From assembly GCA_004431415.1 (NCBI GenBank), contig QPMI01000572.1, positions 62,001 to 126,000 of the forward strand: a DNA stretch of 64,000 nt, written 5' to 3'. The notes below the pieces were generated by a model that saw nothing but the letters and a program-made list of their open reading frames with translations, ran no database searches and had not been told where the DNA came from. A program made the position numbers and the translations under genes. The DNA is from Cyanophora paradoxa CCMP329 (Eukaryota; Plantae; Glaucophyta). Positions 1 to 64,000 of this stretch are shown in pieces; within the stretch, counting starts at the first letter, position 1, and every line of letters begins with the position of its first letter.

Positions 1-3000
1 AACCTGTACACGGTCCAAGAAGGGACAACGCTGACCTGTGGTTGACCTTTGAATCGAGCCCTCCAGGCGCTGCGCTCACCGCGAGTACAATCTTCGACGA
101 CGGCGGCCGTTTGTACCTGCAGTATGCGGGTAATTTAGTCTTAGGGTGTTCCGGGTCGGAAAAGCAGGGGGAATCGCCACATGGGGGGGCCGGATTATCC
201 GCACCGGAAAGCATTCTGCGCCACGGCGTAATGCAAGTCTGACCCAGAGGCGGTAAGGGTGCCATTGCTGGTCCAGTTAGCCATCCCGGCGCTGAACACA
301 TCGACAGAGCACCTGCCGATGACCATGACTAATAGTTAGCGGCCGCCTTCAAATCTAAGCGCGAAGGCGCGGGGCGCTAAATCTCCTAGGGCTGGCCATG
401 GCCGCGGCCAGAACGCACCAGATAAGGAAGTCGCTGGGGAATTCGTCGCGGGGCGCCTCGAAGACGATGGCGGTCGCGTTCCGCTCGGTGACGTTGGGGG
501 AGAGCTCGCCGCAGAGCCGCACGGACACGGGCACGTCGCCCTCCGGCAGGTACCGCCCTGCGACCGTTTCGGACTGTCACTTGCGAAGCATGATCGATAT
601 CACGATCGTCGAGAACCAGTGAACGGGGAGCGCGACCTTTTACGGTGACGAGCAGTTGCCCGGCATTGTTCACAGATGCGACGGAGGGCGTCACGTGATC
701 GATAAGAGAATCTGCGAACAGCACCGCATTAGAATAATGTTTGAATCAATGATAGAGACGCAGAACACGCACTGATACTGATCATCGTAACCGAGGCGCG
801 GGCAGCGGAAACGTTTGAGTACACTTCAAATTGGAAAAAGTCCGTGAAAATGGCAGCCGGATCTCTAGAGACGGTTATTCGAAGCTCGTTCGGAAGCGTC
901 GTGGAGAAGCCAGCCGCAGACGAGCTGGTTTCGACCGAGAGTCGAACCGGACGACTGGCGACCGCGACGAGGTCCTGCTTTCGAAAGTAGACCGGCACGC
1001 CGGCGCGAAGCACGTGAACAGTGCAAAAGGCGGAAGACGCAATTGTGACCACTCTCGACGTGCAATTCAGCGAGACGACAAGAGGCGCCGATTCAAATAC
1101 GAGGACATTAGTTTCTTGGACGCGCGAGCACGATGACGAGTCTCGGCGGTCCGCGCAGAGCCACGTCGTGAGCACGCCGGGACCCGTCTGGGGAGAAAGC
1201 GGAGCAAACATGGTGCTTCTCCATGAGGTGCCAACACCCGTAACATTCCCGGCAGCCAGCAACGGTCCGTTCAGTGTCCCCATCCCCGTCAGCGCCACGT
1301 ACATCGGCGCCGTCCAGAGCGGCTGCCCGTTGCGCAGCGGCGTGTGCGTACAATTCAACGCTCCTCCATCGGGCAACGACGCATCTGCATTGTTCGGGCT
1401 GCAGACGGTCGCAGCTGTATTCGGAATATCTGCGATTGCGAAAATATGGTCGACGTTCGGAAAACATGACCGAATGCAATGGATTTGATGGCATTAGCAG
1501 AAACGAACCAATAGAGACCACGTGCGCGGATGCATTTCCAGGCGACACGGAAAGTCCTCCTGGGCCTGTGACCGGGAAGGCCGGCAGCGTCGTGTTCACC
1601 ACAAACTCGGCGCTCGCCCCAACGAGTGCTGGAAGGCTGTGAGGGCTTCCGAGGACACCGAACCCTGTGATTCTGCAGTCGAACTCGGGCGTTGGCCGTA
1701 TTCCATAAATAATACGATGCGTATACAAATGCGAAACGCACGACAGCATCGAAGCGCGAGCCCAGACAGGCACGCCGGACTTCAGCGGAGACAGCGAGCA
1801 CGAAAGTGGGGATCCCGCGCGCAGCAGGATCGTTTCTGCCGGCAGCAGAGTCTCCAGCAACATCAGCCCCGGAGTGCAGTTGACCGTCGCCGAGTCCGGC
1901 CGCGCTACCACAGCCACTGGTATCGCGCTGTGGAATTCGCAAGAGCCGTTCAACGAACACATGAGCACGACAAGCGACGCCATGCCGATGCGGGGGTAGG
2001 TCGGAGCGCGGAAGGATGTCGAGAACGAGGCCGAAACGAGGCCTGTCACGTTCTTTACAATGGGCGACCCCGCAGCGTCAGCGCCCGAGAGCACGCCCAG
2101 GCCCACGAAGGCAACGGCTGCGGATGTGGTTGTTATCGCAACTCCCTGCTTGAGCGGAACGTGGGTGCAGTTGAGAGTTTCCCCGTCGTCCACGACGACA
2201 TCAACGCCGGAGGGCTCGACCGATGCACATGTGGAATTTATGGCGTCGGGAAGATCTGAAGTAGGACAGCCAAACTCAGCACAGAAACAATACTACTGCA
2301 CGCATAGTTTTAATTGAACCGGAGGCCGATCTACAGGCCAGGTCGCTTCTAGCAAAAGAGCACGAAGAGTACGGACCGATAACGGATATTGTCCAGCTTG
2401 CAGCGCCTGGGTATACAAGCAGCTCGCCGGGCCCAGTCAACGGGAAAGCCCGCAACGTGACGGTAAAGACGTGCAAAACAAACGCCACAGCGGGCGATGA
2501 TATATTGACAACGTCTGGTCCGATCACGCCACTCGACGCGAGTCTGCGAAACGCGCGGCGTTCGGTCATGATCAACGCATGTCTGTCTTATCCACGTTGC
2601 GATCGAAGGCAAGCATTCCAGCCGCACCTCACGGATGCAGCACGTGCCCACACGGCGAACCCGTCACGACGCGCCGTTACGGAACAGTCGAACGCGCTCC
2701 CTGCCAGGTACAGATGCTTGCCGCTTTCGTTTTTCAGACCGGATGCACACGTAATATCCGCGAATTCTGGAGTCGTCGTCACCACGATCGCCACCGCCGC
2801 CTCCGCCACGCACGCGCCCCGGTCCCCGCCCGCGCAGCGGTGCACCACCAGCGACCCGGGGCCCGTCGTGGGCGCCGCCGGGACCGCCGTGCTGCTCGTC
2901 CACGAGCTCGCGACGCCCGTCACGTTGCCCACCGCGCTCAGCGGGCTCGCCAGCGTGCCCGTCCCCGTCAGCGCCACGTACGTCGGCGCCGTCCAGAGCG

Positions 3001-6000
3001 GCTGCCCGTCGCGCAGCGGCGTAAAGGTGCAGTTGAGCGCCGAGCCGTCGGGGACGGAGGCGTCGGTGTTGTTGGGCGAGCACGCCGTCGCGATGGATGT
3101 GGGGACGTCTAGGGACGGTAAGTATTAAAAGAGAATATGTGAATATATCGGCATCTTATAAATAGTCCGCCATTAGCAGAAACGAACCAATAGAGACCAC
3201 GTGCGCGGATGCATTTCCAGGCGACACGGAAAGTCCTCCTGGGCCTGTGACCGGGAAGGCCGGCACCGTCGTGTTCACCACAAACTCGGCGCTCGCCCCA
3301 ACGAGTGCTGGAAGGCTGTGAGGGCTTCCGAGGACACCGAACCCTGTGATTCTGCAGTCGAGCTCGGGCGTTGGCCGTATTCCATAAATAATACGATGCG
3401 TATACAAATGCGAAACGCACGACAGCATCGAAGCGCGAGCCCAGACAGGCACGCCGGACTTCAGCGGAGACAGCGAGCACGAAAGTGGGGATCCCGCGCG
3501 CAGCAGGATCGTTTCTGCCGGCAGCAGAGTCTCCAGCAACATCAGCCCCGGAGTGCAGTTGACCGTCACCGAGTCCGGCCGCGCTACCACAGCCACTGGT
3601 ATCGCGCTGTGGAATTCGCAAGAGCCGTTCAACGAACACATGAGCACGACAAGCGACGCCATGCCGATGCGGGGGTAGGTCGGAGCGCGGAAGGATGTCG
3701 AGAACGAGGCCGAAACGAGGCCTGTCACGTTCTTTACAATGGGCGATCCCGCAGCGTCAGCGCCCGAGAGCACGCCCAGGCCCACGAAGGCAACGGCTGC
3801 GGATGTGGTTGTTATCGCAACTCCCTGCTTGAGCGGAACGTGGGTGCAGTTGAGAGTTTCCCCGTCGTCCACGACGACATCAACGCCGGAGGGCTCGACC
3901 GATGCACATGTGGAATTTATGGCGTCGGGAAGATCTGAAGTAGGACAGCCAAACTCAGCACAGAAACAATACTACTGCACGCATAGTTTTAATTGAACCG
4001 GAGGCCGATCTACAGGCCAGGTCGCTTCTAGCAAAAGAGCACGAAGAGTACGGACCGATAACGGATATTGTCCAGCTTGCAGCGCCTGGGTATACAAGCA
4101 GCTCGCCGGGCCCAGTCAACGGGAAAGCCCGCAACGTGACGGTAAAGACGTGCAAAACAAACGCCACAGCGGGCGATGATATATTGACAACGTCTGGTCC
4201 GATCACGCCACTCGACGCGAGTCTGCGAAACGCGCGGCGTTCGGTCATGATCAACGCATGTCTGTCTTATCCACGTTGCGATCGAAGGCAAGCATTCCAG
4301 CCGCACCTCACGGATGCAGCACGTGCCCACACGGCGAACCCGTCACGACGCGCCGTTACGGAACAGTCGAACGCGCTCCCTGCCAGGTACAGATGCTTGC
4401 CGCTTTCGTTTTTCAGACCGGATGCACACGTAATATCCGCGAATTCTGGAGTCGTCGTCACCACGATCGCCACCGCCGCCTCCGCCACGCACGCGCCCCG
4501 GTCCCCGCCCGCGCAGCGGTGCACCACCAGCGACCCGGGGCCCGTCGTGGACGCCGCCGGGACCGCCGTGCTGCTCGTCCACGAGGTCGCGACGCCCGTC
4601 ACGTTGCCCACCGCGCTCAGCGGGCTCGCCAGCGTGCCCGTCCCCGTCAGCGCCACGTACGTCGGCGCCGTCCAGAGCGACTGCCCGTCGCGCAGCGGCG
4701 TAAAGGTGCAGTTGAGCGCCGAGCCGTCGGGGATGGAGGCGTCGGTGTTGTTGGGCGAGCACGCCGTCGCGATCGACGTCGGGGCGTCTGGGCGGCGCGC
4801 GGCGTCAGGGGCGGCCCGCGAGGGCGGCCGCGGGGGTCGCCTTCGGGGCCGGCGCAGCGCACCGATCGCATACAGCGGCCAGCTCGCCCCGCCCGGGCCC
4901 GCCACCAGCTCGCCCGGCCCCGTCACGGGGAAGGACCGCAGCGAAACCGAGAACGGGAACGAGTTGAAGGTCGCCGGCGGGGCCGAGATGTTCACGTTTT
5001 GCGCCCCGACCACGCCGCTCGCCGTCAGGCTGCCCCCGCCCCGTCAGCCGGCGGCGGCTGCGGATCCCGGCGGGCCAGCGCGAAAACGCCTCGCACGCAC
5101 CTCACGGACGCGGCCCTCACCCACACGGGACTCCCGCCGAGCGTGGGCGTCAGCGTGCAGTTGAAGGCGCTGCCCGCCATGTACAGCTGCGCGCCGCCGT
5201 CGCTGAGGGCCCCCGCCCCGCAGGCCAGCGCTGCCGCGTCGGGCGTCGTCGTCACCACGATCGCCACCGCCGCCTCCGCCACGCACGCGCCCCGGTCCCC
5301 GCCCGCGCAGCGGTGCACCACCAGCGACCCGGGGCCCGTCGTGGGCGCCGCCGGGACCGCCGTGCTGCTAGTCCACGAGCTCGCGACGCCCGTCACGTTG
5401 CCCACCGCGCTCAGCGGGCTCGCCAGCGTGCCCGTCCCCGTCAGCGCCACGTACGTCGGCGCCGTCCAGAGCGGCTGCCCGTCGCGCAGCGGCGTAAAGG
5501 TGCAGTTGAGCGCCGAGCCGTCGGGGATGGAGGCGTCGGTGTTGTTGGGCGAGCACGCCGTCGCGATCGACGTCGGGGCGTCTGGGCGGCGCGCGGCGTC
5601 AGGGCCGGCCCGCGAGGGCGGCCGCGGGGGTCGCCTTCGGGGCCGGCGCAGCGCACCGATCGCATACAGCGGCCAGCTCGCCCCGCCCGGGCCCGCCACC
5701 AGCTCGCCCGGCCCCGTCACGGGGAAGGGCCGCAGCGAAACCGAGAACGGGAACGAGTTGAAGGTCGCCGGCGGGGCCGAGATGTTCACGTTTTGCGCCC
5801 CGACCACGCCGCTCGCCGTCAGGCTGCCCCCGCCCCGTCAGCCGGCGGCGGCTGCGGATCCCGGCGGGCCAGCGCGAAAACGCCTCGCACGCACCTCACG
5901 GACGCGGCCCTCACCCACACGGGACTTCCGCCGAGCGTGGGCGTCAGCGTGCAGTTGAAGGCGCTGCCCGCCATGTACAGCTGCGCGCCGCCGTCGCTGA

Positions 6001-9000
6001 GGGCCCCCGCCCCGCAGGCCAGCGCTGCCGCGTCGGGCGTCGTCGTCACCACGATCGCCAACGCCGCCTCCGCCACGCACGCGCCCCGGTCCCCGCCCGC
6101 GCAGCGGTGCACCACCAGCGACCCGGGGCCCGTCGTGGGCGCCGCCGGGACCGCCGTGCTGCTCGTCCACGAGGTCGCGACGCCCGTCACGTTGCCCACC
6201 GCGCTCAGCGGGCTCGCCAGCGTGCCCGTCCCCGTCAGCGCCACGTACGTCGGCGCCGTCCAGAGCGGCTGCCCGTCGCGCAGCGGCGTAAAGGTGCAGT
6301 TGAGCGCCGAGCCGTCGGGATGGAGGCGTCGGTGTTGTTGGGCGAGCACGCCGTCGCGATCGACGTCGGGGCGTCTGGGCGGCGCGCGGCGTCAGGGGCG
6401 GCCCGCGAGGGCGGTCGCGGGGGTCGCCTTCGGGGCCGGCGCAGCGCACCGATCGCATACAGCGGCCAGCTCGCCCCGCCCGGGCCCGCCACCAGCTCGC
6501 CCGGCCCCGTCACGGGGAAGGGCCGCAGCGGAACCGAGAACGGGAACGAGTTGAAGGTCGCCGGCGGGGCCGAGATGTTCACGTTTTGCGCCCCGACCAC
6601 GCCGCTCGCCGTCAGGCTGCCCCCGCCCCGTCAGCCGGCGGCGGCTGCGGATCCCGGCGGGCCAGCGCGAAAACGCCTCGCACGCACCTCACGGACGCGG
6701 CCCTCACCCACACGGGACTCCCGCCGAGCGTGGGCGTCAGCGTGCAGTTGAAGGCGCTGCCCGCTATGTACAGCTGCGCGCCGCCGTCGCTGAGGGCCCC
6801 CGCCCCGCAGGCCAGCGCTGCCGCGTCGGGCGTCGTCGTCACCACGATCGCCACCGCCGCCTCCGCCACGCACGCGCCCCGGTCCCCGCCCGCGCAGCGG
6901 TGCACCACCAGCGACCCGGGGCCCGTCGTGGGCGCCGCCGGGACCGCCGTGCTGCTCGTCCACGAGCTCGCGACGCCCGTCACGTTGCCCACCGCGCTCA
7001 GCGGGCTCGCCAGCGTGCCCGTCCCCGTCAGCGCCACGTACGTCGGCGCCGTCCAGAGCGGCTGCCCGTCGCGCAGCGGCGTAAAGGTGCAGTTGAGCGC
7101 CGAGCCGTCGGGAATGGAGGCGTCGGTGTTGTTGGGCGAGCACGCCGTCGCGATCGACGTCGGGGCGTCTGGGCGGCGCGCGGCGTCAGGGGCGGCCCGC
7201 GAGGGTGGCCGGGGGGGTCGCCTTCGGGGCCGGCGCAGCGCACCGATCGCATACAGCGGCCAGCTCGCCCCGCCCGGGCCCGCCACCAGCTCGCCCGGCC
7301 CCGTCACGGGGAAGGGCCGCAGCGGAACCGAGAACGGGAACGAGTTGAAGGTCGCCGGCGGGGCCGAGATATTCACGTTTTGCGCCCCAACCACGCCGCT
7401 CGCCGTCAGGCTGCCCCCGCCCCGTCAGCCGCCGGCGGCTGCGGATCCCGGCGGGCCAGCGCGAAAGCGCCTCGCACGCACCTCACGGACGCGGCCCTCA
7501 CCCACACGGGACTCCCGCCGAGCGTGGGCGTCAGCGTGCAGTTGAAGGCGCTGCCCGCCATGTACAGCTGCGCGCCGCCGTCGCTGAGGGCCCCCGCCCC
7601 GCAGGCCAGCGCTGCCGCGTCGGGCGTCGTCGTCACCACGATCGCCAACGCCGCCTCCGCCACGCACGCGCCCCGGTCCCCGCCCGCGCAGCGGTGCACC
7701 ACCAGCGACCCGGGGCCCGTCGTGGGCGCCGCCGGGACCGCCGTGCTGCTCGTCCACGAGGTCGCGACGCCCGTCACGTTGCCCACCGCGCTCAGCGGGC
7801 TCGCCAGCGTGCCCGTCCCGTCAGCGCCACGTACGTCGGCGCCGTCCAGAGCGGCTGCCCGTCGCGCAGCGGCGTAAAGGTGCAGTTGAGCGCCGAGCCG
7901 TCGGGGATGGAGGCGTCGGTGTTGTTGGGCGAGCACGCCGTCGCGATCGACGTCGGGGCGTCTGGGCGGCGCGCGGCGTCAGGGCCGGCCCGCGAGGGCG
8001 GCCGCGGGGGTCGCCTTCGGGGCCGGCGCAGCGCACCGATCGCATACAGCGGCCAGCTCGCCCCGCCCGGGCCCGCCACCAGCTCGCCCGGCCCCGTCAC
8101 GGGGAAGGGCCGCAGCGAAACCGAGAACGGGAACGAGTTGAAGGTCGCCGGCGGGGCCGAGATGTTCACGTTTTGCGCCCCGACCACGCCGCTCGCCGTC
8201 AGGCTGCCCCCGCCCCGTCAGCCGGCGGCGGCTGCGGATCCCGGCGGGCCAGCGCGAAAACGCCTCGCACGCACCTCACGGACGCGGCCCTCACCCACAC
8301 GGGACTTCCGCCGAGCGTGGGCGTCAGCGTGCAGTTGAAGGCGCTGCCCGCCATGTACAGCTGCGCGCCGCCGTCGCTGAGGGCCCCCGCCCCGCAGGCC
8401 AGCGCTGCCGCGTCGGGCGTCGTCGTCACCACGATCGCCACCGCCGCCTCCGCCACGCACGCGCCCCGGTCCCCGCCCGCGCAGCGGTGCACCACCAGCG
8501 ACCCGGGGCCCGTCGTGGGCGCCGCCGGGACCGCCGTGCTGCTCGTCCACGAGGTCGCGACGCCCGTCACGTTGCCCACCGCGCTCAGCGGGCTCGCCAG
8601 CGTGCCCGTCCCCGTCAGCGCCACGTACGTCGGCGCCGTCCAGAGCGGCTGCCCGTCGCGCAGCGGCGTAAAGGTGCAGTTGAGCGCCGAGCCGTCGGGG
8701 ATGGAGGCGTCGGTGTTGTTGGGCGAGCACGCCGTCGCGATCGACGTCGGGGCGTCTGGGCGGCGCGCGGCGTCAGGGGCGGCCCGCGAGGGTGGCCGCG
8801 GGGGTCGCCTTCGGGGCCGGCGCAGCGCACCGATCGCATACAGCGGCCAGCTCGCCCCGCCCGGGCCCGCCACCAGCTCGCCCGGCCCGTCACGGGGAAG
8901 GGCCGCAGCGAAACCGAGAACGGGAACGAGTTGAAGGTCGCCGGCGGGGCCGAGATGTTCACGTTTTGCGCCCCGACCACGCCGCTCGCCGTCAGGCTGC

Positions 9001-12000
9001 CCCCGCCCCGTCAGCCGGCGGCGGCTGCGGATCCCGGCGGGCCAGCGCGAAAGCGCCTCGCACGCACCTCACGGACGCGGCCCTCACCCACACGGGACTC
9101 CCGCCGAGCGTGGGCGTCAGCGTGCAGTTGAAGGCGCTGCCCGCCATGTACAGCTGCGCGCCGCCGTCGCTGAGGGCCCCCGCCCCGCAGGCCAGCGCTG
9201 CCGCGTCGGGCGTCGTCGTCACCACGATCGCCACCGCCGCCTCCGCCACGCACGCGCCCCGGTCCCCGCCCGCGCAGCGGTGCACCACCAGCGACCCGGG
9301 GCCCGTCGTGGGCGCCGCCGGGACCGCCGTGCTGCTCGTCCACGAGGTCGCGACGCCCGTCACGTTGCCCACCGCGCTCAGCGGGCTCGCCAGCGTGCCC
9401 GTCCCCGTCAGCGCCACGTACGTCGGCGCCGTCCAGAGCGGCTGCCCGTCGCGCAGCGGCGTAAAGGTGCAGTTGAGCGCCGAGCCGTCGGGGATGGAGG
9501 CGTCGGTGTTGTTGGGCGAGCACGCCGTCGCGATCGACGTCGGGGCGTCTGGGCGGCGCGCGGCGTCAGGGGCGGCCCGCGAGGGTGGCCGCGGGGGTCG
9601 CCTTCGGGGCCGGCGCAGCGCACCGATCGCATACAGCGGCCAGCTCGCCCCGCCCGGGCCCGCCACCAGCTCGCCCGGCCCCGTCACGGGGAAGGGCCGC
9701 AGCGAAACCGAGAACGGGAACGAGTTGAAGGTCGCCGGCGGGGCCGAGATGTTCACGTTTTGCGCCCCGACCACGCCGCTCGCCGTCAGGCTGCCCCCGC
9801 CCCGTCAGCCGGCGGCGGCTGCGGATCCCGGCGGGCCAGCGCGAAAGCGCCTCGCACGCACCTCACGGACGCGGCCCTCACCCACACGGGACTCCCGCCG
9901 AGCGTGGGCGTCAGCGTGCAGTTGAAGGCGCTGCCCGCCATGTACAGCTGCGCGCCGCCGTCGCTGAGGGCCCCCGCCCCGCAGGCCAGCGCTGCCGCGT
10001 CGGGCGTCGTCGTCACCACGATCGCCACCGCCGCCTCCGCCACGCACGCGCCCCGGTCCCCGCCCGCGCAGCGGTGCACCACCAGCGACCCGGGGCCCGT
10101 CGTGGGCGCCGCCGGGACCGCCGTGCTGCTCGTCCACGAGCTCGCGACGCCCGTCACGTTGCCCACCGCGCTCAGCGGGCTCGCCAGCGTGCCCGTCCCC
10201 GTCAGCGCCACGTACGTCGGCGCCGTCCAGAGCGGCTGCCCGTCGCGCAGCGGCGTAAAGGTGCAGTTGAGCGCCGAGCCGTCGGGGATGGAGGCGGCGT
10301 CGGTGTTGTTGGGCGAGCACGCCGTCGCGATCGACGTCGGGGCGTCTGGGCGGCGCGCGGCGTCAGGGGCGGCCCGCGAGGGCGGCCGCGGGGGTCGCCT
10401 TCGGGGCCGGCGCAGCGCACCGATCGCATACAGCGGCCAGCTCGCCCCGCCCGGGCCCGCCACCAGCTCGCCCGGCCCCGTCACGGGGAAGGGCCGCAGC
10501 GGAACCGAGAACGGGAACGAGTTGAAGGTCGCCGGCGGGGCCGAGATGTTCACGTTTTGCGCCCCGACCACGCCGCTCGCCGTCAGGCTGCCCCCGCCCC
10601 GTCAGCCGGCGGCGGCTGCGGATGCCGGCGGGCCAGCGCGAAAACGCCTCGCACGCACCTCACGGACGCGGCCCTCACCCACACGGGACTCCCGCCGAGC
10701 GTGGGCGTCAGCGTGCAGTTGAAGGCGCTGCCCGCCATGTACAGCTGCGCGCCGCCGTCGCTGAGGGCCCCCGCCCCGCAGGCCAGCGCTGCCGCGTCGG
10801 GCGTCGTCGTCACCACGATCGCCACCGCCGCCTCCGCCACGCACGCGCCCCGGTCCCCGCCCGCGCAGCGGTGCACCACCAGCGACCCGGGCCCGTCGTG
10901 GGCGCCGCCGGGACCGCCGTGCTGCTCGTCCACGAGCTCGCGACGCCCGTCACGTTGCCCACCGCGCTCAGCGGGCTCGCCAGCGTGCCCGTCCCCGTCA
11001 GCGCCACGTACGTCGGCGCCGTCCAGAGCGGCTGCCCGTCGCGCAGCGGCGTAAAGGTGCAGTTGAGCGCCGAGCCGTCGGGGATGGAGGCGTCGGTGTT
11101 GTTGGGCGAGCACGCCGTCGCGATCGACGTCGGGGCGTCTGGGCGGCGCGCGGCGTCAGGGGCGGCCCGCGAGGGCGGCCGCGGGGGTCGCCTTCGGGGC
11201 CGGCGCAGCGCACCGATCGCATACAGCGGCCAGCTTGCTCCGCCCGGGCCCGCCACCAGCTCGCCCGGCCCCGTCACGGGGAAGGGCCGCAGCGGAACCG
11301 AGAACGGGAACGAGTTGAAGGTCGCCGGCGGGGCCGAGATGTTCACGTTTTGCGCCCCGACCACGCCGCTCGCCGTCAGGCTGCCCCCGCCCCGTCAGCC
11401 GCCGGCGGCTGCGGATCCCGGCGGGCCAGCGCGAAAACGCCTCGCACGCACCTCACGGACGCGGCCCTCACCCACACGGGACTCCCGCCGAGCGTGGGCG
11501 TCAGCGTGCAGTTGAAGGCGCTGCCCGCCATGTACAGCTGCGCGCCGCCGTCGCTGAGGGCCCCCGTCCCGCAGGCCAGCGCTGCCGCGTCGGGCGTCGT
11601 CGTCACCACGATCGCCACCGCCGCCTCCGCCACGCACGCGCCCCGGTCCCCGCCCGCGCAGCGGTGCACCACCAGCAACCCGGGGCCCGTCGTGGGCGCC
11701 GCCGGGACCGCCGTGCTGCTCGTCCACGAGGTCGCGACGCCCGTCACGTTGCCCACCGCGCTCAGCGGGCTCGCCAGCGTGCCCGTCCCCGTCAGCGCCA
11801 CGTACGTCGGCGCCGTCCAGAGCGGCTGCCCGTCGCGCAGCGGCGTAAAGGTGCAGTTGAGCGCCGAGCCGTCGGGGATGGAGGCGTCGGTGTTGTTGGG
11901 CGAGCACGCCGTCGCGATCGACGTCGGGGCGTCTGGGCGGCGCGCGGCGTCAGGGGCGGCCCGCGAGGGCGGCCGCGGGGGTCGCCTTCGGGGCCGGCGC

Positions 12001-15000
12001 AGCGCACCGATCGCATACAGCGGCCAGCTCGCTCCGCCCGGGCCCGCCACCAGCTCGCCCGGCCCCGTCACGGGGAAGGGCCGCAGCGGAACCGAGAACG
12101 GGAACGAGTTGAAGGTCGCCGGCGGGGCCGAGATGTTCACGTTTTGCGCCCCGACCACGCCACTCGCCGTCAGGCTGCCCCCGCCCCGTCAGCCGCCGGC
12201 GGCTGCGGATCCCGGCGGGCCAGCGCGAAAACGCCTCGCACGCACCTCACGGACGCGGCCCTCACCCACACGGGACTCCCGCCGAGCGTGGGCGTCAGCG
12301 TGCAGTTAAAGGCGCTGCCCGCCATGTACAGCTGCGCGCCGCCGTCGCTGAGGGCCCCCGTCCCGCAGGCCAGCGCTGCCGCGTCGGGCGTCGTCGTCAC
12401 CACGATCGCCACCGCCGCCTCCGCCACGCACGCGCCCCGGTCCCCGCCCGCGCAGCGGTGCACCACCAGCGACCCGGGGCCCGTCGTGGGCGCCGCCGGG
12501 ACCGCCGTGCTGCTCGTCCACGAGCTCGCGACGCCCGTCACGTTGCCCACCGCGCTCAGCGGGCTCGCCAGCGTGCCCGTCCCCGTCAGCGCCACGTACG
12601 TCGGCGCCGTCCAGAGCGGCTGCCCGTCGCGCAGCGGCGTAAAGGTGCAGTTGAGCGCCGAGCCGTCGGGGATGGAGGCGTCGGTGTTGTTGGGCGAGCA
12701 CGCCGTCGCGATCGACGTCGGGGCGTCTGGGCGGCGCGCGGCGTCAGGGGCGGCCCGCGAGGGCGGCCGCGGGGGTCGCCTTCGGGGCCGGCGCAGCGCA
12801 CCGATCGCATACAGCGGCCAGCTCGCTCCGCCCGGGCCCGCCACCAGCTCGCCCGGCCCCGTCACGGGGAAGGGCCGCAGCGGAACCGAGAACGGGAACG
12901 AGTTGAAGGTCGCCGGCGGGGCCGAGATGTTCACGTTTTGCGCCCCGACCACGCCGCTCGCCGTCAGGCTGCCCCCGCCCCGTCAGCCGCCGGCGGCTGC
13001 GGATCCCGGCGGGCCAGCGCGAAAACGCCTCGCACGCACCTCACGGACGCGGCCCTCACCCACACGGGACTCCCGCCGAGCGTGGGCGTCAGCGTGCAGT
13101 TGAAGGCGCTGCCCGCCATGTACAGCTGCGCGCCGCCGTCGCTGAGGGCCCCCGCCCCGCAGGCCAGCGCTGCCGCGTCGGGCGTCGTCGTCACCACGAT
13201 CGCCACCGCCGCCTCCGCCACGCACGCGCCCCGGTCCCCGCCCGCGCAGCGGTGCACCACCAGCGACCCGGGGCCCGTCGTGGGCGCCGCCGGGACCGCC
13301 GTGCTGCTCGTCCACGAGCTCGCGACGCCCGTCACGTTGCCCACCGCGCTCAGCGGGCTCGCCAGCGTGCCCGTCCCCGTCAGCGCCACGTACGTCGGCG
13401 CCGTCCAGAGCGGCTGCCCGTCGCGCAGCGGCGTAAAGGTGCAGTTGAGCGCCGAGCCGTCGGGGATGGAGGCGTCGGTGTTGTTGGGCGAGCACGCCGT
13501 CGCGATCGACGTCGGGGCGTCTGGGCGGCGAGCGGCGTCAGGGGCGGCCCGCGAGGGCGGCCGCGGGGGTCGCCTTCGGGGCCGGCGCAGCGCACCGATC
13601 GCATACAGCGGCCAGCTCGCCCCGCCCGGGCCCGCCACCAGCTCGCCCGGCCCCGTCACGGGGAAGGGCCGCAGCGGAACCGAGAACGGGAACGAGTTGA
13701 AGGTTGCCGGCGGGGCCGAGATGTTCACGTTTTGCGCCCCGACCACGCCGCTCGCCGTCAGGCTGCCCCCGCCCCGTCAGCCGCCGGCGGCTGCGGATCC
13801 CGGTGGGCCAGCGCGAAAACGCCTCGCACGCACCTCACGGACGCGGCCCTCACCCACACGGGACTCCCGCCGAGCGTGTGCGTCAGCGTGCAGTTGAAGG
13901 CGCTGCCCGCCATGTACAGCTGCGCGCCGCCGTCGCTGAGGGCCCCCGCCCCGCAGGCCAGCGCTGCCGCGTCGGGCGTCGTCGTCACCACGATCGCCAC
14001 CGCCGCCTCCGCCACGCACGCGCCCCGGTCCCCGCCCGCGCAGCGGTGCACCACCAGCGACCCGGGGCCCGTCGTGGGCGCCGCCGGGACCGCCGTGCTG
14101 CTCGTCCACGAGCTCGCGACGCCCGTCACGTTGCCCACCGCGCTCAGCGGGCTCGCCAGCGTGCCCGTCCCCGTCAGCGCCACGTACGTCGGCGCCGTCC
14201 AGAGCGGCTGCCCGTCGCGCAGCGGCGTAAAGGTGCAGTTGAGCGCCGAGCCGTCGGGGATGGAGGCGTCGGTGTTGTTGGGCGAGCACGCCGTCGCGAT
14301 CGACGTCGGGGCGTCTGGGCGGCGCGCGGCGTCAGGGGCGGCCCGCGAGGGCGGTCGCGGGGGTCGCCTTCGGGGCCGGCGCAGCGCACCGATCGCATAC
14401 AGCGGCCAGCTCGCCCCGCCCGGGCCCCCACCAGCTCGCCCGGCCCCGTCACGGGGAAGGGCCGCAGCGGAACCGAGAACGGGACCGAGTTGAAGGTCGC
14501 CGGCGGGGCCGAGATGTTCACGTTTTGCGCCCCGACCACGCCGCTCGCCGTCAGGCTGCCCCCGCCCCGTCAGCCGGCGGCGGCTGCGGATCCCGGCGGG
14601 CCAGCGCGAAAACGCCTCGCACGCACCTCACGGACGCGGCCCTCACCCACACGGGACTCCCGCCGAGCGTGGGCGTCAGCGTGCAGTTGAAGGCGCTGCC
14701 CGCCATGTACAGCTGCGCGCCGCCGTCGCTGAGGGCCCCCGCCCCGCAGGCCAGCGCTGCCGCGTCGGGCGTCGTCGTCACCACGATCGCCACCGCCGCC
14801 TCCGCCACGCACGCGCCCCGGTCCCCGCCCGCGCAGCGGTGCACCACCAGCGACCCGGGGCCCGTCGTGGGCGCCGCCGGGACCGCCGTGCTGCTCGTCC
14901 ACGAGCTCGCGACGCCCGTCACGTTGCCCACCGCGCTCAGCGGGCTCGCCAGCGTGCCCGTCCCCGTCAGCGCCACGTACGTCGGCGCCGTCCAGAGCGG

Positions 15001-18000
15001 CTGCCCGTCGCGCAGCGGCGTAAAGGTGCAGTTGAGCGCCGAGCCGTCGGGGATGGAGGCGTCGGTGTTGTTGGGCGAGCATGCCGTCGCGATTGACGTC
15101 GGGGCGTCTGGGCGGCGCGCGGCGTCAGGGGCGGCCCGCGAGGGCGGCCGCGGGGGTCGCCTTCGGGGCCGGCGCAGCGCACCGATCGCATACAGCGGCC
15201 AGCTCGCCCCGCCCGGGCCCCCCACCAGCTCGCCCGGCCCCGTCACGGGGAAGGGCCGCAGCGGAACCGAGAACGGGACCGAGTTGAAGGTCGCCGGCGG
15301 GGCCGAGATGTTCACGTTTTGCGCCCCGACCACGCCGCTCGCCGTCAGGCTGCCCCCGCCCCGTCAGCCGGCGGCGGCTGCGGATCCGGCGGGCCAGCGC
15401 GAAAACGCCTCGCACGCACCTCACGGACGCGGCCCTCACCCACACGGGACTCCCGCCGAGCGTGGGCGTCAGCGTGCAGTTGAAGGCGCTGCCCGCCATG
15501 TACAGCTGCGCGCCGCCGTCGCTGAGGGCCCCGCCCCGCAGGCCAGCGCTGCCGCGTCGGGCGTCGTCGTCACCACGATCGCCACCGCCGCCTCCGCCAC
15601 GCACGCGCCCCGGTCCCCGCCCGCGCAGCGGTGCACCACCAGCGACCCGGGGCCCGTCGTGGGCGCCGCCGGGACTGCCGTGCTGCTCGTCCACGAGCTC
15701 GCGACGCCCGTCACGTTGCCCACCGCGCTCAGTGGGCTCGCCAGCGTGCCCGTCCCCGTCAGCGCCACGGACGTCGGCGCCGTCCAGAGCGGCTGCCCGT
15801 CGCGCAGCGGCGTAAAGGTGCAGTTGAGCGCCGAGCCGTCGGGGATGGAGGCGTCGGTGTTGTTGGGCGAGCACGCCGTCGCGATCGACGTCGGGGCGTC
15901 TGGGCGGCGCGCGGCGTCAGGGGCGGCCCGCGAGGGCGGCCGCGGGGTCGCCTTCGGGGCCGGCGCAGCGCACCGATCGCATACAGCGGCCAGCTCGCCC
16001 CGCCCGGGCCCGCCACCAGCTCGCCCGGCCCCGTCACGGGGAAGGGCCGCAGCGGAACCGAGAACGGGAACGAGTTGAAGGTCGCCGGCGGGCCGAGATG
16101 TTCACGTTTTGCGCCCCGACCACGCCGCTCGCCGTCAGGCTGCCCCGCCCCGTCAGCCGGCGGCGGCTGCGGATCCCGGCGGGCCAGCGCGAAAACGCCT
16201 CGCACGCACCTCACGGACGCGGCCCTCACCCACACGGGACTCCCGCCGAGCGTGGGCGCCAGCGTGCAGTTGAAGGCGCTGCCCGCCATGTACAGCTGCG
16301 CGCCGCCGTCGCTGAGGGCCCCCGCCCCGCAGGCCAGCGCTGCCGCGTCGGGCGTCGTCGTCACCACGATCGCCACCGCCGCCTCCGCCACGCACGCGCC
16401 CCGGTCCCGCCCGCGCAGCGGTGCACCACCAGCGACCCGGGGCCCGTCGTGGGCGCCGCCGGGACCGCCGTGCTGCTCGTCCACGAGCTCGCGACGCCCG
16501 TCACGTTGCCCACCGCGCTCAGCGGGCTCGCCAGCGTGCCCGTCCCCGTCAGCGCCACGTACGTCGGCGCCGTCCAGAGCGGCTGCCCGTCGCGCAGCGG
16601 CGTAAAGGTGCAGTTGAGCGCCGAGCCGTCGGGGATGGAGGCGTCGGTGTTGTTGGGCGAGCACGCCGTCGCGATCGACGTCGGGGCGTCTGGGCGGCGC
16701 GCGGCGTCAGGGGCGGCCCGCGAGGGCGGTCGCGGGGGTCGCCTTCGGGGCCGGCGCAGCGCACCGATCGCATACAGCGGCCAGCTCGCCCCGCCCGGGC
16801 CCGCCACCAGCTCGCCCGGCCCCGTCACGGGGAAGGGCCGCAGCGGAACGAGAACGGGAACGAGTTGAAGGTCGCCGGCGGGGCCGAGATGTTCACGTTT
16901 TGCGCCCCGACCACGCCGCTCGCCGTCAGGCTGCCCCCGCCCCGTCAGCCGGCGGCGGCTGCGGATCCGGCGGGCCAGCGCGAAAACGCCTCGCACGCAC
17001 CTCACGGACGCGGCCCTCACCCACACGGGACTCCCGCCGAGCGTGGGCGCCAGCGTGCAGTTGAAGGCGCTGCCCGCCATGTACAGCTGCGCGCCGCCGT
17101 CGCTGAGGGCCCCCGCCCCGCAGGCCAGCGCTGCCGCGTCGGGCGTCGTCGTCACCACGATCGCCACCGCCGCCTCCGCCACGCACGCGCCCCGGTCCCC
17201 GCCCGCGCAGCGGTGCACCACCAGCGACCCGGGGCCCGTCGTGGGCGCCGCCGGGACCGCCGTGCTGCTCGTCCACGAGCTCGCGACGCCCGTCACGTTG
17301 CCCACCGCGCTCAGCGGGCTCGCCAGCGTGCCCGTCCCGTCAGCGCCACGTACGTCGGCGCCGTCCAGAGCGGCTGCCCGTCGCGCAGCGGCGTAAAGGT
17401 GCAGTTGAGCGCCGAGCCGTCGGGGATGGAGGCGTCGGTGTTGTTGGGCGAGCACGCCGTCGCGATCGACGTCGGGGCGTCTGGGCGGCGCGCGGCGTCA
17501 GGGGCGGCCCGCGAGGGCGGCCGCGGGGGTCGCCTTCGGGGCCGGCGCAGCGCACCGATCGCATACAGCGGCCAGCTCGCCCCGCCCGGGCCCGCCACCA
17601 GCTCGCCCGGCCCCGTCACGGGGAAGGGCCGCAGCGGAACCGAGAACGGGAACGAGTTGAAGGTCGCCGGCGGGGCCGAGATATTCACGTTTTGCGCCCC
17701 GACCACGCCGCTCGCCGTCAGGCTGCCCCCGCCCCGTCAGCCGGCGGCGGCTGCGGATCCCGGCGGGCCAGCGCGAAAACGCCTCGCACGCACCTCACGG
17801 ACGCGGCCCTCACCCACACGGGACTCCCGCCGAGCGTGGGCGCCAGCGTGCAGTTGAAGGCGCTGCCCGCCATGTACAGCTGCGCGCCGCCGTCGCTGAG
17901 GGCCCCCGCCCCGCAGGCCAGCGCTGCCGCGTCGGGCGTCGTCGTCACCACGATCGCCACCGCCGCCTCCGCCACGCACGCGCCCCGGTCCCCGCCCGCG

Positions 18001-21000
18001 CAGCGGTGCACCACCAGCGACCCGGGGCCCGTCGTGGGCGCCGCCGGGACCGCCGTGCTGCTCGTCCACGAGCTCGCGACGCCCGTCACGTTGCCCACCG
18101 CGCTCAGCGGGCTCGCCAGCGTGCCCGTCCCCGTCAGCGCCACGTACGTCGGCGCCGTCCAGAGCGGCTGCCCGTCGCGCAGCGGCGTAAAGGTGCAGTT
18201 GAGCGCCGAGCCGTCGGGGATGGAGGCGTCGGTGTTGTTGGGCGAGCACGCCGTCGCGATCGACGTCGGGGCGTCTGGGCGGCGCGCGGCGTCAGGGGCG
18301 GCCCGCGAGGGCGGCCGCGGGGGTCGCCTTCGGGGCCGGCGCAGCGCACCGATCGCATACAGCGGCCAGCTCGCCCCGCCCGGGCCCGCCACCAGCTCGC
18401 CCGGCCCCGTCACGGGGAAGGGCCGCAGCGGAACCGAGAACGGGAACGAGTTGAAGGTCGCCGGCGGGGCCGAGATATTCACGTTTTGCGCCCCGACCAC
18501 GCCGCTCGCCGTCAGGCTGCCCCCGCCCCGTCAGCCGGCGGCGGCTGCGGATCCCGGCGGGCCAGCGCGAAAACGCCTCGCACGCACCTCACGGACGCGG
18601 CCCTCACCCACACGGGACTCCCGCCGAGCGTGGGCGCCAGCGTGCAGTTGAAGGCGCTGCCCGCCATGTACAGCTGCGCGCCGCCGTCGCTGAGGGCCCC
18701 CGCCCCGCAGGCCAGCGCTGCCGCGTCGGGCGTCGTCGTCACCACGATCGCCACCGCCGCCTCCGCCACGCACGCGCCCCGGTCCCCGCCCGCGCAGCGG
18801 TGCACCACCAGCGACCCGGGGCCCGTCGTGGGCGCCGCCGGGACCGCCGTGCTGCTCGTCCACGAGCTCGCGACGCCCGTCACGTTGCCCACCGCGCTCA
18901 GCGGGCTCGCCAGCGTGCCCGTCCCCGTCAGCGCCACGTACGTCGGCGCCGTCCAGAGCGGCTGCCCGTCGCGCAGCGGCGTAAAGGTGCAGTTGAGCGC
19001 CGAGCCGTCGGGGATGGAGGCGTCGGTGTTGTTGGGCGAGCACGCCGTCGCGATCGACGTCGGGGCGTCTGGGCGGCGCGCGGCGTCAGGGCGGCCCGCG
19101 AGGGCGGTCGCGGGGGTCGCCTTCGGGCCGGCGCAGCGCACCGATCGCATACAGCGGCCAGCTCGCCCCGCCCGGGCCCGCCACCAGCTCGCCCGGCCCC
19201 GTCACGGGGAAGGGCCGCAGCGGAACCGAGAACGGGAACGAGTTGAAGGTCGCCGGCGGGGCCGAGATGTTCACGTTTTGCGCCCCGACCACGCCGCTCG
19301 CCGTCAGGCTGCCCCCGCCCCGTCAGCCGGCGGCGGCTGCGGATCCCGGCGGGCCAGCGCGAAAACGCCTCGCACGCACCTCACGGACGCGGCCCTCACC
19401 CACACGGGACTCCCGCCGAGCGTGGGCGCCAGCGTGCAGTTGAAGGCGCTGCCCGCCATGTACAGCTGCGCGCCGCCGTCGCTGAGGGCCCCGCCCCGCA
19501 GGCCAGCGCTGCCGCGTCGGGCGTCGTCGTCACCACGATCGCCACCGCCGCCTCCGCCACGCACGCGCCCCGGTCCCCGCCCGCGCAGCGGTGCACCACC
19601 AGCGACCGGGGCCCGTCGTGGGCGCCGCCGGACCGCCGTGCTGCTCGTCCACGAGCTCGCGACGCCCGTCACGTTGCCCACCGCGCTCAGTGGCTCGCCA
19701 GCGTGCCCGTCCCCGTCAGCGCCACGTACGTCGGCGCCGTCCAGAGCGGCTGCCCGTCGCGCAGCGGCGTAAAGGTGCAGTTGAGCGCCGAGCCGTCGGG
19801 ATGGAGGCGTCGGTGTTGTTGGGCGAGCACGCCGTCGCGATTGACGTCGGGGCGTCTGGGCGGCGCGCGGCGTCAGGGGCGGCCCGCGAGGGCGGCCGCG
19901 GGGGTCGCCTTCGGGGCCGGCGCAGCGCACCGATCGCATACAGCGGCCAGCTCGCCCGCCCGGGCCCCCCACCAGCTCGCCCGGCCCCGTCACGGGGAAG
20001 GGCCGCAGCGGAACCGAGAACGGGAACGAGTTGAAGGTCGCCGGCGGGGCCGAGATGTTCACGTTTTGCGCCCCGACCACGCCGCTCGCCGTCAGGCTGC
20101 CCCCGCCCCGTCAGCCGGCGGCGGCTGCGGATCCCGGCGGGCCAGCGCGAAAACGCCTCGCACGCACCTCACGGACGCGGCCCTCACCCACACGGGACTC
20201 CCGCCGAGCGTGGGCGCCAGCGTGCAGTTGAAGGCGCTGCCCGCCATGTACAGCTGCGCGCCGCCGTCGCTGAGGGCCCCCGCCCCGCAGGCCAGCGCTG
20301 CCGCGTCGGGCGTCGTCGTCACCACGATCGCCACCGCCGCCTCCGCCACGCACGCGCCCCGGTCCCGCCCGCGCAGCGGTGCACCACCAGCGACCCGGGC
20401 CCGTCGTGGGCGCCGCGGGACCGCCGTGCTGCTCGTCCACGAGCTCGCGACGCCCGTCACGTTGCCCACCGCGCTCAGCGGGCTCGCCAGCGTGCCCGTC
20501 CCCGTCAGCGCCACGTACGTCGGCGCCGTCCAGAGCGGCTGCCCGTCGCGCAGCGGCGTAAAGGTGCAGTTGAGCGCCGAGCCGTCGGGATGGAGGCGTC
20601 GGTGTTGTTGGCGAGCACGCCGTCGCGATCGACGTCGGGGCGTCTGGGCGGCGCGCGGCGTCAGGGGCGGCCCGCGAGGGCGGCCGCGGGGGTCGCCTTC
20701 GGGACCGGCGCAGCGCACCGATCGCATACAGCGGCCAGCTCGCCCCGCCCGGGCCCGCCACCAGCTCGCCCGGCCCCGTCACGGGGAAGGGCCGCAGCGG
20801 AACCGAGAACGGGAACGAGTTGAAGGTCGCCGGCGGGGCCGAGATATTCACGTTTTGCACCCCGACCACGCCGCTCGCCGACAGGCTGCCCCCGCCCCGT
20901 CAGCCGGCGGCGGCTGCGGATCCCGGCGGGCCAGCGCGAAAACGCCTCGCACGCACCTCACGGACGCGGCCCTCACCCACACGGGACTCCCGCCGAGCGT

Positions 21001-24000
21001 GGGCGCCAGCGTGCAGTTGAAGGCGCTGCCCGCCATGTACAGCTGCGCGCCGCCGTCGCTGAGGGCCCCCGCCCCGCAGGCCAGCGCTGCCGCGTCGGGC
21101 GTCGTCGTCACCACGATCGCCACCGCCGCCTCCGCCACGCACGCGCCCCGTCCCCGCCCGCGCAGCGGTGCACCACCAGCGACCCGGGCCCGTCGTGGGC
21201 GCCGCCGGGACCGCCGTGCTGCTCGTCCACGAGCTCGCGACGCCCGTCACGTTGCCCACCGCGCTCAGCGGGCTCGCCAGCGTGCCCGTCCCCGTCAGCG
21301 CCACGTACGTCGGCGCCGTCCAGAGCGGCTGCCCGTCGCGCAGCGGCGTAAAGGTGCAGTTGAGCGCCGAGCCGTCGGGGATGGAGGCGTCGGTGTTGTT
21401 GGGCGAGCATGCCGTCGCGATCGACGTCGGGGCGTCTGTGTAGCGCCATTCAGGCTTTGACGCGTCATGATCAGGTGCTTTCTATATCTATGGGTGGCAT
21501 GCGGGAGCAGGTTGATGGTAGGCATATTTACCAATGCTGATCAGATTTAGGGAAATGTTGCCTGGGGTAAAGGATATCCAGCCAGGTCCCGTTGTCGGAA
21601 ACGAGGGAAGAGTCACGTTGAAGAAGAACACAGAATTCGATCCTTCAAGTGCGGGCAGGAAAAAAGGCGCCTCGAAAATTCCTCCACTCTGCACCCTGCA
21701 GCATGCACAGAAGAAAGAATGTTGTGAGCACAAATATTCAGGCGAGAATCATTTTATTTTTAATTTCTTCGACACGCACGTGATTGCCTGGGCGCGCGAC
21801 CAAACCGTCACGTTTCCCCGTTGTGGATAAAGCTGACACAGAAAGCTTGTTCCCGCAAACATTAGTGTTTGGTTGGCCACAAGAAGTGGTTCGGAAAGGG
21901 TGAGCCCGGGCACGCTGCAGGTGACGAGAAGCCCATCTGGTCTTGCTACAATCGCCGCCTGTATCCGCCCCTGCTCTCGGCACGTGCCCGACGCCGTGCA
22001 GATCAGTACAACGAGCGCGGCTGGTCCCAGTTTGGGGTACTCCGGCGCCTTGAACGATGTCTGGAAGGACGTGGCAGCGGCGTCGGAGGCATTTTGGACG
22101 AGTGCGTTCCCTTCGACGTCACGGCCAGCGAAAAGACCTTCGCCAACAAGGACGAACGAGCTCCCAAGCGCTGTAATCGCCGTCCCATTCTTGAGGGGTA
22201 CGTGAGTACAGTTGACCCACTCGCCTTCCAGGACAGTCATGTCCGCCTCAATCGAGGAGCAGGTCGTGTTGATGGCGTCCGGAAAGTCGACCACGGTGAA
22301 ATTGACGATCGCGAGCCCGCCCGGGCCCGTCGTTACATTCGCAGGCCCAAGGACGTTCGACGTCGACACGCTGAAGAAGAGCTCGTTGCCGGCGATGGGG
22401 GAGACGGCGGACGCGGTGAGGCCGGGCGAGAGAATCACCGAGATGTTGGCGGCCGCCGAGTAGGAGCGCTCGAGCACCCCCGTCGCTGTGGAGTACGGGA
22501 CAATGGTGCACGCTAGAGCTCCTGCCGTTCCCGAAGGGACGGATCTCGAGCTAGCCAAGGGCCCACAATCGACCAAGGTCTGTACGGGTGGAACTGCGGA
22601 ATCGCTCGTCAGCCATTGCGACGAAAACCTATTTTAGAACGCGGCAGTTATTAGTAATTATATAAGCACCGTGCACGATGACGGAAGCGTTCGCATCCGC
22701 AACGGGGACGCACACATTGCTGACGTTGAAACCGAAGAACACTGCGCGTGCACAACGCGATTAGAAACGATATCGATGCTGGCGAACCCAGCAATACGGT
22801 TTTGACAAGAGATTTATCATTACCTTTTCCACTATTTGGATACGAGGTGTTGAGAGAAAAGGAGAGTTTGGATGTAGTTACGGTTCTTAAGGTCGAGTAA
22901 TATATTGCATCTGGAACATAGGAGGTAGATCCCCAATTATGGTCTGCGGCGAGAATGTTCCCCAGACTTGCGATCGCGGCCGCTCCGGATCCCGTTTCAC
23001 GCGAAATACACAGCGACGTGTCCAGTGTTGAAGCCCGCCGGACACGCGTCGCATTTCCGAGGACACTGACGTTTTCCGCAGCGTCAGCCCAAATCGAGTC
23101 CTTCGAGTTGTATATCATTGTGTCTGGCATGCGCACCGTGGGAAGAATGTACATACTCTGAGGTTGCCAGAGGCGAGCTCGCTGATAGCGGAAATTCCAG
23201 AGCCGCAATCGAAGACCGACGTGGAGTCCGCAGTCCCTATGAGCATATATGTCTCATCTGAAGTCGCGATATCGAGCGAAGGCCAGAGCTTCGAAGTCAC
23301 GGCCATCTTGAAATAAAAACGCAACAACGGCACCAGTGCCGTCGTAGTGAACTCCGCAAGAAAGGCCGTATAACGATCCGAGTCTGCGGATGCGATCATT
23401 AGCTTCTCCGATCGATTAATTTGCCAATTCGAATTCGAATTTCGTCACTCACGAGGGCTAACCGCCGACGAAAGAATTGGCGCGACGGGATCTGTGCCAA
23501 GACGGGCGTATGTTCATCATGCGGCACGCGCAATCACAACGAAAAGCAACGTTGTTGTCGAAACGCACTAGCGCCGAACGCAGCAATGATGGCAGCATCA
23601 GATCCCGGAGCTGCCCGCGCTGAGAGAGTCAACCGTTCCCGCTCCAATGGATACGCCGCGCCTCTGCGCCTCGGGTAGAACGTGCATGTGAACTGCACAC
23701 ATGAGCAACACAATCGTAAGAGCTCATGATCATTCTCTTTCTAAATCGCGAACGCCAGAAGAAACTATATATACCGTTGTGTTGCGCTCCAAAAATATAT
23801 ACGCCCCGCTTCTGTCGCTCGGATCGGCCGGAATTAGCGTCGAGCAGTTGAGTTTGCTGGTGGTATCTGGTATTCCAGTCGACTCGAACGCTGACAGACA
23901 GTAATCAATTCAGTGCTGCCCATGTCTCGGACATCCACAAAAGCAGCGCGTTCGTCGGAGGGCACCTTCGAACGCCCAGAACCCGGTGAACATATCTGTG

Positions 24001-27000
24001 GGGAGCAGCTTCGCGCCACCCGTGACATAGGACATCTGTGAGTTGCAAAGCACCAAACGTTTTATTAACCTCAAGCTCATAATTTGAGAAGTCGTTTATA
24101 AACCGCTGCCTGGAGTGAGCAAAAACTGCACCTGGCAGCCATACGACGTGAACATTGGCCGTGTGCGCGCAGCAAGAGCCCTTGAGACATCTGCGAAAGT
24201 CGACCAGTTGCCGACTGCGGGTTCGTAGTACAAAAACGTCGTCCCCGGATCCTTAATGCTCGTGCTCGAAGACCTATATCTGCTGCGTGAAATGCTGCTA
24301 ATCGTAGAGAAACTATAGCTGCACAAACCCGTAAAGAAACCAGAGCGCGTTGTTGCACGTGAAGACATGCGCGAAGGCCGAAGCGACTGGGGCGCTAGGA
24401 AGCGCTTTCCATGCCTTCACAACAGCAGAGGCGACTCGCAGGTCGACCGTCCAGAGATCAGATATAAACACTCCGGCGGACGATAATCCGCCGTACACGT
24501 ACTGCTAGTGTGTCATTCACCAATTTCTAGCGAAGCATATGATCATGAGTGCGGGGTTCCGAACCAGTTGCCCGTTATAAACTGAAATCGGAATAATTAT
24601 ACTCGAATTAGTAACTCTAATCGAATAATGTATTCGTAGTAAATCGATCCACACCTTGGGCTGTCGATCCCTCCCGCCCCTGTGGACTGCTGCTGTCTTC
24701 AGGCGATGAAGGGATTTCGATCCTCCACGTGTTGGATGCGATGTCGTAAGAGAACTTATGTGTCGCGCGACTGAAAGTCAGTACAAGGTTTTGAAAGCAA
24801 AACAATACCAATGGCATCTAGAGCGCACGAGATCGTTAGAGAGACACTGGACGAAAGGCGACGTTCCTGCGTATGCGCATATTATAATTATCGATTGTTG
24901 AAGATATTCACGCGCTGCGATTATCTCAATGAATCAGCTCCTAAATAGTGACTTTCGAACCTGTGGCCATCATTTCGTACTTGAGATTGAAAGTCCATGT
25001 GCCAGCGTACACGTTCACCGGCCCCGGCTCGTAGCACTGCGGGTGCGACAATGTCATGATTTGTTTTTTTGAATTTTTCAGCGACATGAAGATGGGCGCG
25101 CGGACCGTGCCGTCGCAGGGGAAATACTCGAGACAGAACGAGGGCACAGTCACTTCGCCTTTGTCATTCACCTCCGGTTCCGAGTACCGGACACAGCAAT
25201 CTACCGTGCACGTGTATGCCTCGCCCCCCGGGTACTGCGAGACTTGCAAGGCTGCGGTCGCGAGACAGACTCTTTGAGCACTTCGTGGTATCTATGACTT
25301 CGATTTAATTTGCTCTAGATCTGCGCACTGATATTGAGAGATGGCAACATCATTGTGACCGACTCGTACGAAGAGCTGCGCGCGAGAGATTGAATAATTA
25401 GTGAGTGAAGGCCACATTCTGCAAAGAGGCCGCTTGCGCACCTGACGGAGCCGCAGGTCACGGGTCCGTCTCCAGTGCAGAACAAGGTCGAGTTTTTGTA
25501 GCTGGAAACGGGACCGTAGGATCCCTCTCCGACCTAATCAGCGGCATAAGTTTAATGATAGCTTATGATTAGCAGCAGAACCGAAAATTGTCTAGGCAAA
25601 CTGCGAAGCAGGCAACTGTTGCGTGCGCACTCTAATAGAGTCTGCGCTCATGCTCAGTGCAAAGCCAAAGAACGACCCAAGCGAGCACGCACCAGGCGAG
25701 TACGACCCGAAGCCGTCGCCTCGGAGAAACGCAGGGGTAGTGTGATTGATCGTGAGCACAGTGCCGGCTGGAGCATAGAGCCCGCTGGCGCATGTGGTCC
25801 CTACGACCCAGCTCTTTGAGGACCCTGAGGTACCTGCATTCTCTCGCGTGTCCTGTACTCACGGAATTCAAATCTTGCGGTCAATTTTTAAGTTACACGT
25901 GCATGCAGTTTTGTGAACACGGCACCGTAATAGTGCCCGCTCGGCGATTCTCGTATCCGTACATCATTATGAAGCCACTTCCACTTGCGGTCGCGGCCGT
26001 AAATCTAACCTGTTGATGTATATTCGCATTACTAGGAGACAAGCTCGGTCTTTATTCGGAAAGATTAAGGGCGGATACCAGCACTTTGAAAGAAGTCGGG
26101 AAGAAGCTGGACGTGTAAACAGTGCCCAAGGTCTCTGAGGTGACGTTGGAAGACGTGTAGGTGCCGATCAGAGGCGCGGCCGAGGTCTCTCCGCTGTGAA
26201 CTTGGACCATGCCATCGCTCCCGACGTCGAATTTCGTGAACCAAAAGCGCAGTCGCACACTGTCCAAACAGCTGAGGGAGCATCGGCCTCGAGGCGGGCT
26301 TGGCACTCGTACGATCCTGTTTAATGAAAGGATAATATAAGCTGATTTAAACCGACGTTCGCCATGCTGCTTGTAAGCAGAGAGTCCTTCAATAACAACG
26401 CTTGCGCGCGCCCGCTCACCACGATCGCGAGGCGCTTGTGCCGGCTGCGAAGCTCGCCTGCAGGATGCGGCCGGCCGCGCACTGCCCGTTGCCCATCCCG
26501 GCGTAGATTCTCTTCGCCTTGGAATCCAGGGCCGTGAAATGACTGCGCGTGCAAGCGCATGCGCAACATCAACAATTCTCTCTCTGCAAAGCGAAGCTTA
26601 CTTGCAATTGGGGCCCCCGCTCACTTGGATCGTGCGTACGGCATCGGCTGCAATACACCTCTAATAGCGCTCGCGAAGTCTGAGGGCCGGGCGATTGCAA
26701 TGTTAATGTTCTTGTATTGAAAGGTCCTGATCATGATTGAGAAGAGGTGTGACGAACCTATAGTCAGAACTGACGCAGAAGGGCAGAACCACTGTGTGCC
26801 GGGGAGGGCCGCGTCCGTGCTGTTCGAGCGGCCGCCGATCACGAAGACCTTGGGGCTCCCGGGTACCGACACAACCGTGTACTGGTCGTAGCTGTCTGTC
26901 GGCAGCAGCGGCGATGTACCCCATGTGCCGAATCCCAATCCGTAGCTCACGATGGCGGGGAGGTTCGTCGAGTTCGGCTCTGCGCATGCAGCATATTTAG

Positions 27001-30000
27001 CCGAATGTGTCAATTCGTTTCAGCTCACGCTCATGCCGAGGTCATTGAATGCATATGCGGACCGGCGAGACTAGTCATTCGCATTACACTCGAGGACCTC
27101 ACACCATCCTCGAACCCTCCCACAACACCAAAGACATACTCTGTGCGTTTGTTGTCCGAAGAGTAGAACACAATGGCTGCGGTCACGACAAAAAGAACAC
27201 TTATAGATTGATAATCGCCATTTGCAATTAGTCAGCTCCTGTTACGCACGAGCACTCGATGGCGCAGTTCTGCTCATGCTGTTTCCGTTGCCGATAAGCT
27301 GCGATTTAATGCCAGGATCCGAGAAGTGCGGCCGACAGAAGATGGTGACAGAGGTCGAGCCCAGTACGCAGGCCGTTGCGGAATCGGAAACGTTTGTAAA
27401 TGAAACCGTGACGATAGCGCACGGAATGGTCGCATTGAACGTTCCCCTAAATGTGTGCGGCACGCTCAGGGATGCAAGGACCCAGGAGGGCGAAAAGTCT
27501 CCCACTGCGCATGCGTCGAGGGTCGACGTCAATGTAGGGCTGAGTGCAGCATCGAATTCGAAATGCGCACAATCGATGTCCGTCTGTATTAGAGTGACGT
27601 TCGCATTCGCATTCCAGTCAAAGCTCAGCGGAGTTGCTTCGGCTATCACGTGCGACATCGAAGGAATCCCCTGAGCTGCTGATAACTGCGAAGAGGGACT
27701 ACCGTAGGACGCAACGACCCTGCCGTGCGCACGAAAGTAACAATTGATGAGATGTTGTTTTATCAATCGGTTTTTTTAAAAGTTTCAAATGAATCGAATT
27801 ACGATACCTGCACAGAGCTCTTTCGCCAGGGAGTACCGCGTCAAGATCGCAAGACACGAGAGGGCGAGCGTCGTTCCAGTCAGAGACTGCATATACGTAC
27901 GAACGTATAAATTTCCAAAACGAAGTACGCGTCACATTGATGTCGACGTCGATTCAACAATGCACAGCTCTAGCTATAGCTGTGTATGCGCAGCATAATC
28001 AAAAGATTAGCACCTGTTATGCTGTACACGAAAGGCCCAGCGACACCGGTGGAAGCGAAACCCATTTGTTTCATCGATTCAAGAACGTCTGCGAGCTCGA
28101 GATTACATGTCCTTCAGGTTCTTCAGAACTCCACACATATGCATATATACACCACGCACCAGAGCCGGTTGCGAGAGCGACGCATTCCCCGCTTTGCTGT
28201 ACGTGGATGCCGCGCGAGAACTTCTTCCCCGACAACGCAGACGCCAAAGGCAGCCAGCGCGTATACGTACCGCCTCCGGCTGTATGTTACAAATGCATAG
28301 AGCTTCAGCATCGAAATTCGGTCTGCATGCGAAAGTTCCCTTCGATACGTGAAATAATCGACGCACCAGCGACTGCTGCGTCCAGATCCGCATAAGTTCC
28401 CACCTGATAGTCTCCCGACGAGTTTGTTTCCCTGCATCGACAATCAAGTGAATATATATAGGGCCAGCTGCGACTCTGTCGATTGCCGCGATTTGCCCTT
28501 CGCATCCGCTTACCCAGCAAAGAAAAGGAATCGTGAACCACAGAGTATCGACATTCCGAAAGCTCTTCCTCGAAAAGACGGGTCGGCTGGGACAAGCTGC
28601 GAACGGTGCTCTCTATTATCAGCTATCCTTAATTGCCAATTCAACGCCCAAAGAAAATGAACGAGTGTTTGCCTCTCTCCACGCCGGCACATCAGCAGTG
28701 GTGTTTAAAAACCTGCACACACACGTACACATTGAAACAGTGTCGACGTCAGATGTCATTCATGCAACCATAAACTCTATATATGCAGCGCACCACAGAT
28801 CACTGAAGTATTCTGAAGTGTTAGAGCAATATCCACCAGCCACATAAAGGACGCTGTTCGCTTCCTGCGCGCGCGGGATCCGTTGCATTCAATGCAATTG
28901 CAGGTGCCGCCACAGGGAACCCTCGAACAGCGGATCCGGATCTCCCGTCTCACCTGCAACGAGGCGCCTTCGCGCCCCTTGAAGCCTGCAGCAGAGCCTC
29001 CGGTACCCGGTGCCACGACCTCCGTCCATGTGCCGGTGGAGAAGTCTGAGTGTCTTGTGTGAGTAGTGTATTTTGCATCCCCGATGCACTTCACTCTGAG
29101 CTCTCGCTCGTGCGTATATATACGTATACGCACCGCGTTTTAGCATATCGTTCAGACATTCTGTCACACCGGTCTGCGTGTTGGTGCCGTATCCCAACCT
29201 GCAACGATGATTTATATATATCATGATCAATTGCAGCACGCGATCATTTGCAGTGTTTCGGTTAAAATTTTACGTACCCCACGTACAAAGCCCCTCCAGC
29301 CGACGCCATTACCTAGAAACAAATAAGTGAGTGTATGCATTGGATATTGGGTGCACATGTACATATGCATGGCACATTCGAAACCGCTCGCAATCGCGAA
29401 ACGCACCGGGTAGCGGCGGGCTGGCGCCCGCCCGTTGACCACTGCTGCTGGAATAAGAGTCATAATATACGTCTGCCAATTGAATTCGTAGTGAGTCGCG
29501 ACCAAATTTCCCGCCGCATCCACTCCGCCGAATGCAATCAGCTTGCTGCCGCTGACGCACGAGCCTTGGCCGTAAAGAGGAACAGCAAAGCGGTAGTTCC
29601 CGAGAAAAACCTCCCATTCCCCACTGACTGCCGCGACCACACGAGAATTTCAAGTTAGTTTGAGGTCGTAGCAAGGAGCGAGCCTGGTTTTCTAATACAT
29701 TGCAATTGTCGCAAATCGCATGCAGGCGCGCACACGCAAACAGTCGGTCATTAATCTCCGCAGCACTCGACGGCGTGCCGTGAACAAGCGACCCGCCCCA
29801 CACAACCATCCGAGCACCCCCCACCCCGAAGGCGGCGGCTGAGTGGACAGGCGGCGCTACGAGGGAACGAGGTCCTCCTTGCTGCAGCTGCACGAGCCCG
29901 AGTGTCAGTGGATTCCGTTCATCATTGCTTCAAGCCCGCAACCTGTTCGCGCACTTTGAACAGGTTGCGGGCTTGAAGCAGAGGGAGTCTCCAACCTGCA

Positions 30001-30324
30001 GCGTGTCGATCAGCAACACGCGCGCGATATTAATGCGGCTTGTGAAAATGATGCATTTGAGCATTTGAATATTAACAATGGAAACGAACCACTTGTACTA
30101 GTTGGGGTACCGGTCGAGTTGCACGATGGATAACTGCTCGCAGAAGTGCTTGCAGAACCGCAGCAGGCTTTGGGCATGCAGAGAATGAGGAAGAGAGTGC
30201 TGAATAAAACGAGAAGGAATTCGAATCGCCCCGAATTGGATTTTATTCGTCGCCGAAAACTTCCTGCAGCTGCAGCTGCAGCTGGTTGCCTCCGGGTCCT
30301 TGCAGGTGCGAAATCGGAATTCAT
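1..30324 (-). CDS. Giant multi-exon predicted secreted/surface protein: signal peptide, Kelch repeats, CUB, Kelch repeats, then about 55 tandem Cys-containing Ig-like modules; 3' end lies beyond the left window edge
   Basis: ATG at 30324 (MNSDFAP...) is followed by hydrophobic FLLVLFSTLFLILCMPKACCG. Minus-strand exon fragments join through GT-AG introns in consistent phase where checked (e.g. TS-G|WRLPLLQARNLFK|LQQGG; array introns; SI|DIPN; FLI-W|CSVD; AF-R|YKRP). Many N-x-S/T sequons. The frame is still open at position 1. Not every N-terminal junction was resolved. Confidence 0.75.
1493..4773 (-). repeat. Tandem duplication with 1679-bp period (about 1493-3094 vs about 3172-4773) encoding a four-module block of the giant protein
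   Basis: The sequence is near-identical at a 1679 offset (ORFs 1522/3201, 2060/3739, 2276/3955, 2349/4028). Similarity breaks inside an intron at CATTAGCAGAAACG. Confidence 0.95.
4451..21438 (-). repeat. Coding tandem array, 794-bp unit x about 21.4 copies; each unit = 167-nt exon + 75-nt intron + 481-nt exon + 71-nt intron = 216 aa spliced
   Basis: The marker GAT(C/T)GACGTCGGGGCGTCTG recurs 22 times from about 4771 to about 21419 at about 794-bp spacing. In the first unit, introns are at 4788-4862 (GTGCGC...CTGAC...CCCAG) and 5030-5100 (GTGCGT...CTGAC...GGCAG) on the minus strand. 794-75-71=648. Confidence 0.97.
23830..24820 (-). other. Second Kelch-repeat region of the giant protein
   Basis: FSYDIASNTWRIE...PQGREGST, YVYGGLSSAGVFISDLWTVDL, LWFLYG|YR and YEPAVGNWST. 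Confidence 0.7.
25920..26315 (-). other. CUB-like domain of the giant protein
   Basis: VRLRFWFTKFDVGSDGMVQVHSGETSAAPLIGTYT followed by RFTAATASGSGFIMMY matches the CUB pattern (L.F..FD...D.V.V..G....P.IG.Y ... F......SGF...Y). Confidence 0.65.
28100..29890 (-). other. Kelch/galactose-oxidase-type repeats (N-terminal part of the giant protein)
   Basis: Exon peptides HSAAAFGVGGARMVVWGG, GQGSCVSGSKLIAFGGVD, DFSTGTWTEV...GREGASL, YFSDLW and RGRAFGMSILCGSRFLFFAG show the hydrophobic-GG and D...W Kelch pattern. Confidence 0.75.
29926..29980. repeat. Perfect 23-bp inverted repeat with 9-nt loop spanning an exon/intron junction
   Basis: TGCTTCAAGCCCGCAACCTGTTC-gcgcacttt-GAACAGGTTGCGGGCTTGAAGCA. Confidence 0.97.
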
Positions 30325-31415
30325 CACATCAGGGGCGAGGTAGTTCTTGGTTTTCCTCCTCCGCCGGACTCTTTCCCACCACCAGCTCTTCTCTTCGCAC
30401 GCGCTCCGATAATGTACGCACACGAGAGTACGACTGTGCCCCCTGCAATCGCATGGGCAGGGGCTGGTCCAGCGGCAGCTCCCGCGCATGCGGCCCGTGG
30501 TACTGCGCATGCGGGGGGATGCGTCGCGGTCGCTGTTTCGCAGCCGCGGACGCTGACGCTGACTATCGAGCAGCTGTACGTATACACGCGCCGGTGACTC
30601 AATGTCTTGCGCATGCACGGCAGCTGATCCGCGGACACGCATCATGGCTTTGCAGCTCAATGCGCATGCGTCGACGGGCGCCATGCCAGCGCTAACTGCA
30701 GCTTCCGAAGTTCGCAGAGGCTCGCCAAATCGAGCACCAGCGCTGGCGCGCGAGCTGCGGGTCTAGCTAACGCTATATATATGTATAGTTACCGCTGGCC
30801 GGGCCGGGTGGCCGCTTAGCTGATCATAACGCCTGCTTTCATGCATATATATGGCCAAGCGCGCGCGGTTTGGACCGCATGCGCATCCATATGCATATGC
30901 TTCCAATTGTATACCGTAGTACACTCGATATGCGTGTGCGGGGATTTAGAGCCGCGGGAGGTGCTCAGCTGCAGCTGTAGCTATATGACTACTAAACTTT
31001 GAAAGCTTAAGCTACAGTTGACGTCGCACATGCATGCATATGGACATAAGCGTATACGTACTACGGTACATGCATGCGCATATGTGCATACGCATGCTCC
31101 AGTTTGTGTCTTGCTACGTATATACAGCTGCTGGGTGCTATTATCGAAAATCGCTGCTAAAGCGCTATCGCATGGACTGCAGCTGCGCAGCAGCCTGCGC
31201 TCCGATCCCGAATCCCGATTCCCCCCATGCCATGACCGTCGGACTGCAGTGATTCTCAGAGTCTGCGACTCGGCGAGCCTACTAGGCTAGGCCCTTAGCG
31301 CATACTACGAGTACCCCGGGATACGTACCCGGTGGCCCACTGGCCCAGTCACTGAGTGGTCCCGGATCCCCGGTACACCGTCTACGTATATATACCGTAG
31401 TACGTAGTACGGAAA

Positions 31416-32060
31416 CTTGCCGCAGTGCCAACACTGCCAATTTGCAAGCGCTAGCTACGCGTACGGTTGCCGCTAGGGATCATCGGCCCGGCGGATGCCG
31501 CGCTCAAGTTTGAGTGCACTAAAACTTGAGCGTTTTAGTCAAGTTTTAGTTTTAGTTTTAGTGGCCTGCTAAAACTTGAGCTAAAACGGCGGCTGGAGGG
31601 GGGGTTTCAGGTGGCAGAACTGCCCTATTCTGGGCGCAGAACCGCCCCATTCCGGGTCTTAATCGTACTTCCATCGGATATAAAGCCCTTCTGAGGCTAG
31701 GGTGCCTCGTTAAGCACCTCTTCTGAGGCTAGGTTGCCCTTGGAAGGCCTTCGTATACCCCCCCCCTCAGGACCGCACTTCTTTATAATTACTCGAAAAT
31801 CGTGTGTCTAGAGACAGAACCTGGTAGGAAAGGCATATAGAAGTAGCTGAGACAGTATCTAGGTCGAAGCCTCGCAGGCAGCGCCCCTCTCTCATTCATG
31901 GATGGGCGCGCTCTTGTATGGACTCAAGTTTTAGGCTAAAAACGCTACCTCATATTTAGGCTCGCACTTTTAGTTTTAGTGGGGGAGGCTAAAACTTGAG
32001 CTAAAACGGCAACCCTACCGCACTGCAGCCGCAGTGCCAACAGCAGCCAACTTGCATAAT
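31416..32060. mobile_element. Degenerate non-autonomous DNA-transposon-like (MITE/hAT-like) repeat cluster
   Basis: CTAAAACTTGAG or its reverse complement occurs about 6 times. There is a 32-bp near-palindrome at 31501-31532, an about 40-bp direct repeat (31550-31590 and 31967-32010), and inverted ends GTACGGTTGCCG (31461) and CGGCAACCCTAC (32007). No transposase ORF. Confidence 0.45.
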
Positions 32061-32305
32061 GTTGCCGCAAGTTGCGGCGCCGTGTACATGTTGCGCGCGT
32101 GCGCGGCGCCGCCCGGCCGCGCCGGCGCCGGCCCGGGCCGCCCGCCGGGCCGGCCGGGCTGGCCTGGGCCCGGGGCGGCAGGCACTGGCAGGCACATGTA
32201 CAGCCTCCGCACAGACTGCCGCACAGCCCGCGGCCGCCCGGGCCCCGGGCCCGCGCGCGGCCGCGGGGCCCGCGGCCCGCGCGCGGGCCCCTGCTGGCCC
32301 CCTGG

Positions 32306-32354
32306 CGGGTCCGAAATGATTCCGAAATGACGGGTCCGAAATGACTCCGAATGA
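32306..32354. repeat. Short tandem repeat, TCCGAAATGA-like x4
   Basis: CGGGTCCGAAATGATTCCGAAATGA CGGGTCCGAAATGACTCCGAATGA. Confidence 0.85.
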
Positions 32355-33344
32355 TTGTTTCTCGAGTTCTAGATATTCGGAAGTTCGAACTTGCCGGTCT
32401 TTTTTTAGGGGTCCGGTACCGCCTTACCCGGAGTACCGGACCTACTGGTTGATTCCCACAGATTCCCAGTGTCAATTTCCCATGGCCACTGTCCCAGTGT
32501 CCGTGATGACGACGTTATGACGTTAGTGGAACTTCCCATAAAAGGTCTACAAGGCTACTAATAGCCTGCTACTAGCTATAGCCTATCATGATCATACTAT
32601 ACCGGGGTAGGGGCAGTATACTAGTACTACGATAGCTACTAGCTACCGTAGTACAGGCTACACGTACCGTGGCGGCGTACGAGCCTGCGACGTCGCTATC
32701 GAAAATTTGCGGGCCGGCCGGCCGCGGGCCGCCTCCGAGGCTCGCGATCGGGCCCCCGGCCCTTCAATTCTCGAGCTCCGAGCCTCCAACCTCGCCCTCC
32801 CGGAGTCCCGCCCTCAGGCCCCCGCGCGCCCCTCGACCTCGCCGGACCTCGCGGCCTCGCCCGTGCGCAGCCTCCGCCTGCTGCAGCTCATGATCAGCGG
32901 CTGGCCGCCAGCGCCCTCTCCCCCGATCGCGACTCGCGAGCCGCTGAGCAGCACGGCGCCCTCGCCGCGCCGCCGCCCTCCCCGGCCCGGCCCCGCCTCC
33001 GGATCCAATTCCAGAATTAAAACGACCGGATCCATTCCGGATCCGGATTAGGGTTCGGGGGGGGTTATAATTAGCTTTAGTGGATCTCAGAGTCTCTTTG
33101 ATGTACCAACTGCACGACCTTCTAAAAACCCAGAGCGAATTAATATTTGAATTCTGCGCGCGGCGACATGAGATCAAATTGCGAGCTCTGTATTGATTCG
33201 AACACTGTGTTTCGCTGATCAAATGTGCAGACCACCAAGTCATTGGATCCCAAAGACACACGACGCGCGCTCTGTCTTTCGCTAGGCGTGGCTGCACATA
33301 AAAGCGAGCCGAGCCTCCCCGCGGGCCCCGCCCGCGCCGCCGGA

Positions 33345-35756
33345 TCATATGTCGTGCCACACAGCCTCGGGGAGGGGTACGATCCGGATCCCGTTCTTGC
33401 TGCCGCCGCCCCGCACAACCTGCCGCCCGCCCCGCCCATCGCTCAGCCGCTGGTTGGTTTATCAGAGAGGCAGGGCAGGGAGGGACCGGCACCTGCCAGC
33501 GGCCGAGCCTGTGCTCCTGCCCGACGCCGGCCACAAGGAACCGGGCCGACCGCGCGAACGCGATCCCGTTCACCACGCCCGGCTGCCGCGGCCGTGAGAG
33601 GCGCCGAGGGCCCGAGGGGGCGGCGCAGGGGGGCGTCGACTCGCCATGGGCACGGTGGCGACCTGGGGCATGGCGGGCTTGGGGCTGGCGTCGCCTAGGG
33701 GCGCCCGCCAGACGCGCAGGAAGCCGTCCGAGGAGCCCGAGGCGACGAGGTCGGTCTGGGGGCACGCCGCCACCGCCGAGATCCACGGCGGGCCCGGGCC
33801 CGCCCCCTCCGCAGACAGCTCCCCCGGCCCGTGCGCCTGCGCCCCCGCCCCGGCATCGGCCCCGCGGCCCCGCCCGGCCCCGCCCGGCCCGCTCACCTGA
33901 GCGATCGTGACCAGCGGCTTCTTCTTGTGAGTGCCCCAGTAGCATAGGGACCTGCCGGGGAGCCGGGGGCCGGCGGTCGGTTCCGGGGTACCGCGTTCGG
34001 GAGCGAGGAGTGGCGAAAGCCGTACCCGTCCTGGCAGCCCGTGACGAACGCGTCCTCCGCAAGCATCGCGATGCAGTCCATCGACGACGGGTGCCTGGGG
34101 GGTACGCCGTTGGGCCCCGCGGGGGGGACGGCGCGGGGTACGGGAGGGGCGCGTACCCCCGGAACACGAGCTGCGTCTCCTCCACAACCTTCCAGACGCG
34201 GGCCCTGCGGGGGCGCGGGGCTCGGCACAGGCGTGCGGGGGTAGCAGAGGGCAGGGGAGGGGGTACGGCGTTGGCGCACGTGTGGTCCATGCCGCCGGCG
34301 GTGACGGCGCGCTCCTTGTGCAGCGAGTCGATCCCCATCACGGGCGCCTGGTGCCCGAACCTGGCGCCCCAGCCGCTCAGCGCGAGGGCGGCGCGGGGCG
34401 GGCGGGCCTTGGCTTCGGGGGTACGGCGCACAGCGTTTCCACGTAGGCCATCTCGTCGAGGTTCCATATCTTCACCGTCCGGTCGAACGAGGAGGAGAAG
34501 AGCTGCCGGGAGCCCTTCCGGAAGGCCAGGCCCTGCGCCGCGCCGCGCTCGGGCTCGCCGGGGGCAGCGGAGAGAGGCGCGGGGGGGCGGGCGGGGCGCA
34601 CGGAGACGGTGTCGCGGTGGCCCTGGAAGGACTCGACGAGGGCATCCGTCCTCGTGTCCCAGATCCGCACCAGCTTGTCCGCGCCCCCGCTCGCCACGTA
34701 CCGCCCGTCCCCCGACACCGCTACCGCCAGCACCTGCGCCCCGCCCCGCCCCGTCGGCCCCCGCCCCGCGGACCGCGGCGCCGGGCGGGGGCGCGCCTGC
34801 GCGGTGTGGCCCTTGGCCGAGTCGCCCTTTCTGGAGCCGACGTAGCGCGTCCGCTTGCCCGTCTCGACGTCCCCTGCGGAGCCGGGGCCCGTGCATCCGT
34901 CGGTCGGTCCAAGGCGCGCGCTGCTGCTCGGCGCGCAGCGCACATTTGACGACGCAGCAGTCCTTGGATCCCGTGAAGGCGGTCCGGTCGTCGTCCGTGA
35001 GCGCCACGCACGTGACGGGCAGCTCGTGCCCGCGGTACGAGCGGATCGACGATTCCGCGATGGCCACGCCCTCCAGCTGCGCGCCCCGGGGTCAGCTTCG
35101 CCCCGCTGCGGGATCCGAAGCGCGCGGGGCGCGCACCCGAGCCGCGACTTTCCTCTGCAGACGCCCCGAGGCCTCGAGCTGCGGGCGCGAGGGTCGGGGG
35201 GCGGCCGGGGCGGGGCGGGGCGCGGGGGGAGGCGGCGGCGGGCACCGCGTCCTGCTTGAGTCGCTGCGATATGATCTCCTTGTCGATAACCGCGGCGTCT
35301 GCGCCGCCTGCGCCCTCCTCCTCCTCGAGCTTCTTCAGGTACTGCTTCGCGAGCCGCAGCCGCTTCTCGTCCGCCGTCTCCCGCGTCGGCTCGTCCTCCT
35401 CGCTCGAAGACGCCTCGGCGCCCTGGGCACGCGCGCGCCGTCCCGCTCAGGCGACGCTGGGGCGCTCGGGCGATTCGCGAAGCGCACCCGCCCGTTCTCC
35501 TGCTCAGCGGACAGGACGCTCTCCTCATCGCTCTCTAGCGCCTCGTCGGCCTTCTTTGAAGGCTGCTTGCGGCCCTTCGGCGCTGCCGCCGCCTTCTTCT
35601 TCGAAGCTTTGGAGGAGCTCGCGGGCTGCGATCGCGCGTCAGCGCGGCGGAGGCCACCGATCGCGCCGGGCGCCGATCGGTACGCGAACTGCGGCCGGGG
35701 CAAACTCGTACCTGTCTCCGCTTCTTCCCTCCTGCTGCTCCAGCGCTCCCGGCCAT
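33345..35756 (-). CDS. RRP9: U3 snoRNP WD40 protein RRP9 (U3-55K), multi-exon
   Basis: Spliced peptides ETADEKRLRLAKQYL, GHELPVTCVALTDDDRTAFTGSKDC, VLAVAVSGDGRYVASGGADKLVRIWD, LFSSSFDRTVKIWNLDEMAYVETLFGHQ, RVWKVVEETQLVFRG and FLVAGVGQEHRLGRW. Basic/acidic N-terminus. TGA at 33345. Confidence 0.93.
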
Positions 35757-36042
35757 TCCAGCGACGCCTCAGCCGGGCTGCGTGCTCAGCGCCCCACGCT
35801 TGCCGTCTCCAGCCTCGATGGTGGTTACTTTGTTCGACTCGGTGCTCGTATGCGCTGCGTGATGCTAGGATCGCCACCAGGTGGACGTTGCACTGTACCC
35901 CCTGCGAAAAAAGGGCGCTTGCGGATTTCGATCGCTCCCCTCCTGGTGCGCGCGTTCGCACTGCTTCGGAGCAGCCTCACGCTATGTAAGTCGAAAGCCC
36001 GAGTCCAACCGGCGACTCTGCGCAGATCTCGGCTTGTACAAG

Positions 36043-37934
36043 ATGTCGAAGCCCGCTGGCTATGGAACGATCGAGGAGGCGAAGCCCGACACAGCTGTTG
36101 CTATTCCCCAGTCCAGGTGCCCGAGCGCGATCGCCTCTTAATGATCTGCCGCCTCGTGCGCGATGCGGGCCGACCGCGTGCGCCCCAGATCGCGTCGTAG
36201 CAGCGAGTCCAGTGATGGCCACAAGGAAAAGGTCTGGCCCTTCGTCGCCCTCTGACCCGCAGCGGCTGCATCTTTGGCTCGAACTAAGCGAATCGTCTCC
36301 GCCCCCGCTCGCAGCACTTTTCGGGAGCAGAGATCTTGCGTGACGTGGTACGCGCCGTTTTAGTGATTCACAACCTGTGCAGAGCGCCCGGGCCGCCCCC
36401 GCGATGTACGCACGCCGAATTTGATCCCGTGTCACGTGCCCCAGGTTATCGGGCTTTCGGACGGGTTGACGGGTGCGCGGCGCAGGAGTCTTAGCTGCCG
36501 AGTAGCCGCGAGCCGCTGATCGTGTCCCCGCTCGCGCAGTGCCGTTCGCGCTCGCCGCCGGTCTGTCGGCGATTGGCAACAATCGCCTCGTGGTCCTCGC
36601 CGGCCTCGCCGGTGCACCTGCTGCCCACGCCACCGCGCCCCGCGCCTGACTCTGAGCTCCGCACGCGCAGAAATCGCCGCCGGCGGCATCAGCATGGGCC
36701 TGGGCGGGTACGCCCCCGCCGGGCCCGCGCGCCCCGCGGCTCAACGCTGCTGAGCGCCTCCCCGTCCCTCCCCCGAAGGTTCCTGGCCGGCCGCACCGAG
36801 CTGGAGCACTACAACGCCGAGAGGCACCGCGAGGAGGAGGAGGCGAGTACCCCCCGCGCCTTCTCCCCCCTCGCGGCACTGAACGGTACCCCCCGGAAGA
36901 TCATCCGCGTCCCCGAGTGCGAGGAGGAGGAGATCCGCGAGATCTTCGAGCCGTGCGCCCGACGGATACCCCCCCCCCCCCCTCGCGCCCGTGACATCAC
37001 GCGGCGTCCGGGGTACAGGTTCGGCCTCGTGGGCGAGCCCGTCCAGACCATCATCGACCATTTGAAGAAGGACAAGACCAAGTGGGTCCGCGTCCTGTAC
37101 CCCCTCCCGTCCGTTCCTGACCTCCGCTCACCCCCTCGCACGCCCGCGTCCGACCACAGGTGGACTTCATGATGAAGGTATGCTTACCCCGCTCCGGTGC
37201 CCTTCGGGGTCACTGAGATCGGGCGCCCAGTTCGAGCTGGGCCTGGAAGAGCCCGACTCGAACCGCTCCTGGCAGAGGTACCCCCCAGTCTGTCCCTGCG
37301 CCCCCGTCTGCGTCGCCCTGGCGTGACGCGCGGGGGGTACTCGCAGCGCCCTCACCATCGGCACCTCGTACATCGCGGGAGGCATCGTACCCCTCGTTCC
37401 GTACATGGCGCGGCACCCTCACCCTCGCCCCCGCCCGGCCGCATCGAGCGGGGGGTACCGCAGCTGACGTCGGACCCGATGGTGGGCCTGTACGCTTCCG
37501 TGGGTACTACAATCGCCGCGCTCGGCATCTTCGGAGCGGTGAAGGGCAGCTTCATGAAGGCTCGTCCCGCGTACCCCCCTTGGAGCTGCGCCGACCCCCG
37601 CCTGACCGGCGCGCGTGCCCCTCGAACAGATGAAGCCCCTGCGGAGCGGCCTGGAGATGGTGCGCGCTCCCCTGCCCGCCGGTTCTTCCGCGCTCGCTCG
37701 GAGCGCAGGCTGAGCGTCACGGGCGCGCGGGGGCAGATGCTGACCGGCACGCTGGCGGCCGGCGCGGCGTACGGCATGGCCACGCTGGTCAACCAGTTCG
37801 AGAGCATCGGGGTCCGCGGCCCGCCCCACGCCGCCCCGCCGTTCCGCGGTCGCGCGCGGTCCGACGCCCCCGTGGCGCAGGGAGGGGTCGCAGGGCCGGC
37901 GGGGCCGCACCCGAAGCCGCCCCACATGTTCTAG
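36043..37934 (+). CDS. VIT1: Vacuolar iron/manganese transporter, VIT1/CCC1 family, multi-exon
   Basis: Spliced HKEK|HFSGAEILRDV|VIGLSDGLT|VPFALAAGLS...GLA|EIAAGGISMGLGG|FLA, EEEEIREIF, W|VDFMMK|FELGLEEP and SALTIGTSYIAGGIVPLVPY. TAG at 37934. Confidence 0.93.
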
Positions 37935-38425
37935 ACCCGGCGAGGGGCAGGCGCTCCCGCCGGAGCGCAGCGCGCGCGCGCGCGAGGCCTTGTGCCTCTG
38001 CGGCCGCTTTGATTGTCTTTTTGACTTCTGGGTTGCGATTGCGTCTCATATATGTAATTATTCTATAGCTATATCACCATCGCGATCATCGGACCGGACA
38101 TAAGCGAGGATGGCCGCGTGGCCGGAAAGCGATAATATTAATGGGGCCTTAAGCTTGATTGAGGGCGTGAGGGTTCCAATCGAAAAACTGTATTGTACAC
38201 AGGGGACTCGATATCACAAAATTGGAGGCCGCGGCTGACTCTAATGCGCGGCCGCGAGGAGAGAAATGCAACATATGGGAAAATCCGGGAAAACTGCGAA
38301 GACGGAAAGCTCACATCTGTTGCCGACCCGAGGGCCGGGGCCGTCTGACTGTACAGGTTGCACAAGTTGAAATTAAAGCTCCTCCGCGGATCCGCCGGCG
38401 CGCGCAGCCGGCCGGCGCGGCGCGC

Positions 38426-40596
38426 TCAGGCGGCAGCGTTGCCCTTCTTGTACGCCGCCTCGATCTCGTCGATGAGCGTCTTGCTTCCGATGTACACCGG
38501 CACCCGCTGCGCCCGCCCGCAGCTTACAAGCCGGGCGGGGGGTTAAGCAAGGGGGCGGGGGTACCTGGTGGATGCCCTTGGGCTGGACGTCGAGCACGTC
38601 CTCCTGCCCCGTGATCGCCCGCCCGCCCGCCTGGTGGGGGTACAGGCTCAATAGGGGACGGGGGACGGGGCGAGGCAGCCGGGGGTACCGCACCGCCTCC
38701 ACGATGAACGCGAAGGGATTGCACTCGTACAGGAGCCGAAGCTTGCCGCTCGGGCTCTGGGGGATGAGGGGTACAGCCCCGGGGCGTCGGTGGAGGGCGT
38801 CGGCGGAGGGAGGCGGTGGGAGAGGAGGAGGAGGGGGGGGGGGGGGGGGGGGAGGGGGGGGAAAGGACCTTGGAGTCGGCGGGGTAGATGAAGACGCCGC
38901 CCTTGAGGAGGGTACGGTGCATGTCGGCGACCATCGAGCCGACGTACCGCGCGTTGAACTTCTTCTCCTTGCACTGCACCGCGCCCCCGGGCCCGGCCCG
39001 GGGCCCCTCGAGATCAGCGCCCCCTCGGGCGCGGGCGCGACGCGCGCGCGCGTCGGATGCGTAGCTAGAGGCCGGTCGGGGCCGGCGGACCTGCTTGATG
39101 ACGCTGGTGATCACGGGATCCCACGACGCCGCCGCCGACTCGTTGATCGAGTAGATCGTCCCCGTCTGCGTTCGAGTTTGCGGCGGGCTCGGGTGAGGCC
39201 GGCACAGCCTCAGCTGGCAGAGTACGGTGCGACGGGGCGCACGCTGGGCATGCGTATGGCGGGGTGGGTCAGGAGGAACTCTGCGGGGGCACGCCTGAGC
39301 GGCGGGCGGCCTGGGGAGGGAGGGGTACGTGTGCGGACCTCCGATGAGGGTGTCCAGGGTGAAACCGACGGGCGGCTGGTCGCCGAACGTGAGGACTGCG
39401 GCCGGGGCGCCGGCCGGCCCCTAGCTGTGAGGCCGAGGAGCGAGATGGAGAGGCGGGGTCGGCGGCGAGCTCGAGCGCACCGAGCATGCAGGAGGAGCCG
39501 TACATGGCGTAGCCGGCGCATATGAGGTCGCGGCCGCGGCGGAGGACGTGCGGCTCGCCGGCGGCGGCGTAGGTCCCCGGGGGCACGCGGTAGACGCCGA
39601 AGATGGACCCGACTGTGATGTTGAGGTCCAGGTTCGACGAGCCGTCCAGCGGGTCGAACACTGCGCCCCGCCGCGCGCGCGCCGGCGCCGATCAACCACG
39701 GTGGGATCAAATTCGGATTCGATCCGGCGCACCGACGGCGAAGCACTCGTCCTCGTTCGCGCTGTCGACGATGATGACGTTGTCCTCCTCCTCCGACGCC
39801 AGCACGCGGGCCCGGCAGGTGTCGGAGAGCGCGCGGATGAAGAGCTGGCCGCGCGGGAAAAGCGCGCCGGCGCCGCGTAAGCCGAGGGAGCGCGGGAAGC
39901 GATGGGAGCGCGGCGCGCGGGATTACCTCGTTTGAGAGGACGTCGAGCTTGATCTGCGCCTCGCCCTGCACGTTGACGATCCCCGCCAGATCCTGCACGC
40001 CGAGCACGCCTGCCGAGCGGACCGGAGCGGTCAGCGAACGTTCGCTCCCACGACCTCGACGCGCGCCACCAAATTAGCGATCGCTGGCGTCACGGGCGCC
40101 GGCGCCGGCGTCTGATTGCGTGCTCATTGCGCAAACTGAGGCCGTGACCGGCGCCGCGCGCCAGCCCGAAGAGCGCTTCTAAATTATTTGTTCAATCTAT
40201 GCGTGTTAACGACGGGGCGCAACAGGCCCCGCGAAGCTCAGGCGGCTCGACCGAGCACCCGTCAGATTGACCGGGCGGAAATGAACGCACTGCTGCGGCT
40301 GATGAGGGATGAGATCGATTTGCACGCAAACTGCGGCATCAATTACACAATGAGCCGGCCGGAGCCGGGCGCGCACGCGCACCGCGAGTCCCATCAGCAA
40401 CGAGCGGAGAGGCTGCGTGGGCATGCCGCTGGCTTGCGTGGACGCGATGAGAAAGGAATGGAATGTCTTCAGCTTCAACTGCGGACAAGAATGACGCGCG
40501 CGCGCGGCGCGCCGCACCCGGCGGCACGGCGCTTATTCGGCGGGGCACCCTCTCGGTGTCGAGCACGGGCTTCGTCGGGAGCGCCGGCATTGCCAT
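38426..40596 (-). CDS. FBP: Fructose-1,6-bisphosphatase class I, multi-exon
   Basis: [94 protein letters not shown]|AGG and IHQ|RVPVYIGS. The start codon is inferred. Confidence 0.93.
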
Positions 40597-41087
40597 AGCT
40601 TCGCTGCTGGACGGCTCGGAGAACTAGTACGCGTGTGCAGAACTAGACCAGCCAGGCCACTGGGCCACGCCAGTATATAAGCTGGTGCTAGAGATCGTAC
40701 CCCTCTTCGCTCCCTGCACTGGTATCCCTCTGCCTCTGCCCCCTAGCTAAAGATCGGCTCCGGATCCGATCCCGCGGCCGGCGATCGCGATCGCGAGGCC
40801 CAAATTTCAGAAGGGGCTCCGAGCCTCCGAGGCTCCGGCCCCCGGCGGGCGACGGCGGCCCCGGGGCCCGGGCCTCCATTAATTTGACGCTCGCCGGGCT
40901 GCCGGCGGCCCGCCGGGCCGCCGCCGCCGGGCCGCGGCCGGCGGCGCCCGGCGCCGGGGGCCGGGGCGCCGGCGCCGGCGGCGCCGGATCGACCATGGAC
41001 TCTGGCATTGAGGGCCATTTATAATTAAGGCTGTGATTGAGCCAGCTGGGTGGGGGTACAAATCTGTGCAAAATTATTATTAATTAC

Positions 41088-41165
41088 CCAATCGCGCTAG
41101 GGCAAGATTCTCTATTGGCTGACGGAGCCGCCACTGGCCCGCCAGTGTTCCTGCTATAAATATAC
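41088..41165 (+). promoter_or_regulatory. Candidate Pol II core promoter (CCAAT/ATTGG boxes and TATAAATA) for the downstream + strand gene
   Basis: CCAAT at about 41088, ATTGG at about 41114 and TATAAATA at 41155-41162, in an AT-richer patch between divergent genes. Confidence 0.35.
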
Positions 41166-41235
41166 ATCGAGCTCGAGAGTGCAGGTCATTTTTTCAACCC
41201 ATCAAGGCTTTCGAGTCAAGTTTTTAAGCGCATTC

Positions 41236-44200
41236 ATGTTCGACCACTTCTCCGATTGCGTCCCCCCCCCTTGCAAACTTCGCAATCGGGCGCTGTACCC
41301 GCGTCGCCGACTACATCTCCTAGCTAAGGGCCACCTCGCCTTCGAATTCGTCTCTGCTGCTGGCCGGGCTGTGCTGCTGGTCACGGTAGCCCATGAACCT
41401 GCTGCTGTAGCCTGAAGCCAAGGGAAGACGATCCCTGCAGCTGCAGCTGCGAACTTGAGAACGCAGAGAGAGCATAGCGAGAGCGTGTTGGTGCCATCGC
41501 TATAGCTAGTGCCACGCCGCAACTGATGAGCGCTTTAGGCACTCGTGTGCGTATTTAGATTGCGTCAGCTGTGCGGCGCACAGCGGCAGCGCAGGAAACG
41601 GAAGCCCGGCCGTGTGCAGCGCCGACCGATCACTGTGCAGCGCCCTTAGCTTGAGTGAGCTTGCAGCATCGCTCTGCTGTCGGCTATAGGCTCTCAACCG
41701 CCGTGCATCGGGACCGCCGCCGTGCCAGCCCTTCTGACGCGCGTTCGAGTGCTTCCGGGCCTGCAACGAACGCTGGGCGCCCCGCGGGAATGCGCGGATA
41801 CGCGCTAAGCAAATCGTTGAGCGCGTCTTCATCATGAGCTCCTCCAGCTCAACGGGCGGGAGGGGCGCGAGCCCCGTCCCGGCCATGCAACGCGCCGGCA
41901 CGACCTTTCTCCTCCTGCACCGCACTGGATGCAGCGCCGCAGCGGGCGCGCCGGGGTCCCCTCCCCGTGCATGCGCCCCACGCTGACCGGCGCCGCCCGC
42001 AGCGTTCGTGGAGGTCGAGCCGGAGTTCGTCGAGAGCGTGGCGGACCGGCTCAGCGCGACGCAGGCGGGCCGCACGGAGAGCGTTGTCGGCTTCGTGCCG
42101 CGCGCCTGCTACCACCTCATCTGCTCGCGGCAGTACAAGCTGGGCCTGACGGACCGGAGCGCCGAGAACGCCGCCCTGTGGTCCGGCGCCCTCATCCGCG
42201 TCTCCCTCGTGTACCGCGGTGCGCGCGCCCCGCGGCCCCCGCCCCCGCCCCGGCCTCCGATGCCGGCGCCTTGCCCCCGCTCCGCCGCCGCAGACGACGG
42301 GGAGCAAGTGCTGCACGCGTTCCTCCCGAACGTGCGCTCAGGGCGCCGCCGCGCCCCGCGCGCGCCCGCGCCGGCCCCTCGCCCACCTCGCCTCCGTCGC
42401 CGCCGCGCAGGGCTCCGAGACGGTCGAGCCGAGTCCCGGGACGAAGCGCAAGAAGAGCCGGCAGTGTGAGCCTCAGCAGCCCCGCCCCGCCCAGCCCCGC
42501 CCGCCCCGCCCGCCCCGCCCCGCCCCGCCCCGCCCGCCCCGCCGCGGCGCGCCCGAGCCCGCCCCGGCCCTCCGCAGCGCCCTCGTCCGGGGAGGAGAAA
42601 GAGAAATCAAAGGAGAACGCCGACGTGAGCGGCCCTACCCCTCGCCCCCTCCCCTGCCCCTCCCCCCTCCCCCCCCCCCCCCCCCCCCCTCCCCGACGCC
42701 GCCGCAGGTCGGCCCCTTGCTCCGCTTCCAGCCGGGCGTGACCCAGCCGGGGGGTAAGGGGAACTTCCGAAACGCGATCGCGTGCCGCGAGGTCCGTACC
42801 CCGCCTTCCATCGCCGTCCTCTCCCCCCTGACGCGCCGCGGGCGAAGGTTCTCCTCCGCATGGGGGGCGAGGGCGAGTCGGTCGGCTCCTTCGGATTCGT
42901 CGCCACCTCGGTACCCCGCGCCCGCGCCGCCCGCCCCTCGTCTCGCGCCTCACCTGAGTCCGGGCGGCAGTTCTGCCACCGGCGGCGGGCGTTCGCGCTA
43001 AAGATGGAGATCGAAGAGGGCCTGCCGCAGCTGGCGGTGGCGGGGCGGCTGGAGTTCACGACCCGGACGCACCACAAGGGCCGCACCCTCGGCCTCGCCG
43101 TCTTCGGCCTCGACGTCCCGGAGTCCTCCCAGCGCGCCTCCAGGCCCGCCCCCGCACCCCCCGCCCGCCCGCCCGGAGCCCCGGTCCGAGCCGTGCCGCG
43201 CGCAGTGAGGGCGGCGACGACTCCAGCGACGAGGGCGGCCCCGAGGGCAAGCGGCAGGTCGTCCTCACGGGCTCCAGGGGGCCCCTGCCCCCCCTCGCCG
43301 GCCTCCTCGACTACCTCGTTCTGTGCGCCGTAACCCCCTTCTGTGCCCGTACCCGGCCGCGACCCCTCCCCGCCTCCACCTCCGCAGGACGGACGGGGTG
43401 CTCCGCGGGCCCCCGCCGCGCGTTTTCGACATTTCTGAGATCGGAAGCGAGACTTACCCCAACGAGGAGCTCTCGGGGGTACGCGCCGGACCGCCCGAGG
43501 GGGTACGCCAATCGTTCCGACATCTTCCGCCCCCAGATCATCAGAAGCTACGAAGCGGCGGCTCGGGAGACGCTGGAAAAGAACCCTGCAGCCGCCGCCC
43601 TGAGTGAGCCTGCCCGCACCCCCCTCGGACCCCTTCGCCGGCCGCTCAAGCGGGGGTACAGCCTCGCGCTTCGAGGAGCACCTCCCGGGGCCCGAGGAGG
43701 GGGCGGTGGTACCCCCCGAGGACCCGCTAGGGCCCCTCGTGACCCCCCGGGGCGCCATCGCCGCCTCCCCCGCCCCAGCGCTTGCCGTCCTGGCGCCCTC
43801 CTCCCTCCCCTCCAGCGCCGCCGACAGCCCCGTACGCCCCGCCCCGCCTCCTCCCCCCGGGCCCACCCTCACGCCCCGCCCCGCCTCAGATCTGGTTCCT
43901 CCTGCTCTCCCCGCCCGAAATCACCGCCGCCCTGGCGGCCTTCAGGCAGGCCCTGGAGGGGACCGAGCCCCTCAGTACCCCTGTCAACCTCGCCTCCGTC
44001 GGCCGCGTGCGCCCCCCTCCGCCCCCGCCGCGATCCCCTGCACGGAGTCACCGTACCCCGCGGCAGGCGCTGTTCAACCCCCGGCTGCTGGGCACCCCCC
44101 TACTCTCGACCTTCCCCGGCCGCTACCGCCTCCTGCAGGCGCCCCGTACCCCCCTCGCCTCCGCGGTGGCGCTGCCGTCTGAGCTCGCCTCACCTGAGCA

Positions 44201-46710
44201 GGGCCTCCACCGGCTGGTCGAGGAAGGGGAGGGCGAGACGGTACCCCCTGCGCCCGCTCGCCGGCCCCTCCCCGGCGCCTCGCCTGACGCGTCCCTTCCT
44301 TTCAGGCCCAGCAGTTCATCAAGCTGGCAACAGGGCACCTCCTGGGCATCCCGACCCTCCCCCGCAGGTGAAGCTCGCCCTCGGCCGACCCGGGCCCGCC
44401 CTGCCCGGGCCGACGCGCGCCCCGCCCCGCCCCGCCCCGCCCCGCCCGCAGCGACGCCGCCGTGATCGCCGTCCGCGCCATTCTCGACTTCGTCGAGGCC
44501 GGTGCGCCGTGTACCCCCCGGCCTCTTGCCCCCCGCCCACCCCCGCGTGACGTCACGCCGGCGGCAGCGTCGGGGCCCGTGGCGGCGGTGGCGCCGCAGC
44601 TGACCCTGCTGGGAGAGGGGCCGGCCCTCCAGGTCCGCCCCCGAGCCGGCCAGGCCCGGCCTCGGGCCTTTCGGCGCAGCCCCTCACGCCCCGCGCAGCT
44701 CCTCGGGGCAGCCCGCCGCATCCTCACGGGCCACGAGGACTCGGTGCCCTCCTCCCCGCCCCCCGCCCCCCCCTGCTCCCCCCATCTGATTCGGTACCCC
44801 CAGCTCCCGCAGGTCTACTGCGAGTACCTCTACAGGCGGGCGATGACCGAGTGGCAGGCGAGCCGCTTCCCGGCCCCGGGGGCCCCGCTTCTCCTGACGG
44901 GCCCCAGAACGAGCGGGAGCACAGGGCCCTCGAGGGCCTCTTCGACTGCTGGTCCACCATCGTCCGCCTCCAGGTCCGCGCGCTCTCGTACCCCCCTCCC
45001 CCGGGCCCCTCTGGGCCGTACCCCCTTGAAGCGGCCGCGCCAGCTCGCCCCCTGCCGCCTCGAGGCGCGCCTCCTCCACAACCTCCTCCACCTCGCCAGT
45101 GCGCCCCTGTACCCCCCTTCTCCACCCCCCCTCCCCCCACTTTCCGACTCGCGCGCCCGCAGTCCGCGTCCCCGGAAACCTCGCCCTCGCCGTGCGCCTG
45201 CGTACCCCCCTCCCCGCGTGGTCCGATTACCACCGCCGACGCGGCTCCCCGCAGAAGCACCTTTCTTGTGGCGTCTACTGGTGAGGGCGCCACCGAAGAC
45301 GATTCCGCCCCCCCCCCTCCGCGTCCTCAAGCCGAAGCCGTACCCCCCAGGTTCGAAGAAACGGTGGAGGACCACGTGGACAAGGCCCTCTGCCTCTCCA
45401 CCCTCGGTGCCCCCCTTTCCGCACCCTCTGGCCCCGGCATGCACACCCACGGGGCGGGGGCAGGGCTGGCCGAGCTGGCCAAGCGCAACCTGCCGAGCTC
45501 CCTCTCCTTCCTCGACCGCGCGATGGCCACGCTGCAGGTACCCCCGCTGTCCCCCCTTCCCCCCCCCCCCCTCGACGTTTCTGACACCTCTCTCTCCAGC
45601 ACGTGGCGCCCTACGGGGACTGCTACCGGCAGCTCTTCGTTCGCCCTGCCCTCGTCCGGGTGCGCGGCTCCCGCGCCACGCCCTGCGCCATGCGTACCCC
45701 CGCTCATCCAGAGTTCCGCCGCAGGCCTTTGTCCTCCTGCACGCGAGTGAGCGCCGCCCTCCGGCCGCGCCGCGCCGCGCCGCGCCGCGCCGCTCTCGAA
45801 CGCGCTGTACCCCCACAGACCGCCCCTCGTCGGCCGTGAAGGATTTCAAGCTCGCGCTTACGCTTCTCAAGGTTCGCGTACCCCTGCCGCCCGCTAGCGA
45901 GTCGAGTGGCGTACTCTGCCGCCGCCGGCGGGCCGCCCCCTGACGCGCCGCGCTCCTTTCCTCCCCCAGGAAACCTGCCGAGTCCCTGACCCCTTCTGGG
46001 ACATTCTGTGAGGACACCCCCGTGAACCGAGCGCGCGTGTCGCCCCGCTGATCGCGGGGTGGACAGGTACTCGGCGCGCGCCCAGTACCTCCGGGTCCGC
46101 GAGAAGGAGCGGGGGCAGCAGTTCCACACGACGCGCGTCACCACCGGTTCGAACCCCGCGGGGGCCACTCCGGCGGACGCCCGCCCACGCCCGCCCCGCG
46201 CGCAGCCCTCTTCCGCACCTCTCTGCTCTCGATGCGGGTGCGCGTCTCTTTCCGATGCAGCTCCAGCGCACCCCCCCTTCGTTGACGCACGCACCCGTAC
46301 CCCCCGCAGCTCGTCGACCTGAACTCGGAGACGCCGCTCCGGGCGCACGCCCTCACCCGCACGGGGGAGTTCTACGTCGCGCTGGGTACCCCCCCTTCCC
46401 CTCCGTGCCGCGCGGGGCGAGCGGGCCTCACGGACGGGGGGCAGGGCGGTACGGGAAGGCGGTGGCGTGCTTCGAGGAGGCGGCGCAGCAGGTGCAGGGG
46501 CAGCACCCGCGCTGCTTCGGGCCGGGGCACCCCTATGTCTCCCACCTCCGCGCCCTCCGCGACAGCGCCTACTCCCGCGCCACCGTCCCCCGCCCCCTCC
46601 ACACCCACCCCTACGCCCCGCCCGGCCACGGCCACGGGCGCGGCCAGGGCGCCCCCGACGGCCCCGCCGCTCAGGGCGCCTACATGCTCCCGGACGTCGT
46701 CGCATCCTAG
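41236..46710 (+). CDS. Hypothetical multi-exon protein with NLS-like KRKK and TPR-like helical C-terminus; start uncertain
   Basis: A series of short coding-biased exons is bounded by GY...AG introns (FVEVEPEFVESV..., FALKMEIEEGLPQLAVAGRLEFTTRTHHKG, GLAELAKRNLPSSLSFLDRAMATLQ, AHALTRTGEFYVALG|RYGKAVACFEEA...FGPGHPYV). TAG at 46710. Confidence 0.65.
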
Positions 46711-47720
46711 GCTCTCCGCACCCTTTCGCGCCTGCTTTGCTCTCGCCTTCCGAGCGCTTTCTGTGAAAGGACGCTCAGCGGCTGCAAATATGTAGTAAAG
46801 CCGCACCTAGTCTGTTTAGTTTGAGGACTCGCGCCTCGAACCATTGGGCCCTTTGTTGATCGCTTAGTAGCGCTAGCGTACAAGTTTCAAGCCTTCCCTG
46901 CATCTTTGTCACAGTGTTTATATCGCTAACAGCTGCAGTAACCGTGCCTTGTCTAGATCTTCCAAGTAGATTTAGCTAGACCTAGACGTCCTTCACAGAC
47001 AGTACAGGGACAATATAGGAATTGCAATTGCCGGCACCGCCACCCGAAAAGAACCACGTGCACCACCGCTCGCGCTCGCGCAGATGTACGATCGAGTGAC
47101 GGTGCAAACAAGCGCTATACACTGCCGAAGCGGCCGACTCCATGTCGGGCCCCCCCAAGGGCCTGTAGGGGCTCCCGCCACCGCCCCGAGACGACCCCCG
47201 CCGCCACAAGACGCGATGCAGCACCACGCCGCGCGTGCGGGCACCTTTAGCTATTTAGCTAGCCAGGGTGTCCGCGGGGAGGCGCATTACTCTCCTTAGG
47301 GGGCCACGCAGGGCCCGGCTGGCCGAGCGTGAGCTCGGTGGGCTGGGCCCGCGGCCGCGGCGGCCGCAGTGTACATTCCCACACTTGTAGCCCGGACCTG
47401 CGTCTTTAGTACGTGTCCAAATGCGAAGCGGCCATCTACTAACACTTAATTTAGGAACAAAAAGACGGAGAGAGACGCGAAAAAGGAAAAAAACGGGTTG
47501 GTGTAGATCGAGGAGAGAAGAGGGGAAGAGGAATAAAGCGCGGCGGAAGGAAGGGTGGATGGATGCCATTGGATGGCTAGAAGGGCGAGGGGGCGGGGAT
47601 TAACGGGGAGTCGCTGTCGATCCGCAGCGGGACGGACTCAAGGTGGGCGGGTGGACGGTGGTGGAAGCCGAGAGGGAAGAACGGATGAGGGGGAGGGGGG
47701 GAGAGCGTCGCCGGGATGGC

Positions 47721-48846
47721 TCAGCAGGAGAGCGGGGGGATGAGGAAGAGCCGCGCGTCGCTCCGGATTGCGAAGAGCATTCGGCGCGCCGGCTCCGTGT
47801 CCCGCGGGTCCGCTTCGCAGAGGAAGTGCGGCGCGTTGTAGTACACGGTGACGCTGATCTCCTCCTCCCGCGAGAACAGCGCCTTGGCGATCTGCGGGGC
47901 TGTCGGTGTGAGCGCACAGAGAGGAAAGTTCGGAAGGGGGGCGCACGAAAGCTACAAGGTTGCCGTCAATGCTGGTGCCATACATCGAGAGGAACGCGGT
48001 CAGGCAGACTTCTTTGCGCTGCTGGATGAATTGATGACACGAGTGCGATTGATTGCTTGATGAGCTCAGCTCCCACGACCGGAACGCGGCTTGCCGTGCC
48101 CTGCGCAGGACGTTGGTCAAAGAGGGCTAGAGGAGAGGGAGCAACTACAAAGAGTTTCTTAGAACAGAGAAAAGGTAGCATCGAAGAGCGCACGGAAGAT
48201 TGCAGTCGACGAGCCGCAGAAGCGCGCTTTGCCGCGGCATCGCGTGTTGTATGCGGCCGAATGTCGTGAGGTTCTCGTCGAGAATTCCGTGCGCTGTGCA
48301 TACTGCGACGCGCTGCTCCAGAACCTCATGGCTCGCGCCATCTGCGGAAGGAGCGTTCAGATCGGTAGCGCGGGACTCGGCGACGGGCGCACTCCCAAGG
48401 ATCTGCAGCACATGACCAGGACAGTTCAGATCCGACGCCGCTGAAGCCGCCGTTCGACGCGAACGCTTCGGTCCGAGCGGGCTGCGGACGCTCGGTGCGG
48501 AATCGCCGAGATCTCCATAACTACGCTTGAAGGAACCTCGCATCTTCTCCCGGAGCTCGCCCGACGCTGGTCTTGAAGAAAGGGAAGGGAGCGGGCGCAG
48601 AGCTTGTGACGGGGATGCCTTCGCTTTGGACCACGCGAAATGAGCAGTCAAAGAAGTCCGGCCAACACTATCACTAGCGAACGCCGATCGATCAATCCGC
48701 TCGAGACCGTGTACCCAGGCTGAAGCTGGGGGGGGGGTGGAGGTCCGGCAGCGGACGCGATAGCTAGCTGCAGGTGCACGCCCCGGGCCCCCCGCAGCTC
48801 GCAGATCTAGAGAGTCGACGTCTCGGAATTCCAAGATTCCGGCCAT
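47721..48846 (-). CDS. Hypothetical protein (about 3 exons)
   Basis: A long open frame runs from ATG 48846 (MAGILEF...). Putative introns at about 48120-48193 and about 47900-47947 lead to a last exon PQIAKALFSREEISVTVYYNAPHF...IPPLSC*. Confidence 0.45.
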
Positions 48847-49027
48847 AGTATTGTCTACTAGGCTAGTAGTAGTACACGAAAGCAACACAAAACATGATGC
48901 ACTCCTCGTGCACGTGTTACAAAAAAGGAAGGCGCAGTATGCATGCGTAGGCAGCGCAGCAGACCGCGGTCTGCTGCCTCGCAGCCTTTGCAAATTGCCA
49001 CAGGCAGTTGGCGTAGGCCCCGAGAAA

Positions 49028-49837
49028 TCAGGAGGCCTCGACTGGAGCCCCAAAGCTCAGCGATGTGAGATATCCGATGCGCGCAGTCGCCGCCGCCATG
49101 CGCTCGAGGCAATCGTTCGCGGTCCGCATGTTTCGCAGCGCGTTCTGCGCGCTAGGAGATGAGCGGCGCAAGGCCGACGCGCGGCGCGCCGGGACGAACC
49201 TGGGACATCTCCCCAACTCGCCCAATGCCGACGCCGAGGCTCTGAAGCTCTTTCGTTGTGTCCGTGAGGCACTGCGCCCACTTCCCGTGCAGCTTCTTGC
49301 GCAGCGCTTCGTTCTTGTCCGCTGCGCGGCGCACGCGTTAGCTGCAGCTGGCGGCGACGGCGTGCGGTCCCCCTCGCGTGCGCACGGAGCTGTTTGCTCC
49401 TCGAGCTGAGGTCCGCGGCGGCGGCATCGGTCAAGGCGGCGCGGTGTCGCGGTAATGGCACGGGTCAACAAAAGAGCGAGCGTGCAGCGCAAAGGATACA
49501 CATGCTGCAGCGGCGAGGACGGTAGCGACGTGTTCGCAAGGGTGTTGCTGACAGCCTCCTGCGCTCTCCGGAAGAAGGAGCTGACCGCGTTCTTCAGGTC
49601 GCTGCTGGTCCGCCCTGGCGTTGGGCTGCCGCTGGCGCCCGGACCCTGCGTCACGCCTGTGACCTGGAACTGGAACTTCTGAAACTTGCCGAGGCCCTCG
49701 CTGTCGCCGGTCTGCTCGTCGGCCTCATCCGCCACGGCCGCCTCGTCGCCATCCTCCTGATCCGCGACCTCCTCCTCCTCCTCCTCGGCCGCCTCCTGCG
49801 CCTCCTCCTCCGCTGGGCGCTCTTCTTCCGCCGGCAT
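49028..49837 (-). CDS. Small protein with acidic N-terminus and C-terminal coiled coil; possibly BLOC-1 subunit 3-like
   Basis: MPAEEERPAEEE... acidic tract, then spliced KNEALRKKLHGKWAQCLTDTTKELQSL...EMSQ|NALRNMRTANDCLERM. The family guess is by eye only. Confidence 0.55.
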   Translation of the reverse strand: MPAEEERPAEEEAQEAAEEEEEEVADQEDGDEAAVADEADEQTGDSEGLGKFQKFQFQVTGVTQGPGASGSPTPGRTSSDLKNAVSSFFRRAQEAVSNTLANTSLPSSPLQHVYPLRCTLALLLTRAITATPRRLDRCRRRGPQLEEQTAPCAREGDRTPSPPAAANACAAQRTRTKRCARSCTGSGRSASRTQRKSFRASASALGELGRCPRFVPARRASALRRSSPSAQNALRNMRTANDCLERMAAATARIGYLTSLSFGAPVEAS

Positions 49838-50004
49838 CGTCGGTCGAACTGTACCCCCTCCGAAATTCCCTCCCCCTCAAAGCCGCTTTCGGAAGCCCCA
49901 AACCACGCTTGTGCGCATCGCTTCCATCGCACAGCGAGCCTAGCTAGCTCTTTTCTAGCCATAGCGGGTGCTGGCTAGCCAGCCTCGCTCGGACGAGGCC
50001 CACG

Positions 50005-53000
50005 ATGCCCACGCAGGAGGCGCCCCAGGCGCCTCCGAGCCAGGTGTGTGCTCTCAACACTCCCGTGCGCTGTAAGCGCCCGCGCGCTCCGCTTGTGCTG
50101 AAAGGTCCGTTCTCCGCCGTGCAGGCCGGCTCGTCGACTAGGGAGGCCAAGGCCAGCGTGACGAGGTCGCGGTCGATGCCGAAAGAAGGATCAGCCTCGG
50201 CGGCAACGGATCTGGTAGTGACGCCGAAGGAGGTCGTCCTGCAAGCGATAGAGCGCGGCGACCGGCACACGGTCAGGATAGCAGCGAAGAATGTCAGCAA
50301 GGTCACGCGGCGGATCCGCTTCATCGAGCCGACGGCAAAGGGCTTCACGCTGCACCACGGGGGCACGGCGGCTGTGGCCCCCGGGCTGGAGCTCGTCGGG
50401 GAGCTCGAGCTGCGGCCCACGGAGGATCGCGACTACCACGACAAGATGTACGTCTGCATCGACAACGACCGCGTCGAAGTGCCCATCAGCGGGTGAGCCG
50501 CCCGCCCCCCGCCCCGCCGCCCGCCCCTGCCGCCCGCCCCGCCGCCCGCCCCCGCCGCCTGCCCCCCGGCCCGGCGCGCCCGCGATAGCTGAGGGCCGGC
50601 GCGGCAGGTACCGCTCGGCGCCGGAGATCGTGTTCGACGGGTACATGAACTTCGGGATGTGCCCGGTGGGCCTGACGCAGGTGCGGTACGTGGAGCTGAG
50701 GAACGAGGGGCACCGCGCCGGCCTCTTCTCCTTCCGGCACGACGCCGGCCTCCCCGTGCGGATCGTGCCGGCGACGGACACGGTGGAGCCGGGGCGCTCG
50801 GTCCGCGTCAAGGTGGAGTTCACGGGGTCGGAGCTGGGACCCTTCCGCGCCCTCGTGCAGGTCGAGCTGGACGGCCGCACCCCCTTAAAGGTCCTCGACG
50901 TCAACGCCGCCGTCGTCGAGCAGAAGGCGCGCCCCCGCGAGCTTCGCGTTACGCCCCGCGCGCCCCCTGGCGCCCCGCGAGCCGCCCCCCCGCGCGCAGG
51001 TCGAGCTTGCCTTCCCGAGCGGGGGCGGCCTGGTCTCCAGTGCGCCGTACCCCCCTTTTCCGCCCTCGCGCCCCTCACGGGCGGCAGACGTGTACTTCGG
51101 GTCGCTCTACTTCGGGCAGGAGCGGACGGTGGAGACGTTCCTGATCAACAACGGGCCCCTGCGCTGCTCCTTCCTCGCCGCCATCGCCTCCCCCGGGGCC
51201 GCCGGCGACGGCTCCTCGCCGACGCCGGAGGAGGCGGAGGCCTCGGGCCCAGCGGCCGCGTTCGAGGACCCGTGCATCGCGGTGTCGCCCGTGCAGGGCG
51301 TGCTCCCGCCCTACTCCAAGGTCCCCGTCACCTTCCGCTTCTACCCGCGCGAGCGCGAGGTCCAGAAGGGCTTCCGGAGCGCCGGCGTCCAGGAGCGCAC
51401 GACGGAGCACTTCCACGGTGCGCCCCCCGCCCCGCGCCCTCTCTGGGTCCGAGCGGCGCGCGCCCGGCAGCGATGGCGGTGGTGGAGGTGCTGGAGCAGC
51501 CGCAGCAGATCCGCGTGGACCTCGGCGGCAAGGGCATGCGGCCCGAGGTCGAGGTCTCCGAGTCCTCCCTCAAGTCCGCCCCCGCTCCCCTCTCTCTCGC
51601 CTCTGGGCCCCTTTCTCCCGCCTCTGAGCGCCGCGGGGGCAGGTTCGGGGAGTGCGCCGTGCACGGCCGCAAGGACGTCGCCCTCGTCGTCCGCAACAAC
51701 TCCTCCGAGCTCCCCTTCGACTTCGGTCCGTGTACCCCCCCCCTCCGTACCCCCGCCAACGCGGCTCGGGCGGCGCAGAGGTGAAGAGGATAGCGAACTT
51801 CCGGGCGGCGCCCTCCGAGGGGCGCCTCAAGCCCCTCCAGTCCCAGCAGCTCATCGTCACCTTCGCCCCAAACCAGGTACCCCCCACCGCGCCGCGCCGG
51901 CCGCATCCCCCCTGACGCTCTCGCCCCGCCCCGCTCCAGCTCGGCCGCTTCTCGGGGACGATCGAGGTCTCGATCTGCGGCGGGCTGCGCACCATCCCCG
52001 TCCGCGTCTCCGGCACGGCATCCAGCGAGGGTGCGCGCCGGCTCCCGGGGGGGTATTGGTATCGAACCCAGCCGCTCAAATCCGGTACCCCCCGCAGCGC
52101 CCAAGAAGGCGGCGAAGGGCGGCCCGCTCGCGACGGACGACGACTTCCGGCCCCAGTTCAACTTCGTGAAGGCGCGTACCCCCCGCCCGCGCGCCCCCCC
52201 GCGCCTGTCTGCGGGCCCCTCTGACTCGGGGGGTACAGTCCGGCGAGGTGCCTGGCGGGGACGCGGCCGGCGCTGCGGTCGCCCTCGCGTCCTCCATCAA
52301 GAAGGTCATTCCCCCGCTTGCAAGAGAAGAGGACCTGGTCGCTGAAGCGGTACCCCCTCTCGACAGTTCCGACGGCCGGAGCCGTACGAGACCATGGAGT
52401 GGGTGGACGCGGAGGCGAAGCCGGACGGGAACCCACACGGGTACAGCGTGCAGGAGTACGACGCGATGAAGGCGCACAAGGGGGCGTACACGCAGTTCGT
52501 GCGCGACCAGCGCCAGGCACGCGTCGACCGCATCACCCGCGCCGTGCGCCCTCCCTCCCTTCCTCTTCGCCCGCTCCCCGCGCCGCGCCCCGCTCACTCG
52601 GGCGTCAGACGGAGCGGCGGGCGGACCCGAACGGGGTGGACGTGGGGATGGACCCCGGGGACGGCCTGGAGGAGCCGGTGCCGAGGCTGCCGCGCGTCGT
52701 GGAGCCGCTCTGGATGGCCCGGGCCGCCGGGGACGCCCTCCTCCCCCGCGCCAAGGAGCCCAGCGTCGACGAGAACAGGCCCGCCGCGCCTCCCTCACCC
52801 CTCCCGCCCCGCCTCCCTCACCCCTAACGAGCGCCCTGGCAGGCTCTTCAAGAAGAAGTTCAAGGCGCGGCCGACGACGGCGTCGGAGATCCGCGAGTGC
52901 AAGATGGCCCTCTCCCCCAAGGAGCTCGCCCAGGCCCGCCCCGCCCCGCCCCGCCGCGCCGTGCCGACCTCGCCCTCCCACCCGCGCCGGCGCTGACCCC

Positions 53001-56000
53001 GGCGGGGCTGCCTGCGCAGATCTCGTTCGGGCCGAAGCAGCTCGAGTTCGGGACCGTCTGCGTCCACTCCACGCAGGTCCGAGGGCGTCGCGGGGGGAGC
53101 GGGCCGCCCCGACCCGGCCCGCCCCGGCCCGCCGCCTCACGCGGCGGGCGCCGTGGCGCAGGCCAAGTCGTTCACGGTGACGAACCCGCTGAAGACGCAC
53201 ATCCTCGTCTCCATCGCCGCCGAGGCCGAGGAGCTCAAGAAGAGCGGTGCGCGCCGCGCCGGGCCGCGGGGCGGGCCGCGGCTCCGTCGCCTGAGGGCGT
53301 GCAGGGCCGGAGAGCCAGGTTGTGCCGCCGGGGGCGACGGCCGGCTTCGACGTCGCCTTCTCGTCGGACGTCGTGCAGAACTTCAAGAAATTCGTCCCCT
53401 ACAGGTGCACAGAGGCTGAGGGGGCGAGGGCCGCGGGGGGGCCGCGGGCCGTCTCCTGACCTCGCCCGCCCGCCCCCGCCGCGCAGCATCAACGAGCAGT
53501 ACACGTACAAGTTCACCGTCACCGCCTCGGCGCGCCCGCCTGCCCTCCACCCCCGGCCTCCTTCCCCGCCCTCGCCGCCGTCTCACGGCGCGGGCGGGCG
53601 GGCAGGTGGTGCCGGTGACGCTGCGGCTCTCGCGGGAGGAGATGCACTTTGCCTTCGCGGACGACAACATGTCCCCCGTCGTCACCGACGAGGCGCCCCG
53701 CCCCGCGCCCATCCATTTCTCCCTCCGCCGCGCTGCGCTGCGCCCTCTCATCTCGCCCCGCCCCGCAGGTGCTCATCGCGAACCCGCTGAACCACCGGGC
53801 CGAGTTCAAGTGGTTCAACAAGTCGCCCGTCTTCAGCGCCAACCCCCCCGAGGCTCGCCCCCGCCCGCCCCTACCACCTGCACCGCGAACCGAGCGCGCA
53901 GGGGTACGTGGACGCGTTCAAGTCGCTGCCGATCACGGTCTCGTACCGCCCGACGACCGTCGGCCGCTCCGAGGACGTCATGATCCTCAAGGCGCGTGTA
54001 CCCCCTCCCGCCCCCCTCCCCCTCCCCGAGAGCGAGCGGGGCGGGGGCAGGTGGTGGGTGGCCCCGACGTGCTGCTGCGCTGCACGGGGGACCTCCCCGA
54101 GGCCAAGTGCCTCTTCGTCGAGAAGAAGCTCGAGGTGCCGCCCCTCCCCTCCCCCGGCCCCCGCTCCGCTCCGAGCGAGCGCGGCGGGCGGGGACCAGGT
54201 GGGCAAGTTCGCGGTGGGCTTCTCGAAGGACGCGAAGTGCACGGTCAAGAACGTCGGCTCCAACGAGGCCGTCTTCTGGGTGCGAGCGACCGCCCGGCCG
54301 ATCCCTCCGCTTTGCGGGCAGCCGCCCCACTCACCCCGTCCGTGCCGCACGCCGCCAGGTGGACGTGGCGACGGCGGGGGTGACGGTGATGCCGCGGCTC
54401 GCCCGCGTCATGCCCAACGCCCGCCAGGACCTCCTCGTCCGCCCCCGCCCCGCCCCTCGCTTCCCCCGCCCTCGCCTGACGCGGCGGCCGGCGGGGCGGC
54501 AGCTGAGCGTGTCGTCGGACGCGGCGCAAGTGATCGAGTTCCCGCTCGTGCTGAACGTGCGGGGCGGCAAGGCCCAGAAGATCCCCGTCTCCGCCGAGGC
54601 CATCCTGCCCCAGGCCCGCCCGCACCCCCCCGCCCGCCGCTCCTGCGCGGGGGCCCGCCCCCTGACCGCGCGGCGCCGCAGGTGCGGATCGAGGAGGACG
54701 AGATCGAGTTCGGGCCGGTGTACCTGGGCGTCACGGCCCGGCAGCGCGTCACCCTCACGAACAACAGCCCCGTGACCGCCCAGCTCATCCTCGACCTGAC
54801 CCCGTACCCCGAGTTCTCGATCGAGGGCCTGGACGTGGCGTCGACGCCGGCGGAGGGGCGGGAGGGCCCCGCGGTGGAGGACGACGAGATGGCGATCCAG
54901 GCCCTCTCGCTCCTCTCCGCCGTCTCCTCCGCCTCGGACATGGAGTCCGTGCGGGACGAGCCGCTTCGCGACGACGCCGCCAGCGCCGCTGCCGCCGCCC
55001 TCGCCGCCGACCCCGCCGCCAAGACCGGCTCCAAGTACCAGCTCACGGTCCGCGGGGACCGCTACCTCCCCTTCCACCTCCTCTACACGCCGGCGGCCGT
55101 CGCCCAGCACGCCTTCGAGCTGCCCGTCGCCGTCACGGCGGCCGGGCCCTCGCCGGCGCTGCGCCGGGTCGTCGGGGCCGAGGGCATCCGCCCGCGCCTC
55201 CTCCTCTCCTCCTCGTCGGTGGACTTCGGGTCCCGGATCGTGCTGCGGGACCGCGTGAAGAAGCCGCCGTACGCGCTGGAGTTCCAGCTGAGCTCCAACG
55301 ACGGGCGGCGCCTCGCGTGGGACATGGACCCCTCCAAGGTCCCCGAGGTCTTCAAGATCGAGCCCTCCTCGGGGGCCCTGGAGCCCGGGCAGACCTCCAC
55401 GGTCCGCGTCCTCTTCGCCCCGAAGGAGGCCGGCAGCTTCCAGGCGACGGTGCCCCTCTACATCGACAAGAGCTTCGAGAAGGTCTACGTGGAGGTCTCC
55501 ATCTCCGGCACGGGCGCCCACCCGCGCCTCGAGTTCGACCGCAAGGAGGTCGTCCTCCCCGTCGTGCCCCTGCACGTCCGCTCGACGGCCACGTTCTACC
55601 TGATCAACCAGGGGTACGACAACCTGGAGCTGCGGTACAAGCTCCCCGCGGACACGGCCCGCGTGCCCCTCTCTCTCGCCTTCCCCGAGGGCGCCCTCAT
55701 CGGCATCGCCAAGGAGCGCATCCCCGTCGAGGTCCGCCCGCCCGGATGGACCCCTTCCCCGCGCGCCCCTGCCGCCGCGGCTCACGGGCGCCGGGCGCGT
55801 TCAGGTGTCGTTCAGCTCGCGCAAGGCGATGTCCTTCACGGCCAAGATCGACTTCTTCGACTCGGACGGGAACAAGTTCTCGATCCCGGTCACGGGCACC
55901 GCCGACAACAGCGTGCTGACGACGTACCCCTACCTCTACATCAACGAGGGCCACTACGACGTGATCGTGAAGGAGGGGCGGCCCGTGCAGCTCGTCGACC

Positions 56001-59000
56001 ACCTCACCGAGGCCGCCGCCGCCGCCGCCCGCGCCGCCGCCGCCGCGGGCACGGCCGCCAAGCCCACGGCGGCCGCCGTGCAGGCCGCCGCCGCCGCCGC
56101 GCAGGCGGCGGCGCAGGCCGCGTCGGCGGCCAAGGGCGGCACGGCGGGCAAGGGCGGGAAGGAGGAGAAGGAGAAGGGGCCCGGAGAGAAGCGGGCGCGG
56201 GTCGTGGGCGCCTCGGACCACCACGTCGGCGGCGCCATCACCGAGAAGACCCTGCGGGCGAGCCCTAGGGCCCTTCCCCTGCTCCCCCCGCCCCGCCCCT
56301 CGGGCTCACCCCGGCTCACCCCGGCCCGGGCAGAACCTGGCGCGCTTCCTGAACGCGACGGTGCTGCGGCAGCCGATCTCCGAGATCCCCGCCGACCTCG
56401 TCTCCATCAACGGGTCCGCCCACCCGCTCGGAGGAGCGGCCGCCTCGAAGCGAGCGCCGCTCACAAACGCGCGCGCGCGCATGCGCGCAGGGCCCAGCTC
56501 ATCGAGGTGGTGGAGGCGCTGAGCGGGAAGCCGTTCCCCAACAAGCCGGCCCGCTGGTCCCCCAACCGCAAGGAGGCCGTCGTCCAGGTCCGCCCTCCCC
56601 CCGCCCCGCCCCGCCCCGCCCTGACTTGACGCTGGGCGGTGCGGCCCCGGCCCCGGCAGCTGGAGAAGCTGTACGAGGACCTCCTGGCCTTCCTCAAGAG
56701 CCACGGCGCCCTCCTCAACGCCGTCAAGTCCGCCCCCGCGCCCCGCCTCGCCTCGCCTCGGCCCCGCTGAGCGGGCGGGCGGCCGCGGCAGGCCGGAGTA
56801 CCTGATGGCGTACGAGGACTACGTGAAGCTGCACCAGGTCCGGGAGCAGCGCGCCCGCGAGGCGGCCGGCGCGGCGGCGGCGGAGGCCTCGGGCGCCCTC
56901 GGCGGGGGCGGGAACGACGCGCAGAGCGTCTTCGGCGGGGACGACCGCGACGGGGCCGAGTCGACGCGGGCGCCCTCCGTCGCCGGCCACTCCACCGGCG
57001 GCGGGGGCGGCGGCGGGAGCCGCCCCGTGACGACGGCGCGGCGGGCGCACCACAGCGAGAAGCGCTTCGTGGTCTACGCGCGCGAGGCCTGGGTCGCCGT
57101 TCTCTTCCAGGCCATCAAGGCCCGCCCCAGCCCGGCTCTGCCCGCCCCGCTCCGCCCCGCTCAGCTCAGTCTCGGGGCGCAGGTCTTCTCGCTTGGGCGC
57201 GTGACGGCGAAGCAGCTGCGGACGCTGCCGGGGATGGACCTGGACGAGGGCAGCGCCGCCTACAACCTCGCGACGGGCGTCGGCTCCCTCGCCGCCCCCA
57301 CGCCCACGCCCACCGTCGGCGGCGTCTCCGTCGCCGCGACCACGGCGGCGCCGGCCCCGGCGAAGAAGCAGCAGGCGGACCCGATGCTGACGGGGAGCAA
57401 CCTCTACTCGCTGGGCGAGTCGGTGCTCCTCCGCTGGCTCTCGCTGCACCACGCCAAGTCGAACCCGGGCGCCGCCCGCCGCGTGGCGACCTTCGACGAG
57501 GACCTGCGCGACGGGACGATCCTCGCCGGCGTCCTCCTCTCGCACGTCCCGCAGATGCTGAAGCTGCGGCAAGTCAAGACGGGGAGCCGGGACCCGGCCG
57601 ACTGGGAGGCCAACGCCGAGCGCGTCATCGCCGCCCTCCGCGACCTCCGCCTCGAGTACCAGGCGAGCCAGCCAGCCAGCGAGCCCGGGACGGTTAGAGT
57701 TGATAAAGGACACCCAGTGCAAGCAAGTCTTGCCCGACAGGGCAGAGTCTTAACTCTACCGCCACACCTAAGCCACCTTAGGCTATTTCTCTCGAGCCAG
57801 CGAGCCAGCGCGGCCTCGTCCTCCTCCTTCTTCTTGCGGGCCGCTCTCGGCTGACCGCGCTCGGCGGGCTCGGGGGCAGATCACGGCGCAGGACATCACG
57901 GAGGGGTGCCCCCGTGAGCTCCTCCTCTACGTCCTCTACCTCTACAACCACCTCCCCCAGTTCGTCCCCAAGGCAAGCCGTCCTCTTTCCCTCTCCGTCC
58001 CCGCCGCCTCCTCGCTCGCTCGCGCTCTCGCCGCTCTGCTTACCGCGGCGGCGGGGCAGACGACGATCGAGTTCAACGCGCGGCTGAGCGAGCGGGTGGT
58101 GCGGAGCATCGAGCTGACGAACCCCTCCAAGAAGCCCGTGACGTACGGCGTCCGCCTCACCGAGGGCGCCGGCGACTTCTTCCTCCGGTCCGCCCGCCCC
58201 CGCCCTCCCTCCGAGGCGCCCCCGCCCTCCCGCTCGCCGTCCCCGTCCGACGCGGCGGGGCGGGGCGTGCAGGGACGAGTCGGTGCGGCTGGAGCCGCAG
58301 GGCTCGGCGGCGCTCCCGATCGAGTTCAGCGCGCGCTTCTCGCGGCCCGTCTCGGGCCGCATCGTCCTCTCCTCCGTCCGGGCCCCGGGCTGCGCCCCCG
58401 CCTCCACCATGGTCTTCATGCTCCAGGCGCGGCGGACCCACCCTTTCCTCTCCCTCCTTTCGCCTCGCGGCCCCGCTGAGGGCGCCGCCCTCCTTTCGCA
58501 GGGCATCGTCCAGAGCCGCAAGGCGCAGTCCAGCGTCCGCGTCGAGAGCAAGGCGCGCCCCGCGCCCTTGCCCTCGCCCGGGCCGGCCGTCTCTGATCCG
58601 ACCCGGCCTGCGCAGGTGTACGAGGCGCGGGCGCTGGAGATCCAGGTGGCAAACCCCTTCGCCGGCGACTGCGAGTTCCAGGTCACCCTCGTCCAGGTGC
58701 GCACAGACTCGAGCGAAGGTAGAATCCAGAAAGAACGGTGCTGAAACACGCCCGCCCGCAGGAGCGGGTGCCGGACGAGATCGCGGCGCTGCTGCCCGCC
58801 GCCGCCTCCTCCGGCGCCTCCGGCTCCGGCCCCGGCGCCGCCTCCGGCGCCAAGACGCACCGCGCCGGCGCCGGCGCCGGCGCGGGGGCGCAGACGACGC
58901 GGAGCGGGCATCGGGGCGGCGGCCCCCGCGGCCCCCGCGGCGCCCTTCCAGTTCCCGGAGCACCCGCCGGGGACGGCGGGGGCAGCGGCGCGCTCGCTGG

Positions 59001-62000
59001 GCGGCCTGCCGGACCCCTTCTACGTGAAGCCGGCGCGCGTGCGGCTGCGCGAGGGCGAGTCGACGACGCTGCCCGTCCACTTCCTCCCCTTCGCCATGGG
59101 CACCTACCGCTGCCAGATCCTCCTCCTCGACGAGAAGGCGCGCGGGGGGCGGCCTGCCCCGCCCCGCCCGTCCGTAGGCTGAGCGCGGGGCGGCCGGCCG
59201 CTGCCGCTGCGCAGGTGGGGGAGATGATGTACGAGGTGATCGGGACGGGCCTGCTGCCCGACGCCGTGGAGTCCCTGCGGCCCCGCTGCGAGGCCGGCGG
59301 CACCGCCACCGCCGAGGTCCCGCCCGCGCCTTCGATCCCGCGCCCCCCCCGCTGAGCGGCGGCGCCCCGGCGCCCGGCAGGTGAACGTGGCGACGAAGAA
59401 CTCGGCGCTGGAGCGCGCCAAGCAGGCCGCCATGGACCTCGCCAAGGCCGCCCTCGCCGCCCGCGGCACCAAGGTCCCGCCCCGTCTCGTCCGACAGATC
59501 GGACGCGGGGCGCTGAGGCGTCCGTCTCGGGCGCAGGACGTGAAGGACCGGGACGTCCTCCGCCGCCTCGCCAGCTCCGTCGAGCCCGAGGCCGCCGACT
59601 ACACCTACAAGGCACGCTTTCAGCCCCGCTTGCTCCTCCCTGCTTTGCCTTGCTCCGCTGAGCGCCGCGCCGCGCCGCGCCGCAGGTGGAGTTCACGTCG
59701 TCGTACTACAGCGCCCCGGACCCCCTCGTGCTTCTCTCCGCCCTCCCCGCCGGCAAGGAGCCGGCCGCCGCCGAGCGCCCCGCCGAGGGCGCCAAGGGCG
59801 GCGCCAAGGGCGGTGCCAAGGGTGGCGCCCCGCCCCCGCCCCAGAAGGCGGCGGCCGGCGGAGGCGGGGGCGGGGACCGGCGGAGCGAGAGCACGAAGCT
59901 GGGTGTGCAGTTCCACCCGCGGGCGGCGGGGATCTACCCCGCGAAGCTCGTGCTGCGCTCGCCGCTGGACGTGCGGGTGTACGACATCGAGGGGACGGCG
60001 GTGAGCACGGGGACGCGCGTGCAGCTCGAGTTCGCCGCCTGCGCCCGCCAGACCATCGTCCAAGACATCCCCATCGTCCGCCCCGCCCCGCCCCGCCCGC
60101 CACTCTTTGTCTTCCCTCCCCTCACTCGCCCCGCAGGTGAACGCGACGGACAAGGAGTTCCGCGTGAGCGCGACGGTGACGGGCCAGTACTTCGGGGGCC
60201 CCCGGGAGGTCCTCGTCCCTGCGAAGACGACCGTGCAGTACGCGCTCACGTACCGCCCGCTCTGGGCCGGCGAGAGCAACGGCGAGCTCGCCCTCACCAA
60301 CCAGAACACCGGCGAGAAGCACGTCTACGAGCTCCGCGTGCGCCCGCCCGCCCCCGGCACGCCCCCAGCCCCCGCTCAAGGGGCGTCCCTCCCGCAGGGC
60401 GTGGCGGAGGAGCCGCTGGCGGAGGAGCACGTGGTGATCGAGTGCCAGGCGCGGCGGCCGACGACGCACACCTTCCGCGTGTACAACGTGCTGCCGCCGC
60501 CCGGCAAGGACGGGCCCTCGCCCGCCGAGGTCCCCTACCGCGTCGAGTCCGACGTGGCGATGGTCTCGGGGGAGGGTACGGTCAAGGTCCCCGGGCCCAC
60601 GGCGAACGCCCGGGGGCCCCAGGGCGAGACCGAGTACGAGCTCACCGTCCGCCCCACCCGCGCCGGGTACACATGCGCCGTCTCCCCCTTTGCCTCCTTC
60701 TCTTCTTCCCCACTCTGACGGCGGCCTCGGCAGGACGTTCGCGGGGTCGATCTCGTTCATCGCGCCGAACGGGTGGTACCTGTGGTACACGGTGGAGCTG
60801 CGGGCGCGGGACCCGCCGGCGGAGCGGACGATCGAGCTGCGCTCGGCGCTGCGCAAGGCCGTCGCCGTCGACATCGCCATCACCAACCCCCGCTCCGACG
60901 AGCCCGTCGAGTTCGAGGCGCGCGCGCGCGCGCCCCGCCCCGCGGCCTCTGCAGGCTCGCCCGCTCACGCGTCGGGGCGGGCGCAGGTGCTGGCGGAGGG
61001 GGACGGCCTGCTGGGCGACGCGCTCTTCGTGGTGCCGCCGGCGACGACGGCGAGCTACGAGCTCATCTTCTCGCCGCTCGTGCCGGGCGCCCGCAAGGGC
61101 TCCATCACCTTCCTCAACGAGCGCGCCGGCCAGTTCTGGTTCGAGCTGCTGCTCGTCGGCGAGCCCCCGCTCCCCGCCCTCCTCCCCGAGATGCGCGCCG
61201 AGCTCGGCGCCTCGGCCTCCCAGCCCATCCTCCTCGAGAACCCCATCGGGGAGGAGATCGCGCTGCGCGTGCACAGCACCAACGAGCGCAACTTCCGCGT
61301 GCAGCCGTCCCCCGTGCGGCTCGGCCCGTACGAGTCGGCCGAGGTGTCCCTCCTCTACACGCCCTCGTCCCTGGGCGAGCTGGAGACGGCCGAGGTGACC
61401 TTCAGCCACGCGGCGGTGGGCGACTGGGTGTACAGCTGCAGCGGGCAGGGCCTCCAGCCGACGCAGCAGCCGGTGACCGAGGTCGCCGCGACGCTCGGCA
61501 TCACCTCGACCTCGACGATCGTGTTCCGCAACCCCTTCCCCCGCCCGCTCCCCGTCTCCGTCCGCCTCCTCGCCGCCGACAACGAGCCCGAGGATGCGCT
61601 CCTGGAGGGCGCCCCCGCCGCCTCCTCCGCCTCGGCGGCGGGGCCCTTCGCGCTCCTCCTCAAGCGGACGGCGCGGCTGGCGCTGCCCGCGCTGGGGCTG
61701 CTGCAGGTCCCCATCGCGTTCCTGCCGGAGCGGATGGCCGACCACGCCTGCACCGTCATCGTCGAGGCCGAGGCCGAGGCCGGCGCCCCGGGAGCCCCGC
61801 TCCGCTGGGTCTACCCCGTGCGGGGCGTGGCGGAGGCGGTGGGCGCCGGCGTCGCGGCGCGCTACAAGTGCCGCGCGCGCACGCGCGTGGAGGAGGTCCT
61901 CGAGGTCCGCCTCTCGGGCCTCGCCGGCCTCGGCCCCGCGGCCCTGGCCCGGGAGGCCTTCTCCAGCGAGGTCGCGTACCCCCGGGACCGCGAGCAGGCC

Positions 62001-62828
62001 GCCCTCCTCCGGCGCGCCCTCTCCGTCGTGCCCCTCGACCCGCGCCCCGCCGGCCCCGACGCCGCCATGCGCTTCCAGGTCCCCGCGCCCCCGCCCTTCG
62101 CTTGCTATCCTCGGCTCAGAGGGCGGCGCGCGCGCTCTCGCAGGTGGTCTTCGAGCCGCTGAAGGCGCTGAAGGCGAGCGCGGAGCTGGTCGTGGCGAAG
62201 GCGAGCGGCGGCCGCTGGCGCTTCGAGCTCGCCCTCGAGGCGACGGCCCCCGACGTGGACGACGTGATCGTCATCGAGGGGGCCCTCGGCAAGCGCGCCA
62301 GCGTCTCCTTCCGCCTCACCAACACCCTCGCCGCCGCCGCCCCCTTCGTCGCCTCGTTCACCCCCGAGTCCCCCGCCGAGTTCTCGGTCTCGCCGGCGCG
62401 GGGCACGCTCGAGCCGCGGGGCGGAGCCGGCACGCCCTTCGTCGTCACCTTCGCGGCGACCGAGTACGGGAAGCCGCTCGTCGGGCGCCTCGTCATCGAG
62501 ACGGAGGAGATGGCGTGGAGCTACGAGGTCCGCGGCACGCACCCCGGTGAGCCCGCCTCGCCTGCTGCGTCTCTCTGTTCTGTGGCTGGGCGGCTGACGC
62601 GCGCGCGCCCCGCCCCGCCCCGCAGCGTACCAGCCGCCGGCGGGGCAGGCGCGGGTAGACCGGACGCTGCCGGCGGACGTCGAGGCGCGGCTGCTCTCGC
62701 GCCCCGAGAAGCAGCGCAACTTCCTGCGGGAGAACCTCCAGCGGCCCCTCGGCCCCTCGACCTCCGCCCCCAAGGGCAAGGGCCCCGCCGGCCCCCCCGG
62801 CCCCGCCGCCACCCCCAGCAGGCGATAG
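50005..62828 (+). CDS. CFAP47: Cilia- and flagella-associated protein 47 (tandem ASH/PapD-like domains plus calponin-homology domain), 48 exons, about 3130 aa, one apparent frameshift
   Basis: 47 introns mapped by hand total 3424 nt and leave 9400 nt (3n+1), consistent with one indel near 58800-58910. Repeated 'FG.V.......V.L.N' ASH motifs, CH-like ESVLLRWLSLHH...RRVATFDEDLRDGTILAGVL, and LYLYNHLPQFVPK|TTIEF. TAG at 62826-62828. Confidence 0.85.
57691..57782. other. Structured lower-GC insert inside CFAP47 intron 32 (MITE-like or intronic ncRNA)
   Basis: Stem CGGTTAGAGTTGA / TTAACTCTACCG, inner hairpin TGCCC-GACA-GGGCA, and second hairpin CCTAAG-CCAC-CTTAGG. The host intron is 217 nt; all others are 48-115 nt. 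Confidence 0.55.
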
Positions 62829-63310
62829 CGCGCCGTGATGGAATTTCCCCGCGCGTGTTTAGAAGAGACTGCCTGGATGCTCAGCGGGACCCGAGGCCTT
62901 GCCTCGTGCGAGCATTCGCAGTGCGTCTACACCGAAGATAGTTACTGTGAGCAGAGCCTTGGGGTTCATGTGTGCCGAATCGAAGTCTCTCAGAGTCTGC
63001 ATTAGAAATCCTGTGCGCTGATTTTCACAATTCCAGTTTCCAGCAGGTATACGTATGATCATGATCATGAGGCCTCCTGCAGTTGCCTCACGGCTCGCTA
63101 TTGATCAGACAGGGTCTCCCTATGGCCAGCTGCACTGCGGCACGAGGGACTGTCAGCCTGGCAGGGGCCTGATGGGTTTCAATGGCATCGATCATCGGAT
63201 TTTAATAGGCTGAACAAAAGAAGTGGCCTCGAGCTCCGTGTAAATGACAAAAACATGGAATCTACAAGACTACATCCTGGGAAATGATACAAAAACCGCT
63301 CTGACGACCC

Positions 63311-63360
63311 CGGGAAACCGATGAACAAAACGCGACGGGAAACCGTTGAACAAAACGTGA
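63311..63360. repeat. 25-bp tandem direct repeat x2
   Basis: CGGGAAACCGATGAACAAAACGCGA / CGGGAAACCGTTGAACAAAACGTGA. Confidence 0.85.
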
Positions 63361-63739
63361 GAGGCCCTGCGGGGCTCAGTGGAGTTATTTGGGGGGAGTG
63401 GCCTACTTCGTCCTAAGGCCCAGAGGGGCCAGAAGTGCTGTACTGCTGCTGCGCTGGTCATGCTTTACGGCTGCTCGTCGGTCACAATTTTCAAACATGT
63501 TTGCCTAACTGCTGCTACCTTTCAGCCTCACATATTCAAAAAAGAGTGAGCGACATACATACTCGGAAGAGAGTGCGGAATGACAGTTGCCTTACTGGCT
63601 GCATATTCGAAAAAGAGTGCGGGAATGCATCCCAAAAAGCCTCTAACACTGAATGCATCTACGCTTCGTCCAGCGAAAACTCAAAAAAGAAGCGCTCACA
63701 GGCACAAGGTCCGCAAAGAAGGGGGCGCCGCAGCTGCCG

Positions 63740-64000
63740 CTACTCCGTGCCGGCGGGGAGGGCGGCGGGCCACGGGGCGTCGCCCAGGACCGTGACCTTG
63801 GACTCAGGGGAGGAGGTGCAGGCGGCCCAGGCCGAGAAGCGCCGCGGCGCCCGCCGCCGGGGCGCCTCCGCCCCCTCGCCCTCCCCCTCGGCCTCGCCCT
63901 CGGAGAGGACGGCCGAGGCGGGCGGGGAGTGGGGCGCGCGGGGGGCGCGGGGCGGGGCGTGCGGGAGGGCGCCGTGGCCCGCCCAGAGGCAGGCGGCGTG
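63740..64000 (-). CDS. Probable 3' end of a gene entering from the right edge
   Basis: 87 GC3-rich codons run from 64000 to and including the TAG at 63740-63742 (...SPESKVTVLGDAPWPAALPAGTE*). Confidence 0.4.
   Translation of the reverse strand, partial: HAACLWAGHGALPHAPPRAPRAPHSPPASAVLSEGEAEGEGEGAEAPRRRAPRRFSAWAACTSSPESKVTVLGDAPWPAALPAGTE

Follow-up and report, generated by a model that had tools for sequence, protein, structure and literature searches.

Results

Organization of the locus

The window analysed here is a whole 64-kb stretch of the Cyanophora paradoxa genome, in which coding-looking sequence on the minus strand runs from an ATG at position 30324 towards the left edge; all features described below lie on this strand. 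The locus is composed of a head region, three divergent upstream modules, an array of 21 near-identical units and ten divergent downstream modules. The coding length within the window is about 7,300 residues, in keeping with the more than 7000 estimated in the original prediction, and it is divided among the head (about 1,294 residues on a rough exon chain), the upstream modules (about 320), the array (4,536) and the downstream modules (about 1,150). The stalk contains 3 + 42 + 10 = 55 modules, and the earlier figure of about 55 was thus accurate. Between 30324 and 774, coding-looking exons are at most about 360 nt apart on the rough chain. The chain through the head is a rough dynamic-programming model, and because such a chain can almost always be found, it is no proof of continuity. 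Further coding-looking sequence was read at 1..311, and the gene appears to continue past the left window edge, with its C-terminus beyond it. No public gene model covers the stalk, and no match with E below 1e-30 was returned by a profile search of 1.84 billion proteins. All database searches were conducted exon by exon, and joined exons were used solely for codon bookkeeping and for the printed translations.

The head region

Exon 1 (30111..30324), as read from the sequence, encodes a 34-residue Arg-rich start followed by a strongly hydrophobic segment of 15-17 residues, with a Kyte-Doolittle maximum of 2.85 at residues 36-50. This segment had been predicted to be a signal peptide; the hydrophobic stretch is present, and the charged 34-residue N-terminus would suit a signal peptide and a type II anchor equally well. 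The protein could therefore be oriented either way, its head lying far from the membrane or, if the segment is a type II anchor, close against it instead of at the tip. The donor of exon 1 at 30111 is in phase 1, and a phase-1 acceptor at 29839 fits it. A small exon at 29995-29943 (C-x5-C-x2-C) has a PSI- or EGF-like look and was left out of the chain, as it has no in-phase join to its neighbours.

Kelch-like region 1 (28014..29838) comprises about eight short exons on the rough chain and contains GG-doublet and Trp blade motifs. The Pfam matches on 29640-29410 were PF24681 (E 7e-4), Kelch_2 (0.015) and Kelch_1 (0.042), all below cut-off, and the top PDB sequence match of the region was 5a10 (E 0.02), a Kelch-fold protein. 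A single 140-residue exon with five Cys (27257..27676, a stop-free frame) gave no Pfam match and no usable Atlas match. Kelch-like region 2 (26758..27176) consists of two exons with blade-like motifs and a single Pfam match, to Kelch_6 (E 0.097). Kelch-like region 3 (23754..24614) has about five exons, and its Pfam matches were likewise below cut-off: on 24504-24316, PF24681 (E 0.0038), the attractin/LZTR1 propeller model PF24981 (E 0.0099) and Kelch_3 (0.028). Kelch_3 was also matched below cut-off on 24817-24620 (E 0.064), and the PDB sequence search with the exon at 24501-24329 returned nothing useful. Taken together, the Kelch regions of the original prediction were recovered in four exons (E 7e-4 to 0.1) when 30 exon-level or stop-free pieces were searched singly; every match fell below the Pfam gathering scores, and no other Pfam matches were obtained from these pieces. 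A Kelch-type propeller in the head is thus weakly supported.

The CUB-like domain (25899..26542) is spread over three exons (26542-26420, 26316-26079 and 26009-~25899), the splice phases of which were read from the sequence. CUB clusters were found among the Atlas language-model feature neighbours at 0.85-0.89, which is a lead rather than a test, whereas the 79-residue core exon gave no Pfam match, to CUB (PF00431) or otherwise, at E up to 10 and no CUB among its PDB sequence matches; the domain, as previously proposed, is therefore also weakly supported. Designed 'Pizza' propellers appeared in the PDB sequence search with the CUB-like exon at E 0.02 or more and were taken as noise. The translations of 24961..25813 are Cys-rich and have no Pfam match, and they contain short Cys-Gly-Tyr repeats that, to our eye, recall ephrin-receptor-like repeats. 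The head is joined to the stalk by exons at 22600..23383 (stop-free frames on the rough chain), where every gap is intron-sized or shorter.

The repeat array and its flanking modules

The array (4789..21436) was delimited by repeat anchors, a unit consensus and the exon/intron reading. It has 22 anchors on the minus strand spaced 786-797 bp apart, and its 21 units of 794 bp (21436-4789) carry 42 modules; the units are more than 99% identical, each differing from the consensus by 1-8 substitutions. A unit has two exons, of 481 and 167 nt, which are followed by introns of 71 and 75 nt, respectively, and its 648 coding bases specify 216 residues, i.e., two modules of about 108 residues. Ten of the 21 units are fully intact, such as unit 5, with exon 1 codons at 18272-17796 and exon 2 codons at 17721-17557. 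Both introns are real: the frame is preserved only when intron 1 (71 nt) is removed, the segment that corresponds to intron 2 in divergent units contains a stop and alters the frame, and a diverged, AT-richer intron of 69 nt (3420-3352) occupies the same phase-2 position. No splice-site variant occurs across the 21 units. The substitutions are block-structured, one being confined to units 1-7 and another shared by units 13, 16, 17, 18 and 20. The GC content is 77% in the array and 52-55% in the head, and GC3 reaches 0.98 in the array as compared to 0.66-0.73 in the older copies of these modules that flank it.

Upstream of the array lie three divergent modules (21437..22594), with M1 (22594-22289) and M2 (22288-21947) in one exon and M3 split by an intron. 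The GC content of the first modules (22594-21779) is low like that of the head, with a GC3 of 0.71. Ten divergent modules follow downstream (774..4788), their intron positions match those of the array, and they include a four-module super-repeat of 1,679 bp (4792-2830 versus 3113-1151, 93% identical). Two further exons (711-636 and 557-419, within 419..711) resemble one IPT/TIG domain as read from the sequence; they code for 24 and 45 residues, each being too short for Pfam and giving no match there, and the BLASTP comparison with the paralogue model P0001 was not significant.

One-base deletions and coding constraint

As assembled, the reading frame is broken from unit 1 onwards by one-base deletions, 29 of which are present in 11 of the 21 units, and if they were real the protein would end at the first array unit. 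All length changes are deletions, 25 of the 29 (86%) lie inside G/C runs of at least three, which hold 22% of the bases, and exons are not spared (23 exonic versus 6 intronic). This combination is the signature of error rather than of real change, and the deletions look like long-read consensus errors. The published Cyanophora assembly was produced with PacBio, Canu and Quiver (PMC6704402). The substitutions within the array are 14 synonymous and 14 non-synonymous, where 28% would be expected to be synonymous (p = 0.012), and none creates a stop, which demonstrates a mild coding constraint on the array. A non-coding satellite was ruled out by this synonymous excess, by the conservation of the splice phases and by the homology that the modules show to paralogues at the protein level.

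The module family and its fold

Alignment of 29 modules (A3) showed two invariant Cys together with (N)C-T-x-x-P and TGPG motifs, in the two alternating types of about 108 residues that had been predicted, and the extra Cys pair expected in one of them was seen in the B type as C-x5-8-C. Each 216-residue unit contains five N-x-S/T sequons. The invariant Cys of each module, the additional B-type pair and the sequons are marks of an extracellular protein and would imply secretion. From alignments A1-A3 the family signature was defined as about 100-110 residues in which two invariant Cys are spaced 12-20 residues apart, C-T-x-x-P-x-R-x-G follows the second of them, and the last strands are preceded by a G-P-G turn.

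None of the 29 modules matched a Pfam family, the array exons had no Pfam match at E up to 1, and the module profile had no PDB sequence match at E up to 10. A word-index protein search with array exon 1 (159 residues) returned nothing either, a result that carries no weight given the length filter of that search. The profile search of 1.84 billion proteins yielded five credible relatives (whole-library E 2e-13 to 1e-4), namely three Cyanophora paradoxa EukProt models, tig00020902_g14973 (P0001), tig00000882_g5278 (P0002) and tig00020556_g11025 (P0004), and two environmental fragments (P0003 and P0006, from samples SRR21524757 and ERZ4201041); the signature is found in the window gene and in all five. 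A Bacteroidales protein (P0005, E 9e-7) was dropped since hhalign found nothing on recheck. With no Pfam model and so few relatives, the Ig-like module family, which the original prediction did not recognise, appears to be undescribed.

In the three Cyanophora models, 7-8 matched stretches each were reported, and a local re-scan gave 7-10 weak domain rows. Similar to the window gene, these proteins have modules of 100-108 residues with two invariant Cys, C-T-x-x-P-x-R-x-G, TGPG and alternating subtypes. Identity between their modules and that of the array is only 16-26%, their subtypes alternate with a period of three instead of two, and the models lack the near-identical array, the extra Cys pair and the Kelch head of the window gene. 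The models look fragmentary, however, since their sequences begin within modules. In P0001 the modules are followed by a TIG and a PKD domain, much as those of the window gene seem to be followed by TIG-like exons. The stalk module itself is not assigned to TIG (PF01833), as hhalign against the Pfam-called TIG of P0001 gave a probability of 0.3% and no TIG match was obtained among the 29 modules.

The AlphaFold model of an array module (18272-17943; pLDDT 82.5, pTM 0.75) is a seven-strand Ig-like sandwich. The top structural match was the filamin domain of TRIM3 (Z 9.7, rmsd 2.2 A over 94 residues), several further filamin matches had Z 8.4-9.0, and invasin, intimin and macroglobulin domains tied with filamin within 1 Z unit (Z 8-9.7). 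The Atlas structural clusters matched were MG2 and Big_2 (TM 0.65-0.71 to the module model), and Foldseek against PDB gave nothing at E up to 1e-3, returning only generic Ig V, FN3 and MG domains. No sequence match to filamin PF00630 was obtained in the array exons or the 29 modules. The module is thus predicted to be a generic Ig-like (E-set) sandwich whose likeness to filamin would concern the general fold only, and the Pfam, AlphaFold and Foldseek comparison proposed beforehand led to no known family. In a two-module AlphaFold model, M2 had pLDDT 78-89 and M1 only 40-50 (blocks of ten residues); because M1 was modelled poorly, this model provides no usable inter-module geometry, and the rod geometry is assumed.

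Discussion

We consider that the locus most probably represents one giant, intron-rich gene of a GC-rich alga, which encodes an extracellular, heavily N-glycosylated and disulfide-stabilised rod protein with a propeller-type head, and we give this reading a probability of roughly two in three. The protein would enter the secretory pathway through its N-terminal hydrophobic segment, and the head of about 1,300 residues, with Kelch-type propeller blades, a CUB-like domain and Cys-rich repeats, would be the likely ligand-binding part. Arranged in tandem and alternating between A and B types, the 55 Ig-like beta-sandwich modules, each about 108 residues long, may build a semi-rigid rod some 200 nm in length, after which IPT/TIG-type domains would follow, with an anchoring or polymerising part past the window edge. 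The 21 copies of the unit, together with their introns, were probably kept near-identical by recent unequal crossing-over or gene conversion, and the length of a rod encoded by such a homogenised array could shift quickly between strains. The near-identity of these intron-bearing units supports a recent change of copy number, which favours the tunable length suggested in the original prediction, while the suggested part as adhesin, receptor or cell covering is putative.

That the head and the stalk belong to a single transcript is suggested by their common strand, by the spacing of their exons and by the fact that the stalk would require a signal peptide. The locus might instead comprise two or more genes, one for a secreted or membrane protein with Kelch and CUB domains (30.3-22.7 kb) and another for a separate repeat protein that starts near 22.6 kb, and the sharp GC step between head and array, the weak exon chain across the junction and the paralogue models P0001, P0002 and P0004, which have module arrays without a Kelch Pfam match, would be expected if this were so. 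But the first modules (22594-21779) are as low in GC as the head, which places the step within the stalk instead of at the junction, and the gaps at the junction are no longer than an intron. The stalk has neither a start codon nor a signal sequence of its own, i.e., no ATG with a hydrophobic segment, though its Cys pairs and sequons imply secretion, and the paralogue models have a fragmentary look. We regard two or more separate genes as unlikely.

The integrity of the array can be doubted in two ways. If the frameshifts were real, the recently amplified array would no longer be coding and the locus would be a pseudogene in decay or a dead expansion of repeats; in line with this, the 29 deletions that shift the frame in 11 units do not avoid exons, and the stalk is without a public gene model. 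Against this, the length changes have the deletion-only, G/C-run signature (86%) of long-read consensus error, no substitution creates a stop, there is an excess of synonymous changes, all 21 units keep their splice sites, and ten units are fully intact, so that decay appears highly improbable. The assembly could also have inflated a shorter array or collapsed a longer one, in which case 55 modules would be the wrong number. Seventeen kb of 99.5%-identical units are hard for older long reads, and clusters of deletion errors are seen in units 1-3 and 6-8, whereas the distinct block-structured substitutions indicate that many different copies truly exist; a miscounted array is therefore rather unlikely. 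An assembly error of this kind would affect the module count and not the nature of the feature, and it is compatible with one giant gene.

Returning to a single giant gene, its product resembles the animal surface proteins attractin and MEGF8 in its predicted secretory entry and in the combination of a Kelch propeller with a CUB-like domain in one ectodomain, both calls being sub-threshold here; the likeness to attractin includes one weak match to the attractin/LZTR1 propeller model. The EGF, PSI, C-type lectin and laminin-EGF domains are typical of attractin and MEGF8, as is a membrane span at the C-terminus, and no EGF, PSI or lectin Pfam match was obtained in the head frames tested, which makes the contrast drawn in the original prediction, EGF and PSI domains instead of such a stalk, a fair one. 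The window protein is also about five times longer, and its stalk is built from the new Ig-like family. Rods of the filamin/ABP280 type (filamin, the Dictyostelium gelation factor and the filamin domains of TRIM/Lin-41 proteins) are tandem rod-forming arrays, as the stalk is predicted to be, but filamins are cytosolic and, unlike the stalk modules, have no disulfides or glycosylation sites.

Among algae, MST1 of Chlamydomonas is an extracellular glycoprotein with tandem Ig-like domains and many disulfides that forms the flagellar hairs, and it contains nine Ig-like domains, six Sushi domains and a polyproline helix (PMC10602792). The window protein shares with it the design of an algal extracellular Ig-like tandem, and MST1 has no propeller head; the link between the two is an analogy only. 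Cyanophora bears two kinds of mastigonemes (PMC6704402), and no mastigoneme protein is named in the available part of that description. On this basis the gene is a putative candidate for the surface fibrils or flagellar hairs of Cyanophora. In its most detailed form, one of the two kinds of glaucophyte mastigoneme, or another surface fibril, would be a single-chain rod of about 200 nm made of a lineage-restricted Ig-like family, with a propeller/CUB sensor head at its tip or base; its length would be set by the 21-copy intron-bearing unit, which gene conversion would keep uniform, and in-frame shortening could occur via unequal crossing-over or whole-unit splice skipping. This complete combination is very unlikely to hold in all its parts, and we present it as speculation.

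Giant surface proteins composed of a rod and a head are a design already known, and what is new here is the module family, the apparently missing giant gene and the array with its introns. The Ig-like module family could enter the domain catalogues. The public protein set seems to lack one of the largest genes of this key early-branching alga, likely because the repeats of the gene defeat its prediction. The array is an unusually clean case of concerted evolution, in which the coding unit evolves together with its introns, and with its GC3 of 0.98, as compared to that of the flanking copies, it offers a natural setting in which to test GC-biased gene conversion.

Stalk modules

The giant gene lies on the minus strand, and its stalk comprises 55 modules, which bears out the original estimate of about 55. 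Three divergent modules (22594-21437, minus strand) are situated upstream of a tandem array, 42 modules belong to the array, and ten divergent modules (4788-774, minus strand) follow downstream, including a four-module super-repeat of 1,679 bp that is 93% self-identical. The alignment of 29 modules showed two invariant cysteines, the motif C-T-x-x-P-x-R-x-G after the second, and a G-P-G turn. No Pfam family matched any tested stalk module at E up to 1, and the module profile matched no PDB sequence at E up to 10. Among 1.84 billion representative proteins, the profile found six matches at E up to 1e-3, none of them below E 1e-30, and the stalk is therefore without a public model in this library, which is new. 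Three of the six were Cyanophora paradoxa EukProt models and two were fragments, one from a Logan run and one from an ENA metagenome; the sixth, a Bacteroidales protein, was also considered as a module relative, and hhalign gave no confirmation. The contig of the ENA fragment (ERZ4201041, 1,389 bp) carries a gene (415-1275) with three clear stalk-type modules, and its GC content of only 32% indicates that it comes from an organism other than Cyanophora. The module family is thus also present in at least one AT-rich organism compositionally unrelated to Cyanophora. Our literature search found no paper on the giant gene or the module family. The modules had been described as unrecognised from the outset, and these searches agree: judged by sequence, they form a real, rare and undescribed family, which is itself new.

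The array B module, given to AlphaFold2 with the 29-row alignment, was modelled as a seven-strand sandwich (pLDDT 82.5, pTM 0.75). Foldseek returned no match to this model at E up to 1e-3. The top match of an exhaustive structural aligner was a filamin domain (Z 9.7, rmsd 2.2 A over 94 residues), followed at Z 8-9.5 by FdeC, invasin, intimin, complement and macroglobulin MG domains and other filamins, and the Atlas neighbours were MG2, Big_2 and FN3 clusters (TM 0.65-0.71). The predicted fold of the module is a generic E-set Ig-like one. Kinship with TIG domains was also considered, and the relationship was undetectable on testing.

Tandem array and coding frame

A 27-base anchor occurs 22 times between 21444 and 4796 at a spacing of 786-797 bp. 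In the unit alignment, the 21 array units (21436-4789) differed from their own consensus by 1-8 substitutions each, and the 22nd repeat unit was divergent. The 794-bp consensus unit consists of a 481-nt exon ending at an AG/GTGCGT donor, a 71-nt intron, a 167-nt exon and a 75-nt intron, giving 648 coding bases or 216 residues, with five N-x-S/T sequons. The B-type module, which carries the extra Cys pair, lies wholly inside exon 1, and the A-type module is split by intron 1. Intron 1, at 71 nt, would shift the frame if retained and has to be spliced out, and AG/GTGCGT is the sole donor that holds successive units in frame. The position of this phase-2 intron within the A-type module is retained in the divergent units. 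Intron 2 of the array could be read through in frame without meeting a stop; the corresponding sequence of the divergent units further downstream contains a stop and alters the frame. Every unit has the same phase at its start and end, so in-frame skipping of whole units could occur during splicing, a hypothetical event that the phases make arithmetically possible.

The frame of the giant gene is broken as assembled. All frame-breaking changes in the array are one-base deletions, 29 in total over 11 of the 21 units. Of these deletions, 25 fall within G or C runs of at least three, which make up 22% of the unit bases, and the split between exons (23) and introns (6) is proportional to length. 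The published Cyanophora paradoxa assembly was made from PacBio reads with Canu and Quiver, and the genome has 67.6% GC (PMC6704402). The all-deletion, run-biased and compartment-blind pattern argues for residual long-read consensus error and against mutational decay, error being much more likely than pseudogenisation. Among the variant sites across the 21 units, 28 are in exons, 10 in introns and none at splice sites. The exon variants create no stop, and half of them are synonymous (14 against 14 non-synonymous), as compared with a random expectation of 28% (one-sided binomial p = 0.012).

Neighbouring units have variants in common, in blocks, which argues that the array holds genuinely distinct units, as opposed to a single one assembled repeatedly. 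Their near-identity, introns included, indicates recent unequal crossing-over or gene conversion, which implies that the length of the rod is evolutionarily labile. The sole insertion of the array, three bases (CGC) in unit 15 (10346-9550), is in frame and lengthens by one residue the loop that follows the first Cys in the B module.

The composition of the array also differs from that of its surroundings. GC3 is 0.98 in the array (21436-4789) and in an array-like B copy at 3109-2780, as against 0.66-0.73 in the older, divergent modules (22594-21779, 3935-3423 and 1427-774), and an intron-bearing array of 21 copies with this contrast is new. The GC content of the array introns is 80-88%; a homologous 69-nt intron of a divergent unit (3420-3352) has 49%, as compared with 80% in its array counterpart. 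Such a contrast is suggestive of GC-biased gene conversion in the recombining array.

Head

Exon 1 opens with an ATG at 30324; its first 34 residues are charged, and the strongly hydrophobic stretch that follows may serve as a signal peptide or as a type II anchor. The phase-1 donor of this exon at 30111 matches a phase-1 acceptor at 29839, which leads straight into Kelch-like sequence. By crude dynamic programming, about 31 exon segments (about 1,294 codons, introns up to about 360 nt) could be chained in frame as far as the first module, but this chain is surely wrong in part, above all at the 5' end, and by itself is no proof that head and stalk are continuous. Exon 1 is separated from the first Kelch exon by a region with a short stop-free stretch (29995-29943, minus strand), whose C-x5-C-x2-C pattern is PSI- or EGF-like. 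This stretch joins neither neighbour in phase and may thus be a dead exon or one that is used alternatively.

Searches with the spliced model were run one exon at a time. Kelch-family Pfam models matched four exons over three regions at E 7e-4 to 0.1, including an attractin/LZTR1 propeller model (E 0.0099), all under the Pfam cut-offs. The top PDB sequence match of the Kelch-like sequence was the Kelch-fold protein 5a10 (E 0.02). Neither Pfam nor the PDB gave support for the CUB-like core exon (26315-26079), and CUB clusters appeared among its language-model neighbours only (0.85-0.89). Pfam matches were also absent for a 140-aa exon (27676-27257, minus strand) and for a Cys-rich stretch (25813-24961, minus strand), whose exons at 25813-25442 contain short C-x-S-G-x-Y and G-S-Y-S-P-G-x-C repeats, reminiscent of ephrin-receptor-like or furin-like repeats. 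The original sequence observation was largely right and its interpretation is plausible, but the Kelch-CUB-Kelch calls for the head are weak, with sub-threshold matches for Kelch and language-model neighbours for CUB. A head on a beta-sandwich rod is a known design.

Tail and probable mode of action

Past the last module, two short exons (711-636 and 557-419, minus strand) read like one candidate IPT/TIG domain. In a Cyanophora paradoxa paralogue (EukProt tig00020902_g14973), the stalk-type modules are followed by TIG and PKD domains that Pfam supports. The gene extends past window position 1, and its C-terminal part lies beyond the window. The Cys pairs, the dense sequons, the N-terminal hydrophobic segment and the Ig-like rod point to a putative secreted or membrane-anchored extracellular glycoprotein. 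Filamin-type beads are about 3.5-4 nm long, and 55 such beads would form a rod of about 200 nm, the length per bead being assumed from filamin-type domains. With a cleaved N-terminal segment and a C-terminal anchor, the rod would carry the propeller/CUB head at its tip for binding or sensing; with the segment acting as a type II anchor, the head would adjoin the membrane. Cyanophora has two kinds of mastigonemes (PMC6704402), and the hairs of Chlamydomonas are built from an Ig-like-domain glycoprotein (PMC10602792). These two observations make a hair or surface-fibril role attractive for the giant protein, by pure analogy.

Surrounding region

Over most of the window GC content is very high (65-77%); it falls to 52-55% at 22-32 kb and to about 60% at 1-4 kb. 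The low-GC island at 22000-32000, which contrasts with the 67.6% reported for the genome, extends over the head and the first modules. Directly upstream of the giant gene, a 767-aa ORF (32764-35067, minus strand) has a WD40 repeat at its start (E 6e-8). A weak calponin-homology match under the cut-off (E 3.5e-4) was found at 56805-57854 (plus strand). The long ORFs at 50291-56268 (plus strand) match HYDIN/CFAP65/VesB-like Ig domains (E 1e-11 and 3e-9) and related ciliary Ig models, and probably represent a CFAP65- or hydin-like flagellar gene.
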